IMG/VR virus record: IMGVR_UViG_3300028833_003520
Origin: a virus
Lineage: Duplodnaviria; Caudoviricetes
Strand: one strand, 5' to 3'
DNA length: 64,000 nucleotides
Shown here: piece after piece, positions 1-64,000 of the stretch
How the letters are laid out: the number at the start of each line of letters is the position of its first letter
Numbering within the stretch: the first letter of the stretch is position 1
Translations under genes and position numbers: made by a program
The notes under the pieces: model-generated
The model's input: the letters and a program-made list of their open reading frames with translations, nothing else
Database searches by the model: none
Told to the model about the DNA's origin: nothing

Positions 1-443
1 TTGACTTCAGGACTATATTCATCAATGTCCTGTTTATATGTTACTATGTATCGTTCCCATTTCTTAAAGCAAGTAACGGGACGACGATTGGGGTGGATTG
101 CAAACTGAAACATCAAGGTGGATTCTACTGATTTCATTTCTTCATCAGTGATGTGACCAATGTACTGTGCAATCCTACTTTTATCAATTGTGTATAACTG
201 CTCGCATAATGCGAGTGCTTTCTTATCTGCCGACATAATCGGGACTTGCGTGGGACGAACAGGTTTGTTCTTCCTTTCTGTTCGCAGATAAACGACGGTA
301 ACTGTCTGCGAATATTTGTTAGCAACGTCATTGGAGATAACAAGTGCAGGTCTATCAGACCAAATTTCAGCACCAGTTGGCTTAACATCTCCGTCTGTTA
401 TGTGGTAGATATCACCCTTTAAGATAGTACGATTACTTGCCAT
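1..443 (-). CDS. PemK/MazF-family endoribonuclease with C-terminal extension (runs off the left edge; not in ORF track)
   Basis: Manual translation: MASNRTILKGDIYHITDGDVKPTGAEIWSDRPALVISNDVANKYSQTVTVVYL...ALCEQLYTIDKSRIAQYIGHITDEEMKSVE. Carries the GDIY, RPALVISN and EQ..IDK.R MazF motifs. Confidence 0.85.
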   Translation of the reverse strand, partial: MASNRTILKGDIYHITDGDVKPTGAEIWSDRPALVISNDVANKYSQTVTVVYLRTERKNKPVRPTQVPIMSADKKALALCEQLYTIDKSRIAQYIGHITDEEMKSVESTLMFQFAIHPNRRPVTCFKKWERYIVTYKQDIDEYSPEV

Positions 444-496
444 AGTTAATCCATACAAATATCCTTTCTGATTTCTTCATACTTTTTAGTTGCAGA

Positions 497-554
497 ACCA
501 TACGAAGTAGGGGATAGTAGCAAATGCCACTACCCCTACGAATTCGTATTTGGT
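497..554 (-). terminator. Long imperfect hairpin after the helicase stop (terminator or processing stem)
   Basis: Minus strand GTAGGGGTAGTGGCA-TT-TGCTACTATCCCCTAC, with outer TACGAA/TTCGTA and ACCA/TGGT pairing. The G-U pair favours the minus strand. Confidence 0.6.
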
Positions 555-3497
555 TTAAGGAACGGGATTGTTGTTCGGATTAGGCTGTGGTGTTGGCTGA
601 CCGAGGTTATAGTGACCGTCTGCGTCGTAGAAATCGTCGTCGATTTCTTCGAAGGTCATCTTACCCTGTTTAATCATATGTGTCTTACCGACCTTGCGTG
701 CCTGTTCCAAGTCCTTATCGTGCAAAGCCTTGCAGATAAGGTTGTAATCGCTCTGAATACGAGGTGTCTTTACAGTGTTGTAAGACAGGATGCATTCGGA
801 GTTCTTCGCTCTGGTGAATGCAACGTAGAACATACGCTTATCGTCTTCAGGTACACGATTATCAGTCTTGTGGATAATGATAACATTATCGAACTCAAGC
901 CCCTTTACAGAGTGAATGGTTGAGAAAATGAAGTTCTTGGTTGAATAATCTTCCAACTTCTTCTTTTCATTGTTCGTAGAGAGGAGAGACTGACGAATAG
1001 CGTTAGACTCAATCTCGTAAGCAAGAAGGCTTTCCTTAACCTCTTCGAGCAACTTATCTTTGGTGATGATGCCAGCCTGATACTGAGCAACTAATCCATT
1101 GACCGTATCGAAGTATTCTTCTTTCCAAGAGGCAAGCATCTTGGCGAGGGCAACCTGATTTTTCTGTTCATCACCGTGCATAATGTATGAGCAACGGTTC
1201 TGAATAGCCTGTTCAACACAGTCAAGGAAGTTCTGTGAAGGTACGAACTTGATTTCGTGCCAATACTTCTTAATGAATGTGCTGAATACACAAGAATCCA
1301 TAATTCTTTCAGGAATTATGTTTGCAGTAGTTGCCTGAGGATAAAGTGTCTTGATGGCATCTTCAGCCTTTTGAACTTCTCTACGCTTATAAGCGATGAT
1401 TGCAATTTGCTCACCTCTTGCAAGGCAAGCGTCAATGAACGGCTTGCAAGCACCACCGAGGTCGGGACCGATGTGATTCAAGTAGTCTCCTACTTTGGAA
1501 AGTCCCTGATACTGGAGATTGACTTTGTTACGGAAAGTTCTTTCTGTAACTTTAGCAAGACTGTTAGCGTGCAACTGAATGTGAGCAAACTGGTTTGCTT
1601 CAATGTCTGCAAGCGTGGAGTTCGCAAAGTCCAAAATCTCCTGATTACTACGGTAGTTAATCTGCAACTGATAAGTTGTGAATACGTTACTTCCTTCAAG
1701 GGCGTTCAAAGCCTTTGAGTCACTGCCTCTGAACTCGTAGAGTGTCTGTGAACCGTCACCTACGATAAAGAGTGATTCCTTATGCTTATCAACATACTTG
1801 ATAAGGTAGATGAACTCAAAGATTGAGTTGTCCTGTACCTCGTCAACGATGAGGAACTTACTCTGAACTTCGGGCGGTTCAACGAACGAATCAATCTTCT
1901 GATAGCAGATGATGATTTCAAGTTCAAGAGTAGTTTGACCAAGTGTGTCAAGCATATCTATTACTTTGTCGTAATTCTCTTCGACGAAAGCGTTGAGTTT
2001 TACCCACGCTCCTCTGACGTTATAAGCGATGTCGTAGAGCAATTCACTGAATCTTTCAGCCAGAGGGTTCTTCTGGAAGTAGATTTCCAAACAGTTCCTT
2101 ACTGTTGAGATGGATGAAAGTTCGTGCTTGCACTTCTTTTCGCCTGTATTGGGGTCAATAATGCTGAAATTCTCTGAGTAGATGGTGTGAATCATCTTTG
2201 CGATGGTCATCGAGTGAACCTGAGAGTTCAATTCAGAGATATGGTCAGCCGCAGCGTTGGTGAATGATAAGACGGTAATGTCTTCAGGCTTAATACCGCA
2301 GTTAATCATATAAAGCATACGACCATTGATTGCTGTGCTCTTACCTGTGCCTGCACCTGCCTGTACGAGTACAAGGGGTTCAGTTGTAGAAATAGCAACC
2401 TGCTGTTCCTTTGACCAACTGTGAGCCATAGTAGGAAGCGGTATTGCACCATTCGGCTTGCCGAGAGTATTAAGGAGTGCCTTGTTCTTGTTAAGGCTTG
2501 CGAGCGTATCGGAAAGAAGCAAATTCAGATTTGCCTTACAGATACGGGACACAACATCAGGCTGTGTACTGAAATACTTAACAAGAATATCGTAGATGTT
2601 ACGAGACATAGTAAGAGGTATCTGGTATCTTTCCAGGTCTCTTACAAGACGAATGATGATTGTTTCATCGTCGAGAGTGGCTCCTGTAACTCGGTTAGTT
2701 CTACGGTTTGTCTTGGGCTGAGCAATCAACTGCTTGATAAAGTCCTCAACCGTTTCACTGATAGTAGTGTTCCACTCTGTGGCACGCTTTGCAACAACTC
2801 CGTAAACGCTTAATGATGAGAAATAGTCGTCAATAGCGTTCATATCAATGGTAGCCGTTGCACGATTGGGGTTACCGTTCTTAAGTATCTGAATGAGTGT
2901 GTTATAAGGGTCACAGGAGAACTGTACGTCGTATCTATTCTTTGAATAGTCATCCAGTGCAGTGAAATCCAATCCCTTTTCGCACACGAGATTCTTTGAG
3001 TCAGCAATCGTGAAGAGGTTAATCTGATAGCAAGGCTGGAACTTGGATTCCTTTGTGCCATCTTTATGCGTTGTCTCTTCAAGAATGATACTGTGAATGT
3101 CGAGGCTTATGTAGATGTCAGCATTGACATTGTTCTTCTTGCCAACAATTGTACCAATCTTCTGCATAGTTGCGTCGAGATTAGGGTCAGGAGCCGTGCG
3201 GTAAAGATAGTAATCCCAAAGGTTGCAAGTTGCGTGTATCGGGATTGTATTAAGAGGAAGGAAGTAAGTCTTGGTATCACCACTGACTGTTGTGTCCTTC
3301 TTACAATGCAGATTGTTTGCATTAGTAGGACGATTCATCATAAGAGGATTCATCGGGTTGTTTGCTTCGCAGAGCAAACCAACTTTCTTACCGTTTCCTG
3401 TAAGGATAGGACTGAAAAACTTCGGTGAATACTCGATAACAGTCGCTACGCTTTGCTGATTAACCAGATTGTCAAGGTTACTAAAATCTATTGGCAT
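555..3497 (-). CDS. UvrD/PcrA-like SF1 helicase with ~350 aa unknown N-terminal region
   Basis: Motifs QAGAGTGKST, VLSFTNAAA, IVDEVQD, VGDGSQTLYEFRG, NYRS, STIHSVKGLEFD, FYVAFTRAK. Confidence 0.92.
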   Translation of the reverse strand: MPIDFSNLDNLVNQQSVATVIEYSPKFFSPILTGNGKKVGLLCEANNPMNPLMMNRPTNANNLHCKKDTTVSGDTKTYFLPLNTIPIHATCNLWDYYLYRTAPDPNLDATMQKIGTIVGKKNNVNADIYISLDIHSIILEETTHKDGTKESKFQPCYQINLFTIADSKNLVCEKGLDFTALDDYSKNRYDVQFSCDPYNTLIQILKNGNPNRATATIDMNAIDDYFSSLSVYGVVAKRATEWNTTISETVEDFIKQLIAQPKTNRRTNRVTGATLDDETIIIRLVRDLERYQIPLTMSRNIYDILVKYFSTQPDVVSRICKANLNLLLSDTLASLNKNKALLNTLGKPNGAIPLPTMAHSWSKEQQVAISTTEPLVLVQAGAGTGKSTAINGRMLYMINCGIKPEDITVLSFTNAAADHISELNSQVHSMTIAKMIHTIYSENFSIIDPNTGEKKCKHELSSISTVRNCLEIYFQKNPLAERFSELLYDIAYNVRGAWVKLNAFVEENYDKVIDMLDTLGQTTLELEIIICYQKIDSFVEPPEVQSKFLIVDEVQDNSIFEFIYLIKYVDKHKESLFIVGDGSQTLYEFRGSDSKALNALEGSNVFTTYQLQINYRSNQEILDFANSTLADIEANQFAHIQLHANSLAKVTERTFRNKVNLQYQGLSKVGDYLNHIGPDLGGACKPFIDACLARGEQIAIIAYKRREVQKAEDAIKTLYPQATTANIIPERIMDSCVFSTFIKKYWHEIKFVPSQNFLDCVEQAIQNRCSYIMHGDEQKNQVALAKMLASWKEEYFDTVNGLVAQYQAGIITKDKLLEEVKESLLAYEIESNAIRQSLLSTNNEKKKLEDYSTKNFIFSTIHSVKGLEFDNVIIIHKTDNRVPEDDKRMFYVAFTRAKNSECILSYNTVKTPRIQSDYNLICKALHDKDLEQARKVGKTHMIKQGKMTFEEIDDDFYDADGHYNLGQPTPQPNPNNNPVP

Positions 3498-3523
3498 TAT
3501 AGTTATCCTTTCTGTTTGTATTT

Positions 3524-3553
3524 ATTCTCCCTGCTGGTTAGAACAGGGAGAAT
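3524..3553 (-). terminator. Intergenic hairpin
   Basis: ATTCTCCCTG-N10-CAGGGAGAAT, perfect 10-bp stem. Confidence 0.5.
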
Positions 3554-3587
3554 GCCTTATTTGATTTTAAGTACGAAAGAGTTGGAG

Positions 3588-5651
3588 TCAAGTGTCACTA
3601 TCTTTATCGTTTGGCTCACTCTCGATTGGTGATGCAGATTTTGTATCATCAATGAGATAAGTAGAGTCAGATTCAACGATAGCGTTTTCAGTGAGAATAC
3701 TGCCATTATAGTAATTCGTGGAAGCCATTCTTTTTGCTTTAAGCATAAAGTTTTCTATGTATTCACGAACTGCTTTGTTAGCAGGGCGAGCACCGAATGA
3801 AGGTACATAAGTACGCTTAACTATTTCATCTAAATCTTTGTCAGGTATCTTGTCAGGGAGTTTGAGTGTTCTCTTTTCTGCCTTGATACGAGTGACTTCT
3901 CTTTCGTATATATCTACAACGATTTCTCTGTAGATATCTTCGTTCAATTCATTCATCTGAATGATATGGTCGAATCTATTCAGAAGTTCGTTATCAAACC
4001 ATTTGGACAATTCTTTGACTTCAGACTTGTAAGAAGTCTTTGCCTCTTCTGTGTTGAAGCCAAGAGGATTCTTGACTTCTTTGTGAGCAGCATTTGAAGT
4101 AGCAATGATAATTGCTTTTGAAAAGTCAATGACTTGACCGTTACGATTGCTCTTAATGTAGCCTTCATCAAAGGCTTGCATAAAGAGTCTCTGAACAGAT
4201 TTATGTGCTTTCTCTAACTCGTCAAGCAGAATAACTGCGTAAGGGTTAGATGCGAGTGAGTCGAACGGTAATTCTGCATTGGAATCACTTCCAATGAAAC
4301 CCACGACAGAACCAACAATCTTGTTGATACTATCTTCTCCTGAGAACTCTGTCATATTGAGGGTAATGATAGGCGAACTTGTTAAGTCTTTGCCAAGAAC
4401 CTTGGCAATTTCTGTCTTACCAACGCCTGAAGGACCGACAAGTAAGAATGTCAGAGGTTTCTTGTGTGGGAATAATTCAAAATCATTTCGTTCGACCGCA
4501 TTGCAAATTTCTGCAAGTGCTTCGTCCTGACCTTTGATGTATGAAAGGTCTCTTTCGAGGGCTTCGATATCAAGTTCAGTTTTCGAACTGGTTCCTGTCA
4601 TCATTCTGATGGCAGTTTTCTTGATTTGTTCAACGGTCAGACGGAAGAACGGCATACTGTGGATAGCGTCGATTGTATCTTGAGCACGCTGTCTATCTTC
4701 TGCAGTTTTTGCAAGTAATTTTTGAGTGGTCATTTCCTGTTCGGCAGTCTTATAGAACAAGATGGTATCAGCAATGGCTCTGTCCATCAGAGTAATTGCG
4801 GTATCAGGTCTATGATTGCCAGCGAGATGATAATCATCGGCGATTGCTACGAGGGCTTCAAGAATATCGTCTTTGAACTGAACTTTCTTATTGTAATGGT
4901 TGTAATAAGAAGGCTTAATGTCTTTCAGAATTTCGATAGTCTGAGACTTCGATAATTCATCAACGATAACTCTTGTAAATCTTCTGTTGAAAGCAGGATT
5001 ATCCATAAAGTCCTTGCTTTCCTGAAGAGTAGTAGAGCCGATAACTTTAATTTCGCCTCGTGCCAATGCAGGTTTCAAAATTTCTGCAATGTCAGTGTAA
5101 TGCCTTGCAGAAAGCATTAAATGTATCTCATCAATAAACAAGATTGCTTTGTTTTTCGGGTCTGATGCAAACTCTATAACGGCTTGCATTTTCTGCTCAA
5201 CCATACCAACTAAGGTACTGCCTGATACTATGTTCTGTAGAGGCAGAGAGTAGATGGTATAGCCTTTAAGCGAATCAGGTATGAGAGGGTCGTCGTTTTC
5301 AAGTCTGCGAGCAATATCTTCTACAATACAAGTTTTACCGACACCTGCGGAACCGATATACAAAGCGTTTGGCTTGTTTTTACCGATAAGAATGGAGAGT
5401 GTTTGTTCAATGATTTCGTCTCTGAATTTAATCGGAGTGGCATCTTTGAACATATCGTTGTAATTGATAAGCAGAGAGTCGAGCGAATTTTCTTCGCCTG
5501 TACCGTTAGAGTTTCTACTCGGTGCAATCACAATTACTCTGGGCTGACCATTATCTTCGTTGTTACCGCCGTTGTTTGTTCCATTGTCTTCAGGCGGTGG
5601 AGTGTTTTTCGATTTATCCGATGTCGGATTTGTAAAATTGTTGTAAGCCAT
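3588..5651 (-). CDS. ClpA/ClpC-like two-ring AAA+ ATPase lacking N-terminal Clp repeats
   Basis: Walker A/B twice (GSAGVGKT / ILFIDEIH; GPSGVGKT / ILLDELEKAH), LKPALARGE, and an LGF loop. Confidence 0.9.
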   Translation of the reverse strand: MAYNNFTNPTSDKSKNTPPPEDNGTNNGGNNEDNGQPRVIVIAPSRNSNGTGEENSLDSLLINYNDMFKDATPIKFRDEIIEQTLSILIGKNKPNALYIGSAGVGKTCIVEDIARRLENDDPLIPDSLKGYTIYSLPLQNIVSGSTLVGMVEQKMQAVIEFASDPKNKAILFIDEIHLMLSARHYTDIAEILKPALARGEIKVIGSTTLQESKDFMDNPAFNRRFTRVIVDELSKSQTIEILKDIKPSYYNHYNKKVQFKDDILEALVAIADDYHLAGNHRPDTAITLMDRAIADTILFYKTAEQEMTTQKLLAKTAEDRQRAQDTIDAIHSMPFFRLTVEQIKKTAIRMMTGTSSKTELDIEALERDLSYIKGQDEALAEICNAVERNDFELFPHKKPLTFLLVGPSGVGKTEIAKVLGKDLTSSPIITLNMTEFSGEDSINKIVGSVVGFIGSDSNAELPFDSLASNPYAVILLDELEKAHKSVQRLFMQAFDEGYIKSNRNGQVIDFSKAIIIATSNAAHKEVKNPLGFNTEEAKTSYKSEVKELSKWFDNELLNRFDHIIQMNELNEDIYREIVVDIYEREVTRIKAEKRTLKLPDKIPDKDLDEIVKRTYVPSFGARPANKAVREYIENFMLKAKRMASTNYYNGSILTENAIVESDSTYLIDDTKSASPIESEPNDKDSDT

Positions 5652-5681
5652 TGCAGTTACTATCCTTTTTGTTGTTGAAAT

Positions 5682-5726
5682 TACGGTAGGTTAGGGTGGA
5701 AGGCAAGCCTTCCAACCCTTACCGTA
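5682..5726 (-). terminator. Intergenic hairpin
   Basis: TACGGTA..AGGGT-GGAAGGC-AA-GCCTTCC-A-ACCCT-TACCGTA. Confidence 0.55.
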
Positions 5727-5732
5727 TTTGAA

Positions 5733-7439
5733 TCAGAAGAGAAGTTTTCTTCTGATATCGGGGTCAACGTGTAACATACTTTCACAGAAGCGTTCTGCTG
5801 ACTCTTTTTCCTCTTCGAAGTCAATACAACCGTATGATTCGAGAGGCAAGTAGTAGAGATTTCGGGGATGTTTAACGAAACGGTTCTGTCTCCATACCCA
5901 TTCAAAGTCAGTCATAATGATAGAGAATTCTCTCTTACGCTTATCGCTCTGATTGATGTAGTGCCAAATCTGCTCGTAATCTGTACCGCCGTCAACCTTT
6001 TTGATGCGGTTAAATTCGGCAAAGATTTCGGATAAGGTCTTATCACGACACTTAATAAGTGAATCGGAAGACAAACTATCGGAGAAACTGTTGAAGTATA
6101 AGTTCATATTAAACTTTTTGGCTAATATGATACAAGACTTGATAGCAGTCTGATAGTTCTGTTCACTAACGGAACCCGAAGTATCGAGGTAGATATGAAT
6201 ATCGGGTTTATAAGTGACTCGTGTAGTTTTACCTTGCAGATTGAAGTCTTCAGGCTTACGTCTGTTAGGGCGTGAGAAAGTATGAACTGTGTTCTTAAAG
6301 ATGTTCTCTGATGACTGAACCGCTTGCATTTTATCAAGAATGCTCTTGATGATAACAAGCATTTCTTCAGGAGTCGGCTGTTTCGTTCTGAACTTCATAG
6401 GCTTGCAAACGCCAGATGCTTTGTTATTCTGAAGCATCATTTCGGCTGCAACTACGGCTCCCTTTGCCGCCTTACGCAAATTCTTTGCGGATGCGGTAAG
6501 TCTGTTCAGTTCTTTCTGACTGGTTGTTGTAATCTTCATACTAACAGCCTGAGAGATAATGTCCCATTCATCACGGATGGATGTTGCAGACGCTCTTGAA
6601 TGTTTCTCAACATTTACAAGAGTGATTGTTCTTGGAGTGTAAAGTTCTCTCAATGAAAACGGTAGGCAACCGAACTCTGCGTCGGAGACCTGTTTGGTGT
6701 AGTTCATCAATGCGGCAACGATGATTCGTGCAAATGAGAACTCTTCTACGTTTTCATCAGGTAAGTCACGAAGAGCAAAGGTTTCAGTCAGGTTATCTAA
6801 CTTAACATTCATAAAGTCTTTTATGATGTTACAGGTGGCATTTGATAAAACTCCACTTGCGTACATAGGCTGAACTTGAATGTCGAACCAAGCCTTAAAA
6901 TCTTCGAACGACCTCTCGTTTACAAAGTAAAATCCGAGAGTATCAGGTCTTGCATAATATGCAAGGGCAACGAAGAACTTTTCGTATGAACATACTCCAC
7001 CCAAGAACTGTCTGGCTGTAGGGATTACATCCTGAGCAGGTGTGTAGATGATTGTCTGTGAAGGAAAGGGGAGAGGCGGCACGCCTGGGTGAGTCGCATT
7101 CTCCTTGACTAACGCCTGTACGGAGAACAGTGAATCAACAGGCATCTGAGGTGCCTTATCATAATAAATCATTGTGCTTGTCAGCAATTCCTTAACAGCA
7201 AGTTCAGCAGCAGGGTTGTTGTTGATGTAAGCATCAACAACGAGTGCCGTTATATCATCTTCTGTGAGTTTCTTGCCATTCGCCTGAATAGAGGCTTTGA
7301 CACGCTTAGAATGAGGAGTGAATAACGGTTTTACTATTGTCTCCTTGATGAAGGCAATAGGGTCGAAGTCCCCTGACGGCTTTGATGTGTAAATTGGTGA
7401 AAGCACGACAGGCTTATTATTACTTACACTAATAGCCAT
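5733..7439 (-). CDS. von Willebrand factor A (vWA) domain protein
   Basis: C-terminal MIDAS: IYLDTSGS, GGTD, IIMTD. Adjacent to a MoxR-type ATPase. Confidence 0.85.
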   Translation of the reverse strand: MAISVSNNKPVVLSPIYTSKPSGDFDPIAFIKETIVKPLFTPHSKRVKASIQANGKKLTEDDITALVVDAYINNNPAAELAVKELLTSTMIYYDKAPQMPVDSLFSVQALVKENATHPGVPPLPFPSQTIIYTPAQDVIPTARQFLGGVCSYEKFFVALAYYARPDTLGFYFVNERSFEDFKAWFDIQVQPMYASGVLSNATCNIIKDFMNVKLDNLTETFALRDLPDENVEEFSFARIIVAALMNYTKQVSDAEFGCLPFSLRELYTPRTITLVNVEKHSRASATSIRDEWDIISQAVSMKITTTSQKELNRLTASAKNLRKAAKGAVVAAEMMLQNNKASGVCKPMKFRTKQPTPEEMLVIIKSILDKMQAVQSSENIFKNTVHTFSRPNRRKPEDFNLQGKTTRVTYKPDIHIYLDTSGSVSEQNYQTAIKSCIILAKKFNMNLYFNSFSDSLSSDSLIKCRDKTLSEIFAEFNRIKKVDGGTDYEQIWHYINQSDKRKREFSIIMTDFEWVWRQNRFVKHPRNLYYLPLESYGCIDFEEEKESAERFCESMLHVDPDIRRKLLF

Positions 7440-7486
7440 ATCTTTTTCCTTTCTGAAATATGGTATGTTACATTATGGACTAAATA

Positions 7487-8764
7487 TTAGCCCATAATGT
7501 AACTGAGTGACTGTGCGAGAGGTGTGTTGGAATTGAGTACGGACTCAACATTTCCAGAATCAAGCATATCCTTTGAGTAAAGTCCCATAAGAGTCTTGAG
7601 GTCAACGGGGTCCATCTTCTTGATTTCAGTTACCAACTGAGTGATGTAGATTTCGTTGTCTTCCTTCTCATACATAAGGTAGAGCATACAACCTGACTTC
7701 TCACCGTCTGTCATCTTTGAGATGAAGTCGTTGAGAGAGTTTACATCCTTGCACTTCTTGAAATCGTCGTAGCAAGAAGGCTTAGGTACTGTAACAGAAG
7801 TATTGCTACCGTTACCGAGATTAGCGACGTTGCTTGTGATTTCTGCATAGAGAAGAGCAGCAAATGCGGTTTGACCGACAACTGCTTCGATAATGCCCTG
7901 AAGAGCACTCTTATCGGGAACATTTTCTCCTACCTTCTGTACAGTGTTGATACGAGCATAGAACTCGTCCTTTGTGTACATATTGAGTTTCTGTGAAAGA
8001 GCCTCAATGCTTCGAGGTGATGTAAAAGGTACACTTCTACCTTCGTCGAGAAGTTCCTCAATGTCAAACTCGTTGTTATTATCAGGGTCAGAAATCTGAC
8101 CAGTAGCAGAGATAGAGATTGACTTCTGAAGCAGACATTCAGGATGCTTAACGAGTACATTCTTAATGTAGATGTTAAGGTCAGGAACTACTTCGAGGAA
8201 TGTATCGAGGTCGGGCTTTACGTGAATCCAGAACAGTCTGTTAATAACAGCGTCATCAACGGTTGTAACGTGTCCCTTATCATTACCCGAAAGCATAATC
8301 TTCAGGTTATCAGGAAGAGCGAATGTACCGATAACTCTCTGAGTTGCAAGGTTGAGAAGTGAGGACATAACGTCAGCAGGAACTCTGTTGAACTCATCGA
8401 GGAAGAGAATAGGAGTTTCTCTCGGATTGTCGATAGCGTACATAATAGCGTCAGTAATTTCCTGACGAGGATAGAAGTTTGTCTGATACTGCAAACCACT
8501 ATTGAAAAGGTCTGTTGAGTTCTTACCCTTAAGAGTCTTGGGGTCGATAGGAATAAGTCTCTGACCTGTAAGGTCGGCTCTATCTACCAACTGGTTACAA
8601 GGAATGGTGAATGCCTTTGTGTGCATCTCGTTTGCGAGTGCAAGAACGAAGGAAGTCTTACCAATACCAGGCTCTCCGAGTAAGCAGGGCAAGGCTCTTG
8701 TCTGAAGAGTCTTCTTGATTTCATCAGTAAGCAGGGGACCAAACTGGAAGTTCACATCATACAT
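7487..8764 (-). CDS. MoxR/AAA_5-like AAA+ ATPase
   Basis: GEPGIGKT, LFLDEFNR, SGN, DDAVINR, SPRS. Start moved to ATG 8764 after AAAGGAG. Confidence 0.88.
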   Translation of the reverse strand: MYDVNFQFGPLLTDEIKKTLQTRALPCLLGEPGIGKTSFVLALANEMHTKAFTIPCNQLVDRADLTGQRLIPIDPKTLKGKNSTDLFNSGLQYQTNFYPRQEITDAIMYAIDNPRETPILFLDEFNRVPADVMSSLLNLATQRVIGTFALPDNLKIMLSGNDKGHVTTVDDAVINRLFWIHVKPDLDTFLEVVPDLNIYIKNVLVKHPECLLQKSISISATGQISDPDNNNEFDIEELLDEGRSVPFTSPRSIEALSQKLNMYTKDEFYARINTVQKVGENVPDKSALQGIIEAVVGQTAFAALLYAEITSNVANLGNGSNTSVTVPKPSCYDDFKKCKDVNSLNDFISKMTDGEKSGCMLYLMYEKEDNEIYITQLVTEIKKMDPVDLKTLMGLYSKDMLDSGNVESVLNSNTPLAQSLSYIMG

Positions 8765-8816
8765 AATAGTTTCTCCTTTAATTTTTATCGTTTGATGATG
8801 TAATGTGTTGTTACTC

Positions 8817-8836
8817 AAAAAAGCAGTGTTGCTTTT
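8817..8836 (-). terminator. Small intrinsic terminator-like hairpin upstream of the AAA gene
   Basis: Minus strand AAAAGCA-ACAC-TGCTTTTTT. Confidence 0.4.
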
Positions 8837-8988
8837 AAGAATCATAAATAGTACATAAATCTATAAACTTATAGATTCGCTTTTGGGCTTACACTCCTTT
8901 ATGTGTAAGAACCAAAGGCAGTTCGAAAGTTATGGGCAATAACTTGCGATTAGGGATTTTGAAGGTATGTGTTCAATATTAAAAATCG

Positions 8989-9017
8989 TTGATATATCAA
9001 CCAATTTATGCTAATAT
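8989..9017 (+). promoter_or_regulatory. sigmaA-type promoter for the plus-strand hydrolase
   Basis: TTGATA-N17-TAATAT with extended TGn. Confidence 0.55.
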
Positions 9018-9052
9018 TGAATGTGAATTATATGAGGAAAGAGAGGTATATT

Positions 9053-9655
9053 ATGACAGGCAAAAGTCATTTGGCGGCAAATATTGGAACAGCAATTTAT
9101 TGCACGAATGCTATGGTATATGCTGTTTGTTTTGCTCCACCAATGATTGCAAAAATTGCAAATGAAGGACTGCATTATTTTGCTGGCTCTGGAGATAATA
9201 CCCCTTTAGTTCTTTATATCATAGCGAGTGTTGGTTTTTATCTTTTAGGAACATTACTTCCTGATATAGATAAAGACACTTCTATGATTTCACAGATATT
9301 TCACTTTCACATACCGATAGAACATCATACGTGGACACACTTGGTTTATTGGGCGTTAGCGTTTATTCCTTTGGGATTAGTGTTTCGACCAATAATGTTT
9401 CTGCCAATCGGTTATGTTTTACATCTTGTGGCAGATAGTTTTTCTGTGTGTGGCAACTGTTGGTTTGTTCTTAATTATCGTCGTTATGGCGATAATGGTG
9501 CAAAGGTGAAGAAAGGACATATCCTGAAACTTTACCAAACAGGCAAAGCCTCGGAATATGTCCTCGTAAGTGTTTTCTTCACTTTAGCCGTTGTGATGTG
9601 TATCTACTTTTACAAAGAAGATATTTACCGAACGGCATTAGATGTCATCATCTAA
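9053..9655 (+). CDS. Membrane-bound metal-dependent hydrolase (YdjM/DUF457-like)
   Basis: MTGKSH, GTLLPDID, HHTWTH, LHLVAD motifs and hydrophobic helices. SD GAGAGG. Confidence 0.8.
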   Translation: MTGKSHLAANIGTAIYCTNAMVYAVCFAPPMIAKIANEGLHYFAGSGDNTPLVLYIIASVGFYLLGTLLPDIDKDTSMISQIFHFHIPIEHHTWTHLVYWALAFIPLGLVFRPIMFLPIGYVLHLVADSFSVCGNCWFVLNYRRYGDNGAKVKKGHILKLYQTGKASEYVLVSVFFTLAVVMCIYFYKEDIYRTALDVII

Positions 9656-10558
9656 GTGGTCTGACGCAAGCCAAGCATTCATTACACGCTCGAATGATTG
9701 AGTATCACCCATAAGCCTATCGGCGAATAATTCGACAGGAATATATCGGGTTTCAATCTTTGGAGCGTTTTCGAGTGTAGCAGGCTCGTTTTCATCTTCA
9801 TTATCTGTGTCAGGAATGAAAGCGATAGCGACTGTTCCGATGTCACCTTGACGAAGGATATTAAGGTCGATACAACGGTTGGTGATGTAAACGAGATTGT
9901 CAAACTGGTTCTTGGTGCCGTACAGATAACTTGCGAAATTCTCCAAATCTGACTCAACATACTTGTTTGTGTAGGTATGGAGAATGGTGCAGTTTTCAGA
10001 GAACATTTCGTTGTGATTGATGATTTCATCAAGACGTTTCTCAAATTCAGAGAACTGTTTGTCTTCATCAGCACGTCTTTTCTCAAAGATTGTGTAAGCC
10101 TCGTATTCTTTAGCCTCTTTCTCTGGAAGGAGTGCTAATTCTTCTTCAGAAAGAGATGAAGGTGGTGTGTAGGACTCTACTGTATAACCGACTGCTCTTG
10201 AGATTGCTTTGTTACGAGCAATATCTGTATCGGATTTCATATAGACGAGATGGAAACTGAGGTCAGGGCGATTAGCAATGAGTTCATAGAATCCCTTGGG
10301 GTCTATGATGTAAACATCGCATTCTTCAAGTTGCTTTTCTGTGGCGAAGTATTCATATTCACCAATCTTTGTGTATGCAATACAGTTTACCTGTTTTGCT
10401 TTTGATTCAGACGGGTCAATGAAAGTGTGAGTGTCTTCAGTAGGAGAACGCTTAGGACGAGTTGCATACGATTTGAGGATATTCAGTCCTCTCTGTTCAA
10501 GCATACGAGCAAGCGTATCTTTTCCTGTTCCTGAACGACCGACAATCAGATATTTCAT
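9638..10558 (-). CDS. Guanylate kinase-like P-loop protein
   Basis: IVGRSGTGKDT, SYATRPKR, YIIDPKG. Long C-terminal extension. Confidence 0.75.
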   Translation of the reverse strand: MKYLIVGRSGTGKDTLARMLEQRGLNILKSYATRPKRSPTEDTHTFIDPSESKAKQVNCIAYTKIGEYEYFATEKQLEECDVYIIDPKGFYELIANRPDLSFHLVYMKSDTDIARNKAISRAVGYTVESYTPPSSLSEEELALLPEKEAKEYEAYTIFEKRRADEDKQFSEFEKRLDEIINHNEMFSENCTILHTYTNKYVESDLENFASYLYGTKNQFDNLVYITNRCIDLNILRQGDIGTVAIAFIPDTDNEDENEPATLENAPKIETRYIPVELFADRLMGDTQSFERVMNAWLASDHLDDDI

Positions 10559-11601
10559 AATCCGAGGTCTCCTTTCGTAATGGCATCGTTGCCAGTGTAG
10601 TGTTTTTCTGTAGGATTGTCCGATGTAGCGGCAATACCTAAAAGGTCAACCGAAGGAATGGTTGAAGGTAAGTCAGGTTTCCAAATAGCAATGTTAACAT
10701 CTTTGTTGATAGCGTTACGGTTAATCAAAGTTGAGATGATAGTAATTGCGTAGTCCTTGAATTCCTGTTCGGTAGCGTTATGTTCTTCCATATATTTCTG
10801 CTTGTTAAAGCAGATATAAGCACCGTGACGAGAATCCAGAGGGATGATGTAGATAATGTCGCAATCAAAGACATTTTTAGAAATACCTTCAACAAGTTCG
10901 CTTCGAAGCATATATGCATATTCTGCGAAGTCAGAGTAATTGGTAAACAGAATAAGTTTGAAATCATTGGGGAACTTAATTTGTGCTTCACCAATCTGCA
11001 TAGCAGCCTTTGATAAGGTGTTACCCCAAACGCTGTTGTAAAGACCTCTATCGAATGCATAGTTGCTCCAATCATCTTTGTCGCCACCGTTGTTTTTGTA
11101 AACACATAGCGGTTCGGCGTTATCAAAGGTGATATTAGAATAGAAGTCTCCGTTAGGAGCAATACCTGTTAATGTTTTGAAGTATAAGACGAGTCCGAAT
11201 TCGTCTAATTCAATACGAGAAACATCTTTAGCGTATTCTTGCGGTACATCAGCCAGAGGCATTGCGGCAACAATGGTGGTATGGTTGAATGTGGCGTTAT
11301 CACGCCAAGCAGCATTGCAGAGATTCTGAGGCAGTGTGTTGATTGAATTATTGGCACCAATGCAGATACTCATCATAGAGGCTTCTGAGCCATCGTAATT
11401 CTGTGATAGTTCTTCAATGTATAAACAGGGACAGTTTTTTTCGTCTCCTTTGATTTGAAAAACGATACCGTGACCATTATTCGTATGAATAAGGTTAGGT
11501 TTGATACTTTCAACACGAGTTACGAGGACATTATTCTTTATAATCTTGGTCTCAAAGCATCGCTTGAATTCTTCGAAAAATTCGTTGATGTTAATCTTCA
11601 T
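10555..11601 (-). CDS. Hypothetical protein
   Basis: 348 aa ORF with SD AAGGAG, coupled to neighbours. Confidence 0.8.
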   Translation of the reverse strand: MKININEFFEEFKRCFETKIIKNNVLVTRVESIKPNLIHTNNGHGIVFQIKGDEKNCPCLYIEELSQNYDGSEASMMSICIGANNSINTLPQNLCNAAWRDNATFNHTTIVAAMPLADVPQEYAKDVSRIELDEFGLVLYFKTLTGIAPNGDFYSNITFDNAEPLCVYKNNGGDKDDWSNYAFDRGLYNSVWGNTLSKAAMQIGEAQIKFPNDFKLILFTNYSDFAEYAYMLRSELVEGISKNVFDCDIIYIIPLDSRHGAYICFNKQKYMEEHNATEQEFKDYAITIISTLINRNAINKDVNIAIWKPDLPSTIPSVDLLGIAATSDNPTEKHYTGNDAITKGDLGL

Positions 11602-11613
11602 TGGTGAGTCTCC

Positions 11614-12252
11614 TTATTTAAGTTCTGATTGCAATTCAACAAGTCTATTAAAGTCAGATTGATTGAACACAATGTTTCCATTGAGGTCTTGATAATATAA
11701 GACTTTCTTGGTGTATTCTAATGCACCATTATAAGTATATGCTCTTAAGTATATACCTGAAGGGACTTCGCTGACAGGGTATTGTTCGAGCAAGGCTTGT
11801 CCTTGTGGAGAACGAGATGAGATAAAGTAGATGTTATCTACGTTGGCTGAAGCAGCCATTAAATCATCGTAAATAGCCCTGCAATCAGGACAGTCAAAAC
11901 GGTAGTAGATGATAATTGTGCCTGGAGTAAGTTCAGTAGGGAGTGTATCTTCAACAGGCGAGTGACTGATGCCATCATACATAGTCGCAATAGTCATATC
12001 ACGAGTGTATGCTCCGTGTTTGACAGCAATAGCATAACTTGCATTGAGTACGACCATACTGATGAGACTTAATGCTGTAATTATTCCAAGTGCAACAATT
12101 ACTCTTTTCTTGGCTTTTTGAGCCGTATCTTTGATGCCTTTTCTGAACTTACGAATAGTGTCAATGAGTATAATGACGATGATAATGATACCAATGAGTG
12201 AAATGAAATAGGTAGCATTTACAGCGTCATCTAACTTCAAAGTGCTAAACAT
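11614..12252 (-). CDS. Membrane-anchored thioredoxin-fold protein
   Basis: Two N-terminal TM helices, FDCPDC (CxxC), and a VP cis-Pro-like motif (EVPS). Confidence 0.7.
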   Translation of the reverse strand: MFSTLKLDDAVNATYFISLIGIIIIVIILIDTIRKFRKGIKDTAQKAKKRVIVALGIITALSLISMVVLNASYAIAVKHGAYTRDMTIATMYDGISHSPVEDTLPTELTPGTIIIYYRFDCPDCRAIYDDLMAASANVDNIYFISSRSPQGQALLEQYPVSEVPSGIYLRAYTYNGALEYTKKVLYYQDLNGNIVFNQSDFNRLVELQSELK

Positions 12253-13480
12253 TTTCGTTATCCTTTCTTACTTTGAGTATGTTCTGCGGAGTATCAAATG
12301 CTTGATTGGGATTATCTTTCATTAAGCATTTTCTTCTACGGATGGAATCCTTGAAAGGTATGATACGACCGTCAGACATATGCCGTATTCCACCACGAGC
12401 GTGCCAAACAGGAACCTTGTATTTAACAATGGTTTCTTCTGTAGGCATTCTGGGTATTTTAACGGACTGGACTTTGATGTTGCCGACATAGCGAATATGT
12501 CTGTTATCAACAGCAATTTCTTCGCTTGGCTGTGCAACAATCGTTCGGGGAGTAGATGTTCGTGTAGTACGAACTTTCTCGTTGTACAGTTTGATATTGA
12601 CTAATGCAATAAGACTGATGAAAATCGTGGCAAGACTATTGAAAATAGTTTTACCGTGTTTTTCGTTTTCAAGCAATTGTGTGCCATATCTTCGAATAGG
12701 TTCGGAAACGGCGTTAACCAAAACTGTACTATAGAAAACCGTTTGTTCGTCTTCACTCCAACATTCTTTATTCAAGTCAATTTCGGTGAAAATATCGGTA
12801 AAGAATTTGTATGGAATACAATCTTTTTGTAAGTCTAAAGATGAAGCGGTAAAGACTCCTTCTATACCTGGCTGCCACGTCACCATATGGTCGTCGGAAA
12901 CATAGTTGACGTAATCTTTGACATAGATAGTGGCAGATTGATTTACAGAATCAATTTCCTGTATTTTCCAATAGATGTATCTGTCGGCAGTAATCTGCAA
13001 TACGCCTTCTGAAAAACAGGGAACACACAAAAGCCAACTGTTTGATTCTATATCGGAATTAAGTTTTGCTTCAGTAAGAAGTTGTAGGATTTTGTTAAAA
13101 TCAACCTGTGTTCCTTTGACGTGAGATTTTCCGAAAAGATACTCTTGTAAGTCGATTATATCCAAAGATTTTAACTTTTTCTTGGAAAGTGCAAGACCTC
13201 TATTTACAATCAATTGATTGTATGAGCGTTGTAGCATCTTTGGATTAAGACCATAGCGTTCGTTAGCAATTTGACCGACTAATTCTATTTCATCATTTAT
13301 GGTATGAATGAGAAGGTCTTCATCGACAGCAGTATCGACTTTGGCGAATGCGTCATTAAGTCGTTTCTGCAAAAGTATAGCGAGAGGGTCGCTCGACTTT
13401 GAATAGAAGGTGTTATGCTTCGTGTCGCTTTGACCTGCAACTCTCATAGAGAAAGGTAGGCGAGAATTATTCGGCAACAT
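12245..13480 (-). CDS. Hypothetical protein (basic C-terminus WHARGGIRH)
   Basis: 411 aa ORF with SD AAAGGAG. Confidence 0.8.
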   Translation of the reverse strand: MLPNNSRLPFSMRVAGQSDTKHNTFYSKSSDPLAILLQKRLNDAFAKVDTAVDEDLLIHTINDEIELVGQIANERYGLNPKMLQRSYNQLIVNRGLALSKKKLKSLDIIDLQEYLFGKSHVKGTQVDFNKILQLLTEAKLNSDIESNSWLLCVPCFSEGVLQITADRYIYWKIQEIDSVNQSATIYVKDYVNYVSDDHMVTWQPGIEGVFTASSLDLQKDCIPYKFFTDIFTEIDLNKECWSEDEQTVFYSTVLVNAVSEPIRRYGTQLLENEKHGKTIFNSLATIFISLIALVNIKLYNEKVRTTRTSTPRTIVAQPSEEIAVDNRHIRYVGNIKVQSVKIPRMPTEETIVKYKVPVWHARGGIRHMSDGRIIPFKDSIRRRKCLMKDNPNQAFDTPQNILKVRKDNENV

Positions 13481-13502
13481 AAATTGCTCCTTTCGTTAAG
13501 TA

Positions 13503-14516
13503 TTATTCTTCATCGTTTTCGGTTTTCTGATTATTTGGGTTACCTCTATCTTTACTGATGACATTTTTAGCAATCCATAAAAGCCAAGGAAGACCACATC
13601 GCTTTTCAGTATGCTTTTGTCTAAAAGTCAGTTTGTCTTTGGCAACTTCATACAATATCCACGCTTTTTCGTTATCGGTGTAAGTATGACCGATTTTCCT
13701 TATTCCGTAGGATTTGATTAAGCATTTAAGTTTGTAGTGAAGAAAGCCTATATAGGCAAATTCGTATTTGGAAGGGTCGTCTTCAGTAGGATAATTATCC
13801 TTCTTGAAGTCTGATGGGGTTTTCTTGTATTTGCTTCTTGAAAGGAGAGTCACTATCTCGTCTTTCAAAGGAATGTCTTCAGGTTCTAATTCAGAAACAT
13901 CAACTTCTGTGGCAATAACTTCTTTCTGAATGGCACAGAGTTCTCTGAATACTTCTGTAAAGTCACCGTTTCCAGTAGCAGGACCAATGGAATTACGAGT
14001 AAATGTGATGTAGTGGTTCATCAAGATTTCGTAGAAATTGTGTTCCTCTTGAAGCGTGACTTTCTTTGCGGCTATAGGATATTCTGTTATACAAGCAGGA
14101 AGAGGGAAGACAAGATGAATGCCTTTACCTGATACAGAAACTTCACCATAAACGTAGTTAAGTTGTAGTAGTTTATCTTTGATATGTTTAGGGCACGAAG
14201 GCTCTATATCAAGTACAACGAAACCGTCGATGAGTGCGTCAAGCCAGTATGTGTTGTTTGCGGCATCAGGAACGTACTGACAGATTGTATCTAAATCGGT
14301 TAGGCACTGTTCGTTAGCAAACTTTGCACCTGTCAATTCGTTGTCATAAATCATCCTGTAGATGTCTAAGGGCATCTTCTTAATCTTTCCATTATCTTTC
14401 ATTTGTTTAGTCGAGATAGTCCATTTTTTGTTGTTCTTAATGGACTGAATGAATGGATTAGAGTAGAAATCCTTAAACATCTCGTAAGGATTACACTGAA
14501 CAGACGGCTGATACAT
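13503..14516 (-). CDS. Archaeo-eukaryotic primase (prim-pol)-like protein
   Basis: KMPLD, VVLDIE (motif I), EVSVSGKGIH (motif II). Confidence 0.7.
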   Translation of the reverse strand: MYQPSVQCNPYEMFKDFYSNPFIQSIKNNKKWTISTKQMKDNGKIKKMPLDIYRMIYDNELTGAKFANEQCLTDLDTICQYVPDAANNTYWLDALIDGFVVLDIEPSCPKHIKDKLLQLNYVYGEVSVSGKGIHLVFPLPACITEYPIAAKKVTLQEEHNFYEILMNHYITFTRNSIGPATGNGDFTEVFRELCAIQKEVIATEVDVSELEPEDIPLKDEIVTLLSRSKYKKTPSDFKKDNYPTEDDPSKYEFAYIGFLHYKLKCLIKSYGIRKIGHTYTDNEKAWILYEVAKDKLTFRQKHTEKRCGLPWLLWIAKNVISKDRGNPNNQKTENDEE

Positions 14517-14723
14517 AGTCGTGTTTCCTTTCTTCTTGTTACTGTTTTTTGGTATAAGGCAAGGGGATATAGTCGCACTCTATATTCCCCTTAACCTTTA
14601 AGTTTTACCATAATTTAAGGAGTATAAATTAGATGATGATTATCGTAATAAGTACGAGTAGCCTACAATCAAATGACTGTAGGCTACCGATAGTTACTTA
14701 TTTATTGAGTCACGAAAGACTTC

Positions 14724-15815
14724 TTACTGAATGTAAGCACTTCTGCTATCTGCGGCAGGGTCATAACGAATACCGCCCTGAGGCTGAGCCTGTGTCTGCT
14801 GTCCAGGGTTGTACATAGCACCACCCTTTGCAGGGTCATATGCCTGCGGAGCCTGAGGAGCAGGCTGAACGGGTGCGTTCTGTGCAGGATTGTAAGGTGC
14901 GTTAGGAACTGCCTGTGTCTGCTGAACAGGTGCGTATGCTCCGTTCTGTGCAGGGTTATACGGCTGTCTGTTTGCACTATAAGGCTGTGCAGGAGCAGGA
15001 GTATTCTGAATAGGCTGCTGAACGGGTGCACTCTGTGCAGGGTTGTAAGGAGCGTTTGTAGGCTGTGCCTGATACTGAGGCTGAGCCTGAGGCTGTGCCT
15101 GATACTGCTGAACGGGTGCGTTCTGTGCAGGATTGTAAGGCTGACCAGCAGAAGGCTGTGCATAACCTACATTCGGCTGATAAAGTGCCTGCTGTGCAGG
15201 GTTGTAAGGCTGACCGTTAGGTTCTGCCTGAGGATGAATACGTCTATCGTAGCCCTGAAGCGGTACGAATGTTGCTCCAGAATCAGCGAAAGCCGTGCCT
15301 GCACGATAGATAGGCTCCTCTTCGCAGATGATGTCGTTAAGAGTACAACCGCAACCTGCGTAGTTCTTGCTCTTGAATGTACGGACTGTCATAGTGACTG
15401 TCATTCCCTGTGCAAGTTCACCTTCAGGTCTAATCTCAACCAACTGATTGCCACGACGAACGGCTACGATAGGAAGGGTGTTACCCTTGTTAACATAACT
15501 GCACCAAAGTCCCTTTGATGTGTCGTAGTTAATCTTGTCTGCCTGCTTCGGATAGTAGAGACGCTCGGCGATGTACTGCTCTTCAAGAGTAGGGTTCTGA
15601 GGGTCTTTGAATACTACCTCTGCGAAGTTGATGGTGAGAGATGTGTGCGGCTTGTCAATAGGGGACATACCCATATTAACTCTGCGTGCATTGGTGTTCT
15701 CAAGTTCCTTGCCCTGAATCTGTGAGGTAACTCTGCAATACTGCACCTTACCTCTGATATGGACTGTTTCGTTAGGTCTAATCATTGTCTTCGTGATTTT
15801 CTTCTCATTACTCAT
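14724..15815 (-). CDS. Putative ssDNA-binding protein with long Q/P/A/N-rich repeat tail
   Basis: Beta-rich ~180 aa N-domain next to the primase. Tail has repeated PYNPAQ. Start at 15815 after AAGGAG. SSB call is inference. Confidence 0.55.
   Translation of the reverse strand: MSNEKKITKTMIRPNETVHIRGKVQYCRVTSQIQGKELENTNARRVNMGMSPIDKPHTSLTINFAEVVFKDPQNPTLEEQYIAERLYYPKQADKINYDTSKGLWCSYVNKGNTLPIVAVRRGNQLVEIRPEGELAQGMTVTMTVRTFKSKNYAGCGCTLNDIICEEEPIYRAGTAFADSGATFVPLQGYDRRIHPQAEPNGQPYNPAQQALYQPNVGYAQPSAGQPYNPAQNAPVQQYQAQPQAQPQYQAQPTNAPYNPAQSAPVQQPIQNTPAPAQPYSANRQPYNPAQNGAYAPVQQTQAVPNAPYNPAQNAPVQPAPQAPQAYDPAKGGAMYNPGQQTQAQPQGGIRYDPAADSRSAYIQ
14864..15140. repeat. Coding degenerate tandem repeats (PYNPAQ units)
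   Basis: Identical 34-mer GCTGAACGGGTGCGTTCTGTGCAGGATTGTAAGG at 14864-14897 and 15107-15140, with degenerate copies between. Confidence 0.9.
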
Positions 15816-16092
15816 AATGAATTTTCTCCTTAAATGTAGATTCGTAATTCTTAGTTCGTAATTTCGATTCGATATTCGGCTCAAATAATTATTCGAAAAG
15901 TAGGTGCGACAAATAAATATTTTTGCAAAAATATGTATTCGACTGTGCGAAATAAGTTAAGTTGGTGTGAGATTGCTCCGCTACTTAATCTCAGAATTTT
16001 AAGCGGAAGATAGTTAGCCCATTGGTCTCACTCCTTTCTTGTTCTGGATTTATACTTGAAACATAATCACAGGTAAAATATTATATTTTAAC

Positions 16093-16121
16093 TTGAAAAT
16101 ACAATTTCCCTGTGATATAGT
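16093..16121 (+). promoter_or_regulatory. sigmaA-type promoter for the LysM gene
   Basis: TTGAAA-N17-TATAGT with TGn extension. Confidence 0.6.
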
Positions 16122-16181
16122 GAGTATATCATAAATTTACTCATTTATCAATACTTTTTTCAGGAAAGGACGACAAAAAGT

Positions 16182-16814
16182 ATGAAAAACGAACGAGTCA
16201 TCATCACTGTGGTTGGCGTGACTGCCACCCTTGCAGTAGCGGTTGGTGCCTTCTTCGTTGTCCGTGAAGTAGTGTTCGATACACAGACGGTTCGAGCAGC
16301 AGAAATAGCAGACCAATGCGTTGAATATACTGAAAAGTATAACGAGATGGCTGGACTGTACTATAATGCTATGAACCCGAAGCCGACTACTACAACAACT
16401 ATCGAAACTAAGATTACTGGTGATGTATCTGTCACAGTAACTCAAGACGGTACAGTTATTGCGGATAACAACGGAAGTCCTGACGGCTCTGTCAAAGTTG
16501 ACGTGACCGTTGGTAGCGATGGGTCGGTTAATGTCGGTGTGGATGTTCCTCCCGAACAACCGCCTGAAGAACCTGCTGAACAGCCTGTAATCGTCGATGG
16601 AGAGGAAATCTACATCAGTCAGATTACGACAGTAGCGGAGAACGGAGACTTGATTTACAGAATCAAGTGGGGCGATACATTGTGCCGAATTTCACGTATT
16701 TTCGGTTACTCTGTACAAGAACTTGCAGAATACAATCATATCAAGAACCCTGACCTGATATATGCGGATTCTACACTCCGAATTCCGACTTCAAAGTCGA
16801 AGCCGAACGGTTAA
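16182..16814 (+). CDS. Membrane-anchored LysM-domain protein
   Basis: N-terminal TM helix. C-terminal YRIKWGDTLCRIS...VQELAEYNHIKNPDLIYADSTLRIP. Confidence 0.88.
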   Translation: MKNERVIITVVGVTATLAVAVGAFFVVREVVFDTQTVRAAEIADQCVEYTEKYNEMAGLYYNAMNPKPTTTTTIETKITGDVSVTVTQDGTVIADNNGSPDGSVKVDVTVGSDGSVNVGVDVPPEQPPEEPAEQPVIVDGEEIYISQITTVAENGDLIYRIKWGDTLCRISRIFGYSVQELAEYNHIKNPDLIYADSTLRIPTSKSKPNG

Positions 16815-16839
16815 AACCTGAATTTATGATAGACACTTG

Positions 16840-16867
16840 GAAAGGCACCCTGTAAGGGGTGCTTTTC
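16840..16867. terminator. Bidirectional intrinsic terminator between convergent genes
   Basis: GAAAGGCACCC-TGTAA-GGGGTGCTTTTC. Confidence 0.75.
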
Positions 16868-18691
16868 TTATGTGTCGATTATGCGTTTTATTGCTTCAAG
16901 GGTTTTAATTTGAGCGTTCTTATAGTCGTCTAAAACTTGCTTGATTTGAAGTATCTTGTCTTCATCGGTAGCAGACGCAATCGCTTGAATTGCAGTCTCG
17001 ATGATGTTCTGTGCATCCTGTATAGCAGGTGGACTTGGAACGATGGCAAGATTGTCAGGTGAAGAAATACCGTTCTGACTATAATCCATTCCATCAGGCG
17101 ACTGAATCGCATAGGTCGGTTGGGCAGGATAGGACGGTGTTACTTCATAGGTGTTAGGCGGTACAGGAGTGACATAGTTATTGTCAATATCGAGTTCTGA
17201 TGTGAGGTCTGCTAATATAGCAGTTGTATCAATATCAGACATTATCTGTACGCCGTTAGCCGATACATTCGTTTCAAGAGTTTCGTAAAGTTCGCATTTA
17301 ACAGAGTCAATGAGGGCTTCTTGTGATGTGTCTTTTCGTTCAATATTCGCCCAAGAACGAAGGTCATAAGTACCCTGAACCATAAGGTGATGTACCATAG
17401 TAGGATAAATAGCACCTTGGCGGTTAAGTCGTTTGATACACTGTTTATATTCCTCAAGCGATTGAGGAAGGGTGTACCAAATGAGTGTATGACCGCCATC
17501 TTGGAGATTTAAGCCGTGTCCTGATGAGGCTGGCTGAACGAGAAGAACTTTAATCTTACCTTCGTTCCATCTTTTCTTCATTTTTGGCGAACCATCAAAT
17601 TGCTCAAAAGGAATCTTAAGTTTAGTTAAGTAATCCTTTAGCATTTTGAGGTCTGAATAGTAATGGTAGGCAACCATTACATTGTCATCTGTATTGTTAA
17701 TGATATACTCAGTTGCTTCGAGTTTCTTTTCGTGTATCTTAAAGAACTCGTGACTACCTGACTCTTTGTATAGAGCACCTGAAGCCATTTGTTGCAGTCG
17801 CCCTGCAAGGACGGCGGCATTGGCTGCGGTAATCTCTTCACCATCAATTTCTAAAACGAGGTCTTCTTTGAACCGTTTATACATATTCATCTCATTATCG
17901 TCGAGATAAAGAGGTATGAAATTGAGGTTGATAGGTGGGATATACATTGAGGAGTTTTTCATAGAGATAACGAGGTCGCTTATAAGGCGGAATATCTCTT
18001 GTTCGGCTCCTGGAATGGGTTTCCATCCCATCTTCTTGCCAGGCACTTTTGGTGTTTCAAAACGCTCTCTAAAGCGTGTGATACAATCACCAAGACGGTA
18101 ACCCATATCAAGTAGCCAAGTTTCAGCCCAAAGGTCTTCAATGCCTTTAGGCATAGGAGTACCTGTGAGTCCGATAAGACGCTCGATATAAGGTCTTACT
18201 TTCTGTAAGGCTTGGAATCGGTCCGAGTCATAAGACTTGAACGATTGTATTTCGTCAATGATAACGGTAGGAAAGTACCACACAGGAGAAATTCTGTTTA
18301 ATACTTTGTCGTAGAATGTGGGCATATTTTCTATGAGGTCAACAACAAGGTCTCGGTTGATAAACCAGACTGTAGGTGGCTCATTAGGAATACTCTTGTA
18401 TAATGCTAATCGTTTTTTACGAGTTAGTTTATTTCCACGTTCATTGACGATAAGAGATTTGTATCTAAAGGGATAATTCCATTTTTCAATCTCTTCAACC
18501 CAAGTCGAACGAGCAATGTTCTTGGGTGCAATTATCAGTATATGATGATTGGGATTTATATCGTCCATTGCATCTAAAGTAGTGCGTGTTTTGCCTAAAC
18601 CCATATTCAAGAATAAGGAACAGTATGGATGAGTTAGAATGAAGTCTTTTGCAACCTGTTGATGTGGTAGCAAAGGTGTTTGTGATTCCAT
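16868..18691 (-). CDS. Phage-type SNF2 family helicase
   Basis: MGLGKT, IIDEIQ, GLTGTP, SGHGLNLQ, RLNRQG motifs. Confidence 0.9.
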   Translation of the reverse strand: MESQTPLLPHQQVAKDFILTHPYCSLFLNMGLGKTRTTLDAMDDINPNHHILIIAPKNIARSTWVEEIEKWNYPFRYKSLIVNERGNKLTRKKRLALYKSIPNEPPTVWFINRDLVVDLIENMPTFYDKVLNRISPVWYFPTVIIDEIQSFKSYDSDRFQALQKVRPYIERLIGLTGTPMPKGIEDLWAETWLLDMGYRLGDCITRFRERFETPKVPGKKMGWKPIPGAEQEIFRLISDLVISMKNSSMYIPPINLNFIPLYLDDNEMNMYKRFKEDLVLEIDGEEITAANAAVLAGRLQQMASGALYKESGSHEFFKIHEKKLEATEYIINNTDDNVMVAYHYYSDLKMLKDYLTKLKIPFEQFDGSPKMKKRWNEGKIKVLLVQPASSGHGLNLQDGGHTLIWYTLPQSLEEYKQCIKRLNRQGAIYPTMVHHLMVQGTYDLRSWANIERKDTSQEALIDSVKCELYETLETNVSANGVQIMSDIDTTAILADLTSELDIDNNYVTPVPPNTYEVTPSYPAQPTYAIQSPDGMDYSQNGISSPDNLAIVPSPPAIQDAQNIIETAIQAIASATDEDKILQIKQVLDDYKNAQIKTLEAIKRIIDT

Positions 18692-18774
18692 CAGTATTCA
18701 TATCCTTTCTTTAGAATTTAATGCCGTAATAACATTGTGGATTTGCGTACAGCAAATGAGTTTGTTGGCAAACT

Positions 18775-19272
18775 CTATGATTGAACGCAATCATAACTTA
18801 TACGGGGTGTAAAGCCATACTGAATTTCGTCGTGTTCCATTTCTGTTACGATTGGGAGTGATAGGGGTTCATATCCTAAATCATTGAAAAGGTTGAACCA
18901 AAACTGTTTTGCATAATCATTAGTTTTTAGAATCATCAGACAGTATTTTCCTGTATGACTGTTAACGAAGTTGGTAACAGTGTTTGTCATAAGGAAGTGA
19001 TGTCTGTATTCTTTGCTAACGTATGACTGACAGATGAAGTAATCACAGTCAGGGTGACAGTCAGGAGCCTTTCCAATGATTAAGAAACCTACAATGGTAT
19101 CGTCAGAGACGATATCAATCCATTCATAGTAGGGTTGGTCGAGATAATCTTGGCACCATTGAAATTTGGTGGAAGGTAAATCAGGGAAGGGGAAGCCCTT
19201 GATTTCTTCAAGGTCTTTGACATATTGAGCATAGAGAGCGTGTCTTCTTGTCTGAAGATTTTGCTTACTCAT
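18775..19272 (-). CDS. GNAT-like acetyltransferase
   Basis: IVGFLII, SYVSKEYR, NDYAKQFW pattern. Confidence 0.6.
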   Translation of the reverse strand: MSKQNLQTRRHALYAQYVKDLEEIKGFPFPDLPSTKFQWCQDYLDQPYYEWIDIVSDDTIVGFLIIGKAPDCHPDCDYFICQSYVSKEYRHHFLMTNTVTNFVNSHTGKYCLMILKTNDYAKQFWFNLFNDLGYEPLSLPIVTEMEHDEIQYGFTPRISYDCVQS

Positions 19273-19846
19273 TTACTTCTATTGCTCCTTCACCAAATCT
19301 GTCGTTATCGGTTATTTCGTCACCTGTAATCAAGGTATCTTCGTATCTGATGGTACGTCTGATGTCCTTGAGAGTAACGATAATGTTCCAAAAATCGCCG
19401 TATTCTTTGATTTTTCTTATCTCGACCGCATAAATCCTACGATAATGGTCGTTAATGACCTTGTAGGAGTTATACTTGTTTACTTGGAGTTCGGTTGTTC
19501 GATTTTCGTTGATGTTCGTAGTGATGTAGCAGTTTCCATCTACACCGTTTTCACGAATACCGAATCCAACAACAACACGATAGGGTCCTTCCATTTCGTC
19601 TATCTCTTCGATGCACTTCAATACTCTATTCCAATCAATAAGGAAGTCGCTTGCGTAAGAGTCACAAAATCTTCCTGTTTCTTGAATGAGATAGGTTGCA
19701 ATGCTTGAAAGATTGATGCAAGAAGCGTCGATATGCTGTGAAGCAAGGATTACATCTTTCTGTTTGTCAAATGCTTTGGTAATAGCCTTGTTGAACTCCC
19801 AAGCATCTGCGTCATAGAATTCCTCGCAATAGTTTTTGTTTGACAT
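19265..19846 (-). CDS. Hypothetical protein
   Basis: ORF with SD AAAGGAG. Confidence 0.8.
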   Translation of the reverse strand: MSNKNYCEEFYDADAWEFNKAITKAFDKQKDVILASQHIDASCINLSSIATYLIQETGRFCDSYASDFLIDWNRVLKCIEEIDEMEGPYRVVVGFGIRENGVDGNCYITTNINENRTTELQVNKYNSYKVINDHYRRIYAVEIRKIKEYGDFWNIIVTLKDIRRTIRYEDTLITGDEITDNDRFGEGAIEVNE

Positions 19847-19861
19847 AGAGTTTCTCCTTTA

Positions 19862-19890
19862 TTGACAGAAAATATTGTTCGGTTTACAAT
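19862..19890 (+). promoter_or_regulatory. Near-consensus sigmaA promoter, antisense to the gene array
   Basis: TTGACA-N17-TACAAT. Confidence 0.75.
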
Positions 19891-19916
19891 AAAATTGGTT
19901 CAGGTGAATTGTGCAT
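19884..19916 (-). CDS. 10-aa leader peptide MHNSPEPILL
   Basis: Strong SD AGAAAGGAG before the ATG; lies between a minus-strand promoter and the 19846 gene. Confidence 0.45.
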   Translation of the reverse strand: MHNSPEPILL

Positions 19917-19982
19917 ATGATGTTCTCCTTTCTGAAAGTAAAGGTAGCAAGTGCGATTGTTGGTGGCAATCGCACTTGTTTT
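19897..19982 (+). ncRNA. Putative ~85-nt cis-antisense RNA
   Basis: Bounded by the consensus promoter and a 12-bp stem CAAGTGCGATTG/CAATCGCACTTG followed by TTTT. Complementary to the leader ORF SD and start. Confidence 0.6.
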
Positions 19983-20018
19983 ATTATAGCACAATTTTAT
20001 TGATAAACGAGCGTTTTT
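19983..20018 (-). promoter_or_regulatory. Extended -10 promoter with upstream CGCTCRTTT motif
   Basis: AAAAACGCTCGTTT-N11-TGTGcTATAAT. Confidence 0.65.
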
Positions 20019-20313
20019 AATCCATTGATTCAACTACTTCGATAACGATATGACGGTCTTCATCAACCGTTATGTAACGAACGAACATATCGAGTAAGAT
20101 AGGGTCAACGGCTTCAATTTCCGAAGGGTTGCAGTTTGTTGTTGAAACTGTAGGAGAAGCAAGGTCGTCCCACGAGAGTTCGTTGTTACCGACATCTGAC
20201 GTACAATCGTAGATATCGACTGTACAGTTGAAATCGAAGTTGTAATCTGATGAAAATTCTCGAAGAGTGATAGGTCGTCTTGGCTTGAACGGGTTATTCA
20301 TCATTTTCACCAT
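20017..20313 (-). CDS. Hypothetical protein (acidic)
   Basis: ORF in array. Confidence 0.7.
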   Translation of the reverse strand: MVKMMNNPFKPRRPITLREFSSDYNFDFNCTVDIYDCTSDVGNNELSWDDLASPTVSTTNCNPSEIEAVDPILLDMFVRYITVDEDRHIVIEVVESMD

Positions 20314-20866
20314 CCGTTCTGACGTAGCGTGTTACTTCAACGATTCTTGTTTCTTTCCTTGTGACTTTCTTGTGGGTTTTACAGAAGTCAATATAAGCAG
20401 CAAGAATATTGTCGCAAAGTTCATCAAACTTGGTGACAAGAAGAACACGGTCTTTGAGTTCACTCATAGACCATTCGTCTTTATCGTTAAAGTCAGCATA
20501 CTGGTCAATATCACGACCTGGATAGGTAGAGTAACTACCGTCTTCGTTTCTTTTAGTCTCGTACATTACGAGATAACCGCCAGAGCGTCCGTTGAAACCG
20601 ACAGCATAGCCTGTTTCTTCCAAGAAATCGTTTTCAAGACGGTAAATAGCCAATCTTAAATCGAATGGTGTTTCCTCGTAAGCGAGGTTATTCATCATAG
20701 TTTCGATTTCCTTATCTTCAATGCCAAGATTGTAAATTTTTACATTGTTGGCATAGGATTTGGAGAGATTCCAACTATTCATTGTATAGTAGCGGAAATG
20801 GTTTTCAAGGAAATCGACCATAGCCTTACGACTACGAAGGTCAACGTCTTTCTTAAAGGTTTTCAT
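20294..20866 (-). CDS. Hypothetical protein (HFRYYTMNSWN / GRSGGYL)
   Basis: Start at 20866 after AAAGGA. Confidence 0.8.
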   Translation of the reverse strand: MKTFKKDVDLRSRKAMVDFLENHFRYYTMNSWNLSKSYANNVKIYNLGIEDKEIETMMNNLAYEETPFDLRLAIYRLENDFLEETGYAVGFNGRSGGYLVMYETKRNEDGSYSTYPGRDIDQYADFNDKDEWSMSELKDRVLLVTKFDELCDNILAAYIDFCKTHKKVTRKETRIVEVTRYVRTDGENDE

Positions 20867-20939
20867 AAATTTTTCCTTTCTTAAAGGGAAGTAAAGATAT
20901 GACTGCAAGCAATTTGCTTACAGCCCTTCTTTAAGTTAA

Positions 20940-21347
20940 TTATTCGTTTGATTTGCCGTTCTCAAAGCCATCTTCGTAGGTAGTTAACGAAGGAACGTCA
21001 TTATCTATCAGTTGAGACGGGTTTGCATAACGAGGTGTAACACTTGTTATTTGTTGCTTATATCGGTCAAATACGATGAGATAATGTACGTGTGTATCAG
21101 GGTCAACCCAATCATAGATTTCTATGATATTGGGTGAGTTTAATGTGAACTCATCAAGGCGAGTTATGCTTGGTATTGGCTCTGTTGGTGCAACCGTTTC
21201 AGAAGGTTCTGAAGGTATGGTTGCATCTGTTGACGGAAGTGCTTGGGCAGTTGTTTCGTCGATAGGGTCAACAGGTTCAAGGAAATACGAACAGCCTGTA
21301 AGTGCGATGCTTATAAGCAACGCAAAGATGATTAGTAATTTTCTCAT
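20940..21347 (-). CDS. Small lipoprotein
   Basis: Signal peptide with lipobox LTGC, then a T/P/E-rich linker. Confidence 0.75.
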   Translation of the reverse strand: MRKLLIIFALLISIALTGCSYFLEPVDPIDETTAQALPSTDATIPSEPSETVAPTEPIPSITRLDEFTLNSPNIIEIYDWVDPDTHVHYLIVFDRYKQQITSVTPRYANPSQLIDNDVPSLTTYEDGFENGKSNE

Positions 21348-21371
21348 ATGTTTCTCCTGTTATAACGGTAA

Positions 21372-21938
21372 TTAGGTCTTTCCTGTTGAACCGAACCCAC
21401 CTGTGCCACGCTCTGTATCGTCAAGTTCATCGACTTCGGTGATATTAGCCTTGAGATAGGGTAGGAAGACCATCTGGGCGATTCTTTCTCCGTCTTCAAT
21501 CTCAACGGCTACCTTGTCGAACATATCAGGGTTACCTGTTTTTGAGTCGATAACCTGAGGTGTATGGTCATTGTGCAATGCAACAATGATTTCACCACGA
21601 TAGTCGGGGTCGATAACGCCGACACAGTTTTCAGGTCTGATGTTCTGCTTGCAAGCAAGACCTGAGCGAGCAAAGACGAATCCACCTACGCCCTTGGGTA
21701 TTGCCATAGCGATACCTGTGTGGCACATTACTGTAGCACCTGCAGGAATGACGAGAACTTTCTTGCCGTCATTATTGGTGTAAACCATTCCACCTTTAGG
21801 ACAGCAATCTGTGTCGTTAATCTTGATGTACAAATCCATACCTACGGCATCTTCGGTGCCTTTGGTGGGTAAATGTGCGTCAGGATTGAGTTTCTTGGTA
21901 GGGACTTCGATGTCTCTGATGATTTCGTTGAAGTTCAT
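21372..21938 (-). CDS. dut: Trimeric dUTPase
   Basis: GMDL, ARSGLA, GVIDPDYRGEI, RIAQ, RGTGGFGSTG. Confidence 0.95.
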   Translation of the reverse strand: MNFNEIIRDIEVPTKKLNPDAHLPTKGTEDAVGMDLYIKINDTDCCPKGGMVYTNNDGKKVLVIPAGATVMCHTGIAMAIPKGVGGFVFARSGLACKQNIRPENCVGVIDPDYRGEIIVALHNDHTPQVIDSKTGNPDMFDKVAVEIEDGERIAQMVFLPYLKANITEVDELDDTERGTGGFGSTGKT

Positions 21939-21948
21939 AGTTTTCTCC

Positions 21949-22152
21949 TTATTCAAAATCTTTGTCGGAAAAGTCTGTATAGACTTCATCATTATACTCA
22001 ATGTCATATGTTCTGAAGATTTTATCGACGAGAACTATTTTGACTTGGGTATGGTATGGGATTATGGTAGGTGGAGTAGTGTGAAAGGTCTTTGACCTTG
22101 ATAGGTAAACTGTATCACCAACCTTAAATCTCATTTTCTTAAAAAGTGGCAT
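21949..22152 (-). CDS. Small hypothetical protein (SH3-like, FKVGDTV)
   Basis: SD AAAGGG; ORF in array. Confidence 0.65.
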   Translation of the reverse strand: MPLFKKMRFKVGDTVYLSRSKTFHTTPPTIIPYHTQVKIVLVDKIFRTYDIEYNDEVYTDFSDKDFE

Positions 22153-22200
22153 TAAAATCACCCTTTCTTGAATGCCAATTTATCTAATGGCTGAGATGTG

Positions 22201-22602
22201 TTATCCAACGGCTGTTTCCAAATTTTCAACAGGGTGTTCAAGAAGGTCTTGAGCAAGTCGAGTTGTAATCTTTATACGGCGATTGGTAGTAATATCAAGT
22301 GTAATAAACTTGTATTTATGGTTCTTGATATTAAAGCCGATAAACTCGTGGATATGGTTATCTCTTGGGTTACGGAACTGCTTATGCAGAGCCGATTCAT
22401 CAACACCATATCGTCTTGCGTAGGCAACCCACTGCTGTTCATAAGAGTTAAAGCGTTTTACCATATCACAATTCATAGGAAAAGCGTGGGTAACTTTAAC
22501 ATCAGGATGGGATTCTTGCCATTCATTAAATGGTGTATCGGTGATAGTATGGAATACTTCGCCGTTCTCTTCGTAGAGTATGCAGAACTTATCCATATTC
22601 AT
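22201..22602 (-). CDS. Hypothetical protein
   Basis: Coupled ORF (stop/start overlap). Confidence 0.75.
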   Translation of the reverse strand: MNMDKFCILYEENGEVFHTITDTPFNEWQESHPDVKVTHAFPMNCDMVKRFNSYEQQWVAYARRYGVDESALHKQFRNPRDNHIHEFIGFNIKNHKYKFITLDITTNRRIKITTRLAQDLLEHPVENLETAVG

Positions 22603-22976
22603 TACCCCTGCGTGACGCTCTTAAAGTCAATAGCCTCAATGGATTCGGTAGAACCTGTGGCTTTTGCGGTAATGTAGTAGATAGCGGAGTTAGTTACGAA
22701 CTCTGCTGTGGCAATGGTTTCAGGCTTCATATTCTGAAGAATGTCTGAGACCTTCTTAACATACTCTTTGCCACCTTCTACGTTTTCCTTGGGGTTCTTA
22801 AGCGTGATGACATCAGTAATGACACAGGGTGTCATTTTGAGGTCTTTTTCTGTCTTAAGGTCACCGCTTTCATACTCGATAAGAACGGCTTTCGAACCGA
22901 CTGTAACATTTTCAATCCATACGGATGCTGTCTGATAGTTGGAAATAAGACCGTTAGTTAATGTCAAGTTTTTCAT
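22602..22976 (-). CDS. Hypothetical protein
   Basis: Coupled ORF, SD AAGGAG. Confidence 0.75.
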   Translation of the reverse strand: MKNLTLTNGLISNYQTASVWIENVTVGSKAVLIEYESGDLKTEKDLKMTPCVITDVITLKNPKENVEGGKEYVKKVSDILQNMKPETIATAEFVTNSAIYYITAKATGSTESIEAIDFKSVTQG

Positions 22977-23452
22977 TCGTTGTCTCCTTTGTTTTCTGAA
23001 TTTTTGAGTGCCTCTGCGATTTTATCAATCATTGACTGTGGTACAAAACATTTTCTATCAGAAATAACTTTTTCTGCAAGGTCTTTTGCAAAATTTGTCC
23101 TAATAAATTCAGGTTTTGCAACAATCCACGAGCCTGTCGGATAAAGTGAGATTCCGTTAGGTTTTGCAATAGGCGGAAGTTTGCTTGGCAACTGTTCTTC
23201 AACTGTGCCTATAAGAACGATGCCTGTTTCCATCTGTTCTTTACACTTTTTACAAGGCTCGTAGTCGATGAACATTTCAGGCTTGGCTTCTTCATCGGAA
23301 TCTCTTATGACTTTTCCGTTTTCGCCGATGCGTCTGATTCTACCAGGGACTACGATTGTTTCTTTGCTTTTTCCACAGAAGAAACACATAGGAATAACGG
23401 GGTTCAGTCCGTATTTAGGTGATAATTCTATAGAATCGTCTTTCTTTGCCAT
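22973..23452 (-). CDS. Hypothetical Zn-binding protein (CFFC...CKKC)
   Basis: Two CxxC pairs; SD present. Confidence 0.75.
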   Translation of the reverse strand: MAKKDDSIELSPKYGLNPVIPMCFFCGKSKETIVVPGRIRRIGENGKVIRDSDEEAKPEMFIDYEPCKKCKEQMETGIVLIGTVEEQLPSKLPPIAKPNGISLYPTGSWIVAKPEFIRTNFAKDLAEKVISDRKCFVPQSMIDKIAEALKNSENKGDNE

Positions 23453-23465
23453 AATAAGTCCTTTC

Positions 23466-23837
23466 TTATATGATTCCGTTGGTGCGGAATTCGGTTAAAA
23501 GTCCGTACTTTTTACCGTAGATGGTAAAGAAGTTTCCCCACCAAGCGAGGTCTGCGGTGTCGTAATCACAGATTTCGAATGTTCTCTGCCATTCTTTAGC
23601 GAATTCGCTTAAAGCGTTCTTATAGAACTGATAAGGCTGTTTGCTGTAGTAAGCAGGAGTGGGTTCTTTAGGACAGTGATAACTACGGTTACCCTTGATT
23701 GTAGGCTGCCAAGCCGCAATCATTCTAAAGAATTCATCTAAACGGTTACCCCATACTCCGTATGGGTTGGAGCCGTCTGCGAAGTCGAACCACTGTGTGT
23801 TTCCTGCTTCTCCGTAGATAGTCTTCTTTTTAGACAT
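23466..23837 (-). CDS. Hypothetical protein
   Basis: ORF in array. Confidence 0.75.
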   Translation of the reverse strand: MSKKKTIYGEAGNTQWFDFADGSNPYGVWGNRLDEFFRMIAAWQPTIKGNRSYHCPKEPTPAYYSKQPYQFYKNALSEFAKEWQRTFEICDYDTADLAWWGNFFTIYGKKYGLLTEFRTNGII

Positions 23838-24072
23838 TCTTGTCACCTTCTTTCGCAATAGGTGTTTTATTTTCAATAGTTACGGTTGATATAGCGTCGA
23901 GGATATCCTCTACGGACATATCAATCCTGTTAGCCGTTTCGAGAAGAAGGGAGTTCCATTCATCATCAGAGAATTGCTTGTCATTTAAGCCAGCCAAAGC
24001 GTCAAGGATTGATTCCTTACTTCCAGTAAGAAGAAGGTCTTTGTACGCATAAAGTTCAGTTGTCTTTTCCAT
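23830..24072 (-). CDS. Hypothetical protein (acidic)
   Basis: SD GGAGG. Confidence 0.7.
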   Translation of the reverse strand: MEKTTELYAYKDLLLTGSKESILDALAGLNDKQFSDDEWNSLLLETANRIDMSVEDILDAISTVTIENKTPIAKEGDKNV

Positions 24073-24862
24073 AATCGTCTTCCTCCTGTTCGTTTGCTTT
24101 ATCTTTTAAGAGGTTTGAAAGATGTTCGGCTTGTGATTGTGAGCAAGCCTTACGGTATTCTTTAACAACCTTTTCAAGTTCACCACGCTTAAATCTTGGT
24201 TTTTGTACTTGTTTTTCATAAAGGCAACGTGCAAAGCCTTTTGTTAATATCTTATTGATTTTAGCAAAATAGGGGTCAAGATGGGGTGGTAACCAAGTGT
24301 CTGAACGACAAAGGAAGATGAGGTCAAATTGTTCGTTTAAGATGCAATCGAAATCGAACTGAATTATTTCTCTTAATTTCTTTTGGCATTTCAAACCATA
24401 CATATCTTCAGAAACTCTATTCGCAATCCAAGTGATTTCTGTGTTTGGAATAGTCTTCTTGATATGTGTACCCCAGTTGCCACAATCGAGGTTTTTGTTA
24501 TCGTTGAAAAGGTCGTGATGGGTGTCAATATTGTAAATATGACAACCTGTATAGTTGCCATTTGAATATTGCTGTGTGATGAAATCAAAGATTCTAACGT
24601 GACTTCCAACACTCATACAGAGTGTATTAAAGTCTTGTTTGTATAGAATACTTATAAGCACATCCAAATGTTCTTTGTCAATTTTAACTTGTCTAATCGC
24701 ACTCTCATACGAAGCGTAATGGTTTAACCATATTACTGCCGATAATGAGGATGGAGCATCGTGTCCATCAGGATAGCAATTTCTCATTATCTCTGCGGAG
24801 TTATGAGGGAATTTTTGAAAATAGTCGAAGTCGATAGACAAGACTTTTAGAATTTTGCCCAT
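24056..24862 (-). CDS. UPF0489/arginase-like fold metalloprotein
   Basis: VLSIDFDYF, NIDTHHD, LDCGNW, CRS..WLPPHLD. Confidence 0.6.
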   Translation of the reverse strand: MGKILKVLSIDFDYFQKFPHNSAEIMRNCYPDGHDAPSSLSAVIWLNHYASYESAIRQVKIDKEHLDVLISILYKQDFNTLCMSVGSHVRIFDFITQQYSNGNYTGCHIYNIDTHHDLFNDNKNLDCGNWGTHIKKTIPNTEITWIANRVSEDMYGLKCQKKLREIIQFDFDCILNEQFDLIFLCRSDTWLPPHLDPYFAKINKILTKGFARCLYEKQVQKPRFKRGELEKVVKEYRKACSQSQAEHLSNLLKDKANEQEEDDYGKDN

Positions 24863-25023
24863 AAAAATTCTCCTTTCTGGATGGTAATTACTTGAGCGTT
24901 ATTGTTCCGCAACAATTGGGCAAATTGTGAAGGAAAGGGATGCATATATGCAAAGAGAGTGGTGCTACCAATTGATAGCACCACTGTATTGCATTGAAAA
25001 ATCAGATGGGATTTTTCTGATAG

Positions 25024-25287
25024 TTAGTCCTCAGTGGAAGTTTGAGCGAATCCTGTCCAATCCTTAAGGATTTCAGGATTTTCCACGATTCCATATTCGT
25101 GACACGCTCCGTTAACAAGAGTACCGATTTGCTGTGTGAATGTACCTTCTTGATTGTTTGTCGTATAGGTAGCCTCATCACCATCAATCGAGATAATCTT
25201 GATTACGTTTGCTTTACCATTGTTGTTCTTGTCTTTGCAAGCAAGGACGAACTCTTCGTAGGTGTAGTGAACTTTCATAGATGTCAT
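25024..25287 (-). CDS. Hypothetical protein
   Basis: ORF after AAAGGAG; true start may be 25278. Confidence 0.7.
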   Translation of the reverse strand: MTSMKVHYTYEEFVLACKDKNNNGKANVIKIISIDGDEATYTTNNQEGTFTQQIGTLVNGACHEYGIVENPEILKDWTGFAQTSTED

Positions 25288-25311
25288 CTCCTTTCGATGA
25301 TATTTATGGGG

Positions 25312-25557
25312 TTAAGCATTGTCCTCGTAATATTTTTCATACTTTCCGCAATGACAGAATCCTGGTTTGTCTTTGTCACGGAAATCTTTGCACATACAGA
25401 TGGTATCAGGTGTATGTACAAGGCTACAAGGGCAATATGCTTCGCCAAACTGATTTTTGTTCGACTCAAGTTTTTCGTTAATATCGTTAACGAGTTCTGA
25501 GTCGGATGAGTCAAGAATAGGGCGGAGCCTTATCTTGAGTTGCCTATTATTCTCCAT
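25312..25557 (-). CDS. Ferredoxin-thioredoxin reductase catalytic subunit-like (Fe-S disulfide reductase)
   Basis: YCPC...ICMC...FCHCG, matching the FTR CPC/CPC/CHC signature. Confidence 0.8.
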   Translation of the reverse strand: MENNRQLKIRLRPILDSSDSELVNDINEKLESNKNQFGEAYCPCSLVHTPDTICMCKDFRDKDKPGFCHCGKYEKYYEDNA

Positions 25558-25571
25558 AATTCAGTTCCTTT

Positions 25572-26048
25572 CTAATCGCTGATTATTTTGGCGAACTGAT
25601 TGTCACTTGCAAGATGAATTCCAAGTATTTCATCGAAATGTTTTTCCTGACCAGGAATAAATCTTCCGAATTTTACAATGAGATTTGGGTATTCCTTCAG
25701 AAGTTCGATTTTGTCTGCAATTTCATTAGGATAATAGCCTGTATAAATGACGATATCGTCATTTGTTTCTTTTCTGATTGCTTTTACGAGGTTGAGCATT
25801 TCGTCAAATGTGTCAAACGGCTCTAACCCACCAAAGCAAATGGCTTCCGTAATGAAATTGTTGGTGTACTGTTTGACTATGGTACTTTCGTCTATATTAA
25901 GTGAAGAGGCAAGAGCCAGTTCGCTGTTTTGGCAAACTTTGCTCTTGCACTCTTTGTCACACTTAAAACTGCATTTAGGAAACAGTACGACCATACAAGG
26001 TTTCTTGTACTGAAGGAAATCTTCAGGGATTATACCTTTGATTTCCAT
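25572..26048 (-). CDS. nrdG: Anaerobic RNR activating radical-SAM protein
   Basis: CSFKC...CQN, GGLEPF, IYTGY, SDNQ; adjacent to nrdD. Confidence 0.85.
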   Translation of the reverse strand: MEIKGIIPEDFLQYKKPCMVVLFPKCSFKCDKECKSKVCQNSELALASSLNIDESTIVKQYTNNFITEAICFGGLEPFDTFDEMLNLVKAIRKETNDDIVIYTGYYPNEIADKIELLKEYPNLIVKFGRFIPGQEKHFDEILGIHLASDNQFAKIISD

Positions 26049-26059
26049 AACTTATCTCC

Positions 26060-28078
26060 TTAAAGGTCTCGACTCTCTTGAGCGAGTTTATAGACATCAT
26101 ACCAATAGCGTGTTTTGAACTCACGCTTTCTTTCCTTCGAGTAATGACGTACAGGTTCGAAGAATCCGACGATTCTCTGCCAAGTGTCAACAACCTGACC
26201 GCCACAGTGAGGACAGGTATCTGTTCCTACAAAGGCGTGAAGGTTCTCGCACTGGTTGATACGGGTGTTGAAAGCGAAGTAGATAACATCCATTGATGCG
26301 ACGTGGTTGAGAGCGTCCCAAGCCGTGTCGGTGTTCGGGAAGTTGCTCTCAAGGTTGATGTGAGCAATAGCACCACCACTACACTTCTTATCAAGGATTG
26401 AACTGACACGCAGTTTCTCATTGATAGAGCAGTTAGCAGAAAGAGGAATCCACTGGTTAGAGTAGATGAATCTCTTCTCGTCTCTGATGTTGTAGTAGAG
26501 GTTGTCTTTTGCACAGAGGATAACGGCGGCACGCTCTGCAGGTACAGACTCAATATTGAAGTTGTAGTCGGCAGGGAAGTGGTCTTTAACGTCGTTGAGG
26601 ATTTCGAAGACTTTCGAAGCAAACTCAATGCCTTCATCTGACCACTCAACTAAGCCAAATTCATCGGTCTTGATAAAGCCGAAGGCTTCAGCAACTTCGT
26701 AAAGACCAAGAATACCGATTGTGCAATACTGCTTGGTCATATCAATACCGCCACGACCGACGTTGGGAAGAAGTTTCTTCTCAACATTACGCTTGATGAT
26801 GTGGCGAATAACATCGAGTGTTTGACAGCATATAGTTGTTCTTTCACGGAGAATACTGAGATAGCGGTCAACATCGTACTGACCATCTTCTTCAGCCGTT
26901 TCGTATGCAATCTTCATAAGGTTAATGGTATTAACCTTAACAGAACCGATAGAAAGGGCAGTACCACCGATGGAATTGATAAATCCACCGAGTTTCTTTG
27001 TATCAGAGAGGAGTCTGCAACAGTTACTCAATGTACCGACATTATCGGACATAAAGAAGTTGCTATCGTTCCACTTTGTGTTGTGGTCGGAACACCATCT
27101 TGCAAAGTCATTATCCTTGAATATGTTCCACTTCTTTGTCTTATGCATTTCTTTAAGTTCTTCAGGAGTGATGTCATCTCTTTTGAGGAGCGAATAAGTA
27201 AGAACAGGGAATGTGAACATATTCTTCTCACGAGTGGCTGATACGACTTCCATAAAGACCTTTTCGTGCTCAATGAGGTCTTCGATGTGGTCGATGGCGA
27301 ATGTACCGTCAGGGAATTCTACACCACCGAAAAGGGCTGTGAGGTAAGGTCGGTCGAAAATTGAGACGTTGACGAAAGCAGACTGGTCAACACGGATGAA
27401 CGGCTGATTAAGTCTGAAAATCAACTTCTGAAATGCCTGTCGGAGATAGTAGTCTGGATTGTTAATGAGATAGTTATTCTCAACATCGTGTTTCCAGAAG
27501 TAGTAAGTCCAAAGAAGGACATTAGGAAGACCGCAAGCACCTGAAGTTCTGTTGGAATAGAATGAAACGAACTCAATAACATCATCAATGAACGTAGTTA
27601 AGTGCTTAGGCGGTTCGTTATTGTAGTTCTTTGTATTCATCTCATCAGGTGTGAGGAAGTAAATGCCTTCTGTGGCAAGTCTTGTAAGGTCGTAAGCGTA
27701 GCAATACGGCTTGAATGATGCACTTGCGGCATCGTGGAGATAGAATGCTCCAATCCATTCGAGTTCAAGCCAAGTCTTTGCAGCGTCAAGACCATATCTT
27801 TTCTTATACTCATAAAAGATTTTGTTGAAAGCAAAGAGTTTCTGTTCGGGTTTTGCACACTCATTAAGAAGTGAACAAACATCTTTGTGATGAGCATTAG
27901 CGTTACCGTCGATAGAAGCGTCGGCAACATTCTTGTCAATGAATCCGTCGATGAAGTCGGTAAAGGCTAACTGACTGTGGTGAAGACCGTTGAGAATCTG
28001 AAAATCAACACCATAGCGTTTCTTTATGTCTTCAATGGCATATTCGAAATCTTCATCAAGTTTTATGTCAACAAGCAT
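26060..28078 (-). CDS. nrdD: Class III anaerobic ribonucleotide reductase (no ATP-cone)
   Basis: YLHD...PYC, SNCCRL, NIESVPAE, SGGAIAH, C-terminal Zn site and RIVGF glycyl-radical loop. Confidence 0.95.
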   Translation of the reverse strand: MLVDIKLDEDFEYAIEDIKKRYGVDFQILNGLHHSQLAFTDFIDGFIDKNVADASIDGNANAHHKDVCSLLNECAKPEQKLFAFNKIFYEYKKRYGLDAAKTWLELEWIGAFYLHDAASASFKPYCYAYDLTRLATEGIYFLTPDEMNTKNYNNEPPKHLTTFIDDVIEFVSFYSNRTSGACGLPNVLLWTYYFWKHDVENNYLINNPDYYLRQAFQKLIFRLNQPFIRVDQSAFVNVSIFDRPYLTALFGGVEFPDGTFAIDHIEDLIEHEKVFMEVVSATREKNMFTFPVLTYSLLKRDDITPEELKEMHKTKKWNIFKDNDFARWCSDHNTKWNDSNFFMSDNVGTLSNCCRLLSDTKKLGGFINSIGGTALSIGSVKVNTINLMKIAYETAEEDGQYDVDRYLSILRERTTICCQTLDVIRHIIKRNVEKKLLPNVGRGGIDMTKQYCTIGILGLYEVAEAFGFIKTDEFGLVEWSDEGIEFASKVFEILNDVKDHFPADYNFNIESVPAERAAVILCAKDNLYYNIRDEKRFIYSNQWIPLSANCSINEKLRVSSILDKKCSGGAIAHINLESNFPNTDTAWDALNHVASMDVIYFAFNTRINQCENLHAFVGTDTCPHCGGQVVDTWQRIVGFFEPVRHYSKERKREFKTRYWYDVYKLAQESRDL

Positions 28079-28095
28079 TGTGTGTTTCTCCTTTC

Positions 28096-28308
28096 TTACT
28101 TATTGGATTGCTCGTTAAGCCATTTGATTGCGTCTGTGTATGAAAGCATACCTGAATCAGTTTCTAACTGAGGAAAGGTCTGCAATCCTTTGGGGTTATT
28201 ATCGGCGGTGACTTCTACGGTTTCGAAATCGACACCTTGCATAGTCATACGCTTTTCTAATACCTTACACGCAGGGCAACCAATGGTGTATAAGATAGGC
28301 TTAGACAT
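28096..28308 (-). CDS. nrdH: NrdH/glutaredoxin-like redoxin
   Basis: ILYTIGCPACKVL, TFPQL. Start at 28308 after AGAAAGGAG. Confidence 0.8.
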   Translation of the reverse strand: MSKPILYTIGCPACKVLEKRMTMQGVDFETVEVTADNNPKGLQTFPQLETDSGMLSYTDAIKWLNEQSNK

Positions 28309-28360
28309 AATTGGTTTTCTCCTTTCTAAATGGGTGATTTGTTGATTGTGCAACAGAATA

Positions 28361-28396
28361 ATTATACCACATTCTTGCTCAAAAATGAGCGATTTT
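28361..28396 (-). promoter_or_regulatory. Extended -10 promoter of the nrd module with CGCTCRTTT motif
   Basis: AAAATCGCTCATTT-N11-TGTGgTATAAT. Confidence 0.65.
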
Positions 28397-28469
28397 TATG
28401 GTTTTTGTGTTGATTTTCAGGGCTGATTTGCCCATATTTCTATGAGCAAATCAATCACCCTTTAGAAAA

Positions 28470-29483
28470 TCAGGCGAAGTATGTTTCGTAAGCGTCCTTG
28501 AGCATAGCAAGACGAGTGCAAACATTTTCGCTGTGATTGCTACCATTAGAGCAGGCATCATTGTAACGGCTACTCTTTGACGGTGTTCCATCAAAGAAGT
28601 TCTGAAGGAAGATTGCAAAGTCTGAAGGGTCCTTGCCTTCCTCGATAGCCTTCTGAGCAACCTGTGTAAGAGAAATGAGATGCGTTCTTGTAATCATCTT
28701 CTTTGCTGTCTTCTTGTCCTCAAGATTAAGCAATGCAGAGTGAGCATCGTCGAGGAAGTTGAAGATAGGCTTCATCTGGTCGTTGACTTCCTTGGAAATC
28801 TTGAGTTCTCCATAGATAGGTCTGACATCCTTGTTATCAAGGGCAGTCATATCGTTAGCAACCATATACATCTTGATGGCTGTGTCCTCATTCTGATACG
28901 AGTCGATAGCCTTTTCTGTAAAGTTCTCTGCAAACAGAGGGTGAGAGGCGAGTTTTCTGATACCTGTAAGGTCAGCCGCCTGAATACGAGTCTTCTCGGA
29001 AGCAGAAAGAGGCTTACCATTGTTCAGACGAGCCATAATCTCTGTAATCTCTTCATCGGTAATATCGGTGAAGTAGTAAACAGTAATCTGTGCAGCGTCG
29101 AGAGTATCTTTGAGGCTCTCGGAAAGGTCGTCATACTTAAGACCGTTGAGTTCGATTTCTGTACCGTCTTCGTCGATGATGGGTTCGAGACCTACAAGAG
29201 CAAACTCGTTGTTCTTGAACTTGGTGATAGTAAGGCATCTCTGCTTACCATCAAGTGCGTCGAAGACTGCAACGTCACCCTTCGGTGTTTTGACTGTTCT
29301 GCCATCTCTGATGGTGTACATAGGCGGTACAGGATAACCTCTGAGGAGAGAGTCGATAAAGAGGGACTTTCTTGCATTGTCCCAAACGTAACCTCTCTGA
29401 ATAGCATTGTCAAAGACAAGGCTATTGTTGGTGACCATCTTGAAAATCTGCTTTGTGTTCCAGGGAATTGATGCTTTAATCAT
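28470..29483 (-). CDS. DUF262 (ParB/Srx-like, GmrS-like) domain protein
   Basis: IQRGYVW, SLFIDSLLRGYPVP, DGKQR, RLNNGKPL. Confidence 0.85.
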   Translation of the reverse strand: MIKASIPWNTKQIFKMVTNNSLVFDNAIQRGYVWDNARKSLFIDSLLRGYPVPPMYTIRDGRTVKTPKGDVAVFDALDGKQRCLTITKFKNNEFALVGLEPIIDEDGTEIELNGLKYDDLSESLKDTLDAAQITVYYFTDITDEEITEIMARLNNGKPLSASEKTRIQAADLTGIRKLASHPLFAENFTEKAIDSYQNEDTAIKMYMVANDMTALDNKDVRPIYGELKISKEVNDQMKPIFNFLDDAHSALLNLEDKKTAKKMITRTHLISLTQVAQKAIEEGKDPSDFAIFLQNFFDGTPSKSSRYNDACSNGSNHSENVCTRLAMLKDAYETYFA

Positions 29484-29505
29484 TTTGGGTATTTCTCCTT
29501 TATTA

Positions 29506-29895
29506 TTATTCAGTTTTGAATGTATTTAACCACATCTCATAGGTTCCGTTTGTGGCGTTGCCTGAAATGAGAGCGTTTAAGTCTGATACGAAGTTGAGAT
29601 ATATCTCGTCTTCATCGTCAAATTCGAAGTTTCCGTTGTTTGCAATCATTGTTTCACGAATCTTGTCGTTGTACGGCTTTGCAAAGTCAGAGAACTTACA
29701 AGTAATTGTGTTCTCCTTTGCGTATTTAGGAACAATGACTTCAACATTGTTTGCAAGGAAACAAAGGAATTTGTCACAAGGGTCGTCGCTTGTTTCGTCA
29801 CCAAGAACGAAAGCGACATATACATTGTCAAGGTCTGTATCGCAAACATCGAGACAATCTGTATTGCGTGAATTAAAGTATTCTTTGATGGTCAT
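29506..29895 (-). CDS. Hypothetical protein (acidic)
   Basis: SD AAGGAG. Confidence 0.75.
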   Translation of the reverse strand: MTIKEYFNSRNTDCLDVCDTDLDNVYVAFVLGDETSDDPCDKFLCFLANNVEVIVPKYAKENTITCKFSDFAKPYNDKIRETMIANNGNFEFDDEDEIYLNFVSDLNALISGNATNGTYEMWLNTFKTE

Positions 29896-29898
29896 AGT

Positions 29899-30297
29899 TT
29901 ACTCCTTTTCTGTAATGCCGATTGTGATTTTATCCTCGTCAATATATGACGGGAAAAGTTGTTTGTTTGCGAGAAGTCTTGCAAATTTTGCGTCAGGGGC
30001 GGAAATTGTATCTTTTATGGTAATAGTAACTTCAAAGTTCTTGCTTTTAGCGAGGTAATCTTTGACAGTAATATTGCCTTTATCAGAAATGGTAGCGTCG
30101 TCAATATAAAGCCTTGGCTTACCACCTTTCTGAATGTAATGTTTTCCGTCGGCTGTTGTTTTGATGTTCATCAAAGCAAGTTCAACGAGACTTACAGACC
30201 TGACAAGGTTGTTCTTCTCTTTTCCTGTGTAATAGACTTCTCCATCTGAAAAGACAGAAGGTTCGGTAGGTTTGCCGTTGATACCGTCAACTATCAT
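29899..30297 (-). CDS. Hypothetical protein
   Basis: Coupled ORF. Confidence 0.75.
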   Translation of the reverse strand: MIVDGINGKPTEPSVFSDGEVYYTGKEKNNLVRSVSLVELALMNIKTTADGKHYIQKGGKPRLYIDDATISDKGNITVKDYLAKSKNFEVTITIKDTISAPDAKFARLLANKQLFPSYIDEDKITIGITEKE

Positions 30298-30725
30298 AAC
30301 AGTTTCTCCTTTCTGAGTACATCTTCAAGAGATGCCCACTCGTAGTTTGAAGCGGAGCAGGAAACGAGCCATTTGCCGTTTTCGAAGAGGTAGTTCCAGC
30401 CCATCCAGTTTTTGAGTTCTTCTTTACTCAAAGTTTGAATGGAAAGTCTTTCTTGGCGGTCTCGTGCATAAAATACACACTGATTTTTGACTGATTCGTA
30501 GTATTCTTTGTCGTAGAGTCTGCGACTGAAATCAATAGGTTCAGTTCCTATTTCTTCGTAGATACAAGAAGCGTCACCGTGTGCTATAAGTTCTGATGCT
30601 TTCTGTTCATCAGAATAATGTTTGAACAAGATTACGCCAAGATGCCTTAAGTAGCCGTCACCGTGACAGTAGATAGTTTTTATCTCATTGTCTTTGTTTA
30701 TTCCAATCTGTGCGTGACTACTCAT
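30294..30725 (-). CDS. Phage-type hypothetical protein with IYCHxDGY motif
   Basis: IYCHGDGYL..LG..L..HY and FYARDR motifs. Confidence 0.75.
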   Translation of the reverse strand: MSSHAQIGINKDNEIKTIYCHGDGYLRHLGVILFKHYSDEQKASELIAHGDASCIYEEIGTEPIDFSRRLYDKEYYESVKNQCVFYARDRQERLSIQTLSKEELKNWMGWNYLFENGKWLVSCSASNYEWASLEDVLRKEKLL

Positions 30726-30726
30726 A

Positions 30727-30975
30727 TTAACTCTCCTTTAGCAAGTTCTTGCTGTTTTCAATAAGTTCGAGAACAGTTGCGTTAAGGCGGTATGCATTAA
30801 GATTCCATACAGTAACGATATCGTTATGCGGAGTTTTAATAACATTAGCAATAACGGCTCCTGATGCATTAGGGTCAATAGGATAACCGTCGATAGCAAT
30901 GATTTCATTGCCATCGTCATCGGTTTCTCTGTGTGTATTCTCAAAGAATACATATTCATCGGTTGTGCGTGTCAT
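30727..30975 (-). CDS. Hypothetical protein
   Basis: Start after GGAGG. Confidence 0.7.
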   Translation of the reverse strand: MTRTTDEYVFFENTHRETDDDGNEIIAIDGYPIDPNASGAVIANVIKTPHNDIVTVWNLNAYRLNATVLELIENSKNLLKES

Positions 30976-31661
30976 ACTGCCTCCTGTCCGATAAGTCCAC
31001 CACAAGAAGGACACTGCGGTAAGAATCCAATTATTGTTTCAGTAGTGCAGTATTCTCTGCCACAATACTGACAATAATATCTCTTAATCCTTACGCCGTC
31101 TTCAGTAGGAATATCGGTAGTTGTTTTATTCTGTTCGAGGACTGCCTCAGTTTCATCGTCTGCATAGGTATCTTTGACTTCGGCAAGTTCTTTGTCCAGT
31201 TGATTCTGGTATTCTTCTTTAGCCTGATTGAGAGTATCATCAGTTGGGTTGTTTTGCTTGTACTTTTCATACTCTTCTTTCTCTTTGCGAATAGCATCTT
31301 CGACTTGTTTAGCAATCTTGTCTCCAATTTTCTCTGCCTGTTCTTTAGCCAAGTTTTCGGCTTTTTGTAAATCTTTTTCAATTTTTGCATTATGCAAATC
31401 AGAAGAAGATTTTGTTTTACGTTTAGGCAGAGAAAAATCGGGAAGTGATATGCTGTAACTATGGGTCGTAAGAGCCATTGCAGTTTTGAATATACCTGTG
31501 AAGAGAAATATGACTCCCATTACGGTGAGAATAGTACCACCAAGTTGTAATATCTTTGGTGGAAATGCGTCACCAAAAAGGGTAGGTGAAGTTGAGCAAA
31601 TACTTCCGATGGTAACCATAATAATACCCATAAATAGTGTTAGAATTGGCATACAAATCAT
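30972..31661 (-). CDS. Membrane protein with coiled coil and C-terminal Zn ribbon
   Basis: Two TM helices, E/K-rich helix, CQYC...CPSC. Confidence 0.75.
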   Translation of the reverse strand: MICMPILTLFMGIIMVTIGSICSTSPTLFGDAFPPKILQLGGTILTVMGVIFLFTGIFKTAMALTTHSYSISLPDFSLPKRKTKSSSDLHNAKIEKDLQKAENLAKEQAEKIGDKIAKQVEDAIRKEKEEYEKYKQNNPTDDTLNQAKEEYQNQLDKELAEVKDTYADDETEAVLEQNKTTTDIPTEDGVRIKRYYCQYCGREYCTTETIIGFLPQCPSCGGLIGQEAV

Positions 31662-31664
31662 TCC

Positions 31665-33005
31665 TTAATAGAAGTTAGGTGGCAAGGGATTATCGGGGTC
31701 ACTGTTTATGACTGAGTTTTGATAATCTGCTTGCGATTTTTCGAAACCAACGTGAGAATTCTGATAGAATCGAACACCTGATTGATGTGGTATATCAGGA
31801 AGGTATTGCTGATATGTCCAATGATTTTGGAAATCGTGTGGATATTTATATCCAATACCTGAACCATATCGAGATGCGGTGCTATAGTGAGTGTCTCGAA
31901 GATGCATTGGAACTGTGTTGTTCGGATTGTTCTTTACATACTGCCGAGCACTATCAATTCCAACGACAGCAGAATTACTCTTTGGTGCCATCGCAATATA
32001 GAGGGTTGCTTGAGCAAGAGGTATTCTTGCTTCAGGAAAACCAATTCTTTCGGCGGCAAGTGAGGCATTTACAGCAATGATAAGTGCCTGTGGGTCTGCA
32101 TTACCGACATCTTCAGATGCCGATACTATAAGTCGTCTTGCGATATATTCAGGTTCTTCTCCTGCTTCAATCATTACTGCAAGCCAGTAAAGTGCTGCGT
32201 CAGGGTTAGAGCCTCTCAGACTTTTGATAAAAGCAGAGATAGTATCGTAATGCATAGTACCGTCGGTATCGTATAAGAGATTGGGTTTCTGAATGATTGC
32301 CTTAATGTTATCTACAGTAACAGTATTGTTACTGCAAGTAAGGCAAGCGAGTTCAAGCAAAGTCAAAGCGTGGCGAACATCGGGAACTGATTGTTCTGCA
32401 ATTAAACGCTTTGTACTTTCGTCTATATTGATGTTGAGATTGCCTAAGCCTTTAGGTGAAGTTAATGCTCTATCTATGGCTTTGAGGATGTCCTCAACAG
32501 TTATGTTTTCTAACTGACATAGATAGGAACGAGATACTAAGGCAGGGTTAACCTCGAAAGAAGGATTTTCGGTAGTTGCACCGATAAGTATTACTGTTTT
32601 GTTTTCAACAAAGGGGAGCAAATAATCTTGCTGTATCTTGTTGAAACGATGAATCTCATCAATAAACAGAATAGTTGATTTACCTACTTCGAGATTTTTC
32701 TTTGCAATCTCAACGACTTTTTCAATGTCCTTCTTTCCTGCGGCAACAGCGTTAATGGTGTAGAAATCAGCATTAGTCTGTTCTGCAATAACATTGGCAA
32801 TACTTGTCTTGCCAGTGCCAGGTGGTCCGAAGAGAATGATAGGACAGAGAATAGTGTTATCAATCATCTTACAAAGAGGTGAGTCTTTATAAAATAGATG
32901 ACTTTGACCTACTATTTCGTCAACGGTAGTAGGTCGCATACGAACGGCGAGAGGGAGTTTTGCGAACTCTTCGTCGGTCATTTTGTTTTCATTAGCCATC
33001 AGCAT
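31665..33005 (-). CDS. rarA: Replication-associated recombination protein A (MgsA/RarA)
   Basis: PLAVRMRP, GPPGTGKT, IDEIHRFNKIQQD, GATTENP, SAFIKSLRGS, ASEDVGNADP, YKYPHD. Confidence 0.95.
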   Translation of the reverse strand: MLMANENKMTDEEFAKLPLAVRMRPTTVDEIVGQSHLFYKDSPLCKMIDNTILCPIILFGPPGTGKTSIANVIAEQTNADFYTINAVAAGKKDIEKVVEIAKKNLEVGKSTILFIDEIHRFNKIQQDYLLPFVENKTVILIGATTENPSFEVNPALVSRSYLCQLENITVEDILKAIDRALTSPKGLGNLNINIDESTKRLIAEQSVPDVRHALTLLELACLTCSNNTVTVDNIKAIIQKPNLLYDTDGTMHYDTISAFIKSLRGSNPDAALYWLAVMIEAGEEPEYIARRLIVSASEDVGNADPQALIIAVNASLAAERIGFPEARIPLAQATLYIAMAPKSNSAVVGIDSARQYVKNNPNNTVPMHLRDTHYSTASRYGSGIGYKYPHDFQNHWTYQQYLPDIPHQSGVRFYQNSHVGFEKSQADYQNSVINSDPDNPLPPNFY

Positions 33006-33022
33006 CTCCTTTCTGATGTTGT

Positions 33023-34219
33023 TTAAGCATCCACAGTAAAATCACCATTTTCATCAGAGGTTTCAGCAACGATTATATCTTCGGAATCAGAAGAAGTTTC
33101 TTCTTCATTGATTTCGGCTTCAACAATCTTTGTTTTCTTACTTTTCTTTTTCGTCTTGTCTTCAGGCGGAGCAGGGAAGAAGCCAAGTGTTGTTGCGTAG
33201 TGGTGAATTATCAATTCAAGTTCGGTTTCTGTGTAAGCCGAACGAATGATTTCTTTGATGAAGGGATTACCTGTGGTTGCAAGAGGATTACGAATAGGAG
33301 ACCATTTGTCTGCTTTGTACTCACTTGCTTCTAAAGCAAATGAAGTACCGTAATCCTTAACTGTGACACAGCGTTCAACACCATCGTTAAGTAGGTTGAA
33401 GTATGAAACCATAAGTGTCGCTGAGTTGTGGAAACTTCCTGTACGCCACGTATCAATTTTCTCCATATCGAGAGCATTGCATTCACGATTCCAACAAAAA
33501 GCATTTTTGATGGAAGCCGTGTAGAGTTCGGTATGAATGTCAGGTGATATGCGGTATGATTCCACGTCACTTGCAGTAGCAAGTTCAACATTATCAGCAC
33601 GAATGGTGTTGTAAACGGTATCGGAGTAAGCAAGTAAGTTATTCCAGTTACCGCTTTCGTAAGTATAACCATCTTCGGGTGTGAACATACGATAGATGTC
33701 TATACGCCTATCGTCACTGTTGTGTATCTGATGGACAACGAGATATTCGTCGTCGTTTATCAGTCGGGAAAGAGCGACAAACATTTCTTCTTCAATATCG
33801 CACCAAGTAACGCTTTCAGCGTTGTCAACATTAAAACGGTCAAACACACATTCACCAGCCTTGTTATAAAGGCGGTAATGGTAATCAAAGTCGGATGCTT
33901 TATCACCTTTGAGGTGCTTGCCGTTAATGTCGTAAAGTCGTCTTATAAGTGTTAACGGAAGTGACTTTACATCGCTTTGTGCCCAGATTGAAAATCTTGG
34001 GTACATAACATAGTTTGAATAATTGAAATAGATGGCGTAAACTGCTTGTCCGTTAGGCATTTGCTTCTTAATAATATTAGCAGTTCTTACTGTGTTATTA
34101 TCAATAGGCTCGCCCAATGTTTCGACGAGCATTTGTAATTTGTCTTCGTCAGAACAGTGGAAGAAATTTGTGCGAATGGTATGAAGGAATTTGGGTTTAG
34201 ATTGGTTGTAATGAAGCAT
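33023..34219 (-). CDS. Hypothetical protein
   Basis: 398 aa ORF with SD AAGGAG. Confidence 0.8.
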   Translation of the reverse strand: MLHYNQSKPKFLHTIRTNFFHCSDEDKLQMLVETLGEPIDNNTVRTANIIKKQMPNGQAVYAIYFNYSNYVMYPRFSIWAQSDVKSLPLTLIRRLYDINGKHLKGDKASDFDYHYRLYNKAGECVFDRFNVDNAESVTWCDIEEEMFVALSRLINDDEYLVVHQIHNSDDRRIDIYRMFTPEDGYTYESGNWNNLLAYSDTVYNTIRADNVELATASDVESYRISPDIHTELYTASIKNAFCWNRECNALDMEKIDTWRTGSFHNSATLMVSYFNLLNDGVERCVTVKDYGTSFALEASEYKADKWSPIRNPLATTGNPFIKEIIRSAYTETELELIIHHYATTLGFFPAPPEDKTKKKSKKTKIVEAEINEEETSSDSEDIIVAETSDENGDFTVDA

Positions 34220-34259
34220 TGGTGCTCATCTCCTTAAGGCTGTTTTTTCTGAATACTTC

Positions 34260-34448
34260 TTAAAAGATGATTTCTACATCTCGGAGGTGATTGCCTAATT
34301 TTGTGCAGAAGAAAAACGGAGTGCAAAGGATTCGTTTTACATTAGCATAGCCGTTGTAAAGCAAATAGCCAGTGCCTTCTGCAGTAGATTCGCACCAAGT
34401 TTTAACGAGGTGGAATTTTCTGTCATCTGCTTTGCGTGTTGTTTTCAT
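34260..34448 (-). CDS. Hypothetical protein
   Basis: SD spacing favours the MKTTRK start. Confidence 0.6.
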   Translation of the reverse strand: MKTTRKADDRKFHLVKTWCESTAEGTGYLLYNGYANVKRILCTPFFFCTKLGNHLRDVEIIF

Positions 34449-34463
34449 ACGAGGCATCTCCTT

Positions 34464-34919
34464 TCAGCAATGACCTGCTCGCTGCATTCTTTTGATGTGC
34501 TTGTTGATTTCGTCTGCGAAGATAGGGATAAGGAATTCCATTCCTGCTTCTTTACAGTAGTCAACGACGGTCTTATTTTCGCCGTATTTTACTTTCATAA
34601 AGCAACCGCAAACATCATAAGCACCCTGCCAGTTAATGAAATACTCGTGGTTATCAAGTTCATAACGGATTGCCTGTCTTGCAAAGGTCTTTTTCTTCAT
34701 AAGTTCAGGCAGTTCTGAAGGCTTGGTAAGCCAGGCTTTGTAAGTAGGAAGGTCGTTCTTGTGAACAAGACCACCGTAGCCGACACTTACAAGGTCTTCA
34801 GGCTTACAGTTAAGTTTTGTGAGAATTTCATTTAACTGTTCGTTACTGAACGCATAGTGAATAGGAAGTTCGTTAACTTCTTTCTGTTGAGCGTCCTTGT
34901 ATTCTTGGTAGGTAATCAT
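34464..34919 (-). CDS. Hypothetical protein (YAFSNEQ / YELDNHEY)
   Basis: ORF with SD. Confidence 0.8.
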   Translation of the reverse strand: MITYQEYKDAQQKEVNELPIHYAFSNEQLNEILTKLNCKPEDLVSVGYGGLVHKNDLPTYKAWLTKPSELPELMKKKTFARQAIRYELDNHEYFINWQGAYDVCGCFMKVKYGENKTVVDYCKEAGMEFLIPIFADEINKHIKRMQRAGHC

Positions 34920-34937
34920 AGAGTTGTCCTTTCTATT

Positions 34938-35336
34938 TTAAGCGAGCACACCTTGTTTAATAAGGTGTCTCATTGTTTTCCATTCGTCACGCCAATATTT
35001 GACGAGACTGGATATGATGCTGTCTTCAAGTCTAACGGAAGTGTCTGTGTCCCAGACTTCTCCTTTCATTGAAGGCATAATCCAATCGACGCTAAATTCG
35101 GACATAATGGAGTTATTAGGAATGTAAGCGATTTTTCCACAGATGCGATTTTCACCACGCTCTGTAGGAGTGTCGATTTCGGCTTTGTCAAAACCATCTT
35201 CCCAGCCGAAGACTAAAGCCCAAGTTCTGTCTCCAATATTGTCAAGAATAATAGCCCTTGTTGTTGACATATCTTCGTCTTCGGCAAACTGTTTAATGAT
35301 GTTTTTGACTTCGTTAATTTTAATCAAAGTAGCCAT
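34938..35336 (-). CDS. Hypothetical protein
   Basis: Start at 35336 after AAAGGAG. Confidence 0.75.
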   Translation of the reverse strand: MATLIKINEVKNIIKQFAEDEDMSTTRAIILDNIGDRTWALVFGWEDGFDKAEIDTPTERGENRICGKIAYIPNNSIMSEFSVDWIMPSMKGEVWDTDTSVRLEDSIISSLVKYWRDEWKTMRHLIKQGVLA

Positions 35337-35349
35337 AAATAATTCTCCT

Positions 35350-35592
35350 TTATGCAGGAATATTGCGATAGATAGTTTCTCTGGCTTCTTTTTCGCTATC
35401 GGCTTTGACGATACAAACGAATTTTGGTGAGCCATTAGGGGAACTATCAAGCAAATAGATAGCGTAAAGTTTGTCTTCGAGATAACGACAGGTAATTCCG
35501 TGTTCGTCGAAATCGGATAGAGGTCTGTTAGTTAAATCCTCGAAGACTTCCTTAAATGCTTGGCATTTTTCTTCAGGTGCCATTTCAAACAC
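35350..35592 (-). CDS. Hypothetical protein
   Basis: Coupled ORF. Confidence 0.65.
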   Translation of the reverse strand: MFEMAPEEKCQAFKEVFEDLTNRPLSDFDEHGITCRYLEDKLYAIYLLDSSPNGSPKFVCIVKADSEKEARETIYRNIPA

Positions 35593-35908
35593 CTACCAAT
35601 CCATCGTAGTAGTTGTAAACACCTTCTTGCGTTGTGCTGTAAACGATATGGTAGTCGCAGATATCTTCGTGCGTATCGGTGTCGATGCTATCACGGATAA
35701 CGAGATTACAGATGCGTCTTTCGTCCTGTAAATCTTTGAAGTATTTACCTAACCAACGGACGATGTGATACTTATCGTCGGTGTGAATACCGTATTCGTG
35801 ATTACCTTTTACACGAATGTCAAGGATAATATAATCACCCTTGACTTTGCGACTTCTCTTTTCAGCCATAATAGAGCCGTAGCCCTGCCAGTGTTTAATC
35901 TTTCTCAT
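35585..35908 (-). CDS. Hypothetical protein
   Basis: SD AAAGGAG. Confidence 0.75.
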   Translation of the reverse strand: MRKIKHWQGYGSIMAEKRSRKVKGDYIILDIRVKGNHEYGIHTDDKYHIVRWLGKYFKDLQDERRICNLVIRDSIDTDTHEDICDYHIVYSTTQEGVYNYYDGLVGV

Positions 35909-35929
35909 AAGAGTTAGTCTCCTTTCAGA

Positions 35930-36313
35930 TTAGTCTTCAACAATGAAAACGATAGATGCAAATTCGATGTCGCCACCGTTATCTTTGCAAAATGACATTT
36001 CGTAGGTTTTGTAATAACTGCCGTAGCAATTTATCATATGCTCTGCGAAATCTTCGAATGCCGTAATAACCGTTCCATTGTTATCACGATATTTTGTTAT
36101 GATTTCTGCGGTAAGGTAATCTGCTGCAGTTTCAAAACCGTTCTCAAAAGCCACCTGCTGAAGACAATCTCTTTCACTTTCCTCAGTTTCAGGAAGATAA
36201 AGAGTCAGGTCATCGTCATAATCCATAAGGTGCTGTAAAGCCTCAACGATGGAGTCTTCATCATTTGTTGGATTAACTCGTGTTAAAAAGTTTTTAATTG
36301 TTAAACTACCCAT
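35930..36313 (-). CDS. Hypothetical protein (very acidic)
   Basis: Start after GAGGTG. Confidence 0.75.
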   Translation of the reverse strand: MGSLTIKNFLTRVNPTNDEDSIVEALQHLMDYDDDLTLYLPETEESERDCLQQVAFENGFETAADYLTAEIITKYRDNNGTVITAFEDFAEHMINCYGSYYKTYEMSFCKDNGGDIEFASIVFIVED

Positions 36314-36317
36314 AGTT

Positions 36318-36938
36318 TTACACCTCATCAAAATCAATGTCGTTATCGTTGAGACAATCAATGCCGTCTTGGTTAACCATCATACGGTCACCGCTATCGA
36401 AATCGTACCAAATACCCTCTTTGTCAAGGCACGCTTTAGCGTTTGCTAAATCGTCAGGGTTGGAGATAATGAGGCGGTAAACGGTATCGTCGTCAGCATC
36501 TTCATTTTCGTGAAGATATGCCCAGTCGAAGTTGTCGAGGATGTGAGTGACAATGGCACCAACGTCAATCTCGAAATCAACGAAGACGGGAAGACGATTT
36601 TCTTTTCGTTCTTCAGACGGTTCTCTTAATTTATCGAGTTCTTCGAAGTCGATATAAATTTTATCAACGCTTGTGATGATTTCGTTGATGCGTTCATCAT
36701 ATTCAGCACTTTCAATACCGTCTTTAATGCCTTGCCAAGCAAGGTCAACATCATCAGAAGAAATGTCAGAGTTATCTTTCTTAAACTGTTCTATGGCATC
36801 GGTGGCTTCTTGACTGTCAAAGATTTTGTGTTTTTCAATTAAGTCAGATACTTCAATATTCTCGTCGAGAATGTTGTCCATATCTTCGCCGCCGATATAA
36901 TCAGTAATGAACAGTGCTTGATATTTTTCGATTTTCAT
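36318..36938 (-). CDS. Hypothetical protein (very acidic)
   Basis: D/E-rich 206 aa ORF. Confidence 0.8.
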   Translation of the reverse strand: MKIEKYQALFITDYIGGEDMDNILDENIEVSDLIEKHKIFDSQEATDAIEQFKKDNSDISSDDVDLAWQGIKDGIESAEYDERINEIITSVDKIYIDFEELDKLREPSEERKENRLPVFVDFEIDVGAIVTHILDNFDWAYLHENEDADDDTVYRLIISNPDDLANAKACLDKEGIWYDFDSGDRMMVNQDGIDCLNDNDIDFDEV

Positions 36939-36941
36939 TTG

Positions 36942-37343
36942 TTATACCTCAATAGGTTCTTTCTCGAAATCCTTTGTAAGTGTTATGAATTCTTCATAGC
37001 CTTTACTAAAACGGATTTCGGTGGCACTGTAGTGTACTATTGCTCTGTAAATGGAATCGGAATTTATGAGAGCAAATGACGGTAATGAGCCGTGCTTACA
37101 GATGATAGCAGTGCAGGGTGCTTCGTGAGCACTTGGATAGAAACTACGCTTACCCTGGGTAGCAAGTTCTTTTTCTCTCTGAACAACAGGGTCGTTTTCC
37201 CAATCTTTGCATCCCTGCTTTATGAGACTGGAAAGTTCTTCGTAAGAGAGATTTTCTTCCTTTCTTGCGTGTCTGTAAGTAATGGCAACATCTTCCATTC
37301 CAATATAAACGTGGTCTTGTAAAAAGATTACGTCGTAGGTCAT
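36942..37343 (-). CDS. Hypothetical protein
   Basis: Start after AGAAAGGA. Confidence 0.75.
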   Translation of the reverse strand: MTYDVIFLQDHVYIGMEDVAITYRHARKEENLSYEELSSLIKQGCKDWENDPVVQREKELATQGKRSFYPSAHEAPCTAIICKHGSLPSFALINSDSIYRAIVHYSATEIRFSKGYEEFITLTKDFEKEPIEV

Positions 37344-37373
37344 TTTAAGTTTTCCTTTCTGTGAAATTAAGAA

Positions 37374-37451
37374 TTTTAGTCTTGTATGGAAATGCGTACA
37401 GCATTTGGATTTATGCCAAATTGTCGGACTGCACGACAAACAAGACTAAAA
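37374..37451. other. Multi-branch structured intergenic element
   Basis: 11-bp closing stem TTTTAGTCTTG/CAAGACTAAAA enclosing two to three hairpins. Confidence 0.6.
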
Positions 37452-37472
37452 GGAAAGATAAATTTTAAGGAT

Positions 37473-37507
37473 AAAAATGGTAGTCCCTAATTTTAGAGAC
37501 TACCATT
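37473..37507 (-). terminator. Intrinsic terminator
   Basis: AATGGTAGTCTCTAA-AA-TTAGGGACTACCATT-TTT on the minus strand. Confidence 0.7.
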
Positions 37508-37520
37508 CCTTAAATGAAGA

Positions 37521-38390
37521 TTAGGCTTTATCCCAAAGGATGTTTCCGTCCTTATCTTCAATCTTGTTAACGTAACACGCTACACATTCACCAAGTTCGC
37601 CGATACCGATATCTTCGGCAAGGCTATTGCCTTTTTCTTCAGCAGACTCGATGTCGTTTGCTTTAACCATAATATCGGTTCTTGTATCAATGCGAACAGT
37701 TGCGTAGTAGAGGTTACCGACAATATCCCACTCACGACACATATTCATTAACTTGTCGAGGATGACCAAGAGGTCGTCACCGAAGTTATTACCGACAAGA
37801 CCTTCGAGAATACGGATGCAGGAAACGAGGGCAGCCTCAATCTTATCTTCGGGATAGCACGTTTTCTTTGACCACGTATCGTTTTCGATAAGGTCGCTAA
37901 TAGGGCGTGAGATGGTGTCATAATCTTCGCCATAAATGATGGCTATGCCATCAGTTTCAATGGCTTCTTCACGGGTGAGACCAGTTGCGATAAGTTCAGT
38001 GATACGGTCTTCCTTATCACTATTGGTAAGTTCGATACCTTTTTCTTCACAATAGTCTTCAAGAATGTCGATTACTCTACCAATGAATTCAGGCTTATCA
38101 TTATCAGAGAGTTCGTAAGGCTCTTCTTCACGGTAGCAAATCCAAACACCCATATAATCGCAATCGTCTGCGTGAACAGAAGTAACTTTGACATCATAAT
38201 AAGCGGAAAGAGCGTTATTCACTTTTTCGTCTGTGATGTCTATGTTATCGTCTTCGTGTGTGTAGGAAATACCGTCAAGAGCGTATTCAACAGAAACTTT
38301 TCCATTGAAAATAGTGTTAATAAGCCTTGTGTATTCGTCGGAGAGGAGAAAAATGCAGGATTTCTTCTTTGAATCTTCAATGTTTCTCAT
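37521..38390 (-). CDS. Hypothetical protein (acidic, multi-module)
   Basis: 289 aa ORF with SD. Confidence 0.8.
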   Translation of the reverse strand: MRNIEDSKKKSCIFLLSDEYTRLINTIFNGKVSVEYALDGISYTHEDDNIDITDEKVNNALSAYYDVKVTSVHADDCDYMGVWICYREEEPYELSDNDKPEFIGRVIDILEDYCEEKGIELTNSDKEDRITELIATGLTREEAIETDGIAIIYGEDYDTISRPISDLIENDTWSKKTCYPEDKIEAALVSCIRILEGLVGNNFGDDLLVILDKLMNMCREWDIVGNLYYATVRIDTRTDIMVKANDIESAEEKGNSLAEDIGIGELGECVACYVNKIEDKDGNILWDKA

Positions 38391-38393
38391 AAT

Positions 38394-38615
38394 TTATCCT
38401 TTCGTGGGTGAATCGGGGTGAAGCGTGACCGTTTCGATAGGCTTAAGAGTCTTTGGGTCACACAGTGTGAGTTTGACAGGCTTGCCTGCAAACTTGGAAA
38501 CGTCAATGAGTTCGTTTTCTTCGAAACGCATTTGGAACTCTGCGAACTCTTCGTCATTAAGTTCGTACTGACGCTTATTCTTGCCTTTGCCTGTGGTTAA
38601 AATATGCTTTGCCAT
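38394..38615 (-). CDS. Hypothetical protein
   Basis: SD AAAGGAG. Confidence 0.7.
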   Translation of the reverse strand: MAKHILTTGKGKNKRQYELNDEEFAEFQMRFEENELIDVSKFAGKPVKLTLCDPKTLKPIETVTLHPDSPTKG

Positions 38616-38630
38616 ATTTATTCTCCTTTA

Positions 38631-39014
38631 TCAAATGTCGCAAAGTGCAGCAGACTTGGTGAGATAGACTTTTTGTGCTTCGCTAATAAGTTGGGTAAGG
38701 TTTACCGTACACTCGCATTTGCAAAGACCTGTTTTCTCGTCTATCTCAAGCGTTGTTTCATCAGGCGTGAGGTAATCAGGAATGAGATATAAGCGATTAT
38801 TCATAATCGTTGCATACATTTCACGAATGTCACCAAATGTTTTACAGCCTAATGAAAGACAGGTCGTAATGAATTCTTCGCTTTTATCGAATGCCGCACT
38901 GATGTGTAGGCGATAGTCAATCCATCCGTCACAACCCTTAATGAGTCTCTCTTTGAGAGTCATTTCGGGTGTGATTTCAGGATTATTTGTGTAGTAGTGA
39001 AGTTTGATGTTCAT
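38631..39014 (-). CDS. Hypothetical protein
   Basis: TAA-CT-ATG coupling with the upstream gene. Confidence 0.7.
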   Translation of the reverse strand: MNIKLHYYTNNPEITPEMTLKERLIKGCDGWIDYRLHISAAFDKSEEFITTCLSLGCKTFGDIREMYATIMNNRLYLIPDYLTPDETTLEIDEKTGLCKCECTVNLTQLISEAQKVYLTKSAALCDI

Positions 39015-39016
39015 AG

Positions 39017-39466
39017 TTATGTACCCGTTGCGTAATCTGACTGTTCGGCTAACTTGTTGATAAGACACTGAATAGCAAGGTCTGTGAGAGCATCAATGTC
39101 GAGTGTAAAGTCAACATCAAGTGCAATAGTTTCAGGGTCATCAACGATTTCCTTTGATACGCAGGCATTGCCTTTCTTGTACTTGATGCAAGAAAGCATT
39201 TCTTCTTCAGAAATGTCATCTATGCATTCGATGATTTTCTCTTTGTCAAGTTCTGCGTAGGTGATGCCACAGCGTTCGGGTTTTCTTTCGGCAATGCTCT
39301 GCCATTTCTGGAAAGCCGTCTCGAATTCTTTGCTATCTTCAAGATTGAGCCAAGAGCCGATATCGTCAGTATTTTCGACTATCTGTTCTGCAATAGCAGA
39401 CTTGATATTGTGAACAGTTTCGTTGTCCTCAACTCCGAGGTAGATTGTGAAATCTTTGATTTCCAT
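39017..39466 (-). CDS. Hypothetical protein (acidic)
   Basis: Start after AAGGAG. Confidence 0.75.
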   Translation of the reverse strand: MEIKDFTIYLGVEDNETVHNIKSAIAEQIVENTDDIGSWLNLEDSKEFETAFQKWQSIAERKPERCGITYAELDKEKIIECIDDISEEEMLSCIKYKKGNACVSKEIVDDPETIALDVDFTLDIDALTDLAIQCLINKLAEQSDYATGT

Positions 39467-39476
39467 AGGTTTCTCC

Positions 39477-39833
39477 TTATTTGCTGTAAACGATGGGTTT
39501 GTCTTGGAACGGGAATTCGTCCCAACGAGAAGGGTCGTTTTCAATGGTATTGATAAGTACATCGTACTTTTCGTGATACTCCTTGACTTTGAGGTCTGCA
39601 TCTTCTTTGGTAAGGTCGTCTTCGACCAAGAACCAAAACTTTGTAGATACACCTTCGTGCAAATCTTTTGCGGTAGGATGAATATTCATCCAAGTAGGAT
39701 AACGCTTGAAGATGGAGTAATAGACCATAAAACGACATTCAATACGAAATGTACCATCCATATTATCAACGACACCAAAATTGGTGCCGTCGAGAGATGT
39801 GTATTTCTTTTGACCGAGTTGTGTGTATTCCAT
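39477..39833 (-). CDS. Hypothetical protein
   Basis: Start after AGGAG. Confidence 0.75.
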   Translation of the reverse strand: MEYTQLGQKKYTSLDGTNFGVVDNMDGTFRIECRFMVYYSIFKRYPTWMNIHPTAKDLHEGVSTKFWFLVEDDLTKEDADLKVKEYHEKYDVLINTIENDPSRWDEFPFQDKPIVYSK

Positions 39834-39843
39834 AGGTTTTCTC

Positions 39844-40149
39844 CTATACTTTTCTTTTGACAGGGAAGAAGGTAGTAAGGGTGTTTTCGGGTTTTGCAAC
39901 ATAATTGATATGATATTCATTATAGTTGCCGTAGCCGATAACTGTACCATCTTCCTGAACTTCAAGAGAGTCAAGTGTTGTGGAACCCCCGTCCCAGTTG
40001 TCTTTATCGTTTTTCTTATCTTCTTTGATAAGTTCGATAATGCGTTTCTTGACATCTACTGGCGGAAGATAGGAAGCAAACTTTTCGATGTAAATTGTGT
40101 TGCTTTCAGAACTGCAAGCAGCAATTACATAGGTGTTGGGAAGAGCCAT
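39844..40149 (-). CDS. Hypothetical protein
   Basis: SD AAAGGAG. Confidence 0.75.
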   Translation of the reverse strand: MALPNTYVIAACSSESNTIYIEKFASYLPPVDVKKRIIELIKEDKKNDKDNWDGGSTTLDSLEVQEDGTVIGYGNYNEYHINYVAKPENTLTTFFPVKRKV

Positions 40150-40161
40150 AGTTTTTCTCCT

Positions 40162-40563
40162 TTAATACTGATAAAGAACAAAGCGAATGGTTTTGTTATC
40201 CTTGAATGACTTGATAAAAGTGTTAAGGTTATCAAGGTAATTGGACACATCTGTGTTTTCGCATAATTCCTTTGTTCTTTTGTAAAGTTCTTCGGGGTCT
40301 GGGGCATAGCGTAAACGCCTGCCCATTTTGTCTTCGATAATTTCCTGATACGAATCCCCGTCGATGTTTTCATCATATTCTCTGTAATTGAGAACGAAAT
40401 CCGTGTCTTGCGAGAAGCATTCTTCAAAGGCACGAGTGTACTCGTCGGAACCTAAGGCTCTTACGTCAAGTATAGCGATGGTTCGAGAGGCGAAGAGGAG
40501 AGGATGAGTATCAGATTTGAAATTGTAAGGAAAGACAACGTGAATCTCGGTTTCAACTGCCAT
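40162..40563 (-). CDS. Hypothetical protein
   Basis: SD AAGGAG. Confidence 0.75.
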   Translation of the reverse strand: MAVETEIHVVFPYNFKSDTHPLLFASRTIAILDVRALGSDEYTRAFEECFSQDTDFVLNYREYDENIDGDSYQEIIEDKMGRRLRYAPDPEELYKRTKELCENTDVSNYLDNLNTFIKSFKDNKTIRFVLYQY

Positions 40564-40584
40564 AAATTTTCTCCTTATATGGAA

Positions 40585-40710
40585 TTACCCCAACATCTGT
40601 GATAACAGAGTGCTGAGGTAATCCTTTATAAAATAGATTGTGACACCAATTAGTCCGATTCCTGCCGCTATCAAGGTGCTTTTAATTTCGGTAAGAACTT
40701 TTTCTTTCAT
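40585..40710 (-). CDS. 41-aa single-TM peptide (not in ORF track)
   Basis: MKEKVLTEIKSTLIAAGIGLIGVTIYFIKDYLSTLLSQMLG; SD AAGGAG. Confidence 0.6.
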   Translation of the reverse strand: MKEKVLTEIKSTLIAAGIGLIGVTIYFIKDYLSTLLSQMLG

Positions 40711-40715
40711 AGAAA

Positions 40716-40865
40716 TCACGCTCCTTTTGCTTCTGTGTTTTCAGTAGAACTATCTGCTTTAGAAGATAGGTCGGTCTGAATATGGCAAGCGTTGTCCATT
40801 CTATCGAAATCAAAGCGATAGTGGTCACATCCGTTGCAGTTGACTTTGGTGCAAAGACAGCCCAT
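40716..40865 (-). CDS. 49-aa Cys-rich peptide (not in ORF track)
   Basis: MGCLCTKVNCNGCDHYRFDFDRMDNACH...; SD GGGAG. Confidence 0.6.
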   Translation of the reverse strand: MGCLCTKVNCNGCDHYRFDFDRMDNACHIQTDLSSKADSSTENTEAKGA

Positions 40866-40880
40866 ATTTGTTCTCCCTTC

Positions 40881-41330
40881 TTAATCTTTGTTACACTGAT
40901 TGATGAAGTCGAGCATTGAACCAAAAATCTGTTCAGGCGTTTCACCTTCACAGTCAGTACAATCGGAGACAGGAATACAGTCTTCATCATCTCGATAGAA
41001 GAAGATTTCGAACCAGTTATTCTCATCTACATACGCTCGTTCATCATTAGAAAGGGAACCGTTTTTAATGATTTCCTTGAGTGTTTCGGGGAATTCAGAA
41101 GGATAGCGATACCAATCGCCATCTTCAGCAGGACCGCTTTCGTTGAACAGAATCTTGACTTCTCCCTGTACTTCAATCACGGCATAGCCGTTAGGAGTGT
41201 AGAGAGCAGCAATTTCAGTGCCACTGTCAAGTTGCAATGAATCAACGATGTTTGTCATATCAATATCATTATTGAGACAGAAAATAGTAGAGTTAGTCTC
41301 TTTGGCTAACTGAAAGTATTCATTAGGCAT
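40881..41330 (-). CDS. Hypothetical protein (acidic)
   Basis: SD AAGGAG. Confidence 0.75.
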   Translation of the reverse strand: MPNEYFQLAKETNSTIFCLNNDIDMTNIVDSLQLDSGTEIAALYTPNGYAVIEVQGEVKILFNESGPAEDGDWYRYPSEFPETLKEIIKNGSLSNDERAYVDENNWFEIFFYRDDEDCIPVSDCTDCEGETPEQIFGSMLDFINQCNKD

Positions 41331-41341
41331 TGTTGTTCTCC

Positions 41342-42016
41342 TTAGGTGGTTAGGTCAATGGTGAACTGCTTTGGGTCGATAATTGTAAATACTTGAGTGG
41401 CGTTTGCGAGATATTCGATGATAATATCAATCTTGCCTCTCCAAGATATTTCGCTCCAATGCTTTGAATAACCATTGTTTACGATGGGTTCAGGGAAAAC
41501 ACTATTCAAATCAGCATCCAGTTTAATCTCTTTAACAGTAGCAATTATATTGTTAATGCTCTGTGCGTCGAGTGGTGATAAGATGAATACTGTGTATTCT
41601 TCAGGTGTTGCTGAATCGTTAGGTGTTGCCTGGAAGGAAAGACCGTAGAACTCATCGTCGGAATGCATATCTAAACCAGCGTTTTCGATAGACTGCTTTA
41701 AGGTGTGCATATTGTTGTAGAGTTCAATAGCCTCGTCATCTTCATCAAGTTCAGCAGGAGTAGGGGTTTCATCACCGATGACTTTATCGAGAAGATTGTA
41801 AATCTTTCCGATGTACTTTTTATCGTCTGCGTGACTACTATAACAGAAAGATTTGACACAGAATCCGTATGTGTCAGAGAGATAGTCGCAAACTGCGTCA
41901 TCATCTCTTTCGTTTAATGTGTCAATGCAGACTTCTGTAGGAAGATGGGGATAACCGTCTTCAGACTGGCTATCTTCGGGGTCGAAATCCCAGACGATAT
42001 TAGTAACTCGTATCAT
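41342..42016 (-). CDS. Two-domain hypothetical protein; C-half paralogous to 55586/56015
   Basis: N-domain NIVWD...DYLSDTYGFCV. C-domain VKEIK...WSEISWRGKIDIIIEYL. Confidence 0.8.
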   Translation of the reverse strand: MIRVTNIVWDFDPEDSQSEDGYPHLPTEVCIDTLNERDDDAVCDYLSDTYGFCVKSFCYSSHADDKKYIGKIYNLLDKVIGDETPTPAELDEDDEAIELYNNMHTLKQSIENAGLDMHSDDEFYGLSFQATPNDSATPEEYTVFILSPLDAQSINNIIATVKEIKLDADLNSVFPEPIVNNGYSKHWSEISWRGKIDIIIEYLANATQVFTIIDPKQFTIDLTT

Positions 42017-42027
42017 AGTGTTTCTCC

Positions 42028-42228
42028 TTAAACATATTTTGCAGCGAGTTTGTATAACTGCTCAAGAAATCTCATTGAATCTTCTTTGTCAGACTGTTCG
42101 GCGTGTTCGTCGAGTAATACTCCTATGTAGCCTGTGAACGCTTCGGGTTCATACCTCATACGGAGTGCGTCAAAGAAGTCAATGTTTGGTTTTTTGGTCG
42201 ATTTATTCGACAGGGTGTTCGTAGCCAT
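42028..42228 (-). CDS. Hypothetical protein
   Basis: SD GAGGTG. Confidence 0.7.
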   Translation of the reverse strand: MATNTLSNKSTKKPNIDFFDALRMRYEPEAFTGYIGVLLDEHAEQSDKEDSMRFLEQLYKLAAKYV

Positions 42229-42239
42229 TATATCACCTC

Positions 42240-42830
42240 TTATTCATATAGCGAATTAAAAATATTCTCGGCAGTATCTTTGTCGGAGATAAGGTTTGCG
42301 ATATTTGCTCTAATCCACGATGGCATATCGAAGTTTGCTTTGCCATTATGAGTGACAATATCAACGAATCCTCCGACAGAAGTGTTGCCTGAGTAACTTA
42401 CTTCAGTCCAGATAAAGGCTTCATTATCAGGGATGATTTTGATGAGTTCATCAATAAATCTATCCCAATCCCAAGGGTCTTCGCTTGTATCGTCTTCGTT
42501 TTCGTAACGATTGTAGATAATATTACCGTCTGCGTCGTAAATCTGTTCGTATTTATCAACTTCGAGAATGTCGATAATATTATTGTTTTCATCGTAAAGA
42601 AGAGCCTCAGGGTGTGCATCACAATATGATGTGAAACTATCAGACATAGATGCAGGAGCGTACCATTTGAGAGTATCTTCAGCCGATATCTTGTAGCGAG
42701 GATTGTTGCTATTAGAGTCAGGTTCGATACTGACACTTTCGGCAACTAATCCGCTTATCAACTGGTCGAAACGCTCTTTATCTGTGATGTGAAAGTAGTT
42801 ACTTGTTCCTGTCGTAACAGTGTAAGACAT
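42240..42830 (-). CDS. Hypothetical protein (acidic)
   Basis: SD AAAGGAG. Confidence 0.8.
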   Translation of the reverse strand: MSYTVTTGTSNYFHITDKERFDQLISGLVAESVSIEPDSNSNNPRYKISAEDTLKWYAPASMSDSFTSYCDAHPEALLYDENNNIIDILEVDKYEQIYDADGNIIYNRYENEDDTSEDPWDWDRFIDELIKIIPDNEAFIWTEVSYSGNTSVGGFVDIVTHNGKANFDMPSWIRANIANLISDKDTAENIFNSLYE

Positions 42831-42833
42831 AGG

Positions 42834-43187
42834 TTATTCTCCTTTATCTTCTTCAAGGTATTCCATCCAAAGTGTTTCAGAACCAACTTCGGTGACATAA
42901 ATGTCTTTGACATTGTTATCCCACCAGTCGAGGTTGATGAATGTGGATGCAGTACCGATAAGCGTAAGTGTAGGACCGAGTTCAGGATTATCAAAATCAA
43001 TGTCTGTTGGTGTGAATGTGCCGAGATTTTCATCATAGATGGAAAGGTCGCCCAAGTTCATTGATTCTTTTACATTGATGTATTCTGCAACGAAGCCCTT
43101 TGCTTTTTCAGTAGGAAGTGTGAGTTCGTAATCAAAGCCACCGTCGTTAACGACCTTGATTACTTCCGAATAAGCAGTACAGTTCAT
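42834..43187 (-). CDS. Hypothetical protein (acidic)
   Basis: Coupled ORF. Confidence 0.75.
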   Translation of the reverse strand: MNCTAYSEVIKVVNDGGFDYELTLPTEKAKGFVAEYINVKESMNLGDLSIYDENLGTFTPTDIDFDNPELGPTLTLIGTASTFINLDWWDNNVKDIYVTEVGSETLWMEYLEEDKGE

Positions 43188-43417
43188 TATGTTTCTCCTT
43201 TTTCTTTCTTAAGAATATTAGTGAGCATTTCAATCGTTATCTTGCTACAAGTACCGTCAGGGTACTGTATGCCAAAAGATGTTGAGTTTACGAAGACAAG
43301 TTTAGCATTCTGCTTTTTGGCGTATGCCTGAGCAATTTGTCTCCATTCAGGCATCTGTTCTTCTGACATAGCGAGCACTTTTCTCATTTTGAGATTAGGG
43401 TCGTTAGGGAATAACAT
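43187..43417 (-). CDS. Hypothetical protein
   Basis: Coupled ORF. Confidence 0.7.
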   Translation of the reverse strand: MLFPNDPNLKMRKVLAMSEEQMPEWRQIAQAYAKKQNAKLVFVNSTSFGIQYPDGTCSKITIEMLTNILKKEKGET

Positions 43418-43419
43418 AT

Positions 43420-43602
43420 TTAATCCTCCTGAGAAGTGATAATAGTGGTGAACCTATCGAAGTCGTTCTCTTTGACAGCAGATAATTCTGCAAAAGAGAT
43501 GCCGAGATAATTCATAATGTATGTATCATTCTCGCCGTGTTCTTCAAGATAGCAGATTGCATTAGCAAGGTAAGTGAAAAGTTTCTTTGCAACAGTGTCC
43601 AT
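43420..43602 (-). CDS. Hypothetical protein
   Basis: SD AAAGGAG. Confidence 0.7.
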   Translation of the reverse strand: MDTVAKKLFTYLANAICYLEEHGENDTYIMNYLGISFAELSAVKENDFDRFTTIITSQED

Positions 43603-43615
43603 ATTAGTTCTCCTT

Positions 43616-44197
43616 TCAGATTTCTTCGGGCATAGGGTCAGGAGTGATTTTCTGGTCTCCGTGAACCCAGTTGTCTTTATGGCTCTGCTTGATAAAATCT
43701 TCCAAGATGCCTGTACAACTACTTGCAGTTACATCAATTCTACGCTGTGCGTCATTGTTGTATGTAATGTAGATGTATTCTCCGCCAGGTTCGTCCCGAT
43801 ATGTCATATCTGTTACATCAGCGTAAGCCCTTGTGTTCTGTGAAAGGAGAATGAATAACTTCTTGGTAAAGAGAGCCTTATTTTCTTCAATGTACTTTTT
43901 GTTGCCTTTCTTGAAGGCTTCTTTGTCGAATGATAATTCGACACGATATGCAGCGATACCCTGATTACTTGATTCAACAGAATCGAAAGTCTTGCTTTCG
44001 ACTGTAAAGTAAGTCTTTAAGACTTCATCATCAACATCTTCAATGTCGTCGCCTGAAATATCGTGGCAGTTTTCAAGGAAGTTAGAAACGGCTTCATTAC
44101 CTTGATTCCAACTGTCGAAAATTTGGTCGATAATATCTTTCTTTGTAAGATTATCGCCATAGACGATATCGTCAAATGTAGGTTTGTTCTGTGCCAT
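43616..44197 (-). CDS. Hypothetical protein (acidic)
   Basis: SD GAGGAG. Confidence 0.8.
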   Translation of the reverse strand: MAQNKPTFDDIVYGDNLTKKDIIDQIFDSWNQGNEAVSNFLENCHDISGDDIEDVDDEVLKTYFTVESKTFDSVESSNQGIAAYRVELSFDKEAFKKGNKKYIEENKALFTKKLFILLSQNTRAYADVTDMTYRDEPGGEYIYITYNNDAQRRIDVTASSCTGILEDFIKQSHKDNWVHGDQKITPDPMPEEI

Positions 44198-44227
44198 AAT
44201 TTTTACTCCTCGTATAGATGTATTTTT

Positions 44228-44470
44228 TTACCAACTAATGTCATAACGCTGTGCGTTTTCTAAATTGGTGAAATAACGAGATATTTGAGTCTCGTTAATG
44301 GTATGATAACCATTGTCTTTTGTTCGAATTACGATACCAGTTTTAGTTTCGTTAACGCAAACAAGAGTTGGTTTTTCTTTGGGATAATATTTCTTGAAAT
44401 TTGCAAGAGCATTATCCACTGAAAAATCTACAAGATTTTGCAAGGTTTCCTGCAATGTCTGGTTTGGCAT
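44228..44470 (-). CDS. Hypothetical protein
   Basis: SD AAGGAG. Confidence 0.7.
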   Translation of the reverse strand: MPNQTLQETLQNLVDFSVDNALANFKKYYPKEKPTLVCVNETKTGIVIRTKDNGYHTINETQISRYFTNLENAQRYDISW

Positions 44471-44495
44471 TTTTCTACTCCTTGTTTAAGTGTGC

Positions 44496-44927
44496 TTAAT
44501 GATAGCAAATAGTGATTTGAATATCTTTGTCTTTGAAAACGGTAAGAATGATTGTCTTTACTTGTTCCCAAGAAAGACGGTCGAGTCCTGAAGCAATACA
44601 CGGCATACAGAGTTTACTACCGTCAGGGATTTGATTCTTCATATCTGTAAGGGCTTGTCTGACAGTAGTATAGGTTGGTTTCATATTATATGATTGCTTG
44701 GTAACAAGGTTAAAGCAACCCTTAAACGATGGTATTGAAGTGTAAAGGGCGTAGCCTTTGCCGTTCCATTGATGGATATAGTTCAATTGGAGTTCATTCT
44801 TGACTCCACGCTTGGTGAATTCCTTTGCGATACCTGCACCCATTGCAAAGTCGGAACTTATACAATGAGCGAGATAGGCATCAGAATCGGACTGAAATAA
44901 GTCCATATTTGTTTCTCTTAATATCAT
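44496..44927 (-). CDS. Macrodomain ADP-ribosylhydrolase (TARG1/DarG-like clade)
   Basis: DLF, LAHCISSDFAMGAGIAKEF, NLVTK, MPCIASGLDRLSW. Confidence 0.85.
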   Translation of the reverse strand: MILRETNMDLFQSDSDAYLAHCISSDFAMGAGIAKEFTKRGVKNELQLNYIHQWNGKGYALYTSIPSFKGCFNLVTKQSYNMKPTYTTVRQALTDMKNQIPDGSKLCMPCIASGLDRLSWEQVKTIILTVFKDKDIQITICYH

Positions 44928-44987
44928 ACAATTTACCTCAACTTATGAATCGTCAAGTATAATACACAAAGTCGTGCAGACTTTTGA

Positions 44988-45650
44988 TTATACATCGGGG
45001 ATTTGCCAATCTATCGGTGGTAAATTGTGGGAAACTAAAAAGTCATTACATTTCTTGAAATGACCACAACCCTCAAAGCCTCGATAAACAGAGAGGGGAG
45101 AGGGGTGAGAGGTCTCAAGAACGAGATGATTAGGGTTCGTTAGTAATGGCTTTTTTCTTCGAGCAGGTGCTCCCCATAGCATATAGACTATGGGGCGATT
45201 CTGCTGATTCACAATAGACAGAATTGCGTCTGTGTATTGTTCCCAACCGTGACCACTATGAGAGTTCGCTTTATGTGCTTGCACAGTGAGAACTGAATTT
45301 AGGAGTAAAACTCCTTGTTTTGCCCAATGTGATAAGTCACCATTGTTGGGAATCGGATATCCATACTCGGACTGCAATTCTTTGTAGATGTTCTGTAAAG
45401 AAGGTGGAATTGTGACACCGACATTTACAGAAAATGCTAAACCCATTGCTTCGTTAGGCTCGTGATAAGGGTCTTGACCTAATATGACGCATCTAACATT
45501 ATCCAAAGGCGTGAGGTTCGTAGCATTCATAATCTTATCCTTTGGGGGATATATTGTTTTGCTGTCATATTCGTGCATAACGAAGTCGAATAAGTCTTTG
45601 TAGTAAGGTTGGCTATGTTCATAGCGAAGTGCTTCTTCCCAATTACTCAT
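44988..45650 (-). CDS. ung: Family 1 uracil-DNA glycosylase
   Basis: VILGQDPYH, GLAFS, GVLLLN, LWG, HPSPLS. Confidence 0.96.
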   Translation of the reverse strand: MSNWEEALRYEHSQPYYKDLFDFVMHEYDSKTIYPPKDKIMNATNLTPLDNVRCVILGQDPYHEPNEAMGLAFSVNVGVTIPPSLQNIYKELQSEYGYPIPNNGDLSHWAKQGVLLLNSVLTVQAHKANSHSGHGWEQYTDAILSIVNQQNRPIVYMLWGAPARRKKPLLTNPNHLVLETSHPSPLSVYRGFEGCGHFKKCNDFLVSHNLPPIDWQIPDV

Positions 45651-45667
45651 AGACGGTCATTCCTTTC

Positions 45668-45949
45668 TTATATGATGAATAAATCAACATAACTGTTGCG
45701 ATAGACTTTTTCGGAGCCATCTTTGAAGTGAAGAACGAGGTATTCGTGATTCTCATCAATGATTCCTGTTTTCTCGATGGCTCTGGCTTCGTCGCCGCCT
45801 TCGATAATATCCCAAGATTTGAGATTTTCGATACGGCATTCTTTAGGTTCTTTGTGAGGTTCGTACTTTGATGTTTTGAACATCTGCAAAAGGACCTTGG
45901 CTTTGTTAAGGTCAGGATGCATTAAAGTACGATTGTAACTTCTTTTCAT
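45668..45949 (-). CDS. Hypothetical protein
   Basis: SD AAAGGAG. Confidence 0.75.
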   Translation of the reverse strand: MKRSYNRTLMHPDLNKAKVLLQMFKTSKYEPHKEPKECRIENLKSWDIIEGGDEARAIEKTGIIDENHEYLVLHFKDGSEKVYRNSYVDLFII

Positions 45950-45973
45950 AGATAAACTCCTTTGAAAGTTGTG

Positions 45974-46594
45974 TTATGTGTTAAGAGAGTCACGCTTTGC
46001 TTTGTTATAACGGCTCCAATTGCCATTGACAAGTTTGTCGTAGATTGTAATCCAATCTTTGTTTTTGAAGGCAATGTCGGTGCTGCCTGTTTGGTCGATG
46101 AGTTCAATGTATCTTTGAAATGTATCAATCTCATTATCAGATAAAGAGAGTGTTGGCATACAGTTATAACGAGGTGTTGAGTAGTGAGTGCATTCTGTTT
46201 TAGAATTGGTTTTCTTACCGCACACGCTGTTGTGTTCACAGTCATCACATAATGATGGACGTATAAATTTTACACCGCATACAGGGCAATTCTGAACGCA
46301 TAATTCAGGATGAAGAGCGTCTGTACTAATAATAAATGTGTTGGTGCATTTTGAACAGAAGAATTCGCTTGCGTATTCAACAAAAATGACTGACTCTTTA
46401 TAAGATTTGTCCTTGTAAGCGTGTCCACATTGGCTACAGTAAAGTGTGTCGTATGTATCAGGTGTAATATCTAATACGGTTTCTTTGTGGCAGTGAGAAC
46501 AATTGTATCTATAACCGCTATTAAGTAATGCGTCAGGGTTATTCATAATAACTTTGACAGGCGGTTCTTTAGAGGTGGTGATTTTTCTTATCAT
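45974..46594 (-). CDS. Multi-Zn-ribbon protein
   Basis: Five CxxC pairs plus extra Cys. Confidence 0.75.
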   Translation of the reverse strand: MIRKITTSKEPPVKVIMNNPDALLNSGYRYNCSHCHKETVLDITPDTYDTLYCSQCGHAYKDKSYKESVIFVEYASEFFCSKCTNTFIISTDALHPELCVQNCPVCGVKFIRPSLCDDCEHNSVCGKKTNSKTECTHYSTPRYNCMPTLSLSDNEIDTFQRYIELIDQTGSTDIAFKNKDWITIYDKLVNGNWSRYNKAKRDSLNT

Positions 46595-46606
46595 AATATG
46601 GCTCCA

Positions 46607-47296
46607 TTATTCTTTTTGTAAGAGTGTTTTAAGATTAGCCCATCTATCGTCAAAATAGGTGAAGTCAAGGTTGCTTGCTTTAGCAAATTCTTCAGCATTA
46701 TCACAGTCAATATCCATTGTTTTATAATGATGATTGTTGATAAGAATGTTTATGCTTATACCGAATGAACCGTGACTTGCATATTGATATGTATAACGGC
46801 TATCGTTAACTGGCAGATTGTGTAATCTCTTGAGTTGCTTTAGCCATATCGGTAATGCCTCGTAAAGGTTATCGCCTTTAAGGATTATATATGCGTCATA
46901 GTAACTGATATCAGAAAACCATTTTTCCCATTCTTTGGTGATTTTATAGTAAATATCTTCAATTTTATGTGTATCGACGAGAGCCGTTATGCCAGAAACT
47001 ATCGTAGAGATTACACTTAAAATGAATATCATCATTGAAATGCGAGCGATGAGATGACAATAATCCAATTGGTTAAACCAAGATGCTTGTGTCGATAAGA
47101 AGATTTCGTAATGCGTAGAAGCAGTAGATGCAAACGAAAGTACACTAATTATGAAAGCGTACAAAGATATGTTACAGCATCGGTCGTGTTGGTTATCAAG
47201 TCTGGTGTAAGTTTGATGGTATTTATTGCGAGTTGCTTGACGTTTTTCGTTAAGAACGGCTTCAATTTCGTCAGATTTAACATTAGGCAAAATCAT
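46607..47296 (-). CDS. Hypothetical membrane protein
   Basis: Two hydrophobic helices. Confidence 0.75.
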   Translation of the reverse strand: MILPNVKSDEIEAVLNEKRQATRNKYHQTYTRLDNQHDRCCNISLYAFIISVLSFASTASTHYEIFLSTQASWFNQLDYCHLIARISMMIFILSVISTIVSGITALVDTHKIEDIYYKITKEWEKWFSDISYYDAYIILKGDNLYEALPIWLKQLKRLHNLPVNDSRYTYQYASHGSFGISINILINNHHYKTMDIDCDNAEEFAKASNLDFTYFDDRWANLKTLLQKE

Positions 47297-47307
47297 AGTT
47301 ATGCTCC

Positions 47308-47535
47308 TTATAAATTGGTGTAGTATTCTGAAATGCCGTCGCCGTGATAAAGTTTCTTTTTAGACTGTGTTTTTGCTTTAAGCATAAAGATTTTAACAGT
47401 CTGAGGAACGGTTTCAGGTGACGAGTATGTTCGAGTTCTTACCTGAAGTGTTGATGCGTCAAGGTAGTTTACATTGCACGCATAGAACTTATCGGATGAG
47501 TTGATAAGAACTGACTGAATTTTAGGGTTCGGCAT
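47308..47535 (-). CDS. Hypothetical protein
   Basis: SD AAAGGAG. Confidence 0.7.
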   Translation of the reverse strand: MPNPKIQSVLINSSDKFYACNVNYLDASTLQVRTRTYSSPETVPQTVKIFMLKAKTQSKKKLYHGDGISEYYTNL

Positions 47536-47547
47536 AAAGGTTCTCCT

Positions 47548-48222
47548 TTATATTTTGATTGATTCAAAGTAGTTGTCAATGTCGTTGAATACATCAGAAA
47601 GAGAAGGGAAATCGTATTCGAATGTTTTGACGACCTGACCTGTTGTATTGGAAATATCAACAGCCAGGTATGTATAGTCAGAATTTCTCGCATTTCTTAC
47701 GATTCTTGCGATTATAGGCTTTTGCTGTATAGTAAGAGGGCGAGAAATTTCGAAACATCTACTCATTACTCGGATATTTCCGAAGTTAATGAAGGTGACC
47801 ATTGCTGCAGAACGGTCATCTGATGTATCGACATCCAAAACTTCTTCGATTTCTCTATGGTCTCTATCACGAATCCAATCGTCGTAGGACATTTTGAGCA
47901 AGGTTCCATCTGTAAGAATATATCCTGCAAGACCGAGTTTTTCGGTGGTGCCAAAATAGTCTTTGGCTTTTTGATTATATTCTTTGATGGTTTCTTCAGA
48001 TATTGTATCGTCAATCTGTTCTTCTCCTAATACTCGGAGAACTTCAAGAGACTGGTCTTCATTTAAGAAGGTATGCCGATTGAAGTATTCCATAAGAAAA
48101 TCAACGTGCGGAAGGTCATAGCCTAAGTAGTTGATTCTGTTGAGAAGTTTGAGCCACGTATTGTATGTAATACCGTCTGTGTCGAGAAATTTGACGAGAT
48201 TACCTTTTCTTTCGATAGTCAT
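47548..48222 (-). CDS. Hypothetical protein with GYILxDG...DHREI...GNIR domain
   Basis: Motif pattern shared with the C-terminus of 51908..53221. Confidence 0.75.
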   Translation of the reverse strand: MTIERKGNLVKFLDTDGITYNTWLKLLNRINYLGYDLPHVDFLMEYFNRHTFLNEDQSLEVLRVLGEEQIDDTISEETIKEYNQKAKDYFGTTEKLGLAGYILTDGTLLKMSYDDWIRDRDHREIEEVLDVDTSDDRSAAMVTFINFGNIRVMSRCFEISRPLTIQQKPIIARIVRNARNSDYTYLAVDISNTTGQVVKTFEYDFPSLSDVFNDIDNYFESIKI

Positions 48223-48235
48223 AGATTTTCCTTTC

Positions 48236-48409
48236 TTAAGAAACATACCAACCTTGCTTTACACATTTGTCATTAACGAATATGCGAAAAGCCATTTCTC
48301 TTTCGTGTGCAAGTCTTAATGCTTCAGCAATTGACTTACATTCGATTGGAGTCATACAATAACCCCACTTGGTATTGAAAACGATAGTGCAGGGAATAGG
48401 TTTAGCCAT
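48236..48409 (-). CDS. 57-aa hypothetical protein (not in ORF track)
   Basis: MAKPIPCTIVFNTKWGYCMTPIECKSIAEAL...; SD AAAGGA. Confidence 0.65.
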   Translation of the reverse strand: MAKPIPCTIVFNTKWGYCMTPIECKSIAEALRLAHEREMAFRIFVNDKCVKQGWYVS

Positions 48410-48412
48410 AGT

Positions 48413-48787
48413 TTATCCTTTCTTTTTCCAATCAGGGATAATGCCATATTGTTCTTCTGCATACTGCCACCAACCAACAAGTTCGACAGGTGGGAGATGA
48501 TGTGTGCCCATCACCATTTCCTTTGCACTTAAAGCAAAGCAGATAACGAGTAGGATTGAGATTCCGAAAAGGAATATCTTCATTATAGGAGTCCAATCAT
48601 ATCCGTATTCTTGAGGAAGCAGTTGAGCAATAGCAAGAACAAACATTATAATCATCATTACTATTATTCTGATGAAAATCCTGTTATGCTCTTTCTTGCG
48701 TTTGGTTTTCCAATTTTTCTCCATCTGTTCGTAGTATTCGATTTTTTGTTCTTTAGTGGCATCTGATAAGTAGAAAATGTCTGACAT
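48413..48787 (-). CDS. Hypothetical membrane protein
   Basis: Two TM helices. Confidence 0.75.
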   Translation of the reverse strand: MSDIFYLSDATKEQKIEYYEQMEKNWKTKRKKEHNRIFIRIIVMMIIMFVLAIAQLLPQEYGYDWTPIMKIFLFGISILLVICFALSAKEMVMGTHHLPPVELVGWWQYAEEQYGIIPDWKKKG

Positions 48788-48807
48788 AGTTATGCTCCTT
48801 ACGATGT

Positions 48808-49176
48808 TTATGAGTCACCCCAAGGGGTGATGCCGAAGTCGTAGCAATCGACAATGCCGTTGATGTAGGTAGGGTCAGCAATACCATCACTATCACCCGT
48901 ACAGATTGATGGAACATCAAACCTGTGGTCTCTAATAAATTCCCAGTAGGCTTTAGCCGTATAAGGAAGTGTTTTGAGATTGAAGTTGATATTTTCTGCA
49001 ATAGTTTCTGCAAAAGCAACTTGCTTCGCAGAAGGCTTTTCAGGCGGTGGTGCATATCTGCTGATGAATTGTCGGTATTCGTTGAAAGTGAAGGGGATAG
49101 TATCGAGGTCAATATCGTTATCTTCGGCTAATGATTTAGCAAATTCGATTTGTTTTTCTGTTGGTTCTCGTACCAT
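48808..49176 (-). CDS. Protein with two PT/SxKQ helical repeats
   Basis: EPTEKQIEFAKSLAE...FTFNEYRQFI / KPSAKQVAFAETIAE...YTAKAYWEFI. Confidence 0.75.
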   Translation of the reverse strand: MVREPTEKQIEFAKSLAEDNDIDLDTIPFTFNEYRQFISRYAPPPEKPSAKQVAFAETIAENINFNLKTLPYTAKAYWEFIRDHRFDVPSICTGDSDGIADPTYINGIVDCYDFGITPWGDS

Positions 49177-50213
49177 TATGTATCATCTCCTTCAGTCTTA
49201 TATGAGACAAGATTGCGATTTTTACGCTTAATATCTTCGGAGATATGAGCGTAATGCTTTTTCGTAGTGTTAACGTCTTCGTGACCTAATGCTTCAGCAA
49301 CGGAGCCTATATCGCCTGTGGCTTGATATAGGTTGGTGGCAAACGTACTGCGTAATTTGTGTGGAGTGATGCTTTTCAAAGAAGTGTTGTATTTTGCAAC
49401 TAACTTCTGTGCTTCACGAATGCATATACGCTTGTTTCTGTTCGAGATAAACAGAGCCTTTTCCGTTTTAGGAAGGTTCTTGTTCTTTGCTCTTTCTTCG
49501 ATGTATATTTTCATATACTTGGCACATTGGTCAGAGAAGTAGAGTATCTCTTGTTTGCCACCTTTTCGTGTTACAAGAATTGTTGTATTTTTCATATCGA
49601 CATCATCAATGTCAAGTTCAACACATTCTGATACACGGATTCCTGTCGATAACATCAGCAGGAAGAAAGCAAGGTCACGGTTCTTGAGTTTATCGTGAAA
49701 CTTCTTTTCTCGTTCGGAAAGATATGTACCATTCATAACATTTTCGAGCAGAGAAGCAGTTTCGTCTTGGGTGAGATAGATGATAGGCTTTTTCTTTGCA
49801 GACCTTGGCATCTCTACTTTATTGATTTCATTAGTGGAGATGATATCTGTTCTATACAGATAGTCCATAAAGCGTTTAACAGCAGTGAATTTGCGTCGAA
49901 TAGAGTTGACGGAATTGCGTCTTTCAACTCCGTCAACTACGTAGTGTTCGATGTAAAGCAAATAGTTCGTAAAATCCTTGGATTTTAATGAACTTAAATC
50001 ACTTATGTTATTAAAGCCGAAAGCCGCATCATCGAGATACGAAAGAAATTGCTTTAAGTTAAGCAGATATTCGTATCTGGTTCTTGGTTGAGTTGAAAAC
50101 CTTAAGGAATTGATGTAATCAATTACAATAGGTCGAAACTTCGGTTGAATTAACTCAAGAAGATTATCAGTCTTCTGTATGGTATCTGATTCAACTTGTT
50201 TATGATTACTCAT
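49176..50213 (-). CDS. XerC/XerS-like tyrosine recombinase
   Basis: TGIRVSE, RKGGK, TPHKLR, LGH, TTKKHY catalytic residues. Confidence 0.92.
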   Translation of the reverse strand: MSNHKQVESDTIQKTDNLLELIQPKFRPIVIDYINSLRFSTQPRTRYEYLLNLKQFLSYLDDAAFGFNNISDLSSLKSKDFTNYLLYIEHYVVDGVERRNSVNSIRRKFTAVKRFMDYLYRTDIISTNEINKVEMPRSAKKKPIIYLTQDETASLLENVMNGTYLSEREKKFHDKLKNRDLAFFLLMLSTGIRVSECVELDIDDVDMKNTTILVTRKGGKQEILYFSDQCAKYMKIYIEERAKNKNLPKTEKALFISNRNKRICIREAQKLVAKYNTSLKSITPHKLRSTFATNLYQATGDIGSVAEALGHEDVNTTKKHYAHISEDIKRKNRNLVSYKTEGDDT

Positions 50214-50233
50214 ATCTGCTTAATCCTTTCTTG

Positions 50234-50410
50234 TTAATCTGGCTGTCGAGCAATAAAGTTTTGAGTATCTTTCAAGGCAGCGAGTTTACCTGCCAGGTAA
50301 CCTGCATTATAACTATTAGGGTCGTCGTCGCACGTATCTATAACGGTTTCGGTTCGCTCTATATTATTCTGCAAGTATGCTTTAATACGGTCATCAAGAG
50401 GTTCCATCAT
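50234..50410 (-). CDS. 58-aa hypothetical protein (not in ORF track)
   Basis: AAGGAGAATAACTATG start; open frame MMEPLDDRIK... Confidence 0.65.
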   Translation of the reverse strand: MMEPLDDRIKAYLQNNIERTETVIDTCDDDPNSYNAGYLAGKLAALKDTQNFIARQPD

Positions 50411-50421
50411 AGTTATTCTCC

Positions 50422-50583
50422 TTAAAGGTTTTCTACGATTTTATCTTCAGATAAACCTGTAAGTTCACTTGCAAAGGAGATTACGGTTTCGATATTTTCG
50501 CTACCGTAGTTCTCTTCAAAGGTCTTGATAGTATTGATGACATCTTCTTGCGAAATGGTTTCCATAGTGCAAATAGCGTCCAT
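50422..50583 (-). CDS. Small acidic hypothetical protein
   Basis: Start after AAAGGAG. Confidence 0.65.
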   Translation of the reverse strand: MDAICTMETISQEDVINTIKTFEENYGSENIETVISFASELTGLSEDKIVENL

Positions 50584-50596
50584 AATTGTTACTCCT

Positions 50597-50827
50597 TTAG
50601 TCTTTGATTTTTCTGAAGCCAATCTTTTCAAGATATGCTGCTAAATCAGTGAGGTCAGATTTAGAGGTAACTGTCAGAACTGTAGGCATATCTCTTGGTG
50701 GAATAGTGTAGGTTGTTGTGAGTTTGAAGGTTTTCTTCGAATAATTCACACGCAACCATATATTATTTGCGTAGCCTCTTGCTATCCAACGAGATTTGGG
50801 TTCGGCATAGAAGTAAATGAGTTCCAT
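50597..50827 (-). CDS. Hypothetical protein
   Basis: Coupled ORF. Confidence 0.7.
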   Translation of the reverse strand: MELIYFYAEPKSRWIARGYANNIWLRVNYSKKTFKLTTTYTIPPRDMPTVLTVTSKSDLTDLAAYLEKIGFRKIKD

Positions 50828-51216
50828 TACGTTGTTTCCTCCTTATCTGATGAAGATGTGTAGAGTTCGATGGTGAAATTCTCAAAGGAAGCCTTGGAGA
50901 ATACATCAACGAGTTTCTTCCACTCTCTACACTTGGATTTATCGAAACGAATTTTTACAAGACGTGGTTCGTAGGCAGTGAAGAGGTTAGTCTTCTTGCC
51001 GTCGCTACCTTTCAATAATCCTAAAGTGCGTTTAGCGTGGTCTAAATCATTGAAAAACATATCAAGGCGATATTTATCAACGCCGTCTTCTGTGAATTCC
51101 TGTACGAAGATAAGCAATGCGTTACCTTGATAGAGGTTAACCTGCATTTGCTCGCCGTTCTCATATTCATAGAAGGCTTCGCCGACTTTGTTTTTGAAAT
51201 CCCAAGTAATAGGCAT
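50827..51216 (-). CDS. Hypothetical protein
   Basis: SD AAAGGAG. Confidence 0.75.
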   Translation of the reverse strand: MPITWDFKNKVGEAFYEYENGEQMQVNLYQGNALLIFVQEFTEDGVDKYRLDMFFNDLDHAKRTLGLLKGSDGKKTNLFTAYEPRLVKIRFDKSKCREWKKLVDVFSKASFENFTIELYTSSSDKEETT

Positions 51217-51231
51217 AGATGTTCTCCTTTA

Positions 51232-51672
51232 TCAAATCTTGATGTCTGAAAGAGTATCGAGACCGTCGTGAAGAACTTTTTCCTTCACGGTTTCTTCAAC
51301 ATCTGAATACTCGGCTTCACAATCCCAATTCTCATAGCCATTAGATGAGTCATAATCAACGACGGCTTTAAGAATGTCTTCCATTGTAAAGCGTTCGAGC
51401 ATTTCGTTGATGAACATACGGTCATCGCCTTCGTATGCAGGGATATTGAGGTTTTCCTCAAAATAAGAAATCAATGCAGGATAGTAATCCACGATTTCGT
51501 GTTCTGTAAGAACTTTACCTGGGTCTTTATCATAGTTGGCATTGATGTCGGTCAAAATACGAATGATGTGTGCACTATGAACATCGAAAGCAACGAAATA
51601 CTTTACGAAGTTATTGTCGTCTTTTGATTTGGCATATTCTGTGCAGTCAAAAGTGATATTAAGTAAATCCAT
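51232..51672 (-). CDS. Hypothetical protein (acidic)
   Basis: SD AAAGGAG. Confidence 0.75.
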   Translation of the reverse strand: MDLLNITFDCTEYAKSKDDNNFVKYFVAFDVHSAHIIRILTDINANYDKDPGKVLTEHEIVDYYPALISYFEENLNIPAYEGDDRMFINEMLERFTMEDILKAVVDYDSSNGYENWDCEAEYSDVEETVKEKVLHDGLDTLSDIKI

Positions 51673-51684
51673 AGTTGTTCTCCT

Positions 51685-51888
51685 TTATACTTCGATATGG
51701 AGCAATCCTGTCTGCTTATTGATATCCATATAGTTGACAAAGTATTTGTCGCCTTCAATATGGTGTCTTGCTTCACAAGCATATCCTTCGAAAAGGATTT
51801 CTCCGTTAGAAGGTGTGACAACTTTGATTTTTGTTTCATCGTCGAGTGTGAGGATGAGGGTGCGTAGGTCGATTACCATATTTTTCAT
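51685..51888 (-). CDS. Hypothetical protein
   Basis: SD AAAGGAG. Confidence 0.7.
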   Translation of the reverse strand: MKNMVIDLRTLILTLDDETKIKVVTPSNGEILFEGYACEARHHIEGDKYFVNYMDINKQTGLLHIEV

Positions 51889-51907
51889 AATAGTTTCTCC
51901 TTTGTTA

Positions 51908-53221
51908 TTAGAATCCTATAGGGGAGAGGTCAACATTAACTTCGTGCTTTACCTTGGCATCCCAGATAGCGTTGCTCTGTGCTTTAGTAAATCTACCACT
52001 GGTTGGTATATCAATGTAAGCACCGTTTGTGGGAAGCCATCTTGTTGCACACCAACCGTTAGCCAAGAGAGTATCGAGTGCGTTAGATGATGTGATTTCT
52101 CCGCCTTTGAGATTGTCGAAATCAATGTTTGGGAATTTTTCAGGATAACAGAAAATAAGATGGTGTGCCTTGGCATTATGACCACCAAAACTACAGGAGT
52201 AAAAGTCACCGTTCGGTGCAATTAAACCTTCCCATTCTTCGTAGTCATCAGGCAAAATTAAATACATTCTATCACTCTCTGAATGCGACCAGCGAGTATC
52301 GTCTCGCAGGACGTTATTGATGAACCTGATGTGCGAATATTTTGTTTGTACAGCCATAGGTTCGTCTTTGGATGGCTCTACATTGTTTGCAAGCCAGTTG
52401 TCTGTGAATGCAATGTTTGCTTGAATTTCTTCTTTTAATGGGGAGTCAGTATTGCTTTGTGTATGAATGGTGTCTTCTTTAGTTTTTGCGGTAAAGTTTT
52501 GCCATCTGTTTGCTTTTTCTGTTTTGATTCTAATGAATGCGAGGTAGCGTTCATTTCTCTCTTTGAAGAAGTGAGAAGAGAAGCGAGAAGCATATTTTTC
52601 TGAAGTTATGAGTTCATATACTTTACGCCAAAATGCTTCTACTTCGTATTCATAGTAACTATCGGGTTTACAGTTAGTCTGTTCAATGGCTTCGTAGGCG
52701 ATTTCAGGAAAATTATATAACCAAAGACCGCCTTCTGTGTTGTCGTATTCGTCGATAAGAAGGTCTCCGCCATCATATCTTTGGCGGTCATAGTCAAACC
52801 AAAAATAATCGACGCATTGCTGATATGATTGAATTCTGCCTCCACACATTTCTTTTGCTGCAGATAATGATTTGACAGTAGAAAAAGGGTCGATGAATTT
52901 AATCATATACATCATCATAAGGTTTTTGAGTTCTTGAATTTTGAGTTGACGATGCTGTTCTTCGATTTTCTTGTAAATCGGGCGAATGTTTTCGTTATCG
53001 TCTTCGAGTGTGAAAATGTTGATTCCAACGAGTTTCTTACGACCTTCGATAATTTGCATAGCAATGGTTTTGAGTTCTTCTTCGGAAAGTTGGTCGCATT
53101 GCAAGCAACTTAAAAGAAGTTCTTCACATTTTTGGTAAGGTTTGTCTTCGTCCCAAAACCAAGTTCTTGCAAGGTCTGTAATGAAACCGCCATCAATTTT
53201 CCAACCGATTTTTTCTGCCAT
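51908..53221 (-). CDS. Hypothetical multi-domain protein (C-terminal GLIAPNGDFY...GH domain)
   Basis: 437 aa ORF with SD and upstream promoter. Confidence 0.8.
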   Translation of the reverse strand: MAEKIGWKIDGGFITDLARTWFWDEDKPYQKCEELLLSCLQCDQLSEEELKTIAMQIIEGRKKLVGINIFTLEDDNENIRPIYKKIEEQHRQLKIQELKNLMMMYMIKFIDPFSTVKSLSAAKEMCGGRIQSYQQCVDYFWFDYDRQRYDGGDLLIDEYDNTEGGLWLYNFPEIAYEAIEQTNCKPDSYYEYEVEAFWRKVYELITSEKYASRFSSHFFKERNERYLAFIRIKTEKANRWQNFTAKTKEDTIHTQSNTDSPLKEEIQANIAFTDNWLANNVEPSKDEPMAVQTKYSHIRFINNVLRDDTRWSHSESDRMYLILPDDYEEWEGLIAPNGDFYSCSFGGHNAKAHHLIFCYPEKFPNIDFDNLKGGEITSSNALDTLLANGWCATRWLPTNGAYIDIPTSGRFTKAQSNAIWDAKVKHEVNVDLSPIGF

Positions 53222-53242
53222 AGAAAATTCTCCTTTGTTCGA

Positions 53243-53272
53243 ATTTTATCGTATATGAGGGGTTCCCGTCAA
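53243..53272 (-). promoter_or_regulatory. sigmaA-type promoter overlapping a long inverted repeat
   Basis: TTGACG-N18-TAAAAT. Confidence 0.5.
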
Positions 53273-53335
53273 TATTTATTCGCAAAATTAGGATTTTGTG
53301 CATAAATATCTGGAAGACAGAAACCCCTCTCTTCT

Positions 53336-53494
53336 TCACTCAACTTTAATTTCTCCGTTGAGTATTGCTAATACGAGATGCTGTGAATGACCGTTTTTAC
53401 AGGCTTCGATTGCTTTATCTAACGCTTTGTCTTCTTGGCGAGTTTGTGTCTCTTTAAGTTCGTAAAGCATTTTAAGTAATTCGTCATTTGCCAT
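53336..53494 (-). CDS. 52-aa hypothetical protein (not in ORF track)
   Basis: MANDELLKMLYELKETQTRQEDKALDKAIEAC...; SD AAGGTGG. Confidence 0.6.
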   Translation of the reverse strand: MANDELLKMLYELKETQTRQEDKALDKAIEACKNGHSQHLVLAILNGEIKVE

Positions 53495-53517
53495 AGGTTA
53501 TTCAACCACCTTTCTTC

Positions 53518-53808
53518 TTACGATTTTACTCGGTAAATGTAGCGATAAGTTGATGGTTCGTATGTGAGATGAATTTCGCCTGTCGGTGAAACCTTCAAAG
53601 GGCAATCATCACGAATTGTGTGTTCGGGAACCGAAATAGCATAATAACTACTATATTCACCTGCGTCGGCTTTTTCCTGTAAAAGTCGGCATAAACCTGG
53701 CTCACGAGCACCTTGTCCTATAGATGGTTCTGATGCAAACGGACAATCTTTGCAACGAGTTGGTAGATGCATTGTCAAATGCACTGTAATTGGCTTTGAC
53801 ATAATCAA
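53518..53808 (-). CDS. Small Cys-containing hypothetical protein
   Basis: CKDCPF...C...RDDCPL. Confidence 0.7.
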   Translation of the reverse strand: MIMSKPITVHLTMHLPTRCKDCPFASEPSIGQGAREPGLCRLLQEKADAGEYSSYYAISVPEHTIRDDCPLKVSPTGEIHLTYEPSTYRYIYRVKS

Positions 53809-54542
53809 TCTCCTTTTGCTTTGGATAATGCGTCAAGCGAGGTAAATGAGGATTTGAATGTTTTAACAGGCAAGACTACATTGTAGCCTTTCTTAAAGTC
53901 CCATTCGCATAAATTGTGCTTTGGACTGCATTCATAGCATTCGATTTCCATATATTGTGGATAATCGGGGTTGATATGGTATGTGAATGGAACTGGATGC
54001 TCTTTAGAAGGTTCTCTCAGAATCTTGAATTCTTTGATACCTATTCTTGCTCTTCTTCCCTTGACAACTTCGTGTAAGGGTATTTTGTTTGCTAAAAGAG
54101 CCTTGTTTATGGCTATTTCCAAAGCAGATGCGATGTTTTTGTCGGTGAGTTTCTTATCTCGTTCTTTGGTTTGAAATTTGATGAGAATTCGAAGTTTACC
54201 CCATACTTCTTCTCTACAAGCATCTACGATGTAGATGATTGGGTATTGGAGTACACTATTAACATAGTGATTTATGTTGAATGCAGAAGCAAATTTCTCC
54301 ATATCGTCAACGAGATATGCATCGACAGTACCTTTAGAAGCCCGTATTGCGATAATGCGATTTGCGTCGCTATGAGTGGGCTTGGCTGCAAGAGCAAATT
54401 GCCCAATCTTCAATGTGGCATCGTATGCTTTTGCGAAATCGTTATATGTAACGAGTTCAGTCATATTGTTATCTTTGAGAAAGAAATATGACACATTGTC
54501 GGCTGTGTATGGAAAATTGCTGACAGATGAAGTTTTAAGCAT
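53805..54542 (-). CDS. Hypothetical protein
   Basis: TAA-CT-ATG coupled. Confidence 0.75.
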   Translation of the reverse strand: MLKTSSVSNFPYTADNVSYFFLKDNNMTELVTYNDFAKAYDATLKIGQFALAAKPTHSDANRIIAIRASKGTVDAYLVDDMEKFASAFNINHYVNSVLQYPIIYIVDACREEVWGKLRILIKFQTKERDKKLTDKNIASALEIAINKALLANKIPLHEVVKGRRARIGIKEFKILREPSKEHPVPFTYHINPDYPQYMEIECYECSPKHNLCEWDFKKGYNVVLPVKTFKSSFTSLDALSKAKGD

Positions 54543-54544
54543 AG

Positions 54545-54940
54545 TTAATCATCCTCCTCGACATAAGTATAATTTTCGATGTATTCTTTCATACACTCAT
54601 ACGCAGATTCGAGATTGAGCCAATGACCACCCGATATGTAGCAACCTGCTTGAAAGTCATAACTTTCAAGGTCGTACTTCCCTGTTTCATCATCTTTGGA
54701 ACAGTTGAAGTAATCGCCAATAGCGTTGATAATTTTCGTGGTGGTAATTTCAGTAGGTATGCTTTCACAGAAATTGTTGATACAATTTACAATGGCTTCA
54801 AGGTTGAGCCAACCACTACCTGTGGAACATCCTGACTGGAAATCGTATGAGTCCGTGTCATACTTGTTTGTTTCTTCATCTCTTGAGCAACCGTAGTAGT
54901 TACCTACGTGTTCAACGATGTCTTCGTATTCGTAAGCCAT
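54545..54940 (-). CDS. Acidic protein made of two ~55-aa tandem repeats
   Basis: G.Y..CS.D.ET.KYD..SYDFQ.GC....WLNLE occurs twice. Confidence 0.8.
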   Translation of the reverse strand: MAYEYEDIVEHVGNYYGCSRDEETNKYDTDSYDFQSGCSTGSGWLNLEAIVNCINNFCESIPTEITTTKIINAIGDYFNCSKDDETGKYDLESYDFQAGCYISGGHWLNLESAYECMKEYIENYTYVEEDD

Positions 54941-54951
54941 AGTTATTCTCC

Positions 54952-55158
54952 TTAACTGTATTTGGTATAGGTAAGTTTTTGACCATTTTTGGTGGTCTGT
55001 GTGACTTCAACACCTGCGTGAGATGCTATAAATTTATGGACAGTGAATGGTGCGAGTAGCCAAGAATAAGTGCGAGATGTGTTGCTATCGTAAAGAACGT
55101 GGCAACGATTTGAGTCATTCCAAAGAATGACCATAATAATCTGTGCTTGTGATGCCAT
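54952..55158 (-). CDS. Hypothetical protein
   Basis: SD AAAGGAG. Confidence 0.65.
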   Translation of the reverse strand: MASQAQIIMVILWNDSNRCHVLYDSNTSRTYSWLLAPFTVHKFIASHAGVEVTQTTKNGQKLTYTKYS

Positions 55159-55160
55159 AA

Positions 55161-55574
55161 TTATTCTCCTTTAATCGTGTCTTTGGTTCCTCGATTTCGT
55201 CTGCCACAGAAAGCACAACAATCTGTCTTTCGTGTAGAAATTTCGAAGCATCTTGGACAAGACCAAGCACCAATCTTTGTTTTCGAAGGAATCCATTCAT
55301 CGAATGGTTCTTTGTCGGTTTGTTTAGAAATAACTTCTTGGTCTTTGGTGATGATGTAATCACAATCGAAATTGAGGTCAGGGTTTTCGAAATCAGCGAT
55401 TTCGAGAGACTGTGAGCGTTCGGATGTGTCGCCATCTTCCCAAATGCCTGAACCAGAGAAGTAACCGATTGCGATTGCGAGTGCTTCTTCCTTATCATTT
55501 GCAGCGATAAGGATGCGAAAATCGGCGTTACTGTCGTATGCGATAAATAAGCCATTTAATTCTGTTATTTTCAT
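55161..55574 (-). CDS. Hypothetical protein with C-terminal Zn ribbon
   Basis: WSCPRC...CAFCG; start after AAGGAG. Confidence 0.75.
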   Translation of the reverse strand: MKITELNGLFIAYDSNADFRILIAANDKEEALAIAIGYFSGSGIWEDGDTSERSQSLEIADFENPDLNFDCDYIITKDQEVISKQTDKEPFDEWIPSKTKIGAWSCPRCFEISTRKTDCCAFCGRRNRGTKDTIKGE

Positions 55575-55585
55575 AGATGCTCTCC

Positions 55586-55999
55586 TTAGTTGACAGCAAT
55601 TTTGACATTCTTGGTGTCGATGTTTTTGAAAGGCATTGATTGTGAAAGGTAATCGAGAATGATTTCGATTTTCTCGTCCCAACCGTTACTTTCCCAATCA
55701 TATCCTTGTGCATTGCTTTCAGGAATAAACCAATTAAGGAAACCGACTGTTATTTCATCAATGATGTTATTTTTACACGCTTCTTCAGGAGTTAAGCAAT
55801 CTTCATCATCATCTGTGTATTTGATTTCGCTGTTATGAGCGTCAAGGTCTTCCTTAATGGTTTTTACGTTTTCAAGTACCTGATAAGCGAGATTTTCGTC
55901 GCTTTCAGTGGCAATAAGTGCTTGATGAGAAAGAATATCATCATCATCGGAACAACAAACACAATCTTCTGTGAATGTTAAGATAAAATGGTGCATCAT
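55586..55999 (-). CDS. Very acidic protein, paralog family A
   Basis: Shares VKTIKEDLD, TP.EA, GFLN.F, W.S.GW.E.I.IIL.YLS with 56015..56446. Confidence 0.8.
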   Translation of the reverse strand: MMHHFILTFTEDCVCCSDDDDILSHQALIATESDENLAYQVLENVKTIKEDLDAHNSEIKYTDDDEDCLTPEEACKNNIIDEITVGFLNWFIPESNAQGYDWESNGWDEKIEIILDYLSQSMPFKNIDTKNVKIAVN

Positions 56000-56014
56000 T
56001 GTTGTTATTCTCCT

Positions 56015-56446
56015 TTAATTTATCTCTATTTCAACGCATTCAACAGATGCTATTGCGAAGTCGAGTTTGTATTCGCTCTTTACAAGAGGATTGGTTGAAA
56101 GGTATTCGAGAATGATGTCGATTCTCTCGTGCCAGCCGATACTGTCCCAATCATCATATTCTTCATTATCAATGAAGAAATTGTTTAAGAAACCACAAGT
56201 GACTGCTGAAATGAGGTTCTCTTCGAGGGCTTCATCAGGTGTGTACCCTTCGGCTTCTTCATCAGGAACGCTGTCGAGTTTCAACTCATCACAATTAGTA
56301 TCAAGGTCTTCCTTGATTGTCTTGACAAGTTCGCTGACTTTCTTGGCAGTTTTGTAATCGGTGGCTGTGATAAGTATTTGATGAAGCATTGCATCGTCGC
56401 CTGACGGTACATTGATTTCGTCAAATTTCAAAATGAAATATGCCAT
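56015..56446 (-). CDS. Very acidic protein, paralog family A
   Basis: Tandem paralog of 55586..55999. Confidence 0.8.
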   Translation of the reverse strand: MAYFILKFDEINVPSGDDAMLHQILITATDYKTAKKVSELVKTIKEDLDTNCDELKLDSVPDEEAEGYTPDEALEENLISAVTCGFLNNFFIDNEEYDDWDSIGWHERIDIILEYLSTNPLVKSEYKLDFAIASVECVEIEIN

Positions 56447-56458
56447 AATTTTTCTCCT

Positions 56459-56929
56459 TTATTGTACTTCTTCTTCTTCCGATTCAAGGCACTTGATGTA
56501 TGCCATAATGGTCTTTTTCGTACCACGAATCAGTTTGTCTGATTTGATGTAATTTTTGAGATTAGCAAGGTAGTCCTCATCGTTGCACGGCTGCACTGAA
56601 ATACCTGAAGAATGGTCATAGAAATCGTCGTGCAGTTCGTATTCTGTATCAGAATGTGTTTCCAAAAGTTTGAGAATTTCATTTGGCATTAAGCCGTGAC
56701 CAAGAAGACGATAGGCTTCGTCAGGTGTTACATCATAATGAATCTCAAACGACTGAATGCGAATTGCTCCTGATTCACCAGAGATTTCGCTGATATAAGG
56801 ACCGTTGCTTAAATTAAGCGTATGAGTATAGATGCTTTCAGATACGCAGTTGGGACAGATTGTAACTACACCATCATTTGTGGTGATGGTGTAGTCCACT
56901 CCTGTATTCCTTTTACAAATGTCACACAT
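56459..56929 (-). CDS. Hypothetical Zn-binding protein (CDIC...CPNC, LHDDFYD)
   Basis: Start after GAGGA. Confidence 0.75.
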   Translation of the reverse strand: MCDICKRNTGVDYTITTNDGVVTICPNCVSESIYTHTLNLSNGPYISEISGESGAIRIQSFEIHYDVTPDEAYRLLGHGLMPNEILKLLETHSDTEYELHDDFYDHSSGISVQPCNDEDYLANLKNYIKSDKLIRGTKKTIMAYIKCLESEEEEVQ

Positions 56930-56933
56930 AGTT

Positions 56934-57662
56934 TTATCCTCTTGGTGAAAAGATATTGATGAGGTCTTCACGGGCAAGATTGACATTTTCAACATATTTG
57001 TCGAATTCGGGGTCAACACGCTTTGCGTGTATTGTGAAGTCTTCAAATTCGAAATATGTCATCTTTCTTCCTGTTACAGCAGATGCGATTTTTACAAGCA
57101 TTTTTCTCTGCTTGTCTGAAAGTGTCCTTAAAAGCCCGTAGCCTGTTGTTACCCCATTACTAATAGCGTCGATATATGCGTCAACAATCTTTGTGGCATA
57201 TTCTTTCTTAGTAATGGTCTTCCTTGTAAGAAGAATGCAGTAACGGTCATCATCAGGGATTTCGACTTTGAATTCAGAGCCGACTTGTTTTTCTAAAGCC
57301 TTTTTAACTCGCTTGAGTTTTTCAGGTGTGTTAATACGCCAGGCGATAAAGATGTGTTCTTTATCTGAAGATGTGTACATCTCAGGATAGCAAGCGAGAG
57401 TATCTGTTGGCTTCTTTGAACCGCCACAGTTGTAGGCGTTTTTGAATAAGATGTATTCAAAGTCATTGTTTTCAGCAATTTTGCCGTTACGCCAGAAGCG
57501 TTTAGGCATCTGACGAGGACCATAGCAGCAGGTGCACTGATTTTTACCATAAGTGTAATGAGCGAAATCAATATCGCACTCTTTCATCAATGATTTGAGG
57601 TCAAGGTCACCGTATGTGAGTTTTGCAGGCTTGTAGTAGTATGTACGATAACGGGTAGCCAT
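56934..57662 (-). CDS. Hypothetical basic protein (CTCCYG)
   Basis: SD GGAGGAG. Confidence 0.75.
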   Translation of the reverse strand: MATRYRTYYYKPAKLTYGDLDLKSLMKECDIDFAHYTYGKNQCTCCYGPRQMPKRFWRNGKIAENNDFEYILFKNAYNCGGSKKPTDTLACYPEMYTSSDKEHIFIAWRINTPEKLKRVKKALEKQVGSEFKVEIPDDDRYCILLTRKTITKKEYATKIVDAYIDAISNGVTTGYGLLRTLSDKQRKMLVKIASAVTGRKMTYFEFEDFTIHAKRVDPEFDKYVENVNLAREDLINIFSPRG

Positions 57663-57664
57663 TG

Positions 57665-57955
57665 TTATGCTCCTCCCTTTTGACTTATTTTCTGTTTTCT
57701 CAATTCATCTGTTGAAGGAACTTTGATAATGGAATAGCAGACGGTTCCACAATGGTTAGTCTGAATGCAAGCAGAATTATTGGAAATAAATTCTCCTTCA
57801 CTATCGTCCAGGTCTGCCTTTATTGTTTCCATATCATCACAACCAACGGTTTTCTTGATGTCTTCATACATCGCATTGGTAGCCTCTTCCTGTGTAAGAT
57901 AAAAGGCGGTTTCAATTTCCATATTTTCTCTTGCAACAACTGTAAGACTATACAT
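57665..57955 (-). CDS. Hypothetical protein
   Basis: AAAGGAGAATAACTATG start. Confidence 0.75.
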   Translation of the reverse strand: MYSLTVVARENMEIETAFYLTQEEATNAMYEDIKKTVGCDDMETIKADLDDSEGEFISNNSACIQTNHCGTVCYSIIKVPSTDELRKQKISQKGGA

Positions 57956-57967
57956 AGTTATTCTCCT

Positions 57968-58270
57968 TTACTTGTCTATAGCATTGATAAGACGCTTGAT
58001 GGCTCTTTTATCATTATCTGTAAGGTTAGTGATAGGGAATGTTGCGTCAGACGCATTGTCTGCGTCAACAATGGTTGCTTTAGCAGAGATTGTCTTATCT
58101 ACAGGGTTGTATGTGACTTCAAGCACTGCACTATCATCACCTTCTACATCGAGGTCAAAAGCGTCGAAATTCGTGATAGTGAAAATGTATTCAAGACCAT
58201 TTTCGTTATCGTCAGAAAGGAATCCGTTAGTAAGGTTCTTGGATGTAAAGATTGTTCGTGTCTTGGACAT
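57968..58270 (-). CDS. Hypothetical protein
   Basis: SD AAAGGAG. Confidence 0.75.
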   Translation of the reverse strand: MSKTRTIFTSKNLTNGFLSDDNENGLEYIFTITNFDAFDLDVEGDDSAVLEVTYNPVDKTISAKATIVDADNASDATFPITNLTDNDKRAIKRLINAIDK

Positions 58271-58296
58271 AGTAAGTTTTCTCCTTTTAGATTAAA

Positions 58297-58614
58297 TTAT
58301 GGTATAAAGCCGTCTTTACGATACTTCTCAAAATTAGCAAGGTTTTCGTTAAGAAGTTCTTGTGCTTTCTTAAGGGCTTCTTCGTTAGAAGATGCTTTGA
58401 TTACACCAAGTGATGGCTTTTCTTTGGATGTATGTCCAAGAAATGTGCCGTAAACAAGATACTGATTTGTGCTATTCTTGAATCCCTTTGTCTTGACGAT
58501 ACGGATTATCGCAGGAACGAGGGCTGTTGCCTCAATGCTTGCAAGGAATTTACCGTCACCTTCAAACTGAAGGTCGGTAGGTTTTTCAGGTGTTGGGAGT
58601 CGTGATTTCGACAT
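58297..58614 (-). CDS. Hypothetical protein
   Basis: SD AAGGAG. Confidence 0.75.
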   Translation of the reverse strand: MSKSRLPTPEKPTDLQFEGDGKFLASIEATALVPAIIRIVKTKGFKNSTNQYLVYGTFLGHTSKEKPSLGVIKASSNEEALKKAQELLNENLANFEKYRKDGFIP

Positions 58615-58616
58615 AG

Positions 58617-58910
58617 TTATTTCTCCTTGTGTAAATGATAAATGTACAATTCTTTCTTGAGAGAATTGAAGTGTGCAACTTTCGGTGTCCCTGCCATACT
58701 AAAGGATTGGGGTCCTGACCACCAAACCTTGTTGATTTCAGTTGAAAACATTGTTTTCTGTACGTCAACGTGGTGATACCGAATGTTGTGTTGAGCGATG
58801 TATTCATCGGCTTCTTCGAGTGTTTCACAGGAGATTACTTCAGCAGTATCTCTTGTGCCGTCTTCGTGAGGCGGTTCGATATTGATTATTCGAGATTTGA
58901 TGGATTTCAT
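58617..58910 (-). CDS. Hypothetical protein
   Basis: SD AGGAG. Confidence 0.7.
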   Translation of the reverse strand: MKSIKSRIINIEPPHEDGTRDTAEVISCETLEEADEYIAQHNIRYHHVDVQKTMFSTEINKVWWSGPQSFSMAGTPKVAHFNSLKKELYIYHLHKEK

Positions 58911-58922
58911 AGGTTACTCCTG

Positions 58923-59642
58923 TTAGACATACTTATGAGCAAATTCTTCAGCATCTTCTTCAGGGTTAGATAAGAATGAATTGAAAGTTTCCTCGGAAAC
59001 ATAAGGGTCATTCTGTTCAAGATGCCTGAATTCGTGAGCAATTGTGGCGTGAAGGGCTATGAAAATTTCTCTGTCATATTCGTCATCCAGAATTTCTTCG
59101 GCTTTGAGCATTTTATCGACACAATCTTTGACGTGTCCAACATTGATAACGACAATGTTATCGGCTTCCCAAGTGATTCCGAGACAGTTTTTGTAATCGG
59201 GTAAGTCGTGTAACTCAAGAAGTTCATAGAAATCTAAATGCCAGTCTTCCAACTGAATATGACTTAATTCTTCATTGTCTTTGTCATAGCCGTCCTCGTC
59301 TGTGTATGAGCAGAATACAATGCGATTAAGTGTTTGATAGCACTCTTTTGGTAAAACAGAAAATATCCAATTAGCCATATTATCCAAGTAAGGTTTAACG
59401 GTCTCGTTATTAGCCGCACTTGTGAGTATGATTATTTTCTGTTTGAGCCATTCCTTAGTCATTGTTTCAGCATCGGTGTAACAAATGACGTGTTCAAAAG
59501 GTGCATCCGTATAATCGTATATAGTGATGGTTTTATCTGTTTCTTCACTAATGAACACACTTTCATTATTGAAAGCCTCATCACAGTCAGGTTCGGCATC
59601 AGAATGAATAGCCTCAACAATGCGTTTGAAATCATTGCTCAT
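58923..59642 (-). CDS. Zincin-like metallopeptidase (HExxH), acidic
   Basis: TIAHEFRHLEQ with downstream EEDAEEFA. Confidence 0.65.
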   Translation of the reverse strand: MSNDFKRIVEAIHSDAEPDCDEAFNNESVFISEETDKTITIYDYTDAPFEHVICYTDAETMTKEWLKQKIIILTSAANNETVKPYLDNMANWIFSVLPKECYQTLNRIVFCSYTDEDGYDKDNEELSHIQLEDWHLDFYELLELHDLPDYKNCLGITWEADNIVVINVGHVKDCVDKMLKAEEILDDEYDREIFIALHATIAHEFRHLEQNDPYVSEETFNSFLSNPEEDAEEFAHKYV

Positions 59643-59670
59643 TGTAAGGTCTCCTTTATTAGTGTTAATG

Positions 59671-59705
59671 AAAAAAAGGGTGCAACTATTTATAGTTACA
59701 CCCTT
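59671..59705 (-). terminator. Intrinsic terminator
   Basis: AAGGGTGTAACTA-TAAA-TAGTTGCACCCTT-TTTTT on the minus strand. Confidence 0.8.
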
Positions 59706-59731
59706 CGACTCTTTTGGAGTTGTATTTTGTC

Positions 59732-60130
59732 TTATAAAAGAAGTTTCTCATATTCATTGATAATCTCTTTCATAGAAGAGATTGAAAGGCTCAGTACGTA
59801 GTCACCAAAGTGCATATCGACGTGAGGTTTATCTGAAGCAACGATATCTACTTGTCCTATGCCGTCTATAACGACAGAGGTGTGAGATGCATTAGACGGG
59901 GTTTTAGGCAAACTTGTGTCTATACCAAGTCTATCGAGCAGTTCAATGAATGTGAGTCTTTTTGGGACAAGTGTATAAGGTGTACCGTCTAAACAGACAT
60001 CAAAGCAAATGTCGTCGTTTGCAGGTAAATCGGGATTATCACTGTTCCAAATCTTTTCGATGTCACTGGCTTTCTCGAAAGTCCAGTTGATTGTTACGTC
60101 ATCAACATTGATAGAAGAAAAAGTAATCAT
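59732..60130 (-). CDS. Hypothetical protein
   Basis: SD AAAGGAG. Confidence 0.75.
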   Translation of the reverse strand: MITFSSINVDDVTINWTFEKASDIEKIWNSDNPDLPANDDICFDVCLDGTPYTLVPKRLTFIELLDRLGIDTSLPKTPSNASHTSVVIDGIGQVDIVASDKPHVDMHFGDYVLSLSISSMKEIINEYEKLLL

Positions 60131-60169
60131 AAGTAGAAATTCTCCTTTTACCGATATTTATTCGGAAGA

Positions 60170-61024
60170 TTACTCTTCGTCAAATTCTTCAGAGCCGTCA
60201 AAATCTTTGAGTTTGACAGGCATAATGTCATCAATGGTGATGGGAGCCTCTAATACCTTGGTGCCAAGACAATGAGGACAATGACCACATCTTGTGGGTT
60301 CTACAAGTCCTGTCTTGACCTGAATGACACGCTGAATATTCTGTCTGACATATTCAAGTGCAGCATCGAGGTGAGGCTGGGTGACTTCAATGATGTTGTA
60401 ATCGGTAATCGTTTCTTTGGTTCCACAAGCAATGTAGAACGGGAGACGATAACCTGTGTTGATTTCAACTATTTTCTGATAGATAGCACCCTGAATGTCG
60501 TAACCCCAAGCGTGAATGAAGTCAACTTTCTGATGGATATCTTCAATCCAAATAGGCTTCATATCCTTCATTATCTTAAGGTCAACAATCTTATCACCTG
60601 CGTGATAAGAGTCTATTTTGATTTTCCAATCAACGCCAAAGAGGGATGCGGTCATAATGACCTGCTTATCTCCTGACATATACTGCTTGAAGAGAGGGTC
60701 TCTTTCAAGACGGTCTATGATAGCCTGAGCATTCTTAAAGTCAGCCTTTAACTGTCCTTTAGTTGCTCCTGTTGACGAATATACGGAAGGATTGTTCTTG
60801 AGGAATTCATCAAGAGTACCTTCGAAGTAAGAGTCAATGAATGAGCCAACAAGTAAGGCAGTGGTAGTCGGCTTGGGAATGACACCAGTGTACTTTAAGT
60901 ACGCCGTTTCTTCGCAAGAACGCTTGACGGTATTGCCTGCGAAATCCTTGAACTGTGAAACGGACATATAGTCACGGTCTGCTTCAGGCGAGAAATAGTT
61001 CTCATTGGTAAGTGCAATAGGCAT
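60170..61024 (-). CDS. PD-(D/E)XK exonuclease-like protein (DUF3799/RecE-like)
   Basis: LTNENYFS..YMSVSQFKDF, KIKID, VDLK, GYDIQGAIYQ, C-terminal Cys. Start at 61024. Confidence 0.8.
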   Translation of the reverse strand: MPIALTNENYFSPEADRDYMSVSQFKDFAGNTVKRSCEETAYLKYTGVIPKPTTTALLVGSFIDSYFEGTLDEFLKNNPSVYSSTGATKGQLKADFKNAQAIIDRLERDPLFKQYMSGDKQVIMTASLFGVDWKIKIDSYHAGDKIVDLKIMKDMKPIWIEDIHQKVDFIHAWGYDIQGAIYQKIVEINTGYRLPFYIACGTKETITDYNIIEVTQPHLDAALEYVRQNIQRVIQVKTGLVEPTRCGHCPHCLGTKVLEAPITIDDIMPVKLKDFDGSEEFDEE

Positions 61025-61046
61025 TGGTATTCTCCTTTTCTTTATG

Positions 61047-61502
61047 TTATGTAATCTTGCAAAGCGATTGAATGATGTTTTTCGCTTCTTTAACGGTGGA
61101 AATGTTGCCATCAATGAAGGTAACGTCGTTATCTAACATCAATTCGAGGAATTTGACTTTGATTTTTGGAGAAACATCAAGCCCGTAAAAATCGTTTACG
61201 GGAATTGAAGTAAAATCTCTCACAGATTTGTAGTTATCTATGATGTTAGAAACGGATTGCATTCGCATAAAACCTGAGCCTATCAGACTCTCGAATGATA
61301 GGTCGTCAGAATAAGGAGACTGAGTAAACTCAGCCTCCGAATTCTTAAAAACTGTTTTTGCGAATTGTGTAGGAATGTTGAATTCCTTTAATATGTCTTC
61401 AAGACGAGTATTAGGGTTCTTCTTTGCTTTTCTTAAAGCGTAAACGAGTTGCAGAAGTTCATTGATAACATAAGTGTAGAACTTATTATCGTAGTTTTGC
61501 AT
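61047..61502 (-). CDS. Hypothetical protein
   Basis: SD AAAGGAG. Confidence 0.75.
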   Translation of the reverse strand: MQNYDNKFYTYVINELLQLVYALRKAKKNPNTRLEDILKEFNIPTQFAKTVFKNSEAEFTQSPYSDDLSFESLIGSGFMRMQSVSNIIDNYKSVRDFTSIPVNDFYGLDVSPKIKVKFLELMLDNDVTFIDGNISTVKEAKNIIQSLCKIT

Positions 61503-61525
61503 AGATTACTCCTTTGTAGTGGATG

Positions 61526-62557
61526 TTACTCAGGGTGACAGACGCTACAAGGTTTATAACCGTCCTCCTGAAGACCTTCGAATGAGCGAGTTGTATATGT
61601 GATATTGAGAGGGTCAATATCATTGATGCAGGAGCAGCCAGGAGTGTGAATGGTCTGAGTGCTCTCGTCGATTACATAGTTATAAGCAATTGATGTCTCT
61701 GACGGTTCAGATGATGATGTGTCTGTTTCAGATGTGCTTGTGGACTGTGTGTCATCAAGCGTAGGACCATCATAGTCAGGAGAAATTGCGTTGTCGCCTG
61801 TTTCATAATCAATGACAACCCAAGGCTGAACATTGTAGGCGAAAATACAGAACTGTACACCTTTTCCGTTATCTTCTACGGAGTAGGCTTCCATAAGGAC
61901 ACCTTCTGCGACAAGGTTTTCACCCTTGAAGATAGGTGTAACACGATACATTACGTGGTTGTTAGGGTTTGCGATTAAATAATCGTGCACTTCATCTTCA
62001 TAAGGGAGCATACCCTCAATGTTGAGATAACGAGTGCCAGTAATAAGATTCTTTTCATTAGCATTTTCGCCTGAAAGCATATAGGCGATTAAGTGGCAAC
62101 GATTATAGAGATAGTTGCCGTCGATTAAACCAGGATATTGATTGTAATTGGCTGTATGCCATCCTGAAGGCTTTACATTACCAATAGAGCCACGCTCTTC
62201 GGTAGGCATTAAGTCTGTGCCAATGCAAGCGAATGCAACGCCGCATCTATTCAAATTATCGAGTTCTGAGTAGGACTCAAATGAAGTTGTTGTAAGTTCA
62301 TCGGCTGTGAAATAGGGAACATTATCGTTTACCTCAACAGACGGTGAACCAGAATAATCGGATGCCTGTAAAGGCGGAAGTCCTCTTGAGGATTCAACTG
62401 CAGAACTGCTTGAAGGCTCCGATTCATTGTGACTTTCTGTTGTTTCTAAAGGCTTGTCAGGAACGGAAACAGAAGTAGGCTTGGTATTCTTACAACCTGC
62501 AAGGAGCATCACGGTCGTAAGAACGAGTGCGAGTGTTTTGAAAAGTTTGCGATTCAT
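61526..62557 (-). CDS. Lipoprotein DNA/RNA non-specific endonuclease (EndA-like) with Ada-type Zn domain
   Basis: Lipobox LAGC, YSELD..NRCG, YNRCHLI, NLITGTRYLN, C-terminal H..GC...GYKPCSVC. Confidence 0.9.
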   Translation of the reverse strand: MNRKLFKTLALVLTTVMLLAGCKNTKPTSVSVPDKPLETTESHNESEPSSSSAVESSRGLPPLQASDYSGSPSVEVNDNVPYFTADELTTTSFESYSELDNLNRCGVAFACIGTDLMPTEERGSIGNVKPSGWHTANYNQYPGLIDGNYLYNRCHLIAYMLSGENANEKNLITGTRYLNIEGMLPYEDEVHDYLIANPNNHVMYRVTPIFKGENLVAEGVLMEAYSVEDNGKGVQFCIFAYNVQPWVVIDYETGDNAISPDYDGPTLDDTQSTSTSETDTSSSEPSETSIAYNYVIDESTQTIHTPGCSCINDIDPLNITYTTRSFEGLQEDGYKPCSVCHPE

Positions 62558-62601
62558 AGTGTTTGTTGTCCTTTCGTGTTTGAATTGCGTGGTTGTATGT
62601 G

Positions 62602-62634
62602 AGTGAGACAGTATTCATCCTATACTGCCTCACT
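62602..62634 (-). terminator. Intergenic hairpin
   Basis: AGTGAGGCAGTA...TACTGTCTCACT on the minus strand (one G-U pair). Confidence 0.5.
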
Positions 62635-62645
62635 TATTATACATA

Positions 62646-63353
62646 TTACCAATCTACCGCAATGTCAATCCCGTAAGGATAGTCGCTGACGAAGGAACCC
62701 GTGTCAACGACTATTGCTGTTCCTAATGAAGTTTCGAGAATAGTGCCTTTAGGTCTTATCGAGAAGTTAGCGGCAACCATTATATAATCGCCTAACATCT
62801 TGCATCCATCGTCCCTTATCCAATAAGGGTATTCTTCTTCAGAGTAACCTAAATCTCTCATATATTGAACGATTAAGTTCATATTGAGATTATAGAAGGT
62901 TTCTCTGCCTGATGGACCATCGAATACTCCTAAATATTCGGTAAGATGTTCTTCCATAGGACCATTGATGACGGGAGATTCCGTCAATGTTGCTGCAGAC
63001 ATATCTTCTGAAGTATCTTCAGAGGATGATTCTGCGGTAGATTCTTTTGGTTCTGTTTCAACCGTTGTGGTTTCGGCAGGAACCATATTGGTTGTTTGAG
63101 CATACGACGGCACTATAGCCATATTTACAGTAGTAAGTCTTGTAAAAGACGGCGTGGGTTGTGCTGTTCGTATCTCGGTTTGGGAGGTTTTGGTTGAAGT
63201 GCTAATGACGATATCGTCATCAGCCTTAGTTCCAATCCAGCCTAACGCATAAGAGCCTTGTAGTATTATAGCCGTCATCAGAAAGATGTTAATCGGATAG
63301 AATACATAGGCTCCGAGAGGCGATAGCCTGTACCTTCGTTTGATTTTCTTCAT
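62646..63353 (-). CDS. Membrane-anchored protein with 3D-like (cell-wall lytic) C-terminal domain
   Basis: TM helix, S/T/E linker, VAAN...GT..ET..G.AIVVDTG...IDIAVDW. Confidence 0.55.
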   Translation of the reverse strand: MKKIKRRYRLSPLGAYVFYPINIFLMTAIILQGSYALGWIGTKADDDIVISTSTKTSQTEIRTAQPTPSFTRLTTVNMAIVPSYAQTTNMVPAETTTVETEPKESTAESSSEDTSEDMSAATLTESPVINGPMEEHLTEYLGVFDGPSGRETFYNLNMNLIVQYMRDLGYSEEEYPYWIRDDGCKMLGDYIMVAANFSIRPKGTILETSLGTAIVVDTGSFVSDYPYGIDIAVDW

Positions 63354-63655
63354 TCATTTACCTCTTTATCGTCTATTAGATGATGTTTGATGAAAATCTC
63401 ATCAATTTCTTCTCTCGTATGTGGTACATATACGTGGACTCCCTGCTGTTCCATTCGACGATGGATGACTCGTTGTTTGGGAGAAGGTTGCCCTGTTTTA
63501 GATTTAGTCTCAATAAAGATGGTCTGACCTCTCGCTATGAGTATTCTGTCAGGAACGCCTGTTTCTGAATCAGAATTGAACTTATAGCAGAGATAGCCGA
63601 GTTTCTTTGCCTTTTCGACAAGATAGCCTTCAACATAATGTTCGGCTTTACCCAT
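63350..63655 (-). CDS. VRR-NUC domain nuclease
   Basis: E..VE..L, GVPDRI, FIETK, G.PSPKQ. Start at 63655 after AGGAGG. Confidence 0.88.
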   Translation of the reverse strand: MGKAEHYVEGYLVEKAKKLGYLCYKFNSDSETGVPDRILIARGQTIFIETKSKTGQPSPKQRVIHRRMEQQGVHVYVPHTREEIDEIFIKHHLIDDKEVNE

Positions 63656-63751
63656 TTTGGTTAGTCCCTCCTTTATATTGAATAAACCTGTAACCTTTTC
63701 AGAAGTTCTGTGCAAGAACTTTGTAAAGGGCAGGTGCAATATTATCGGCAA

Positions 63752-64000
63752 TCAAGGCTCTGCCTTGTTATAGATAATGATATGGAAATTGACAGAAGCA
63801 CCTGAATCTTCCGAGAAGGCTTGGATTTCAAAACCCGAAGGGATTTTTAAGCCATTAGCCGTTGTCTCGGAATCAGACGAATAGAGAATATCAATCTGAT
63901 AGGTTACTTGTATATGCGACTGCTCTACGAATGCCGCCAACTCGTCAAGGATGGGTTTAAGAGCATTTTCGTAGGTATAGACTGTGGCTATACTGTAATT
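63752..64000 (-). CDS. 3' end of a divergent endonuclease-fold protein (continues past right edge)
   Basis: Frame is open to the edge. NYSIATVYTYENALKPILDE...VTYQI...GFEIQAFSEDSGASVNFHIIIYN aligns with the C-half of 61526..62557. Confidence 0.65.
   Translation of the reverse strand, partial: NYSIATVYTYENALKPILDELAAFVEQSHIQVTYQIDILYSSDSETTANGLKIPSGFEIQAFSEDSGASVNFHIIIYNKAEP

What the first reader, a model, noticed from the sequence alone, without database searches (positions are those of the whole stretch)
1..64000. Eight of the sixteen 4-bp palindromes appear to be purged from the element
Seen: in every stretch I read closely (parts of 0-5 kb, 9-9.7 kb, 16.1-16.9 kb, 26-27 kb, 46-46.7 kb, 61.5-62 kb) I found no GATC, AGCT, GGCC, CCGG, GCGC, CGCG, CATG or CTAG. 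TGCA, GTAC, ACGT, TCGA and the AT-only palindromes are common, and 5-bp sites (CCWGG, GCNGC, GGNCC) do occur. At this composition each missing word should appear roughly once to a few times per kb. Known: restriction-site avoidance is typical of phages and conjugative elements. Inference: loss of eight words, even in short accessory genes, implies long-term passage through hosts with many Type II R-M systems and fingerprints the host range. It would also explain why starts here never have a C immediately before ATG. I did not count exhaustively.
Basis: partly seen in the sequence, partly recalled or inferred. Interest (0 to 1): 0.72.

Follow-up and report, generated by a model that had tools for sequence, protein, structure and literature searches.

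The report
Giant rumen plasmid purged of restriction sites
A roughly 243-kb plasmid-like element from cattle rumen has removed every copy of eight four-letter DNA palindromes and about sixteen longer enzyme-type sites, an extreme form of the known trick of escaping bacterial DNA-cutting enzymes, and unexpected in so large an element.

Summary
GATC, AGCT, GGCC, CCGG, GCGC, CGCG, CATG and CTAG each occur 0 times in the 64-kb window. They also occur 0 times in 23.8 kb of flanking DNA of the same element from independent assemblies. Synonymous-codon shuffling predicts 42-183 copies each, 781 in all.

The purge works through absolute context-dependent codon choice, and it reaches the proteins: Trp-Pro, which forces GGCC, is absent. 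About sixteen longer motifs are also gone, including GTMKAC, TTTAAA, ATTAAT, ATCGAT, GTATCC and GRCGYC. In all, 44 of the 64 six-bp palindromes are absent.

Eighty loci of related 100-250-kb elements each purge a different word set, from none to nine. Only a deeply diverged bovine sister shares this vocabulary.

The pattern is therefore neither compositional nor an artefact. It is best explained by long-term selection from many Type II restriction systems. The host is unknown, so no enzyme could be matched to a word.

The phenomenon itself is known. The degree, and its presence on a giant plasmid-like element, are unusual: published surveys find that large plasmids rely on methylases and do not avoid 4-bp palindromes.

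This scan has seen comparable purges in phages and giant viruses. First readers also flagged the pattern in two upstream windows of this element.

The parts
1..64000 (.). DNA with zero copies of eight 4-bp palindromes (GATC, AGCT, GGCC, CCGG, GCGC, CGCG, CATG, CTAG). It also lacks 12 further 6-bp palindromes and several degenerate or asymmetric motifs: GTMKAC, GTATCC, GRCGYC, CYCGRG, CCCGC, CAGNNNCTG, GACNNNGTC, GACNNNNGTC, CCGCTC, CCRYGG and GRGCYC.
   Evidence: The same zero count holds in 23.8 kb of flanks from other assemblies.
555..63940 (-). Run of 85 minus-strand ORFs (12 more lie on the plus strand) in which the purge is carried out by context-dependent synonymous codons. Asp before C is GAC 149/149, His before G is CAC 88/88, Ser AGY before T is AGT 50/50, Ile after G is never ATC, and Ala after A is never GCT. 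Trp-Pro occurs 0 times against 8.7 expected.
5733..7439 (-). 568-aa conserved backbone protein (some relatives carry PF09967). I used it as the marker to collect and tree about 100 related elements.
28470..29483 (-). 337-aa protein with a GmrSD_N (DUF262) domain, the N-terminal domain of modification-dependent Type IV restriction enzymes. It is relevant to the idea that methylation-dependent restriction operates in this niche.
   Evidence: E 6e-18, above Pfam's cut-off.

Best explanation
The window is part of a roughly 243-kb plasmid-like element of rumen anaerobes. Its whole sequence has been kept free, by purifying selection, of the recognition sequences of many Type II restriction enzymes met in its hosts. 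These comprise eight 4-bp palindromes and about sixteen 5-10-bp motifs.

Shown:
- The words are absent against every null.
- Avoidance is achieved by switching to a synonymous codon whenever the neighbouring base would complete a banned word, and by avoiding Trp-Pro.
- 9.4% of all possible point substitutions, and 11% of synonymous ones, would create a banned 4-mer, so the state must be actively maintained.
- Relatives purge other word sets, and a deeply diverged bovine sister purges the same set.

Inferred:
- The selective agents are restriction endonucleases acting on the element when it becomes double-stranded in a new cell.
- Elimination rather than self-methylation is used, possibly because recipients also carry methylation-dependent nucleases that would punish methylated sites.
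For: - Zero copies against 42-183 expected per word under synonymous shuffling, and the same in 23.8 kb of flanks from independent assemblies.
- Absolute codon-context switching.
- Trp-Pro is 0 vs 8.7 here. Across the family it is 3 vs 71 in loci that purge GGCC, and 170 vs 201 in loci that keep it.
- Further motifs with typical Type II architecture, against an order-3 Markov null on 88 kb: GTMKAC 0/58, TTTAAA 0/34, ATTAAT 0/33, ATCGAT 0/30, GTATCC 1/34, GRCGYC 1/34, CYCGRG 0/21, CCCGC 0/17, CAGN3CTG 0/16.
- In 80 related loci the purge sets run from 0 to 9 words. State changes on the marker tree are frequent: GATC at least 9, GGCC at least 12, CCGG at least 10. The AGCT and CATG purges are unique to the window plus L005.
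- Relatives of the same GC (L019, L029) purge nothing.
- The bovine sister L005 (60% marker identity) shares the eight words and nearly all longer motifs. L006, L019, G001 and G003 keep most of the longer motifs at about the expected level (exceptions: ATTAAT, AGTACT and CYCGRG are also absent in L006, CYCGRG and GACNNNGTC in G003).
- Purges are element-wide in complete relatives. G003 (150 kb) has 12 residual sites against 736 expected. G001 (251 kb) has CTAG 0 vs 905.
- Methylase genes are few in the family.
- Avoidance of mainly orthodox Type II sites is the established pattern in phages (PMC6286503).
Against: - No host is identified, so no cognate enzyme, REBASE match or host-chromosome control exists.
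- The enzyme names I attach to motifs come from memory.
- Only 88 of about 243 kb of the element could be read. First readers of upstream windows report, by eye, a few residual sites, which I could not check.
- Published surveys find that large plasmids do not avoid 4-bp palindromes and rely on methylases (PMC10359461), so this would be an exception to the trend.
- About 60 small orphan proteins in the window have unknown function and could include nucleases.
Confidence: 0.85

Rival explanations
1. The driver is avoidance of methylation rather than of cutting. Host methylases would mark GATC, GGCC and similar words on the element, and the next recipients carrying methylation-dependent nucleases (Type IV, DpnI-like) would then cleave it. 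Removing the words protects against both classes of enzyme. This is a variant of the main explanation and does not exclude it.
For: The element itself encodes a GmrSD_N-domain protein, so modification-dependent restriction exists in this niche. The family carries few methylases although large plasmids usually do (PMC10359461). Elimination is the only strategy that is safe against both enzyme classes (inference).
Against: There is no direct evidence. Classical Type II pressure alone is sufficient. The element does carry one N6/N4 methylase just outside the window.
Confidence: 0.12
2. Self-avoidance. The element encodes its own nucleases of these specificities, for example to attack resident or competing DNA, and must therefore lack their sites.
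For: The window holds a non-specific-nuclease-family protein (PF13930), a GmrSD_N protein and about 60 orphans. Other findings of this scan tied purges in giant viruses to virus-borne enzymes.
Against: More than 20 separate specificities would be needed. No Type II nuclease or matching methylase family was detected in 90 proteins scanned.
Confidence: 0.04
3. A compositional or mutational bias shared with the host genome, not element-specific selection.
For: CTAG is commonly rare in bacteria, and it is low in most relatives. The host chromosome could not be examined.
Against: Dinucleotide O/E values are unremarkable at 0.75-1.22. The zeros persist under Markov and codon-shuffle nulls. Relatives of equal GC keep the words. 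The effect is absolute and depends on codon context, and it changes protein sequence.
Confidence: 0.02
4. A sequencing, assembly or data-handling artefact.
For: None, beyond the oddity of exact zeros.
Against: JGI contigs from three samples and a Logan contig from a fourth give 100% identical DNA over the parts they share with the window and with each other, and gene look-ups find its proteins, letter for letter, on contigs of further ENA and Logan assemblies. ORFs are intact, and the replacements are synonymous rather than random errors. The only GATC is an adapter remnant.
Confidence: 0.01

Closest known systems
Restriction-site avoidance in virulent phages (Rusinov et al. 2018, PMC6286503; Styriak et al. 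2000, lack of GATC in rumen Streptococcus bovis phage F4, cited in PMC7113391; from memory, Staphylococcus phage K lacking GATC)
   Same: Short palindromic Type II-type words are eliminated by synonymous changes, word by word and lineage by lineage. About one-tenth of viral genomes show complete or near-complete loss of some sites.
   Different: Here the replicon is a roughly 243-kb plasmid-like element, not a phage: no terminase or HK97 capsid in complete relatives, and relatives on actinobacterial megaplasmids. The number of words removed at once is very large: 8 of 16 four-bp palindromes, 44 of 64 six-bp palindromes, and degenerate or gapped motifs as well.
R-M target avoidance in plasmids (Shaw, Rocha and MacLean 2023, PMC10359461; Wilkins et al. 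1996 on RP4/IncP-1, as cited there)
   Same: A plasmid adapts to restriction barriers through its sequence composition, and avoidance is linked to host range.
   Different: That survey finds avoidance mainly of 6-bp palindromes and mainly in small plasmids, with no excess avoidance of 4-bp palindromes. It finds that large plasmids rely on methylases, and argues that short targets are hard for large plasmids to avoid. This element does the opposite at about 243 kb.
Engineered 'stealth' DNA such as SyngenicDNA (Johnston et al. 2019, from memory)
   Same: All host R-M targets are removed by synonymous recoding so that the DNA escapes restriction.
   Different: This case is natural, evolved, genome-scale, and aimed at a community of hosts rather than one strain.
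Other purged genomes found by this scan (phages of 34 and 55 kb, and several giant viruses)
   Same: Many short words are lost together, and some amino-acid pairs are banned.
   Different: Those are viruses. In some giant viruses the purge tracks virus-borne enzymes. I did not test these notes.

Membership tests
Restriction-site (R-M target) avoidance | Word counts lie far below composition-, Markov- and codon-aware expectation. | tested here: met
   0 observed against 42-183 per word under synonymous shuffling. The Markov nulls agree.
Restriction-site (R-M target) avoidance | The effect is word-specific, not general palindrome or GC avoidance. The words have Type II architecture: 4-6-bp palindromes, degenerate and gapped palindromes, and short asymmetric sites. 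| tested here: met
   Eight palindromes are absent and eight are kept. GTMKAC, GRCGYC, CYCGRG, CAGN3CTG, GACN3-4GTC, GTATCC and CCCGC are also absent.
Restriction-site (R-M target) avoidance | The avoided set differs between related elements, following host or niche rather than ancestry or GC. | tested here: met
   80 related loci purge 0-9 words, with many state changes on the tree, and the bovine sister shares the set.
Restriction-site (R-M target) avoidance | Cognate restriction enzymes are present in the hosts. | not testable with these tools
   The host is unknown, no whole genome is held, and the one genome-collection scan gave only a chance hit.
Restriction-site (R-M target) avoidance | Avoidance is stronger in the element than in the host chromosome. 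| not testable with these tools
   No host DNA is available. The only indirect control is that relatives of equal GC keep the words.
Conjugative megaplasmid | Plasmid rather than phage: no virion or packaging genes, and relatives on cultured plasmids. | tested here: met
   The marker protein hits Streptomyces, Gordonia and Rhodococcus megaplasmids and no isolated phage. Three complete relatives have no Terminase_6N or HK97 capsid. Only two virion families were searched, and the relatives are catalogued as viral in IMG/VR.
Conjugative megaplasmid | Transfer machinery: coupling protein, VirB4-type ATPase and relaxase. | tested here: inconclusive
   VirD4-type (PF02534) matches occur in 2 of 3 complete relatives. 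AAA_10 occurs in none. Relaxase was not tested. For this element itself the coupling protein is reported only by earlier notes.

The most novel reading that the evidence does not exclude
The banned vocabulary (8 four-bp words plus about 16 longer motifs), shared by two deeply diverged rumen megaplasmids and by none of their gut or other relatives, is a negative image of the combined restriction repertoire of one rumen host range. Wholesale site elimination, rather than the methylase carriage typical of large plasmids, is forced because recipients combine Type II enzymes with methylation-dependent ones. If so, host range and community restriction landscapes could be read from mobile-element sequence alone, and these elements would be natural 'stealth' vectors for hard-to-transform anaerobes.
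Probability: 0.3. Interest if true: 0.75.

Novelty: new member of a known kind. Interest (0 to 1): 0.6.

Why it matters
Restriction-site avoidance is textbook for small phages and small plasmids. Current surveys conclude that large plasmids cannot, or do not, purge short targets and instead carry methylases. This element is about 243 kb. Its synonymous-shuffle expectation would be on the order of 3,000 sites for the eight 4-mers alone (extrapolated from 781 in 59 kb of coding DNA), yet it has none in the 88 kb I could read.

That state has costs. One in ten possible mutations would create a banned word, and at least one dipeptide is banned.

It shows that selection by restriction enzymes in the rumen is strong and persistent enough to shape a giant replicon base by base. 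It also offers a family of about 100 related elements with different purge sets as a natural experiment for linking avoided words to host restriction repertoires. Finally, it points to naturally restriction-proof backbones for genetic work on intractable gut and rumen anaerobes.

Tried and rejected
- Megablast of 20 kb against isolated phages gave no match.
- The search for related loci with the SNF2 helicase in IMG/VR found nothing.
- The single genome-contig scan, made with the ClpB-like protein, gave only a chance hit to a Chloroflexota MAG (L004). Host inference by that route was lost.
- The genome search on the window's own genome failed because none is held.
- Walking along the element with the look-up of encoding contigs added only 23.8 kb. 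The 243-kb ENA contig and several Logan contigs have no retrievable DNA, and the JGI contigs break at the same places.
- The specificity of the N6/N4 methylase just upstream of the window could not be assigned. Its nearest solved structures are N4-cytosine methylases at E 2e-9, and it has no orthologue near the marker in any relative. The idea that it protects ACGT or another retained word therefore stays untested.
- Low GP, PG, DQ and QD dipeptides were considered as further protein-level costs. I rejected them as evidence because GP is equally low, and PG, DQ and QD are somewhat low, in low-GC relatives that purge nothing.
- Met-Trp at 0 vs 5 is not significant after multiple testing.
- AT-only palindromes 'purged' in relatives of 60-70% GC were not counted as restriction avoidance, because the mononucleotide expectation is unreliable there.
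- The Type II review (PMC4081073) does not spell out the degenerate motifs, so the enzyme names remain from memory.
- A single rule covering the eight lost words but not the eight kept ones was sought (inner dinucleotide, outer pair, purine-pyrimidine pattern, CpG content). None fits. In relatives the words are lost in many different combinations, so they behave as independent targets.
Full report
**1. The observation**

An exhaustive count of the 64,000-base window (40.1% GC) finds no GATC, AGCT, GGCC, CCGG, GCGC, CGCG, CATG or CTAG.
- The mononucleotide expectation is 227 for each mixed word and 102 for each GC-only word.
- First-order and maximal-order Markov models give 48-297.
- No other 4-mer, palindromic or not, falls below an O/E of 0.36, and dinucleotide O/E values are ordinary at 0.75-1.22.

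I called 97 ORFs covering 92% of the window, 85 of them on the minus strand. I then shuffled synonymous codons within each gene 200 times.
- The eight words then appear 42-183 times each, 781 in total.
- No shuffle gave fewer than 25 copies of any word.
- The 5 kb of non-coding DNA is also free of them.

- TCGA (316) and TGCA (312) are normal. GTAC (142) is mildly low.
- ACGT (81) is 2-3-fold depleted, so it is not 'common'.
- GGWCC, CCWGG and CTNAG occur but are depleted.

**2. Not an artefact**

Look-ups of two window proteins show the same DNA in several independent assemblies.
- The longest is a 243,445-bp ENA contig. There are also JGI contigs from three samples and Logan assemblies of several runs.
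- The retrievable contigs are 100% identical to the window where they overlap.
- They add 23.8 kb beyond both window ends, also with zero sites, giving 87.8 kb in all.
- The single GATC in any of them lies in the last bases of a Logan contig, inside the Illumina adapter sequence AGATCGGAAGAGC.

**3. How the purge is written**

Codon choice depends absolutely on the neighbouring base.

| Context | Codon used | Usage elsewhere |
|---|---|---|
| Asp followed by C | GAC, 149/149 | GAT 59% |
| His followed by G | CAC, 88/88 | CAT 61% |
| Ser AGY followed by T | AGT, 50/50 | - |
| Ile after G | never ATC | ATC 45% |
| Ala after A | never GCT | - |
| Gly before C | never GGC | - |
| Pro before G | never CCG | - |
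| Arg before G | never CGC | - |

- Only one dipeptide forces a banned word whatever the codons: Trp-Pro, TGG-CCN. It occurs 0 times against 8.7 expected.
- At positions where 18 GGCC-keeping relatives have Trp-Pro, the window's orthologues have Trp-Tyr or Trp-Arg.
- Over all related loci, Trp-Pro is 3 vs 71 expected where GGCC is purged and 170 vs 201 where it is kept.
- Of all possible point substitutions in the window, 9.4% would create a banned 4-mer. Among synonymous substitutions the figure is 11%. The state therefore has to be maintained continuously.

**4. More than eight words**

I used an order-3 Markov null, which already knows every 4-mer frequency, on the 88-kb union.

| Motif | Observed / expected |
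|---|---|
| GTMKAC | 0/58 |
| GTATCC | 1/34 |
| TTTAAA | 0/34 |
| GRCGYC | 1/34 |
| ATTAAT | 0/33 |
| ATCGAT | 0/30 |
| CYCGRG | 0/21 |
| CCCGC | 0/17 |
| CAGNNNCTG | 0/16 |
| GTATAC | 0/16 |
| GACNNNGTC | 0/14 |
| GACNNNNGTC | 0/14 |
| AGTACT | 0/14 |
| AACGTT | 0/13 |
| CCGCTC | 0/13 |
| CCRYGG | 0/13 |
| GRGCYC | 0/10 |

- These have the architecture of Type II and IIS recognition sites. From memory of REBASE prototypes they correspond to AccI, BciVI, DraI, AcyI, AseI, ClaI, AvaI, FauI, AlwNI, Tth111I, PshAI, ScaI, AclI, BsrBI, DsaI and BanII. I could not verify these names here.
- In the window, 44 of the 64 six-bp palindromes have no copy: 32 that contain a banned core, plus 12 others.

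**5. What the element is**

- The window encodes a UvrD-type helicase, a ClpB-like ATPase, a MoxR-type AAA protein, a 568-aa conserved protein, an SNF2 helicase, NrdD, an MgsA/RarA-like ATPase, a Xer-type recombinase, dUTPase, UDG, a PDDEXK protein, a non-specific-nuclease-family protein, a GmrSD_N protein and about 60 small orphans.
- Just outside the window lie a D5-type primase, a PemK toxin, ThyX and one N6/N4 methylase.
- The 568-aa protein has hundreds of relatives on metagenomic contigs of 100-250 kb. It has relatives on Streptomyces, Gordonia and Rhodococcus megaplasmids and none in isolated phages.
- Three complete relatives from IMG/VR, two with direct and one with inverted terminal repeats, have no Terminase_6N or HK97 capsid. 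Two of the three have a VirD4-type coupling protein. None has AAA_10.
- Earlier agents of this scan describe this same element as a 243-kb rumen conjugative-type megaplasmid. My checks are compatible with a plasmid-like element, but they do not prove conjugation for it.

**6. Comparative test**

I aligned 30 marker proteins and fetched 96 related loci, plus four more by protein identity. Eighty of these related loci were long enough, at 10 kb or more, to score.
- Purge sets (O/E of 0.1 or less) range from none to nine words.
- Relatives of the same GC as the window (L019 and L029, both 39%) purge nothing.
- Many human-gut relatives purge GATC with GGCC, or GATC with CCGG and GGCC.
- Another clade purges GGCC, CCGG, GCGC and CGCG.
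- A clade at 52-54% GC purges nothing.
- On a FastTree of 81 markers, the window pairs with L005 (record labelled bovine metagenome, 60% identity), and that pair joins L006 (found in Hadza gut and other samples). Both branches have SH-like support of 100.
- The minimum number of state changes is 9 for GATC, 12 for GGCC, 10 for CCGG, 15 for CTAG, 7 for CGCG and 6 for GCGC. The AGCT and CATG purges arose once, in the window-plus-L005 pair.
- L005 has the same eight words at zero and has also lost ACGT (1 vs 78).
- L005 shares nearly all the longer banned motifs: GTMKAC 0/16, ATCGAT 0/10, GTATCC 0/8, ATTAAT 0/7, TTTAAA 0/6, GRCGYC 0/6.
- L006, L019, G001 and G003 keep most of those motifs at about the expected level and show their own purges. 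L006 also lacks ATTAAT (0/7), AGTACT (0/3) and CYCGRG (0/4). G003 purges GCNGC (11/98), CYCGRG (0/22) and GACNNNGTC (2/21). G001 purges CCWGG (10/89).
- In complete relatives the purge is element-wide. G003 (150 kb) has 1 GGCC, 2 CCGG, 6 GCGC and 3 CGCG against 184 expected each. G001 (251 kb) has 0 CTAG against 905.

**7. Interpretation**

- The words behave as independent targets that are gained and lost along lineages. They are removed at a cost to codon choice and even to protein sequence.
- The full vocabulary is shared only by two deeply diverged elements from the same habitat.
- This is the signature of selection by sequence-specific nucleases met in the hosts, that is, restriction-site avoidance. 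In phages, avoidance mainly concerns orthodox Type II sites (PMC6286503), and there is a rumen precedent for GATC (Styriak et al. 2000, cited in PMC7113391).
- What is unusual is the replicon. A survey of plasmids found no excess avoidance of 4-bp palindromes. It found stronger avoidance in small plasmids and methylase carriage in large ones, and it argued that short targets are hard for large plasmids to avoid (PMC10359461).
- This family carries few methylases.
- A possible reason, by inference only, is that recipients also hold methylation-dependent nucleases, so that only site loss is safe. The element's own GmrSD_N gene shows that such enzymes circulate in this niche.

**8. Limits**

- The host is unknown and no host DNA could be examined.
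- Only 36% of the element was readable.
- First readers of the two upstream windows report the same purge by eye, with a few residual sites. One is a GGCC said to be forced by Trp-Pro. I could not check this.
- The positions they quote are not sites in my window, which is as expected if their coordinates refer to their own windows.

**9. Verdict**

- The phenomenon is a known kind. This is an extreme new instance on an unexpected type of replicon, within a large family that offers a natural experiment on restriction pressure.

Noticed in passing
window:28470-29483 (-): A 337-aa protein with a GmrSD_N (DUF262) domain, the N-terminal domain of Type IV modification-dependent restriction enzymes. 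No C-terminal nuclease domain was detected.
   Followed up: partly
L003:14330-15253 (about 0.8-1.8 kb upstream of window position 1): A single N6/N4-type DNA methylase of unknown specificity. Its nearest solved structures are N4-cytosine methylases. It has no orthologue near the marker gene in any of the roughly 100 related loci.
   Followed up: partly
L002:6203-6219: The Logan contig ends in the Illumina adapter sequence AGATCGGAAGAGC. This is the only GATC in any assembly of the element, and it shows untrimmed adapter in that public assembly.
   Followed up: yes
window, all ORFs: The dipeptides Asp-Gln (13 vs 43.5) and Gln-Asp (17 vs 43.5) are strongly under-represented. Relatives show a weaker trend (O/E about 0.7-0.86). 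No banned word explains Gln-Asp.
   Followed up: partly
window, stop codons: TAG ends only 4 of 97 ORFs (TAA 69, TGA 24) and is never preceded by C, in line with the loss of CTAG.
   Followed up: partly
window: 6-bp palindromes with GTAC, TCGA or ACGT cores: For these retained cores, the A-, C- and G-flanked hexamers are all absent: AGTACT, CGTACG, GGTACC, ATCGAT, CTCGAG, GTCGAC, AACGTT, CACGTG and GACGTC. The T-flanked ones persist: TGTACA 14, TTCGAA 36, and TACGTA only 2. Some individual expectations are small, so the regularity may be chance.
   Followed up: partly
G003 (L109-L116) and G001 (L117-L129): Complete relatives have their own element-wide purges. G003 lacks GGCC, CCGG, GCGC and CGCG, and is also depleted in GCNGC, CYCGRG and GACNNNGTC. 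G001 has 0 CTAG in 251 kb and is depleted in GATC, GGCC and CCWGG.
   Followed up: yes
L035, L089, L051, L042, L048 (relatives of 58-70% GC): AT-only palindromes (AATT, ATAT, TATA, TTAA) are almost absent in several of these high-GC relatives (all four in L035 and L089, one or two of them in the others). I did not test whether this is restriction avoidance or a composition effect.
   Followed up: no
Every one of them obeys the word ban, so this accessory-looking part is not recently imported unpurged DNA.
   Followed up: partly

Follow-up and report, generated by a model that had tools for sequence, protein, structure and literature searches.

A conserved AAA+, vWA, Clp and helicase gene block in giant conjugative-type elements of Gram-positive bacteria

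Our analysis of a 64,000-nucleotide stretch of DNA (the window; IMG/VR record IMGVR_UViG_3300028833_003520) identifies a real and uncharacterised block of four genes, which encode a MoxR-type AAA+ ATPase, a vWA protein, a Clp ATPase and a UvrD/PcrA-type helicase. The block looks like core machinery in the DNA-metabolism gene train of CGP3/pGKT2-type elements and not like a defence system. Our overall reading, a core module combined with a protein-remodelling or degradation unit that is tied to the processing or establishment of the element's DNA, has in our estimate a probability of roughly 50%. Literature searches found no publication describing an AAA-vWA-Clp-helicase block, in agreement with an earlier note on this DNA that had recognised no characterised system with the same five-gene architecture.

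The five consecutive minus-strand ORFs on which that note was based, i.e. the four block genes followed by a MazF-like gene, were all verified (Table 1); the interpretation given there is supported in part. Since nearly every gene of the window lies on the minus strand, their co-orientation carries no weight. The earlier end of the block, position 8764, is likely the true start of the AAA+ gene, as AAAGGAG is found 7 nt upstream and homologues begin there. Walker A (GEPGIGKT), Walker B (LFLDEFNR), sensor-1 and TPRTI of the AAA+ protein are kept across 27 homologues in an alignment, and its closest solved relatives are the midasin AAA modules and NorQ. Also, the three NTPases with intact motifs proved correct: Walker A and B are present in the AAA+ protein and in each of the two AAA+ modules of the Clp ATPase, and motifs I-VI of the helicase are kept.

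Table 1. Features of the block and of its spacers in the window.
Feature	Coordinates	Strand	Evidence and remarks
MoxR-type (AAA_5) AAA+ ATPase	7487..8764	-	Pfam AAA_5 7e-11; ORF open to 8845
Two-domain vWA adaptor	5733..7439	-	MIDAS invariant; AF2 model; fold matches
Class-I Clp/Hsp100 ATPase without N-domain or M-domain	3588..5651	-	Pfam and NCBIfam matches
UvrD/PcrA-type SF1 helicase	555..3497	-	Pfam UvrD-helicase and UvrD_C
MazF/PemK-like endoribonuclease, cut by window edge	3..443	-	PemK_toxin (PF02452) 1.9e-23
Leader and divergent promoter region ahead of AAA gene	8765..9007	-	Three small hairpins
Hairpin overlapping AAA stop codon, before vWA	7467..7503	-	17-bp stem, -23 kcal/mol, z -6.5
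vWA/Clp spacer hairpin	5682..5726	-	-25 kcal/mol, z -3.8
Clp/helicase spacer hairpin	3524..3553	-	Perfect 10-bp stem, z -4.3; without U-tail
Helicase/MazF spacer hairpin	497..554	-	-33 kcal/mol, z -5.9; without U-tail

The vWA protein has a family-specific N-domain (residues 1-300) and, at its C-terminus, a vWA domain of the DUF2201 type in which the MIDAS is complete; a disordered linker (303-345) joins the two. The MIDAS noticed earlier is firmly established, with DTSGS, T486 and D511 invariant in 133 sequences. A Pfam search with the window's own protein gave no match above threshold; 14 of 18 homologues match PF09967 (DUF2201-type vWA, best E 1.6e-5). In the AF2 model (pLDDT 85) the C-domain matches the vWA domains of integrin I, Rea1-MIDAS and NorD at Z 9-10. 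The N-domain defines a closed family with 236 representatives; in the 150 of these that were listed the architecture is fixed, with the vWA domain at the very end of the protein and a length of 540-610 aa in nearly all. The N-domain has no PF13203 match and no HExxH, and conserves only NVE.H. ESM features give a weak lead towards metallopeptidase-type proteins (0.82-0.83), and the best BFVD structural matches of the adaptor are phage proteins with a peptidase-plus-vWA architecture.

Judged by its motifs, the Clp protein is a ClpA/C/E-like double-ring unfoldase with putative ClpP docking. Its best solved match is ClpE (1e-80), aligned in a single continuous stretch. An [LIV]-G-[FL] loop of the ClpP-docking type follows the D2 sensor-1; the window's protein has LGF there, and a motif alignment of 27 homologues shows IGF, VGF, LGF or IGL in almost every one. 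The D2 pore loop is of the GYVG type, and the D1 pore loop is non-aromatic throughout the family, with [ILV]-V-G in place of the aromatic residue. No Clp_N or other adaptor-binding N-domain was found, the match to the ClpA model starting at model position 158, and residues 1-46 are of low complexity. A ClpB/Hsp104 disaggregase was considered and rejected, as the ClpB alignment is split in two, those with ClpE and ClpA are continuous, and the ClpP-type loop is present. The two relatives G001 and G002 have a ClpP gene of their own; no ClpP gene was found in the window or in pGKT2.

The helicase core (residues 360-915) follows a 350-residue N-domain and conserves GAGTGKS, DEVQD, VGD.SQ..Y.FR, NYRSN, STIH..KGLEF and YVA.TRA; the nearest solved relative is PcrA. 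The N-domain was modelled with a pLDDT of 81 and a pTM of 0.78, and a structural search with this model returned no match (best Z 5.3). A PKFFS..LTG.GK motif is conserved at the N-terminus of the helicase. The last gene was rightly described as a ribonuclease toxin fold: besides the PemK_toxin match it keeps the RP...SN, T and CEQ..VDK.R motifs and carries a conserved C-terminal extension. The 96-bp spacer upstream of it holds no antitoxin ORF, and its downstream side lies beyond the window.

The spacers within the block measure 47-96 bp. The earlier note had counted three with one strong hairpin; the hairpins are real and the count is too low, as all four internal spacers have one. They fold at -22 to -33 kcal/mol (z -3.8 to -6.5), and none of 200 shuffles was as good. 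Such folding is a general habit of the window, in which folding energies of -15 kcal/mol or below are seen for 26 of 42 spacers, and each block gene has a separate Shine-Dalgarno site. The hairpins may serve as attenuators or stabilisers that punctuate a read-through gene train, outside any special switch. The region ahead of the AAA+ gene is shared with a plus-strand YdjM-like gene, and no convincing sigma-70 promoter site was found in it. Contigs from RNA libraries span the block; they cannot prove transcription or operon structure.

Evidence for the block comes from its relatives, i.e. 80 related loci at 30-50% identity, 74-78 of which were informative for gene order, MazF being scored in 65. 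A gene-neighbourhood search, as suggested in the earlier note, recovered the order AAA-vWA-Clp-helicase in all of the 74-78 informative loci, which include Actinomycetota, Firmicutes and IMG/VR contigs, and three plasmids, pGKT2, one from Rhodococcus fascians and one from Streptomyces, keep the same order at 28-40% identity. An absence of synteny elsewhere, which the earlier note had named as a refutation, is clearly contradicted for these four genes in two phyla. MazF is an optional member, present in 14 of the 65 loci; it adjoins the helicase gene in loci L004 and L071, and its neighbour in L001 is a RarA-like ATPase gene. Since MazF is optional, the helicase-plus-RNase effector proposed earlier is not a conserved design. 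The AAA+ gene lies immediately upstream of the vWA gene in 78 of 78 loci. Gaps of 400 bp or less separate AAA/vWA in 76 of 78 loci, vWA/Clp in 52 of 77 and Clp/helicase in 17 of 74. AAA and vWA alone are tightly paired: in many relatives the remaining genes are split by transposases, regulators and further cargo, and the inserts are unrelated to each other (methyltransferase-like, rve/Mu transposase, TetR). Given these loose gaps and unrelated inserts, co-transcription of the four genes is not required.

The block's neighbours are genes for an SNF2 helicase, an SSB-like protein, a primase, a dUTPase and NrdD, joined in locus L001 by RarA-like and UDG genes. The upstream SSB-like and primase genes are nearly as collinear as the block itself (68 of 76), so that its fixed order may follow from a backbone that is collinear overall, without a single machine behind it. 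Four independent housekeeping genes of the element (for a chaperone pair, a protease ATPase and a helicase of replication or repair), ordered only through this family-wide collinearity, are the alternative that survives best, and we consider it somewhat unlikely. It would also account for the mixed insertions, including an IS, within the vWA/Clp and Clp/helicase gaps, and for a Shine-Dalgarno site and a hairpin-delimited spacer of each gene's own in a window full of such hairpins. However, none of about 80 loci from two phyla departs from this order and adjacency, even at identities as low as 28%, and in two Lachnospiraceae loci (L071 and L079) the block stays intact although the primase gene has been relocated downstream. 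Also, a third partner works with MoxR-vWA pairs elsewhere (PMC7159879).

The element itself is a conjugative-type megaplasmid or ICE and not a phage. More than 60 Actinomycetota chromosomes harbour relatives, as do Firmicutes genomes and plasmids including Gordonia pGKT2, and giant VirD4-like ORFs occur in relatives. Searches of complete relatives turned up neither an HK97 capsid nor a terminase, and none of 50,697 GenBank phage records gave a match. Experiments have demonstrated the transfer of pGKT2 (Jung et al. 2011, cited in PMC5640721). We infer the homology of CGP3 to the window's genes by way of pGKT2, because alpAC is common to both (PMC4446434); cg1980 in CGP3 carries a MoxR-like ATPase annotation (PMC5055667). 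CGP3, pGKT2, many integrated Streptomyces and Arthrobacter copies and rumen and gut elements of 100-250 kb, including that of the window, appear to belong to one family. Databases label such giant elements 'prophage' or 'virus'.

A role in replicating or processing the DNA of the element itself is plausible for the block, because it lies within a collinear SSB-like/primase/helicase train. In our reading the AAA/vWA pair would capture a protein via the MIDAS and then remodel it or hand it over to the Clp unfoldase, which would unfold the target or deliver it to ClpP-dependent degradation. The helicase would unwind element DNA, much as PcrA unwinds rolling-circle plasmids and ICEBs1. Their joint task would probably be to remove or reshape a protein that sits on the element's DNA when the element replicates, transfers or becomes established in a new cell, with MazF as an optional add-on to the four-protein set. 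A bolder version, which we regard as doubtful, would make the four proteins one dedicated ATP-driven machine, private to giant self-transmissible Gram-positive elements. Here MoxR/vWA would seize a DNA-bound protein, e.g. the covalently bound relaxase, a xenogeneic silencer of the Lsr2/CgpS kind or a restriction complex of the host. The helicase would track along the DNA by means of its private N-domain, and the Clp ring would unfold the target or feed it to ClpP.

A counter-defence function on entry is improbable in our view. In this scenario restriction or other immune proteins of a new recipient would be neutralised or degraded by the AAA/vWA pair, perhaps aided by Clp, and the helicase and neighbouring repair genes would shield the incoming DNA. 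ClpXP degrades HsdR in restriction alleviation of E. coli, and a ClpP-docking-type loop on the Clp ATPase and the conjugative type of the window's element would both fit. A further point in its favour is Vcrx089, an AAA_5 ATPase of a conjugative plasmid, which works in recipient cells to counter type I and certain type II restriction-modification systems (PMC7498323, PMC11602122). However, no IncC plasmid reached E 1e-3 in a tblastn search of 72,556 plasmids with the AAA protein, and CbbQ_C is lacking; anti-defence genes are usually variable, whereas the block is invariant, and it is surrounded by genes of replication and nucleotide metabolism and not by an identified leading region.

Anti-phage or element-exclusion defence, as the earlier note had proposed, in which the ATPases gate a helicase and a MazF effector that abort infection, is very improbable. 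In PADLOC-DB 2.0 the helicase matched models of GajB and of DRT helicases, and the D2 module of Clp matched DolB and PDC-M37B; MazF is a toxin fold, and MoxR-vWA pairs belong to the cores of conflict systems (PMC7159879). Yet the PADLOC matches reflect generic UvrD/AAA similarity, and the AAA, vWA and MazF proteins had no match at all. MazF is absent from 51 of 65 loci. There is no VMAP, iSTAND, FtsH or beta-propeller component and no variable effector, the vWA architecture is fixed, and the block is invariant backbone and not island cargo. The defence reading is thus not supported. A jumbo-phage chaperone set for virion or replisome assembly is scarcely credible, and the earlier jumbo-phage frame is not supported. 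In its favour, IMG/VR files relatives with terminal repeats as viral, PHROG matches exist, peptidase-plus-vWA phage proteins lead the BFVD matches, and such a role has been proposed for the MoxR-vWA pairs of group 2.2 jumbo phages and demonstrated for that of Acidianus two-tailed virus (PMC7824862). Against it, the GenBank phage records gave no match, complete relatives yielded no capsid or terminase, VirD4-like genes occur in the relatives, which are plasmids and integrated elements, and pGKT2 transfers between cells.

Within our reading of a core module, an unvarying block of four motors is probably essential for the element's replication, movement or settling in new hosts. CGP3 of the industrial C. 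glutamicum, the explosive-degrading pGKT2 and hundreds of elements of 100-250 kb from soil actinomycetes and from bacteria of the rumen and gut seem to form one poorly described family, and the role of the block, once known, would help explain how large catabolic and accessory gene sets spread in Gram-positives. The block holds two domains without recognisable relatives and could show the MoxR-vWA adaptor principle at work in a new way, in combination with a Clp unfoldase and a helicase. The one-machine version, if true, would be a bacterial counterpart of the eukaryotic handling of DNA-bound proteins by helicase, AAA+ unfoldase and protease.

Among known systems, the MoxR-vWA ternary conflict systems of the VMAP, iSTAND, FtsH and beta-propeller types (Kaur, Burroughs, Iyer and Aravind 2020, PMC7159879) share with the block an adjacent MoxR AAA+/MIDAS-vWA pair and a further conserved partner, and the FtsH type also resembles it in having a second, double AAA+ unfoldase. 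The block differs in its third partner, a Clp/Hsp100 protein, in its fourth, a UvrD helicase, in the C-terminal position of the vWA domain behind a fixed private N-domain without variable effector domains, and in its place on a mobile-element backbone instead of a conflict island. All block ORFs were assigned, which leaves no extra conserved ORF for a third core component of those four kinds. The IncC/SXT hde pair Vcrx089-090, a precedent for a MoxR-type ATPase at plasmid entry (PMC7498323, PMC11602122), likewise combines an AAA_5-type ATPase and a partner on a conjugative element amid SSB and DNA-processing genes. It has no detectable specific homology to the block, in which the AAA_5 protein lacks CbbQ_C, the partner is a vWA protein, and a Clp ATPase and helicase follow where the hde pair continues with ssb-bet-exo. 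Vcrx089-090 has the only experimentally assigned role that we found for such an ATPase on a plasmid. The jumbo-phage MoxR/(metallopeptidase plus vWA) and Acidianus pairs (PMC7824862) have the same two-domain adaptor with a C-terminal DUF2201-type vWA, whereas the block's adaptor has no HExxH or PF13203 match in its N-domain and its host element is non-viral. The Clp protein resembles ClpA/ClpC/ClpE in its two putatively active AAA+ rings, the GYVG-type D2 loop, the [LIV]G[FL] loop and the missing ClpB M-domain, and departs from them in lacking a Clp_N or zinc-finger N-domain and in the change of the D1 aromatic residue to [ILV]-V-G. The helicase has all SF1 motifs of PcrA/UvrD SF1A helicases, and differs from them by the extra N-domain without structural match and the conserved N-terminal peptide motif. 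With type II MazEF, finally, the fifth gene shares the MazF/PemK fold and its catalytic-region motifs.

Annotation with Pfam, NCBIfam and PHROGs identified five open reading frames in a row on the minus strand, which together span 8.8 kb at the left end of the window (see table). For the AAA gene, the start at 8764 is supported by an AAAGGAG motif 7 nt upstream, and its homologues begin there. The five-gene arrangement described in the earlier note is thus real and was slightly understated, as one strong hairpin lies in each of the four internal spacers (47-96 bp; z -3.8 to -6.5) and not only in three.

Table. Coordinates of the block genes and of neighbouring genes discussed in the text
Feature	Position (nt)	Strand	Remark
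AAA_5 (MoxR-type) ATPase	7487-8845, probable start 8764	-	Pfam/NCBIfam/PHROGs
568-aa vWA protein	5733-7439	-	blank in Pfam; MIDAS
687-aa double-AAA+ Clp/Hsp100 ATPase	3588-5651	-	Pfam/NCBIfam/PHROGs
980-aa UvrD/PcrA-type helicase	555-3497	-	helicase core from residue 360
MazF/PemK protein	3-443	-	gene runs past window edge
YdjM-like (LexA-regulon type) membrane hydrolase	9008-9655	+	
306-aa protein	9638-10558	-	PHROG guanylate kinase match (3.9e-24); no Pfam match
SSB-like protein	14724-15884	-	

Gene order was compared by running the proteins of the window against 80 related loci with tblastn. The AAA gene lies directly upstream of the vWA gene in 78/78 loci, Clp is found downstream of vWA in 77/77 and the helicase follows Clp in 74/74, with a median identity of the four core proteins of 37-47%. 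The same four genes in the same order are present on the Gordonia plasmid pGKT2 at 28-30% identity. MazF is present in only 14 of 65 loci, so that of the proposed five-gene unit a four-gene core always in order remains. Gaps of at most 400 bp separate AAA and vWA in 76/78 loci, vWA and Clp in 52/77, and Clp and helicase in 17/74; the longer gaps hold unrelated insertions, which encode a methyltransferase-like protein, a transposase of the rve/Mu type, a TetR regulator or unknown proteins. The transposase interrupts the vWA-Clp junction in a copy on a Streptomyces chromosome (L027, 13482-15053). Upstream, the SSB-like and primase genes hold their order almost as well as the block itself (primase upstream in 68 of 76 loci). 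In Lachnospiraceae loci (L071, L079), however, the block is intact but the primase gene has been relocated beyond MazF. From these counts, gap sizes and the primase relocation it follows that the conservation of the four-gene core goes far beyond chance, that MazF is accessory, and that pairing is obligate only for AAA and vWA; the remaining genes could make up one machine or be linked backbone genes. In some integrated copies genes are broken into several tblastn pieces (AAA and vWA in Arthrobacter sp. Hiyo8, L072, 8664-11675; the helicase in L066, L068, L069 and L070), which resembles decay of the copies or frameshifting.

The nearest solved relatives of the AAA protein are the midasin AAA modules and NorQ, both of the MoxR clade. 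Its partner carries a complete MIDAS, the metal-site motif of vWA domains (DTSGS, T486, D511), which is invariant in 133 homologues. The AlphaFold2 model of the vWA protein (pLDDT 85) has a confidently predicted N-domain (residues 1-300), followed by a disordered linker (303-345) and a C-terminal vWA domain matching integrin I-domains, the Rea1/MDN1 MIDAS domains and NorD (Z 9-10, 139-169 residues aligned, rmsd 3.5-4.3). In all fold searches with the whole protein the vWA domain swamped the signal of the N-domain. A profile search with the N-domain against 1.84 billion representatives returned 236 proteins only, nearly all of them 540-610 aa long among the 150 matches listed; the family is closed and of fixed architecture. 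PF09967 (the DUF2201 vWA-like domain) is matched by 14 of 18 homologues of the vWA protein, and kinship of the N-domain with the DUF2201_N ‘metallopeptidase’ domain is a weak lead; HExxH is absent from the N-domain.

In the Clp ATPase, Walker A and Walker B are conserved in both AAA+ modules, as is the GYVG-type pore loop of D2, while the D1 pore loop shows [ILV]-V-G in place of the aromatic residue. In nearly all of 27 homologues a [LIV]-G-[FL] tripeptide follows the D2 sensor-1, where ClpA/C/X have their ClpP-docking loop. The best solved match is ClpE (1e-80), aligned without a break, whereas the ClpB alignment falls into two parts; the protein therefore has no M-domain. It also lacks a Clp_N domain. 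Where other Clp ATPases carry their N-domain there is an N/G/P-rich low-complexity start (residues 1-46; window 3588-3725), the length of which varies among homologues. ClpP is encoded neither in the 64-kb window nor on pGKT2. Two complete gut/rumen-type relatives do encode it (G001:C1:137122-137661, E 1e-78; G002:C1:39832-40374, E 1e-74), 17 kb and about 145 kb from the block, respectively, and additional ClpP copies in host genomes are not near the element.

All SF1 motifs are kept in the helicase, the nearest solved relative of which is PcrA. Its N-domain opens with a conserved MPI.LD...PKFFS..LTG.GK..GLL peptide, a motif not common to other proteins of the element, and is modelled confidently (pLDDT 81, pTM 0.78). 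Fold searches with it found no structural counterpart (best Z 5.3; Foldseek E-values of at least 0.03), which does not by itself prove a new fold. A homologue search with this domain alone, limited by the word index of the search, returned only a near-identical protein. The MazF protein has retained the RNase motifs and carries a conserved C-terminal extension; no antitoxin ORF was found upstream of its gene. In one related locus (L001) the MazF-like protein ends in a 90-residue coiled-coil-like tail, and downstream (16425-19639) a RarA/MgsA-like AAA+ ATPase gene, overlapping the end of the MazF gene, is followed by one for a uracil-DNA glycosylase (UDG). On the other side of the block, the YdjM-like gene is the sole plus-strand gene nearby and is divergent from the AAA gene, a layout recurring in seven low-GC relatives (L003, L004, L005, L008, L009, L058, L078). 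The 306-aa protein is kept in only three related loci.

Co-orientation and spacer hairpins, both used in the earlier note as arguments, do not count as evidence here: almost every gene of the 64-kb window has the same orientation, and 26 of its 42 spacers reach -15 kcal/mol or lower. Relatives have strong hairpins between the same genes with unrelated sequences. Because the hairpins of the block are without U-tails, attenuators or RNA stabilisers are more likely than full terminators. Sites in a sigma-70 scan were no more frequent than in shuffled sequence, and by eye the GNNCA-loop hairpin-promoter motif was not evident in the hairpin loops of the block. The block is contained in RNA-library contigs of three studies, where its depth is about 10% of that of the SSB-like gene; this is compatible with low expression and also with DNA carry-over. 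A contig of 20-22 kb with even depth spans the block in two RNA-library runs from a single sheep sample; it could be DNA carry-over and does not by itself prove an operon. In metatranscriptome assemblies of three studies the SSB-like gene is covered ~10-fold more deeply than the remainder of the window's first 15 kb, and contigs break at 14.9 kb, the site of the depth jump.

The block is best seen as part of the backbone of giant conjugative elements of the CGP3/pGKT2 type and not as phage machinery. Initially the window was read as huge-phage DNA because of PHROG matches to NrdD, clamp loader, primase and integrase; this reading did not survive. Among GenBank phages nothing similar was found by megablast of 9 kb or by tblastn of the vWA protein, the Clp matches in jumbo phages are generic (~30% identity), and HK97 capsid, TerL_ATPase and Terminase_6N were not found in complete relatives. 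A single-protein pattern scan of IMG/VR gave no close relatives, and an alignment-based scan was needed, which detected the vWA protein in eight IMG/VR contigs (35-252 kb) and in the genomes of 72 species. Actinomycetota account for more than 55 of them (Streptomyces, Arthrobacter, Pseudarthrobacter, Nocardiopsis, Kribbella, Microbacterium and others, complete chromosomes included); other carriers include Lachnospiraceae, Oscillospiraceae, Bacilli and Muribaculaceae MAGs. PLSDB matches comprise pGKT2 of Gordonia sp. KTR9 (182 kb), a Rhodococcus fascians plasmid (270 kb) and a Streptomyces plasmid (639 kb). Relatives contain giant VirD4-type open frames (1210-1442 aa); VirB4-type AAA_10 was not found in them, which is still compatible with an atypical transfer system. 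Transfer of pGKT2 between actinomycetes in the laboratory is described in PMC5640721, with reference to Jung et al. 2011. The alpAC genes are common to pGKT2 and the C. glutamicum ‘prophage’ CGP3 (PMC4446434), whose gene cg1980 is annotated as a MoxR-like ATPase (PMC5055667). The IMG/VR records behind two related loci (L002, L003) are listed there as viruses of 100% completeness that have terminal repeats; capsid and terminase were not found in them, and that of L003 carries a VirD4-like gene. They probably represent a misclassified plasmid family. DNA near-identical to the window occurs in sheep and cattle rumen/gut metagenomes of 14 studies, and 438 metagenomic homologues were detected. The element is sporadic. 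Within one actinomycete order the vWA gene was present in 1 of 401 genomes, the starting genome only, in a sample that probably did not cover C. glutamicum.

The four-gene block (five with the optional MazF) is real, strongly conserved and unpublished; its domain identities, conserved motifs and linkage are shown by the analysis. Since it sits in a train of DNA-metabolism genes (SNF2 helicase, SSB-like, primase, dUTPase, NrdDG; RarA-like and UDG genes in relatives), a core protein-remodelling and degradation unit is the best-supported reading. How the parts cooperate, and what they act on, we infer as follows: the MoxR/vWA adaptor would capture a target protein, the Clp unfoldase, probably with ClpP, would unfold or degrade it, and the PcrA-like helicase would act on the element's DNA as the element replicates, transfers or establishes itself.

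The alternative put forward in the earlier note, an anti-phage or element-exclusion machine, is not supported by our data. PADLOC returned nothing specific for the block, which is moreover invariant and located in the backbone. MoxR-vWA conflict systems are defined by third components and variable effectors (PMC7159879), and both are absent here. Taken together these findings speak against a defence system, and we do not regard the block as one. Among conjugative elements, the only MoxR-type ATPase for which we found an experimentally assigned role belongs to the gene pair Vcrx089-090 of IncC plasmids, which has an anti-restriction function in the recipient (PMC7498323, PMC11602122); as the block shows no specific homology to this pair, the likeness is one of analogy only. 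The block is best seen as a variation on the MoxR-vWA theme that forms part of a giant conjugative element's backbone.
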